Of a stretch of DNA of 20,000 nucleotides, positions 1-20,000 are shown piece after piece. This DNA comes from Neolecta irregularis DAH-3 (Eukaryota), in NCBI GenBank assembly GCA_001929475.1, contig LXFE01000257.1:60967-80966 (forward strand), in the 5' to 3' direction. Every line of letters starts with the position of its first letter. Within the stretch, counting starts at the first letter, position 1. The notes under the pieces were generated by a model that saw only the letters and a list, made by a program, of their open reading frames with translations, did no database searches and was not told the DNA's origin. A program made the translations under genes and the position numbers.

Positions 1-1862
1 CTGTACGCCATCATGTTTCGTCTCTGATGATTCGAAAAATCTCTGAATTCCTCCTGTCTTAGTCTTTTTGAGCCCAGGTAGATGAAAAGATTCAGCTGTG
101 CGTTTCGCCAGTTTGGCTTCTTCGCCTTTTAATAAAAAGGCCTAAGTATCATTAAACAACACCGCCGCGACAATTCTTACGGAAATGCCTCTCACTCCAT
201 CTTCAGCGCCTTCAAACCCGGTGAGACCAACGCTCAACATCGTACAAGGGTAACAACCATTTTCACTTTCAAGAGATTTCATTAGACTGACCGCCAGATA
301 ACTCGTATAGTCAGCCGTCAATTCCTTCCCAATCGGAATTGGTGCTTGACGTGATTTGTTGGCTCTATTAATACCCCGCTAGCAATAAGTATGGCCATGG
401 GGAAGGAATATACATGATGAAGAGTAATAGTCTTAGGGCGCCTGGATAAGGGATCTTCGAGCAGTCTCGATGCAAGGTCAGCGGTCAATATGCGCATCCA
501 GCGTTCCTGCTTTTAAGTTTTCATTCAAACGGGATATTACCGCCTGCTCAATGTTGCCGATATTTGGTCGAAAATTCTTGGCGCTCATCATTGACTTGAT
601 CTGTGTTCGCGGGTTGACTAGCTGTCAATTACGCATGAGTCCATGACGAACCTTCGGAATAATCAATGCCTCTTGAAATGGAATAAACCCAGGGCCCAGT
701 TTCTAGGCCGAGTTTTCCTCGCAGTTCGTCAACGGAAAACCTCCTTTCACTGAGTCGGGGTCCGACACCAATACATGTACCAAAGCTCTCGACATAATTC
801 GGTATTCAAAGATTCAGACACTTGCTCCCCCAGTTTCCCGCCCAAGTTACGAATTTTGGTGAACTTTAAATCAGCCAAAAATCCCATAACTGCTCGATCG
901 CGGATAATGGTCTGCAATTAGCCCGATAATTGCGAGCGTGCTACCTGTTGATTCGGTTTCCGATAGGCAGAGCAAAGTTTAGCCAGCATTTTGTTCTTCG
1001 CAACGCCTGCTGAACAGGTATATTTAAGCTCTTTGAGAACGTGCAAACGTATATCTCTAACGATTTCGGCGCCAATCTGCAGACAGATATCATCCCAATC
1101 AGGAGGACCTTCCTCTGACTCCTCTTGTGACAGAGGAATTAGAGTGCCATGATCATCGATCCAATTACATGCAAGAGGAAGAGGAAGGTTGCAGGAGGCG
1201 TCGCCGTCGGGAGGAAAGGCTAGATAGGGGTACCTGTCTAGTAATTTTTCCCTAACAAGAGTAGAGAGATCAAGAAAAGATTCTGGGGTGATCAACTCAT
1301 GTTCAGCGGCTGGAGTATGTACCGTCTACAGAAGCCTTCTCTGAAAGTGAGATATTGTATTAGCGGAGATGCAGTACCAACAGTATCGCAGTGCTGTCGG
1401 AAAATCTCGAGAATCTTCCTTCCCTCTCGGCGATAAGGATCCAGAGAGACTACGCATGAGAAAGAGCACGAACCCCAAGGCACCTTTGTGGGTGGCCATA
1501 TCGGGATTCAGATGATAGTGAGGCTTAACCTGGTCCTCCTTCCAAGTTTGGACATGCTGAAGAACCAGATGAGGACATTTCAGTAGCGCAGACTCGATGG
1601 TCTCATGGCGTGTCAACCCAAAAGCTCGGGCTGGGTAGTTGACCGCAATTATGCTGCGCCATTGCTGTACTGCCAATGGGGTATCAGGGGATAGCTGCAG
1701 GCGAACAAGCTCGACTTGTGAGTAAAAAGCGTCAAGATCGATATGGGCAATCACGCGCAGTGGCGAATCTCGGGCAGGTGCACGCATAGCGGCTGGCGCT
1801 AGATGGCGGAACGAAAAACGCGACGTCGCTGTTGCTGCCCAGCTGGATGGTGGTAAAGACAT
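1..1862 (-). CDS. RAD30: DNA polymerase eta (Y-family translesion polymerase); 3' end runs off the window
   Basis: Motifs RVIAHIDLDAFY, PLAVQQW, IIAVNYPARAFG, EKASVDESFLDLS, YTCSAGVAKNKMLAKL, IRNLGGKLG, IKSMMSAKNF. Inferred introns (+ coords): 1450-1483, 1341-1377, 1283-1322, 912-944, 744-780, 618-651, 507/510-540, 379-413, 142-180. Confidence 0.95.
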
Positions 1863-2213
1863 CGCTGGAGAGGTGTTTGCGACTTGGAGTGATAGGGCAT
1901 CTATAGTACCTATTAATGCACAGTGAATGCTTCACAGTAGACGCGATGAATGCGCACTAAACAATGACAGCAGAACACAGGTATGTTCAGGTAGGTGAGG
2001 CCTTGATGAGAATCCTGAGACTGGCACCGGTCTAGTATTGTTTAAATGTGATGGGTTGTAATGGGATAGTGTAGCAGAAGGGATGGACTGATAGTGTGTA
2101 TATGCAATATGTAGTTGGATTGGCGGATGGTAGTGGGGATAGGGTCGTGATTCTTGATGGGACAGTCTATGGGATAGAGTAGGGTAGGGTTGTAGGATAA
2201 GATACGATGAACA

Positions 2214-2287
2214 GGATGGTGGATGGTGGATGGTAAATGAAATAGAATTGTGGTGGTAGATGGTAAATGAGATAGGATGTGGTGGTA
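2214..2287 (+). repeat. Low-complexity tandem repeats in the divergent RAD30/VAC8 intergenic region
   Basis: (GGATGGT)x3 at 2214-2234, overlapping two ~30-bp units gatggtaaatga(a/g)atag..tgtggtggta at 2229-2258 and 2259-2287. Confidence 0.75.
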
Positions 2288-2550
2288 GTTGGGGATGAGG
2301 TCGTTTGCAGGGGACCATGCAGAAGCTGCATGTATGCGCGTGTTGCTGCCCGCGCCCCACTCCACCACCTTTGTCGTTCCTTGCACTGCCCTTCCATTGT
2401 CCTTGTCTGCTATCGCTCCCCTCCCCTCCCCTCCCTTTCCTGCCTGTCTGATTTCTTCCCTCTGACACTCCATCCATTTTCTCTTGCTCTTCCCGGACAA
2501 CCTTCCTTCGGAGTCTTATCATCAGGCCTCGTCGACTCCCATCACCCTCC

Positions 2551-4530
2551 ATGGGTAACTGGTGTTCCAACTGTTGCGGTCGTATTAACCTGCTCGCCAG
2601 TTTCATTGCTGACCTTTAAGGACAGTCGCAGTCTGGACTATACGAACCGCTGCTCCAAGACAACGAACGTGAAGCTGTTGCTGATCTCCTACAATATCTC
2701 GAAAACGTATCTCATCCCTTGTCTGTCTGACGTGTTAATCCTGTAGCGTAATGAGACGGACTTTTTTAGCTCGGAACCTCTGAGAGCCCTAACGACTCTG
2801 GTATATTCGGAGAACGTTGACTTGCAACGGAGCGCTGCACTAGCATTCGCTGAAATCACCGAAAAAGGCATGTCCACTTCAATGTGCCATCTTGAATTGT
2901 ATAGATGTCAAAGAAGTTACTAGAGACGCCTTGGAACCAATTCTCTTCTTACTTCAGAGCTCAGATATGGAAGTCCAAAGAGCAGCTAGTGCAGCTCTGG
3001 GCAATCTTGCGGTTAACAGTACCCTCGATCCAAAGCTATTATCTAACTGCCAGCCGAGAACAAGGTTCTAATCGTGCGCTTGGGAGGTCTTGATCCATTG
3101 ATCCGTCAAATGATGTCGAGTAACGTCGAGGTTCAATGCAACGCTGTAGGCTGTATAACAAACTTGGCTACGCATGGTATCTCAGATCCACCAAGTATAT
3201 GCTCATCTCCAAGATGAGAATAAGTCGAGAGTTGCTCGTTCTGGTGCCTTAGGACCTCTCACGAAGCTCTCAAAATCCAAGGATCTTCGAGTGCAGCGGA
3301 ACGCCACTGGCGCCTTACTCAATATGACACACTCTGACGAGAATCGACAGCAGCTTGTCAATGCTGGAGCTATCCCGGTTCTTGTTTCGTTGTTATCTTC
3401 AACAGATACGGACGTACAATACTATTGTACCACAGCGCTAAGCAATATCGCCGTGGACGCCACAAATCGTAAAAAACTTGCAGCATCGGAACCGCGTCTT
3501 GTGCAAGCGCTTGTCAGTCTCATGGATGTACAAAGTCCAAAAGTCCAATGTCAAGCTGCTCTAGCCCTGAGAAACCTAGCTTCAGATGGTCCGAATAAGC
3601 CAGACGTAGCAAGCTGACCGCCTAGAGAAATATCAAATCGACATCGTCCGGTCTAATGGTCTTCCAGCTCTCCTCCGATTACTTCAGTCGGCATATCTAC
3701 CTCTTGTATTATCTAGCGTCGCTTGTATCAGGAACATCTCCATTCATCCTCTAAATGAATCTCCTATCATCGATGCCGGATTCCTTCGACCACTCGTGGA
3801 CCTTCTCTCGAATACAGACAATGAAGAAATCCAGTGCCACAGTATCTCTACTTTACGAAATCTTGCTGCTTCATCTGAGAAAAATAAACGCGCAATTGTT
3901 GAAGCTGAAGCTGTCCAAAAATGTAAGGAGTTGCTGATGCATGTGCCATTGAGCGTCCAAAGCGAAATGACTGCCTGTATAGCCGTTTTAGCTTTGAGCG
4001 GTATATATTTTGCCATCAACTACTTACAGCAGATGAACTGAAGGGACATTTGCTCAATCTCGGTATTTGCCATTCACTTATTCCCTTGACGGACTCTGAA
4101 AGCGTTGAAGTTCAGGGCAACAGCGCTGCTGCGCTTGGAAATCTCTCATCGAAGGGCATAATAGAATGATTGATATTCTCTGACATGTGTAGTTGATGAT
4201 TACACTCCATTTTTAGAAGTCTGGGAATCTCCTGCTGGAGGAATATATGGCTATCTTCGGAGGTTTCTAGATAGTGATGACATCACCTTCCAGCATATTG
4301 CTGTATGGACTCTGCTGCAATTACTCGAAGCAAAAGGTGCATGACTAGTTCGTTCTACAATACTAATAATAGATCCGAAACTCGACAGCGTTGTTAGGCA
4401 AAGCTCTGAAATACTTTCATGTATCAAAAATATCGCCTCTCGAGATCTGCCCAGTATGGAAGACAGTGACAACGGCGAAACAGAAGTGATCAATCTCTCT
4501 CGAAAAGCCTTGGAATTGCTCTCTCAATAA
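2551..4530 (+). CDS. VAC8: Vacuolar armadillo-repeat protein Vac8, 10 exons
   Basis: MGNWCSNCC (myristoylation/palmitoylation N-terminus), [23 protein letters not shown], and ARM repeats [57 protein letters not shown]. Introns: 2579-2620, 2707-2746, 2868-2904 (GC-AG), 3019-3053, 3177-3213, 3589-3625, 4001-4032, 4156-4192 (GC-AG), 4337-4372. Stop TAA 4528-4530. Confidence 0.97.
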
Positions 4531-5160
4531 TTTATACACGTTGTCACATGTGCTATTTTTCCTGTTTTCTTTGCTCTTTTGGTCGAGGCGGATACAGTCT
4601 GGAGTAAAATCTAATCTTGAGGAAGGTCTGGTTTTCGGCGACGGGTTGCTCAGGATTCATTTATTTCATTCCGCCTTTCAATTCATTTTCAATACCATTG
4701 GTGGCAGCAAAAGTTCTTTTCGCTTATTATGGATGCTTTTCTTTCCCGTACACGGCCAACAACAGATATGATTAAAATGAGGGCTGTGTTTCAGTATAAT
4801 AAAAATGTATTCTCGTGAACGTCGTTACTGATAGTAAAACAAACAACAATCATAGAACATGACAAGGCTTTTGGATATTTCCTGGTTTTATAAATTTCTC
4901 GACCTGTCTTAGCCACATTTGACGAGAAGCAGTAGTTTGGTAATGCGGTGATTGCGACTTATAGATTGGAAATCAACCAAGGATCAATGATAATATCAAG
5001 GATTGTTATTCCGAGGCAGGAAAAAGTTGTTCTTGGATTGTGGTAACGCCAATAAACAGGTCCATCTGTCGAGGCAAGAGCAATGATCTCTTTGAAGAAA
5101 TGGCTATATGTAACAAAGTAGATCCAGCCAACTAGAAATATAGAACCGCACAACTTTCGT

Positions 5161-5414
5161 CTATCGTGTCTATAATGATAAGAATAAGCACTCCCGGGGA
5201 TTTCAACTACCTTTGTGAATCCAATATCAGAAGCTCTTTCTCGAAAGCATTGACGGCAGATGAGGAGATCGTATTTTCGGATTAAACCGGCGACGTGAGC
5301 GCAAACTCGACTATGCTAGTCAAAATCGATCGACAGACAGGGAAAAATATACCATTGGCGAGAATCCTTCCCGTAAGTTCTAGGGCGGCTGAAAATCAAA
5401 CTATTCTTTGACAT
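5161..5414 (-). CDS. RPS29: 40S ribosomal protein S29 (uS14), 56 aa
   Basis: Not in the ORF track. Spliced translation [56 protein letters not shown] with the CxxC...CxxC zinc finger. Introns 5311-5352 and 5170-5210. Confidence 0.93.
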
Positions 5415-5579
5415 GCGGAGCGATATGTGTCGAGATGAGCGACTTTTGGTGGTGAAGCGGACGACGGGACTGGTGTTCGCTGTCTACCTTAATTAGCGGT
5501 CATTTTTCTTAACGTTGTCTTAATTAAGTGCAACTAACGTCCATGTGAGACTTCTCCCATTTGGAAGCTAGCTTTTAGC

Positions 5580-5976
5580 ATGGTAAGTGGTCTTATTCTT
5601 ATTATTGTCCTTTCCTTCTGTTGATGGCCATGCTTAAGGATTCACAACGCTCTCATGTTCATTTCGTAAAACCTCGAATTGTCGACATAATGGATGACTG
5701 GGGAAACGATAGACTGCCAGATGAGGACATTGATGTGCCTTTGGCACACCAGCCAGCAAATCCAGATGATGATGATGTTGGTAGAAATATCCTTTCAAGC
5801 CCTCTTTCTGAATGACAGTACCAGATCAACACGCAATTCTTGGTATTCCTCGTGCCCAGAGACCTCCAGAACCAGCGTGGAGGGATCTAGGATTACAAGA
5901 GCTCATGTATCGAGGACCTGGAGTGGAGAAATCTCATCGATCGCCATACATTAAACAGTTATATCTTCCCCGATAG
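5580..5976 (+). CDS. APC13: Anaphase-promoting complex subunit Apc13/Swm1-like
   Basis: M|DSQRSHVHF...DDWGNDRLPDEDIDVP...PDDDDVVPDQHAILGI...EPAWRDLGL matches the remembered fungal Apc13 pattern. Introns 5583-5638 (GTAAGT donor directly after ATG; alternative unspliced starts at 5624/5630) and 5781-5818. Confidence 0.85.
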
Positions 5977-5986
5977 ACCGTTTTAT

Positions 5987-7409
5987 TTAATCGGCACTGT
6001 TCATTGTCATGCTACGAGTGCGAACACAGCGTCCCATTATCATTTCCAGTACTTTATGTAACTGTACGGGGTCAAATCTTCCACTACTGTCTGTCACACC
6101 AACGCACTGAATCCCATATTCCTTCAGGAGCAGTACATTCACAAGCGGCGGGGTCGACTTTCGAAGGTAGATAATATGAGTTATGAATTGGCGATATCCG
6201 AGATTTACGCTTGATTCTACATTTATCGATTGAAGACAAGCCTTGTGAATTGCTTTGACGAAATCAAATGCAGTAAACTTTGAACCAGGGCCGGTTTCGC
6301 GGTCAAGTGTTGAATTGAGGAGCAATATTTTACATCGAACAGATGTAGAAGTGGCTATTGCGTCGCCGATGCCAGATAATATCAGTGATGGTATTATACT
6401 ATATTTTAGAAGAACTTATATTGGTATTACCTTGTATAAAGCGAACCTATGCTGTAGATAATAGCATGTGCTCTATGAATAGCCTTGACAACTTTAGGAT
6501 TTGCGACCGGTTGTACTTCATGGCCGTAGACGTTGATATAGTATATCTTCTCCACAGGGGCATTTAATGGCTCCTCCTCTTGCTTGTTGAACATGATTGA
6601 AGGAGTACGTAATGATGGAAGAGAACCAGGCAGGAACGTGTCATCTTCTCCTGAACTTGCGTCACTGCTTTCTGCAATCTGATGGGATATCTGGGATTGT
6701 CCCGCAATTATTTCACCATTGGTCAATTTGGCAGCGATGTGCTGTGAAAAGTTTGAGTTGAGAATTGGTAATACTGCCGTTTTCTCTGGAATACCTGCAA
6801 TACTTGCGAATTGAAAGATTGCGCTTTCTAACGAACCAAAGAACTGCAGTTAGATGATTCCTCGTATAGCAATACTAGACGCGCTCCGCTCAAAAAGAAG
6901 TTCCCGATACTTCCATTTCTAAAATCGAATGGAAGCGACGGCCGAGATCGCTTTGAGATTTCTGCCTGTGTATGCGTCAGGAAACTCCGGATGACCTGTC
7001 TCTTCTCTGAAGACACCCCATTCCATACACTATATGAAAAAGAATCAATAAAATGCATAACATGGATGGATATACGGATGCAATCCCTCTATTAGATTCA
7101 ACCACTCATTCCGAGCATGAACTTTGTCCTCGGATGTTAAACGATGACCCAATAGATCCTTCAGGGCACTTTTCTCCCCTTTCTCATCTGGAATCAATCG
7201 GACAAGGCGAGACCGTATATCCCCAATGCCCATTCCTCCAATTACTCGCATGCTAGATATTTGGTTTTCAATCTTATATTACAGAGGTACATTTCACTCG
7301 TGGATCCTCCATTGTCACTGACTGGAATAACGTAGCTCACGTTCGATCCGAATGCAGAGACAATTGAATTCGCGGCGCTTCCACCTGAGAACACAAGGAT
7401 GTTTGACAT
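5987..7409 (-). CDS. UPF0052 / CofD-YvcK family protein (YNL011C/MEE18-like)
   Basis: MSNILVFSGGSAANS, VIPVSDNGGSTSEIMRVIGGMGIGDIRSRLVRL, FDFRNGSIGNFFLSGARLFFGSLESAI, IAGQSQISH, IIYSIGSLYTSIIPSLIL, LLNSTLDRET. Introns 7253-7290, 7030-7075, 6844-6875, 6399-6430. Confidence 0.9.
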
Positions 7410-7469
7410 TTCGATACTGAGGTGAAACCTGACTTTTGCCTATCCACCTCATAACCGACACTCGAACTG

Positions 7470-8742
7470 ATGATAGACCTTGCTCTTCACCGAATCGAAA
7501 ATCTTCTCTCACATCTTGGAAATCCACATTTGGTTCCCCAGATCGTTCATATTGCTGGGACAAATGGCAAGGGATCTGTGTGTGCGTATATCTCTTCAGT
7601 ATTAAAGTGCTCTGGGATTCGAACCGGCCGCTTTACGTCGCCTCATATGATCGATCGATGGGATTGTATCGCGATAAACGACAAGCCTGTCGAGAAAAAA
7701 GAGTTCTTGATTGCCGAAAAATTGGTAATGGATGTCAATATTGAAAATAACATAACTGCAACTAAATTCGAAGTTTTGACAGCAACAGCCTTCACCCTCT
7801 TGCGTGATACTGAAATTTCAGTTATCGAAGTTGGAATCGGCGGTAGATTAGATGCTACTAATGTGTTCCCACGGCCCGCAGTCACGGTTATCACCAAAAT
7901 CGGACTGGATCACCAGGGCACTCTAGGATCTACGATTAAAGAAATCGCATACGAGAAAGCAGGCATTATGAAGCCAGGAATAGATTGCGTGATAGACGGA
8001 ACGAACGAAGAGAGTGCTAAACGAATTTTTCGGAAGAAAGCAGATGAGCTGGGAGACGTAGAGATATACGAGACTTATAGAAAGAAGGATGGTACAGCTT
8101 CAACGATAGATGAATCAGTATCACTAAGGCCTTCACTCGCCGGTTTTCATCAGCCTCAGAATCTTTCTTGTGCACTTGCCGTCATCTCCTTGCTCCAAAA
8201 GAGATTTCCAAGACTGAATGCCGAAACAATCTGTCAAGGTATCGCAGAAACAACATGGCCCGGTCGCCTTCAATTGATCAATTTATCACACATTCATCCC
8301 AATGCTTCCAAAGTGCTTCTTGATGGTGCACACAACCCTCAAGCAGCATCGGAGCTAGGAAAGTATATCAATGGTCTCGGTGGAAGAACGGGTTGGATCG
8401 TTGGTATGGCCAGGGGAAAGGCAGTAGAGGAGATTCTCCGAATCTTGGTCAATTCGAGAGATATCTTGGCAGCAGTGGAGTTTGGAAAAGTGGATGGAAT
8501 GCCGTGGATTCAATGTGTCAAAGCAGAAGACATTTCTCGACATGTTCCTGAGGCAAAGGCTTTTGGGCATAAAGTTCGCGAAGCCATATCTTGGACTGCA
8601 GAACAGAAGGTGGACAATGTAGTCATATGTGGGAGCTTGTATCTCGTTGGAGAGGTTCTTCGAATGTCGAGAAATAAAACATCGGAAATGAATGGCATGA
8701 GGCCCCATATATTGTACAATCCCCTAACTCCAAGACATATAA
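7470..8742 (+). CDS. FOL3: Dihydrofolate synthase (FolC/FPGS family)
   Basis: MIDLALHRI, HIAGTNGKGS, GRFTSPH, TKFEVLTA, IEVGIGGRLDATNV, IGLDHQ..LG..IAYEKAGI, WPGRLQ, LLDGAHNP, VICGSLYLVG. The 3' end is predicted via a GC-AG intron 8695-8734 giving stop 8740-8742; the unspliced ORF runs to 8936. Confidence 0.9.
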
Positions 8743-9747
8743 TTATGCAATTTCGGATTCCTCCCTCGTCCGTATCTCCTGCTCCAAACGCTTCTTCTCG
8801 GCTTGCCGAAGACGCATCATTGTTATGCTCTCGTAATCTAGATTTGATAACGAAGATGGAGTCTCAATACCATTGTAAGGACCGGGAAAAGATGAAAATC
8901 CTGAAGATCCAGCTGTTTTTAGAACGCCTGGACTAAAGGAAAATTTCACTGCTGTCGGCTCTTTTTGGGATCCATTAGCCAAACCATCATTTTCGGTTGC
9001 TGGAGCAGTATTGTGAAAGGAAAGATCCGGTTCTCGACCATTTAACCATGATATATCTCGAATAAGACCAAAGGAAGAATCCGTTCGCTTATTGAGGAAT
9101 GCAGCATGAGCTGCTGCAATATCCTTGTAGACTATCAAAGCCGTTCGACCTTTCACCACGACGCTTTCTGTAGATCCAAATTTTTCAAATAGCTCTTTGA
9201 TGTTGACCTTTTCACCGTCGGTTCCCTTCTTCAGACGCACTTTGAGTGTACGATCATCTTCCGTAAACAGACTTGAAATGTTCAAATTCTTCTCTTCTTC
9301 TTTGGCGTCCCTTGACCCTCTTTCAGCCCTCAATACTTCCTCTCTTTTTCTCCGAAGTTGGGCACCTTCAGTCCGCAGCCTTTCTAGATGAACCTGGAAA
9401 TTGCGCTGTGCTTCATCGTAGTCACCTTTTTGCCGTTTAGCTGCCCCTTCCCTATTCTCGAGATCCTCCTTCATCTTACTTCTCTCAAAATCGTACATCT
9501 CCTCCCGTTTACGCTTAGCTTCTGCGGCTCTACGGGTTTGATCATATGTCGCTCGGGCAGCTGGATCCGAGAGAACATCATATGCAACTTGTAATAAATG
9601 AAACCTCTCGATTGCAGTTGGGTCCTTGGTCTTGTCGGGATGATATCGAAGGGCAGTTTTTCGAAATGCTCGATCGAGATCTTTCTGAACAGCATTTAGA
9701 TCGAGATTCAACAATTTATAATAGTCCTCTTTTCCATCCAATGTCAT
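8743..9747 (-). CDS. CWC23: Spliceosomal J-domain protein Cwc23/Cwf23 (DNAJC17-like), intronless
   Basis: N-terminal J domain (DYYKLL...RKTALRYHPDK...AYDVLSD), coiled coil KMKEDLENRE, RRM-like DRTLKVR...ELFEKFG, C-terminal DYESITMMRLRQAEKKRLEQEIR. Confidence 0.9.
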   Translation of the reverse strand: MTLDGKEDYYKLLNLDLNAVQKDLDRAFRKTALRYHPDKTKDPTAIERFHLLQVAYDVLSDPAARATYDQTRRAAEAKRKREEMYDFERSKMKEDLENREGAAKRQKGDYDEAQRNFQVHLERLRTEGAQLRRKREEVLRAERGSRDAKEEEKNLNISSLFTEDDRTLKVRLKKGTDGEKVNIKELFEKFGSTESVVVKGRTALIVYKDIAAAHAAFLNKRTDSSFGLIRDISWLNGREPDLSFHNTAPATENDGLANGSQKEPTAVKFSFSPGVLKTAGSSGFSSFPGPYNGIETPSSLSNLDYESITMMRLRQAEKKRLEQEIRTREESEIA

Positions 9748-9910
9748 GTTCGATGGATAGTTTCAGATGTGAGAGTTGCTGGAATTGCCGCTAATAATGC
9801 AGGTATAAACGTCGTTAATTATGTTCAAAACTTCGGCACTTCTCAGAGAAACTCGTCTCAGGCTTTTTGATTCTACTTCATTCGGTCACATCTATCTAAC
9901 CCTACCGGAT

Positions 9911-10573
9911 ATGTTGATTTACAAAGATGTTATCTCTGGCGATGAGATGCTTTCTGATGCGTATCCGCTGTCAGTTCTACATTTTTTCTAGCTGCGCTGA
10001 TCTTTGACAGCAAGGAAGTTGATGATGTTGTGTACGAGGTTGACTGCTCCATGGTCGTGGTTAAAGAAGGCAATGTTGATATTGGTAATGCGTTGTATTC
10101 AGCTGCCTATTTTGATGTATTATAGGTGCTAACCCCTCCGCCGAAGATGCCGATGAGGCTCTCGAAGACAACGCGCAAACGGTGAACAACATTGCCCATG
10201 CTTTCCGGTTGCAAGCCACCAGCTTTGACAAGAAATCGTTCTTAACCTACCTCAAGTCTTATATGAAGGCAGTCAAAGCCTACTTGCAAAAAGATAATCC
10301 AGACCGTGTTGCAGTCTTTGAGAAAAATGCTGCCGCTTTTGCAAAGAAAATTGTTGCAAATTTCAAGGATTACGAATTTTACACAGGTGAAAGCATGGAC
10401 GTATATCATTTACAAAAGTCATCCTATATTTACGGATAGACCGATGGAATGATTGCTCTTTTGAACTACCGGGTTGACGGTTTTACTCCATACTTTATCT
10501 TTTGGAAGGATGGTTTGAAGGAAGAAAAAATGGCATGCCTTGCATTTCAGATTCAACTGATATGTTTTAGTAA
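9911..10573 (+). CDS. TMA19: Translationally controlled tumor protein (TCTP) homolog
   Basis: [83 protein letters not shown]. Introns 9970-10010, 10085-10125, 10401-10439, 10533-10570 (GC-AG, followed directly by TAA). Confidence 0.96.
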
Positions 10574-10818
10574 GGTAGCATTATACTGCAAAGCGCTAGG
10601 TACTTGGGTCGATTTTTTGTCCAGATAATCCTCTGAAATTACTCTCGGCTCTGCAAATAGATATGCCTATTCTATTCCCAAACGCCAATTCAGTCATTTC
10701 AACATCAAGCTCAAAAAAGCCCGTCTCGATTAGGAAGCTGAAGACCTCCATTCCTTGAATGATGAAAGGATACCCGATGATGACATTTACATTCCTTAAC
10801 AGCAGATGTATAGTAATC

Positions 10819-11955
10819 TCAAGTTTGTCCTCGACCGTCCGGCCACCATGAAGGCCTAAATACTTTGACCCCAATGATCCTAGATGCTCCATTGCTGTCT
10901 GCCCAATGGATATGGAATTTTTGATCTGCCGCACACCACATATCCTCCAGCCTAGCCAATACGAGCCCTACGTTCCCGATTCCATTGCAGAACTTCCCTG
11001 CGTTTCGCCCGGGCTTAGAAGCTTTAAATATTGGCGTTTTCCCGGGCTTAGAATCTTTAAATATTGGCGTTTGCCTGGGCTTAGAATCTTTAAATATTGG
11101 CGTTTGCGGCGAGGGCAAAAGAATCTCTGACGGGTGGTAAACCAATGTCTCTGGCGGTAACTGCTCTGGGTCATAAAACACTGCCGGTAAGATTCGCTTC
11201 CGGATTACGCCAGTATGATAGGTCCGGATGGTAAGCTCTTGTCCAATATAGCATCCTTTGTGGAGATCAACTAAAGATTCAGCATCTGGGGAAATGTGGT
11301 GAAATACTCCCACCCATATAATCAATACAATGTTCCATGGGCAACGCAGCTCCTTGCGAAATCTCTTCCCTACCTTCTGGAATTCCGTTCAGATATCTCT
11401 TGACATGGTAGTCTCGAGTGTCACCTTCTTGGGCGTTCAGCTCAGGTCGCCTGGTCGAAGGCACTAATACTCGGCTTCCCATCTCCGGAGCACGGCTATC
11501 TTGACATCCGATGTATTTTTCAGCCGAGGGAGTATTCCAGACATTCCAATCGTCTAATAAACGTATTTGACACCGAGCTCGTAGCTTATAGCGTTGTAAG
11601 TGGGTCACCAATCCATCTGTGCATTTCGAATCCACCTCGACGATGTAGGCCGGGTCTTCTGAATTGGAATGGTTCCTCCATTCTGACTTGTGATGAGCGG
11701 CATATATGAAGGAATCGTAAAGAACACGGCCCTCAAACTTAGACTTGGTGGTAGATGTGTGAGTCATACCGAAGGTAAGAGAAAGGCAGTGTATATGCCA
11801 CTTGTGCAAGCACTATTGATCGAATTCGTCACCAAACCATGTAGAAAGGTAGCCGCATCTGCTCCTTGGACAAGCACCAAGCCTCTTGCACTGGATAAAT
11901 TGTAAAAGGTTGTGCGTAGGGCAGCTGTGGAAGAGAAGCGGCGAAAAAGTAGCAT
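10819..11955 (-). CDS. IBA57: Mitochondrial Fe-S assembly factor Iba57/Caf17 (YgfZ/GcvT fold)
   Basis: Presequence-like [46 protein letters not shown], signature [26 protein letters not shown]. Introns 11732-11769 and 11271-11307. Confidence 0.94.
11008..11106 (+). repeat. 33-bp x3 coding tandem repeat in IBA57
   Basis: Units cccgggcttagaagctttaaatattggcgtttt / cccgggcttagaatctttaaatattggcgtttg / cctgggcttagaatctttaaatattggcgtttg. Confidence 0.97.
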
Positions 11956-12062
11956 CGAGGAGAAGCGGTAAACTCCTACTGTACAAGTGCATATGGTCAG
12001 CAAGGCACAGGACATACAGCCGTCAAGCGGAAATTTTGAGAAAGAGTGGAACGCAGTAGAAT

Positions 12063-12094
12063 TGTGCATATATGCATGTATGCATATATGCACA
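12063..12094. repeat. Perfect 15-bp inverted repeat with 2-nt spacer in the IBA57/SNF4 divergent promoter
   Basis: tgtgcatatatgcat-gt-atgcatatatgcaca. Confidence 0.95.
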
Positions 12095-12138
12095 GAGCCT
12101 TGCAGAGAGCTCCTGCTCCAGACCTGGCATCCACCATT

Positions 12139-13380
12139 ATGGCTTCAACACTGCATGAATCTACGAGTGAAGACACACTCGATGCCGCCCAACAGGATGC
12201 TCTGGTATGCCGCTGTTCTACACCTCTGCTTATCCGACAAAGGACGCAATCAGATCGTTCATCCAGAGCAGGACCAGCTATGATGTCTTCCCCGTTAGTT
12301 TCCGGTTGATTGTCCTCGATACTCAACTCTTGGTCAGGAAAAGCTTAAACATCCTACTGCAAAACAGTATATGCTATTTTGTAGTAATTATTGACAACGA
12401 GACATCGTTTCAGCGCCGTTATGGGATAGTAACGAATCTAAATTCTCCGGATTGCTCACGGTTTCCGACTTCATCAATGTCATCCAATACTACCAACGAC
12501 ATACTTCTCTCCCACAGGCGCTCTTGGAGATGGAAGATTTCAAATTACATGGCTTACGAGGTATATATATCCCCCCATAATGTAGCTCACTCCAGATATT
12601 GAGAAAAAGATTGGAGCACCTCCTCCGGAGACGTACTATATTGCGCCCTCGAGGAGCCTGTACGATGCGTGCAAGTACCTCATCAAGTCAAGAGCAAGAC
12701 GAATACCCTTGGTTGATATCAATACTCATACAGGCAAAGAAATGCTCGTCTCCGTACTGACCCAGTATCGCATTCTCAAGTTTATCGCTGTGAATGTACG
12801 ACCATTCTTTATTCGTACCTCTTATTTTATAGTGCAAAGAGACTACGCTACTGAAAAAATCACTTGCAGAACTTCATATTGGGACTTATGACGAGCTATT
12901 GACTGCTGATATGAATACTCCGGTTCTGCGTGTGATTGACATGCTCGCCAAACATGATATAGCCAGTGTTCCTATCGTCGACAAAGAAGGTGTGTAGTTC
13001 TCGAGTAGATTAAGCCTAATGTTGAAGGCGTCGTGCTTAATGTCTATGAAGCCGTTGATGTCTTGACTATTATTCGCGCTGGGCAGTATGGCGATTTGGA
13101 GCTTACAGTTGGTCAAGCTTTGTTACGTCGTCCAGATGTATGTAGTTGTGGATAATTCTCTTAATAATATGTGTAGGAGTTCGCCGGTGTTCATAAATGC
13201 ACTGAGCAGGATACCTTGGCAGGCATATTCAATACAATTCGTCGGGAGCGACTTTATCGGCTTGTTGTAGTAGATGATGCCGGGAAACTCAAAGGCATGG
13301 TCACTCTCAGCGATATTTTAAAGTATATGCTCGATGGCAATGGGGATGAACACATGGAGCATCACCGAGCGAGTCCATGA
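12139..13380 (+). CDS. SNF4: AMPK/Snf1 gamma subunit (CBS domains)
   Basis: [111 protein letters not shown]. Introns 12205-12242, 12367-12401, 12561-12595, 12796-12832, 12990-13027, 13138-13176. Confidence 0.96.
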
Positions 13381-13555
13381 TTATTTATATTTCCTTTCAA
13401 AGGATATCATAGAAGGAACAAGAAACTGTAATTTTAGATTATTTTCCTGGCAAAGCTTGTATATTCTCTACCACCAGTTTTGTCATGTCCCGTTGGGAGC
13501 TAGGTTGTATTTGTTGTAATTAACGCAAGTAGCAACTACCTTCATCTCGATTTAT

Positions 13556-14118
13556 ATGGCTCCCCGAAAAATGTCATATATTCAAGTGCTTGCAGTAGCT
13601 GTCGTGACAACAGGGATAGGCTACCTCGCTTATTCATACTGCGCTCCTTTAGTCGCAGCTCCAGTAAAGCCGCGCAAGGTTGCTGTGATCATGGATAAAG
13701 TATCCTCATGGAACTCTTGCCACACTCTAACAAAGTGTAGTCTATCAGCATCCCAAGCAACGCAAAAGAACGATCTGATCTAGTCGTTCTCGTAAATGTA
13801 GAGGAGCATCCTGATATAAATCTTGCTGAGCAGGAAACCAAAGTGCACGACGCATCGTGTATCCTAAAATGCCGGAAGCGGGATGGAATTGTCCATATGC
13901 TGAGAATGCTCGGCGTCGACGTAATTGTTCTTTCTGAAGAGTACCAAGACTTGATACCCCAGCTCAGGGGTTTGTCCTCACTCTAGATCTTGCTGATCGC
14001 AGAATGGGCACCTCGGGTCATAGTATTCACCAAGACAAAGGATGAATGGAATGGTAAAGTGAGATATCTAAATGAGCAGAGATGGGATGCCACCATCTTT
14101 GGGACTCCAGGTAAGTAG
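13556..14118 (+). CDS. Probable Pex22-like peroxisomal membrane protein
   Basis: N-terminal TM helix (VLAVAVVTTGIGYLAY), then KVAVIMDK, ILKCRKRDGIVHMLRML and EWAPRVIVF, resembling fungal Pex22-like proteins from memory. Introns 13700-13740 and 13970-14002. The 3' end is uncertain. Confidence 0.6.
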
Positions 14119-14226
14119 CAGCTGGACTTGGAATGCTGTGTTGTATGAGTATTTATAAGCCAATGAAGATCATCAAGTTCTGGCGGGGCAAACAAAACAA
14201 ATTCTACAAAAGCTCGCTTCAAAATC

Positions 14227-15171
14227 CTACAAGAAACGTCTAAACCAACCTAGCGTAATTTCAAATGCCTAGCTTGTGAGAAAATTCGCAGGATCAACGG
14301 ATACCTGCTCTTTGGCGTGCCTTGATTTCACGTCACTTGGCTCGAATCGTAGGGCGAAGCCGTGCTCGGCATCAAGTTCTGTAATCTGAATTTCGATATT
14401 TCGTTTCTGTGCTTCGTTCTTGGCGTGTTCTTGAAGTTCTTTGGAAAATACGAGTTCATTCTGCGTTAAAATATAGTGTATTGGACAGATAACGCCGTCA
14501 AAATCCGCAGCTTCAATACCGGTTGGATGACAAACAATACCAGCCTCAATATATTCCAATTTTAGAGTATAACGACCTAATGTCAAGTTCAAAAACTTCA
14601 AAAATGGCGCGGCACCTCCCCAAGAAAATCCTATCGCTCCAATTTTTCGTACGCCGTGCTCAGTGCGCAAAGCTTCAATGTAGGCTCTCAAAATAGCCAT
14701 GGTGCGTTCTTCATTGTGTCTTCTTCGCCAGAAAGGGACGTAAATGGCCGTCGCGATGCCATGTTTAATCTGCCCATTAAATCATCGACTAAGCGCGAGC
14801 GAGAACCTTCTCAATGACAAACCTGTCAGGAGACTGCGCTGGCAGCACTTCTTCCGGAATGGGATCCCCCTCGAGTAAATCCGGTATTACAACGTAATAG
14901 CCCTAGCAATGAGTGGTGTCCGAGACACGCATACATTAGAGGCGAAATCATCGCCTAGAACCCTTAAATTAGGATCTGAAAAGCCCAGCGCATCCGAAAG
15001 AACCAGGATACATTTTGAAGTATCTCCGCTCGACGGTTTGGCTACGTATGTGTCCAAGGTTGCAATAGTCGTGACAGATCCTGATGGAGTTGCATTATGG
15101 TGAAGGTCACTGATTGGATGGGAAAGAGCATCAAGGTCTTCAGAGAGCGCAGGCGAAAGAGACCGAGACAT
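14227..15171 (-). CDS. Dienelactone hydrolase-family alpha/beta hydrolase (AIM2-like)
   Basis: TYVAKP, ILVLSDALGF..PNLRVLGDDFASNGYYVVIPDLLEGDP, KIGAIGFSWGG, HPT, EHGFALR, AKEQAFEITLGWFRRFL. Introns 14903-14934, 14770-14806, 14577-14615, 14269-14304. Confidence 0.9.
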
Positions 15172-15615
15172 GGTGATTGAATGGGGCCGGTTTATTGATG
15201 GTCTGGTTCAAGGGTAGTTAGTGAAAAGCCGTTTGCGGCGTTCGGTGTCACTAACAACATCACGCTGCACTTTGCTATTATTCGTTCATGTGAACAAAAG
15301 ACAGGTTTATCTCTCATTAGCATGAGAGACGCTAGTTGTTATAACTTTGGTCACATGAAATAGAAAAATACAAAGAACCAGTAGTTGGCGTGATGATAAG
15401 CAATGTCGCCGGTTGAACACGCGAGTCCTTATTAATGTATCAGTTTCAAGCCACGTGAATGAGCGAATGTCGGGAATTTGGAACAATTCAACAAGGCTGT
15501 ATGCAGGGTTATTACGAGCTCATTGGGAAATATGCAAATGCGACTGTATGGTACAAAATGCCTGTAAAACCCGAAATGCAATTCCAACGCCAATAATAAA
15601 TTCCGACTTTGAAAA

Positions 15616-16878
15616 TCAAAAAGGCTGTTGGCCGTAATGAGGTACTACGCCTCTCTGCACATAGCTGCCGAATTCTCGGCCAACGGTGTGGTACCACATG
15701 CTGCGGACCTGCCCTGCAGAATCAAAAATTGGAACGGGGTTCATGAGTGTTTGCACTGGCTGTAGTGGCGCATAAGGGGAGTCGCGCATGTGAAGATATG
15801 GCGATAGCGAGGTGGGAGTCGATACCTGGGAGGACGTGGTGTGGAAAGGACTGAGGCGAGAGCAGTCGTATATTGTAGATGTTCTAGTGGCGGATGATGG
15901 TGAATTCCTTGGTAACTGCTCAAGTCGTAGTTTGGGCAACTGCGAACGCGAAATCGGAGGAAAGTGAGAACCAAGATAGGAAGGTAGAGCGTTGAAATTG
16001 AACTGGGCATGTCGTTTTGCAGGAGGAGCTGCGAGAGGTTCGGCATACGAGCGTTTTCTTGAAATTGATGAAGTACCTACCCACGATAGACGCCCAGAGG
16101 AGACTTTGAAGGGAGAAACGGGGGGAGGAACCGGCTGCCATTTGGATGTCGGGGTTAAACATGTCGATGGAGACGACGGTAAAGATAGATGTGTGCTGGT
16201 AGGACTAACATGATATCCTTCTCGAAACTGGAGAAAGCGAGCAAGAAGCTTTCTCCAATCTGCAAATTGCGATTCGCTGCAGTAAAGCTGGTAACGCATA
16301 TTGCTAAGAAACTCTGTCTCCATGACATGAATTTCCTTGACGGGTATTCTGGTGACATCTGCCCACGTCTTGTTGGTATAGGTGTTATCATCGAGGACTT
16401 GAGCTTAGTCGTTGTGCGCGAGTGGAAATACATTTATTCCCGAGCATCAGGGCAACAGTAAGCAAGCGATATTCACTTCCCGGCTTGCCGATAACTGAAG
16501 AGTTCATTGTCTTGAGGCGAAAGATGAACAACAAAGCAAGCATGACCACATTGCGAGACACTTGGGTCAAGGACAGGACGTCGCAGCACCAATTCACGAA
16601 AGCGGGCCGCGAGGCTGATGATGCTGAGAGCGGGGGCGACAGGTCGGCCTTGCCGGAAACGATGTTGGTGAGCGATAGTGTATTTTCAAACCAGAAATGA
16701 CAAGTCATCTAGGACGTGAGCCAGACTTGGGGGTGATGCAAACGTCGCAGGCGAATTGCGGGATGGAAGCATCCTGGATGGCGGGCAGGATGTGTCTGTC
16801 CAGCGGTGATGCGGGCATGGAGTGCTTGTTCTGGCGGTGCTTGTTGTCGGAGGGTGGTGTGTACTGGCCATAGCTCAT
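15616..16878 (-). CDS. Pho80/Pcl-family cyclin, Clg1/Mug80-like
   Basis: Cyclin box LSLTQVSRNVVMLALLFIFRLK...[50 protein letters not shown], with a long S/P-rich tail. Introns 16709-16743 and 16398-16431. An alternative in-frame ATG lies at 16935. Confidence 0.88.
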
Positions 16879-17196
16879 GACTGCAGGCTCGCACGCAGAT
16901 TCGAACAGCTGGAGGTAGGACACAGCACTAACCATTCTATTGCATTGGCGGATGCGGGTGCAAAACAGCGGCACCTAGGTTTCTTTTAACGATTACGGGA
17001 GGAGGCGGGAACTGAGACTGTATTATTAAGGCTGAGGTTCCGGGTGTCTGATGAACGCCGCAATCGATCTGTTAAGAAGTCAGCGCCTCTTTCAAGACAT
17101 TGGCATACCCAAACGCCTTTTCCCGAAATTTGTGGCCTAGTAGAGTAGTCAGGCAGCGTTACGGCAAGGGTGGCAATCGGAGGAATGTGACCTACC

Positions 17197-17255
17197 GGGA
17201 GGGAGGGAGGGATGGGAAACGAAGGCGCAATGACGGAAGGTCGAGGTGTTTTATA
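17197..17255 (-). promoter_or_regulatory. Putative core promoter of the cyclin gene: TATAAAA plus downstream CT-rich box
   Basis: Minus-strand TATAAAA at 17249-17255, followed by cccatccctccctccctccc (17197-17216). Confidence 0.45.
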
Positions 17256-18157
17256 GCATCTTTTGTGGTTCTCTTCGACTTCGCAGGGGTACCAGCATAT
17301 CGATCAATGATCGAGCTAGTTTAAATCCGCTCCTATCGACCCGTGAAAATCTCTCGTAAGCACGGCATGATACCTACTTTTTCATGCATCCTTTTCTCGG
17401 GTTCCCCGATTTTACTGTTCTTTTTTGATTGTCTCTGCGGCGTTTTCGTTTCACATGGGTTGTGCAAGCTCGGAGTTGCCTATTTTGACATGTAATTCCC
17501 AAATGGCCGACACTCAAATGGCAGAGTGGCTAACCGTTTGATGATGGAACAAATGTATTTGAGGCTACAACCCGGCTTTTCGCACGCTTCTGTACACAAG
17601 GGAACCCCTGAAGGAAAAACTAGAACAAAATCGGAGCCAAGCATTGGGAGTGATTTGTTTTCTGCACCTGCAATAGACTGCGGATCGTTGGCCACCCGAT
17701 GCCCGAAAACGCCAAGGAAACCTCTTCGGAAATAGAACAAAGCCGAACGCCACGACCAGTCAAACATCTTCTTTTGAGACCAGGCGAATTTGGAATGGGC
17801 TTGACATAGCGAGGGATAATAAAACAAAAGAGTGTTGATGGAACAGAGCAAGTGGAGCGCCTCCAGGGTTGGTGACATTCTTTAAGCAACAAATTTACAA
17901 TTTGCCCAGTCCAGACCGGAATGTGGCACTATTATAGAGGAGCGAGTACACGATCGCTAATGGGGCAGGAGACCTGGATTGATCCCCAACGATCTCTGCT
18001 AAAAGGGTGAGGCTACGTCATGCTTGTTATCTTGAAAACACAGCCATCCCTTGCTGATGCCTCTAATGCAGTGTTTTCCATGATGCTAATCCGTATTTAA
18101 CCCGAGCCTAAACAGTGCATGGGCGAATCAGTATTAACGAAGCCAGAAGGCGATGAC

Positions 18158-18238
18158 CGCAGGCAGGTGCCTAAACGGCGATGATGTAAATTGTCGCAGG
18201 CAGGTGCCTAAACGGCGATGATGTAAATTGTCGCAGGC
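18158..18238 (+). repeat. Perfect 37-bp tandem duplication (2.2 copies)
   Basis: cgcaggcaggtgcctaaacggcgatgatgtaaattgt at 18158-18194 and 18195-18231, then cgcaggc. Confidence 0.97.
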
Positions 18239-18461
18239 CAGGTGGTTAAACAAGTGTTTATGGGGCGGTGATGCAAATCAGGTTATAACCTGCAGGCATA
18301 ACCCGAGACAGATCAATGTCTGAGGCACGCCGCGGCAGAGGCAGTACAGGTTTCTATCGATAATGTCAGGCCTGATTGGCGATGACAGGCCAGAGTGCAG
18401 GATCTGGGCCCTGGCGTGGACGGGACGGGACAGGAGTATGCGGGCAGGGGCAACGAGGGAG

Positions 18462-18512
18462 GGCGGCACGGCGGAAGGCGGCACGGCGGAAGGGGCGGCA
18501 CGGCACGGCACG
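18462..18512 (+). repeat. GC-rich short tandem repeats upstream of CHS7
   Basis: ggcggcacggcggaa x2 followed by ggcac repeats. Confidence 0.75.
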
Positions 18513-18556
18513 TGGCAGCGACGCATAAATACGGGCGGCGGGGCGTCGCGGCCGCC

Positions 18557-19558
18557 ATGGCATTCGGCTCGTTTGCGGCGATCTGCAACGCGGCGCCGCT
18601 GCCGCTGTGCGCGCTGGTGGGGGAGCCGCGGGGCGCGGGGCCGGCGTGCTATGCGCGCAACATCGAGCTTGCGAACACGCTGATCTTCGAGGGGGCGGCG
18701 GCGGTGGTGCAGCTGGCGGCGCTGGTGATGGTGGGCGTGATGCTGGCCAACATCGGGGCCAAGTACACGGCGGTGGGGCGGCGCGAGATGGCGACGTTCC
18801 TGCACCTGTACGTGCTGCTGACGGCGGTGACGCTGGTGCTGGACGCGGGCGTCGTGGGCCCGCCGGCGCCGGTGTATGCGTGGGCGGTGGCCGCGCAGTG
18901 CGGGCTGGTCACCGCGACGAGCTGGTGCCTGCTGGGCAACGGCGCCGTCGGCTTCCAGCTGGCCGAGGACGGCACGCGCCTGTCGCTGGCGCTGCTGCGC
19001 GGCTCGTCGCTGCTCGTGTTTCTGGCGAGCAGCGGCGTCGCGCTGGGCACGTTCCGCGGCTGGATCGGCAGCACCGCCGCGCTGTTTGCGGTGCTGTACG
19101 TTGCGCCCGCCGCCATCCTCGCCGCCTACGCCGCGTCGCAGGTCTACCTCGTGCTCGCAACGCTGCGCGACCGCTGGCCGCTCTTCGACATCGCGTTCGG
19201 CGTCTTCTTCTTCGCGCTCGGCCAGGTCGCGCTGCACGCGCTGTCGCCCGCCATCTGCGCCCGCGCAAACCACTACCTCGACGGCCTGTTCTTCGTCGCC
19301 GTCGCAAACCTGCTCGCCGTCATGATGGTCTACAAGGTGCCGCCCCCGGCGTGTTGCCCTGCTCACCCGCAGTTCTGGGACTCGATCACAAAGGAGGATC
19401 TCGAGTTCAGCGTCAGCATGAAGGCCAACGTCTGGGAGGTCAAGGAGCGCCTGCTCCCCGACGACGACCGCAGGCCCTACGACTACAGCGACAGTGCAGC
19501 AAGCCTGCAGACGAGTGCGTACACCGGCCATCCCGCGCATGCCGCCAGCGAGTATTGA
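18557..19558 (+). CDS. CHS7: Chitin synthase export chaperone Chs7
   Basis: GCCGCCATGG start. MAFGSFAAICNAAPLPLCALVG, PACYARNIELANTLIF, KYTAVGRREM, LLGNGAVGFQLAEDGT, HYLDGLFF, LLAVMMVYK|FWDSITKEDLEFSV. One in-frame 36-nt intron at 19337-19372. Confidence 0.95.
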   Translation: MAFGSFAAICNAAPLPLCALVGEPRGAGPACYARNIELANTLIFEGAAAVVQLAALVMVGVMLANIGAKYTAVGRREMATFLHLYVLLTAVTLVLDAGVVGPPAPVYAWAVAAQCGLVTATSWCLLGNGAVGFQLAEDGTRLSLALLRGSSLLVFLASSGVALGTFRGWIGSTAALFAVLYVAPAAILAAYAASQVYLVLATLRDRWPLFDIAFGVFFFALGQVALHALSPAICARANHYLDGLFFVAVANLLAVMMVYKVPPPACCPAHPQFWDSITKEDLEFSVSMKANVWEVKERLLPDDDRRPYDYSDSAASLQTSAYTGHPAHAASEY

Positions 19559-19722
19559 TGGACATAGTAGACGGAATGGTCGTAATAGCCGTACCTGTAG
19601 TAAAAGAGTGCCTGCTTGTATAGTCCTGCTGTATCGCTGCATCGATGTGCGTGCGGTGGCACTCGCGCTCCGCTGCTGCCCGGCCAACCGCAGCCTGCCG
19701 CCCGCGTCGCCGCCGCACGACC

Positions 19723-20000
19723 ATGGTACCGGGCAGCTTCAACATCTTCTCCCCGCAAAAGGCCTACACGCCCGCCCAGAAGAACGCGCTGCGCCATTTC
19801 CTCGACGTCACGCAGTCAAACGAACGCACAGGCCTCAAGCTGCTCAAGGCCTGCCAGTGGAACCCCAGCCTCGCCATCGACCAGTTCTACAGCGCAGGCA
19901 AATCCCCCGCACAGAAATTCAACGCCGCCCCCGTCATCAGGGTCTTTGAGCAATACACAGGCACCCGCACTCCCGCCCGCCTCCCCCGCACTGACCCCCG
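19723..20000 (+). CDS. DCN1: Defective in cullin neddylation protein Dcn1, 5' part
   Basis: M|AYTPAQKNALRHFLDVTQSNERTGLKLLKACQWNPSLAIDQFY...VIRVFEQY is a UBA-like N-terminus followed by the start of the PONY domain. Intron 19726-19761; a probable GC-donor intron starts at 19961. Confidence 0.78.
   Translation, partial: MVPGSFNIFSPQKAYTPAQKNALRHFLDVTQSNERTGLKLLKACQWNPSLAIDQFYSAGKSPAQKFNAAPVIRVFEQYTGTRTPARLPRTDP

Follow-up and report, generated by a model that had tools for sequence, protein, structure and literature searches.

Uniform introns of about 37 nt with left-handed 5′ splice sites in a 20-kb window of Neolecta irregularis

Tiny introns are found in lineages such as the chlorarachniophyte nucleomorphs, and length was reportedly treated by Lim and Burge in 2001 as a source of information for short introns. 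In ciliates, introns of about 25 nt have been reported (PMC5014332), as have myxozoan introns under 30 nt (PMC13644364). In fungi, intron length is reported to contribute notably to intron recognition, and the same study gives 56 bp as the shortest species mean intron among 61 species (Iwata and Gotoh 2011, PMC3033335), while Cryptococcus introns of 63 bp are termed "relatively short" (cited in PMC8476143). The 5′ splice sites have been classed as right- or left-handed by −1G and +5G, in connection with LUC7 subfamilies (Kenny et al. 2025, PMC11842720), and other fungi are reported there to have strongly right-handed sites and only a slight exonic bias. The intron density of Neolecta is reported to be high, with 4202 introns in 1211 orthologues, about 26% of them gained (PMC7940399).

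We independently rebuilt the gene models across the window, i.e., the whole 20-kb stretch of Neolecta irregularis DNA analysed here, and obtained 46 introns of 32–46 nt (mean 37.0, median 37, SD 3.0), comprising 43 GT-AG and three GC-AG introns (2868–2904, 4156–4192 and 10533–10570). The mode was 37 nt (n = 9) and 45 of 46 introns fell within 32–42 nt, in agreement with the original prediction, which had placed 47 of 49 introns in this range with the same mode (n = 9). Note that the candidates at 5583–5638 and 19726–19761 were left out of this sample. The introns of the window are real, very uniform in length and removed from RNA, as far as the last point rests on the RNA origin that we infer for sequencing run X2. 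Although X2 is catalogued as "DNA?", it behaves like a transcriptome, and its skips and uneven depth point to an RNA origin.

Naive ORF joining can always find some short GT..AG pair with which to jump a stop, so ORF logic alone proves nothing, and the intron claim is therefore carried by the RNA and annotation evidence. The same property of ORF joining speaks for an artefact in which mini-introns were forced by hand joining or by a gene predictor. We regard such an artefact as highly improbable, because exactly these segments are missing from X2 contigs on both strands, which contradicts it for the 14 listed joints; SNF4 and TCTP yield complete proteins with RNA-shown introns alone, and spliced VAC8 matches the product (P0002) of an independent environmental transcript. 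Specifically, at least 14 of the 46 introns coincide with GT..AG skips (one GC..AG) in X2 contigs. X2 has 47 joints in total, and among the 15 listed, 14 are introns and one is a copy difference in a tandem repeat; the 14 are skips of 35–41 nt with ends GT..AG, CT..AC or, after a 1-nt shift, GC..AG. On the plus strand they lie in TCTP (9970–10010, 41 nt, GTCAGT, seen as a skip in an X2 contig; 10085–10125, 41 nt, GTAATG; 10401–10439, 39 nt, GTATAT; and, directly 5′ of the stop codon, the GC-AG intron 10533–10570, 38 nt, GCATGC, whose cut was moved by 1 nt within the stated ambiguity), SNF4 (12205–12242, 38 nt, GTATGC; 12367–12401, 35 nt, GTATAT; 12561–12595, 35 nt, GTATAT; 12796–12832, 37 nt, GTACGA; 12990–13027, 38 nt, GTGTGT; 13138–13176, 39 nt, GTATGT), a Pex22-like gene (13700–13740, 41 nt, GTATCC) and CHS7 (19337–19372, GTGCCG), the last having 78% G+C and yet being 36 nt long. 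On the minus strand they lie in CAF17/IBA57 (11271–11307, 37 nt, GTATTT; 11732–11769, 38 nt, GTATGA).

A further 14 introns, all on the minus strand, were obtained by threading proteins annotated for this genome exactly onto the sequence. Nine came from P0121 in pol eta (142–180, 39 nt, GTAAGA; 379–413, 35 nt, GTATAT; 507–540, 34 nt, GTAATA; 618–651, 34 nt, GTTCGT; 744–780, 37 nt, GTACAT; 912–944, 33 nt, GTAGCA; 1283–1322, 40 nt, GTACAT; 1341–1377, 37 nt, GTACTG; 1450–1483, 34 nt, GTGCCT), four from P0241 in a CofD-like gene (6399–6430, 32 nt, GTAATA; 6844–6875, 32 nt, GTATTG; 7030–7075, 46 nt, GTATAT, the sole verified intron outside 32–42 nt; 7253–7290, 38 nt, GTACCT) and one from P0243 in a PHO80-like cyclin (16398–16431, 34 nt, GTATTT), next to which an X2 piece ends at 16397. 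Removal of the nine plus-strand introns of VAC8 leaves a reading frame for 549 aa that is colinear with P0002, the mRNA-derived Vac8 of a close relative, with 536 of 549 positions identical. The nine are introns 1 (2582–2620, 39 nt, GTATTA), 2 (2707–2746, 40 nt, GTATCT), 3 (2868–2904, 37 nt, GC-AG with GCATGT, for which no GT alternative keeps the frame), 4 (3019–3053, 35 nt, GTACCC), 5 (3177–3213, 37 nt, GTATCT), 6 (3589–3625, 37 nt, GTCCGA), 7 (4001–4032, 32 nt, GTATAT), 8 (4156–4192, 37 nt, GC-AG with GCATAA) and 9 (4337–4372, 36 nt, GTGCAT; an X2 piece starts at 4371, inside the 2-nt AG ambiguity). The donor GTCGTA formerly assigned to VAC8 intron 1 was wrong: the actual start at 2582 lies two codons downstream, P0002 reading ...CCGRQSQ... 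here.

The remaining nine of the 46 introns are manual models by homology, three of which are touched by the ends of X2 contig pieces (5169, 14934 and 17109). On the minus strand they are RPS29 intron 2 (5170–5210, 41 nt, GTAGTT; an X2 piece ends at 5169), which leads to a 56-aa S29, and intron 1 (5311–5352, 42 nt, GTATAT), which restores ...SRQCRVCAH...; three introns of a dienelactone hydrolase (14269–14304, 36 nt, GTATCC; 14770–14806, 37 nt, GTTCTC; 14903–14934, 32 nt, GTATGC, where an X2 piece starts at 14934, inside a 1-nt G/G ambiguity); an upstream cyclin intron (16709–16743, 35 nt, GTTTGC) that extends an annotated model which is probably N-truncated; and an intron in the cyclin 5′ leader (17069–17108, 40 nt, GTATGC...GCTGAC), beside which an X2 piece starts at 17109. 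On the plus strand they are the second Pex22-like intron (13970–14002, 33 nt, GTTTGT) and an APC13 intron (5781–5818, 38 nt, GTAGAA) whose upstream exon carries an Apc13p Pfam match. Both excluded candidates are on the plus strand and would stand right after an ATG. For candidate APC13 intron 1 (5583–5638, 56 nt, GTAAGT), the sequence is present, and a start at 5624 with no intron is just as possible and gives an identical downstream protein; the candidate DCN1 intron (19726–19761, 36 nt, GTACCG) was read from the sequence only.

Retention would disrupt the frame in 44 of the 45 coding introns. Lengths divisible by three were found in 10 of 46 introns against 15.3 expected, a trend only in view of the small numbers, and nine of these 10, again a small sample, would bring in a premature stop if retained. 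Intron-like segments within coding sequence numbered two against 5.8 ± 2.5 in shuffles, likewise a trend only (9 of 100 shuffles had no more than observed).

We then turn to the 5′ splice sites. The low frequency of +5G that had been predicted (16 of 49 donors) was recovered in the rebuilt set, where +5G occurs in 15 of 46 donors, in 7 of 14 X2-joint introns among the joints listed, and in 11 of the 37 introns supported by RNA, annotation or a relative. Position +5 carries −0.02 bits, and positions −3 to +9 carry 5.9 bits in total including the GT (n = 46). Compared with a background of 498 exonic GT sites, the donors are biased toward −2A (48 vs. 29%), −1G (61 vs. 23%), +3A (78 vs. 19%) and +6T (50 vs. 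25%), and the mean number of matches to CAG|GTAAGT was 4.85 against 3.68 at exonic GT. The 5′ site thus retains G1, T2 and A3 together with a weaker −1G, −2A, +4T and +6T, with no preference at +5. The typical right-handed GTRNGT-like site of fungi, with strong +5G and little exonic bias, was not found here, as +5G stands in 15 and −1G in 28 of the 46 donors. Instead, the 5′ sites of the window are left-handed, the reverse of the pattern reported for other fungi: left-handed sites (−1G/+5H) outnumber right-handed ones (−1H/+5G) by 19 to 6 of 46, and by 14 to 4 in the best-supported 37. Right-handed sites in 6 of 25 depart strongly from a proportion of 0.8 (binomial p = 2.6e-9). No compensation between −1G and +5G, as simple U1-pairing logic might predict, was detected in the 46 donors (Fisher p = 1.0), and the searched literature yielded no main-text description of left-handed 5′ sites in Neolecta.

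The predominance of left-handed sites, with its binomial p value, is what would be expected if a canonical core were combined with a kept or evolved U1-associated factor favouring such sites, i.e., a LUC7L3-type Luc7 paralogue or a modified Luc7 or U1C, as in plants and animals. However, the sample is small and from a single locus, and both −1G and +5G are missing from 12 of the 46 donors, which a left-handed factor could not explain by itself; we consider this explanation rather unlikely. The lack of information at +5 is also what a divergent spliceosome would give, in which an altered U1 and/or U6 snRNA or altered core proteins (Prp8, U1C) leave +5 unread and a molecular ruler sets the 3′ site. 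Under the pairing rules, −2A, −1G, +3A and +6T are bases that would pair with the 5′ end of a canonical U1. The remaining donor biases at these positions therefore tend to argue against a changed U1, and the GC-AG variants, the usual minority class of U2-type introns, also speak against such divergence. The 20-kb window has no match to any Rfam family, snRNAs included, and we know of no spliceosome reduction in Neolecta.

U12-type introns were considered and rejected. Only two of 46 donors are GTATCC (13700 and 14269), compared with RTATCCTT, no TCCTTAAC branch box was found in the 46 introns, and the lengths and 3′ ends of the two GTATCC introns are the same as those of all other introns. We attribute their likeness to U12 donors to the common GTAT start together with a frequent C at +5 to +7.

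The branch motif found de novo was nCTnAyn, with position 4 nearly free (G.36, T.26, A.22, C.16). A YTNAY with its A 6–14 nt from the 3′ end was present in 36 of 46 introns, against 10.8 ± 2.8 in shuffled interiors, and YTNA with its A 5–16 nt from the 3′ end in all 46, whereas the strict CTRAY typical of fungal branch sites was in place in 13 of 46. The branch sites, which had been called often weak, are thus degenerate in sequence but not absent. A motif of the nCTnAyn type fits canonical U2 pairing, which is a further point against a divergent spliceosome. The distance from the 5′ splice site to the branch A was 29.0 ± 2.7 nt and that from the branch A to the 3′ splice site 8.0 ± 1.8 nt, and the two were not significantly correlated (r = −0.19, p = 0.20).

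Scored on signals without length, 11 of the 45 introns beat every decoy of their own gene, and the median intron still had 5 decoys that scored better, so that something beyond the motifs must help. When a length term was added, 31 of 45 introns beat all decoys, and false positives at 80% recall fell from 182 to 17. Note that this leave-one-gene-out test shows what information is available to a model and does not reveal which of it the spliceosome reads. The original prediction, that splice sites are chosen largely by a tight length ruler, was supported in part: length raises decoy discrimination, but total length was not shown to be tighter than its parts. Its further claim, that only introns of unusual length require strong signals, fails for the one verified off-length intron, that of 46 nt at 7030–7075, which has the donor GTATAT and lacks a well-placed YTNAY.

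These results bear on two of the alternatives. The narrow length distribution and the rescue of decoy discrimination by length would suit a divergent spliceosome with a molecular ruler, but the weak donor of the 46-nt intron and a total length no tighter than its two parts do not, and together with the pairing evidence above they make this the less credible of the two, and quite unlikely. In the other, there is no ruler: deletion bias and selection for compactness would push introns against a lower size limit, with length unread by the machinery. Sharp peaks of minimal introns occur in other compact genomes, and each sub-distance here is narrow, with no significant negative correlation between the two. 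The Neolecta genome is itself small, reported as 14.5 Mb (PMC5309816). On the other hand, the distribution falls off as steeply above its peak as below it, with only one of 46 introns exceeding 42 nt, and motifs alone leave the better-scoring decoys described above; we therefore hold this explanation to be possible but doubtful.

We consider it likely that these are ordinary U2-type GT-AG/GC-AG introns shrunk to a near-minimal two-part geometry and read by intron definition. They have GT/GC-AG termini, a yTnAy branch motif and, given the probable RNA origin of X2, removal from RNA. With the branch adenosine some 29 nt from the 5′ splice site and some 8 nt from the 3′ AG, U1 on a weak donor and the branch-point and 3′-site factors would stabilise one another across the intron. 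Because the bound factors would lie so close, spacing would provide part of the specificity that other fungi take from sequence. The core snRNAs need not differ under this model, and the changed trait would probably be tolerance of the lost +5G contact, possibly via U1-associated proteins.

A stronger version, which we put forward only tentatively and think improbable on present evidence, is that the spliceosome of Neolecta, an ascomycete, no longer uses +5G, and that mostly left-handed or nearly signal-free sites are read within a fixed frame of 29 + 8 nt. The lineage-specific change behind this would lie in U1-associated proteins, for which a LUC7L3-type Luc7 that has been retained is one example, or with lower probability in U1/U6 themselves. 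If true, Neolecta would stand apart from the fungi in which left-handed 5′ sites are reported to have been lost, and its regular intron class would be the shortest among non-microsporidian fungi. If the pattern is genome-wide, Neolecta would join high intron density, perhaps the shortest regular introns reported for a free-living fungus and a 5′-site class that is reportedly almost lost in other fungi. Public data would then allow direct tests of how much specificity spacing gives the spliceosome in place of sequence, and of a possible co-evolution between the handedness of 5′ sites and Luc7-type factors. Neolecta is a good natural case for studying how the spliceosome finds tiny introns. Gene predictors built on generic fungal splice models would get such genes wrong, as ORF-based searches of the window did.

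Compared with known systems, the window's introns resemble the short introns of Schizosaccharomyces, Cryptococcus and Pezizomycotina, which are read by intron definition, in their GT/GC-AG ends, a branch near the 3′ site, the lack of a long polypyrimidine tract and length aiding recognition. However, they are much shorter and narrower in distribution (37 ± 3 nt), have lost the +5G preference and leave the R of CTRAY free. In the LUC7-class scheme, Neolecta donors can likewise be sorted by −1G and +5G, but left-handed sites prevail over right-handed ones and −1G reaches 61%. With the tiny-intron lineages, namely ciliates, myxozoans and nucleomorphs, Neolecta shares a very narrow length peak near the lower limit and a frame that intron retention would almost always break, whereas its introns are longer, keep a recognisable branch motif and show depletion of 3n lengths as a trend only.

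The short introns of this Neolecta irregularis DAH-3 locus are real and RNA-backed, in agreement with the manual gene models of the original prediction. Open-frame logic alone was worthless for deciding whether an intron is real, because naive joining of open frames across whatever GT..AG pair was available ran on through 6 kb of unrelated genes. The ab initio models tried were longest-ORF joining, codon-usage log-odds (trained on 2666 codons) and length-penalised joining; the latter two put introns in the wrong places as judged by the later RNA joints. These models were dropped since they did not reproduce the RNA-shown introns, and were replaced by RNA, annotation and homology evidence.

The intron claim rests on three independent lines, namely joints in the sequencing run X2, the genome's own annotated proteins, and a comparison of VAC8 with P0002, the VAC8 of a close relative. 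X2 is catalogued as "DNA?", yet its depth is uneven and its contigs lack short segments on both strands, and we inferred that it is RNA-derived. On the window it has 47 joints, 15 of which are listed. At fourteen of the listed joints the contig skips 35-41 nt bounded by GT..AG or CT..AC, one of these segments becoming GC..AG if shifted by 1 nt, as its stated ambiguity allows; the remaining joint reflects a differing copy number of a 33-nt tandem repeat and is not an intron. Complete SNF4 (6 introns) and TCTP (4 introns) proteins can be translated with X2-shown introns alone. Furthermore, exact threading on the window succeeds for three annotated proteins, all with GT-AG introns: polymerase eta P0121 (513/623 residues inside the window; 9 introns), CofD-like P0241 (424/424 residues; 4 introns) and the PHO80-like cyclin P0243 (297/297 residues; 1 intron). 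The genome's own VAC8 protein was absent among the 120 matches listed, and the 97%-identical P0002 was used instead. P0002 (549 aa) is encoded by an environmental contig of 2132 nt, taken here as a transcript without introns from a close relative; the nine-intron VAC8 model (549 residues) is colinear with P0002, with 536/549 residues identical. In this model the donor of VAC8 intron 1 is GTATTA at 2582, where GTCGTA had been read before. Another nine introns were modelled by hand from homology, and three of these adjoin ends of X2 contig pieces (5169, 14934 and 17109).

The window is a gene-dense fungal locus, whose genes were named by Pfam matches on open frames and, for several, also by reading. 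A Y-family polymerase on the minus strand (Pfam) extends past the left end; the window also holds VAC8, RPS29, APC13, a CofD/UPF0052 protein, a folylpolyglutamate/dihydrofolate synthase, a J-domain protein, TCTP, CAF17/IBA57, SNF4, a Pex22-like protein, a dienelactone hydrolase, the PHO80-like cyclin, CHS7 and the start of DCN1. In a database search, a CofD exon was 100% identical to NEOLI_000183 of N. irregularis DAH-3, a member of Taphrinomycotina. The single-exon J-domain gene (8746-9762, minus strand, 339 codons) encodes a protein that matches J domains generally and the yeast splicing factor Cwc23 weakly (5y88_T, E 6e-8, residues 16-104), and may be a candidate Cwc23/DNAJC17 orthologue. 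The folate-synthase open frame (7470-8936, plus strand) enters the 3' end of this convergent gene by ~190 nt, and a single X2 contig piece spans 7334-9831 without a joint; either the two transcripts overlap or the actual stop is at another position. In the cyclin region (16432-17108, minus strand), annotated P0243 (297 aa) has an internal Met (16543) as its start. Joining an upstream exon via a 35-nt intron (16709-16743) would add ~100 residues, and a manual model places a 40-nt leader intron at 17069-17108 on the minus strand; the public P0243 model may be N-terminally truncated.

Near 18300, G+C rises from ~45% to ~65% (block 18200-20000, containing CHS7 and DCN1); the genome average is given as 44% in PMC5309816. 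An X2 contig crosses this boundary (pieces 17109-18157 and 18195-19334), which is therefore not an obvious misassembly. At 19110-19830, the DNA run X1 shows several short contigs with variant letters and a 3-nt insertion, a depth of 1700-2000 vs. ~450 elsewhere, and loose ends, one of which carries TTAGGG-like repeats; these features suggest that additional, diverged copies of the CHS7 3' end exist at other genomic sites. Tandem repeats were also found. The 33-nt repeat (3.2 copies, 11000-11107) lies in the CAF17 coding sequence on the minus strand and encodes a repeated ...TPIFKDSKP...; the X2 contig is one copy short there (joint 11043 to 11077). X2 pieces likewise omit one unit (18157 to 18195) of an intergenic 37-nt repeat (2.5 copies, 18158-18251), which matches the introns in length but is not an intron. 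Upstream of VAC8 are a 30-nt G/T-rich tandem repeat and a C/T-rich tract (2219-2292 and 2400-2460), and X1 reads appear cut at 2408-2446.

The 46 introns in the window are 32-46 nt long (mean and median 37, SD 3.0, mode 37 with n = 9), and 45 of them fall within 32-42 nt, so that the predicted lengths were reproduced almost exactly with independently built gene models. Two more introns are candidates: one of 56 nt in APC13 with the donor GTAAGT, and one of 36 nt directly after the DCN1 ATG. Among the 46 donors, +1 is always G, +2 is T in 43 and C in 3, +3 is A in 36, +4 is T in 26 and C in 12, +6 is T in 23, and -1 is G in 28. Position +5 carries ~0 bits (15 G, 12 A, 10 T, 9 C), bearing out the weak +5G noted earlier; G is present there in 7/14 RNA-shown introns and in 11/37 introns backed by RNA, by annotation or by the relative. 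From -3 to +9 the donors carry 5.9 bits in total, 3.6 of them from GT. Compared with 498 exonic GT sites, donors are enriched in -2A (48% vs. 29%), -1G (61% vs. 23%), +3A (78% vs. 19%) and +6T (50% vs. 25%), and no -1G/+5G compensation was observed across the 46 donors. GC-AG introns, all starting with GCAT, number 3/46 (2868-2904, 4156-4192 and 10533-10570); this 6.5% is a high share, as most eukaryotes have roughly 1%. A U12-type reading of two GTATCC donors was considered and rejected.

A de novo motif search recovered nCTnAyn as the branch site (C.78 or T.20, T.97, any base, A.89, C or T). YTNAY with its A 6-14 nt before the 3' end occurs in 36/46 introns, where shuffled interiors gave 10.8 +/- 2.8; CTRAY, the strict fungal form, occurs in 13/46 only, and YTNA with A 5-16 nt from the 3' end in all 46. 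The 5' site lies 29.0 +/- 2.7 nt from the branch A, which lies 8.0 +/- 1.8 nt from the 3' end. The negative covariance of the two distances was not significant across the 46 introns (r = -0.19, p = 0.20), and therefore a constant total length and a constant length of each part cannot be told apart. The CHS7 intron is 36 nt long although its G+C is 78%, inside a 65% G+C block, and intron size is thus kept whatever the composition. Ten of the 46 introns are multiples of three, and retention would create a premature stop in 9 of these 10, small numbers though they are. Intron-like segments within coding sequence (2 observed vs. 5.8 +/- 2.5 expected) are depleted as a trend only.

The canonical U1 5' end pairs with -2A, -1G, +3A and +6T, and the surviving donor biases sit at these positions. 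The +4T and +6T preferences agree with the yeast-type GUAUGU contact with U6, and the branch motif fits U2. Because of these three fits, we read the introns as probably ordinary U2-type introns of near-minimal size that would be recognised across the intron. An Rfam scan of the window gave no matches at E up to 1. In a leave-one-gene-out test that took every GT/GC..AG pair of 25-100 nt in the 12 pre-mRNAs as a candidate (6237 pairs), 11/45 introns ranked above every decoy by sequence signals only, and 80% recall came with 182 false positives; once a length term of 37 +/- 3 was included, the figures were 31/45 introns and 17 false positives. Spacing could therefore supply the missing specificity, the test showing what can be read rather than what is read. 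Alternatively, pure deletion bias against a lower size limit may explain the narrow size. The sole verified outlier contradicts the idea that off-length introns alone need strong signals: it is 46 nt long with the donor GTATAT and has no well-placed YTNAY. The data do not require the altered U1/U6 or core proteins that had been proposed.

The lowest species mean for intron length in a set of 61 eukaryotes is 56 bp (PMC3033335), and 63 bp for Cryptococcus is cited as relatively short by Lim et al. 2021. Neolecta is known to be intron-rich (PMC7940399). No main-text account of its intron size or splice signals was found in the literature as far as the sources were accessible, and such statistics may be given in supplementary files of PMC8476143 and PMC3033335; "intron" and "splice" are both absent from the main text of the Neolecta genome paper, whose Supplementary Table 1 may hold such figures. 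Left-handed donors (-1G without +5G) outnumber right-handed ones (+5G without -1G) 19 to 6 among the 46, and 14 to 4 in the best-supported 37; 12/46 have neither G. Tested against a 4:1 expectation, the left- and right-handed counts gave p = 2.6e-9. These are best read as canonical short introns in which a known mechanism is taken to an extreme and whose 5' sites belong to a class unusual among fungi; a change of U1-associated factors specific to this lineage is a less likely but live and testable possibility. According to Kenny et al. 2025 (PMC11842720), the fungal 5' site pattern accompanies loss of LUC7L3-type proteins, and in all fungi analysed there the 5' site is strongly biased on its intronic side and little on its exonic side, unlike the donors of this window.
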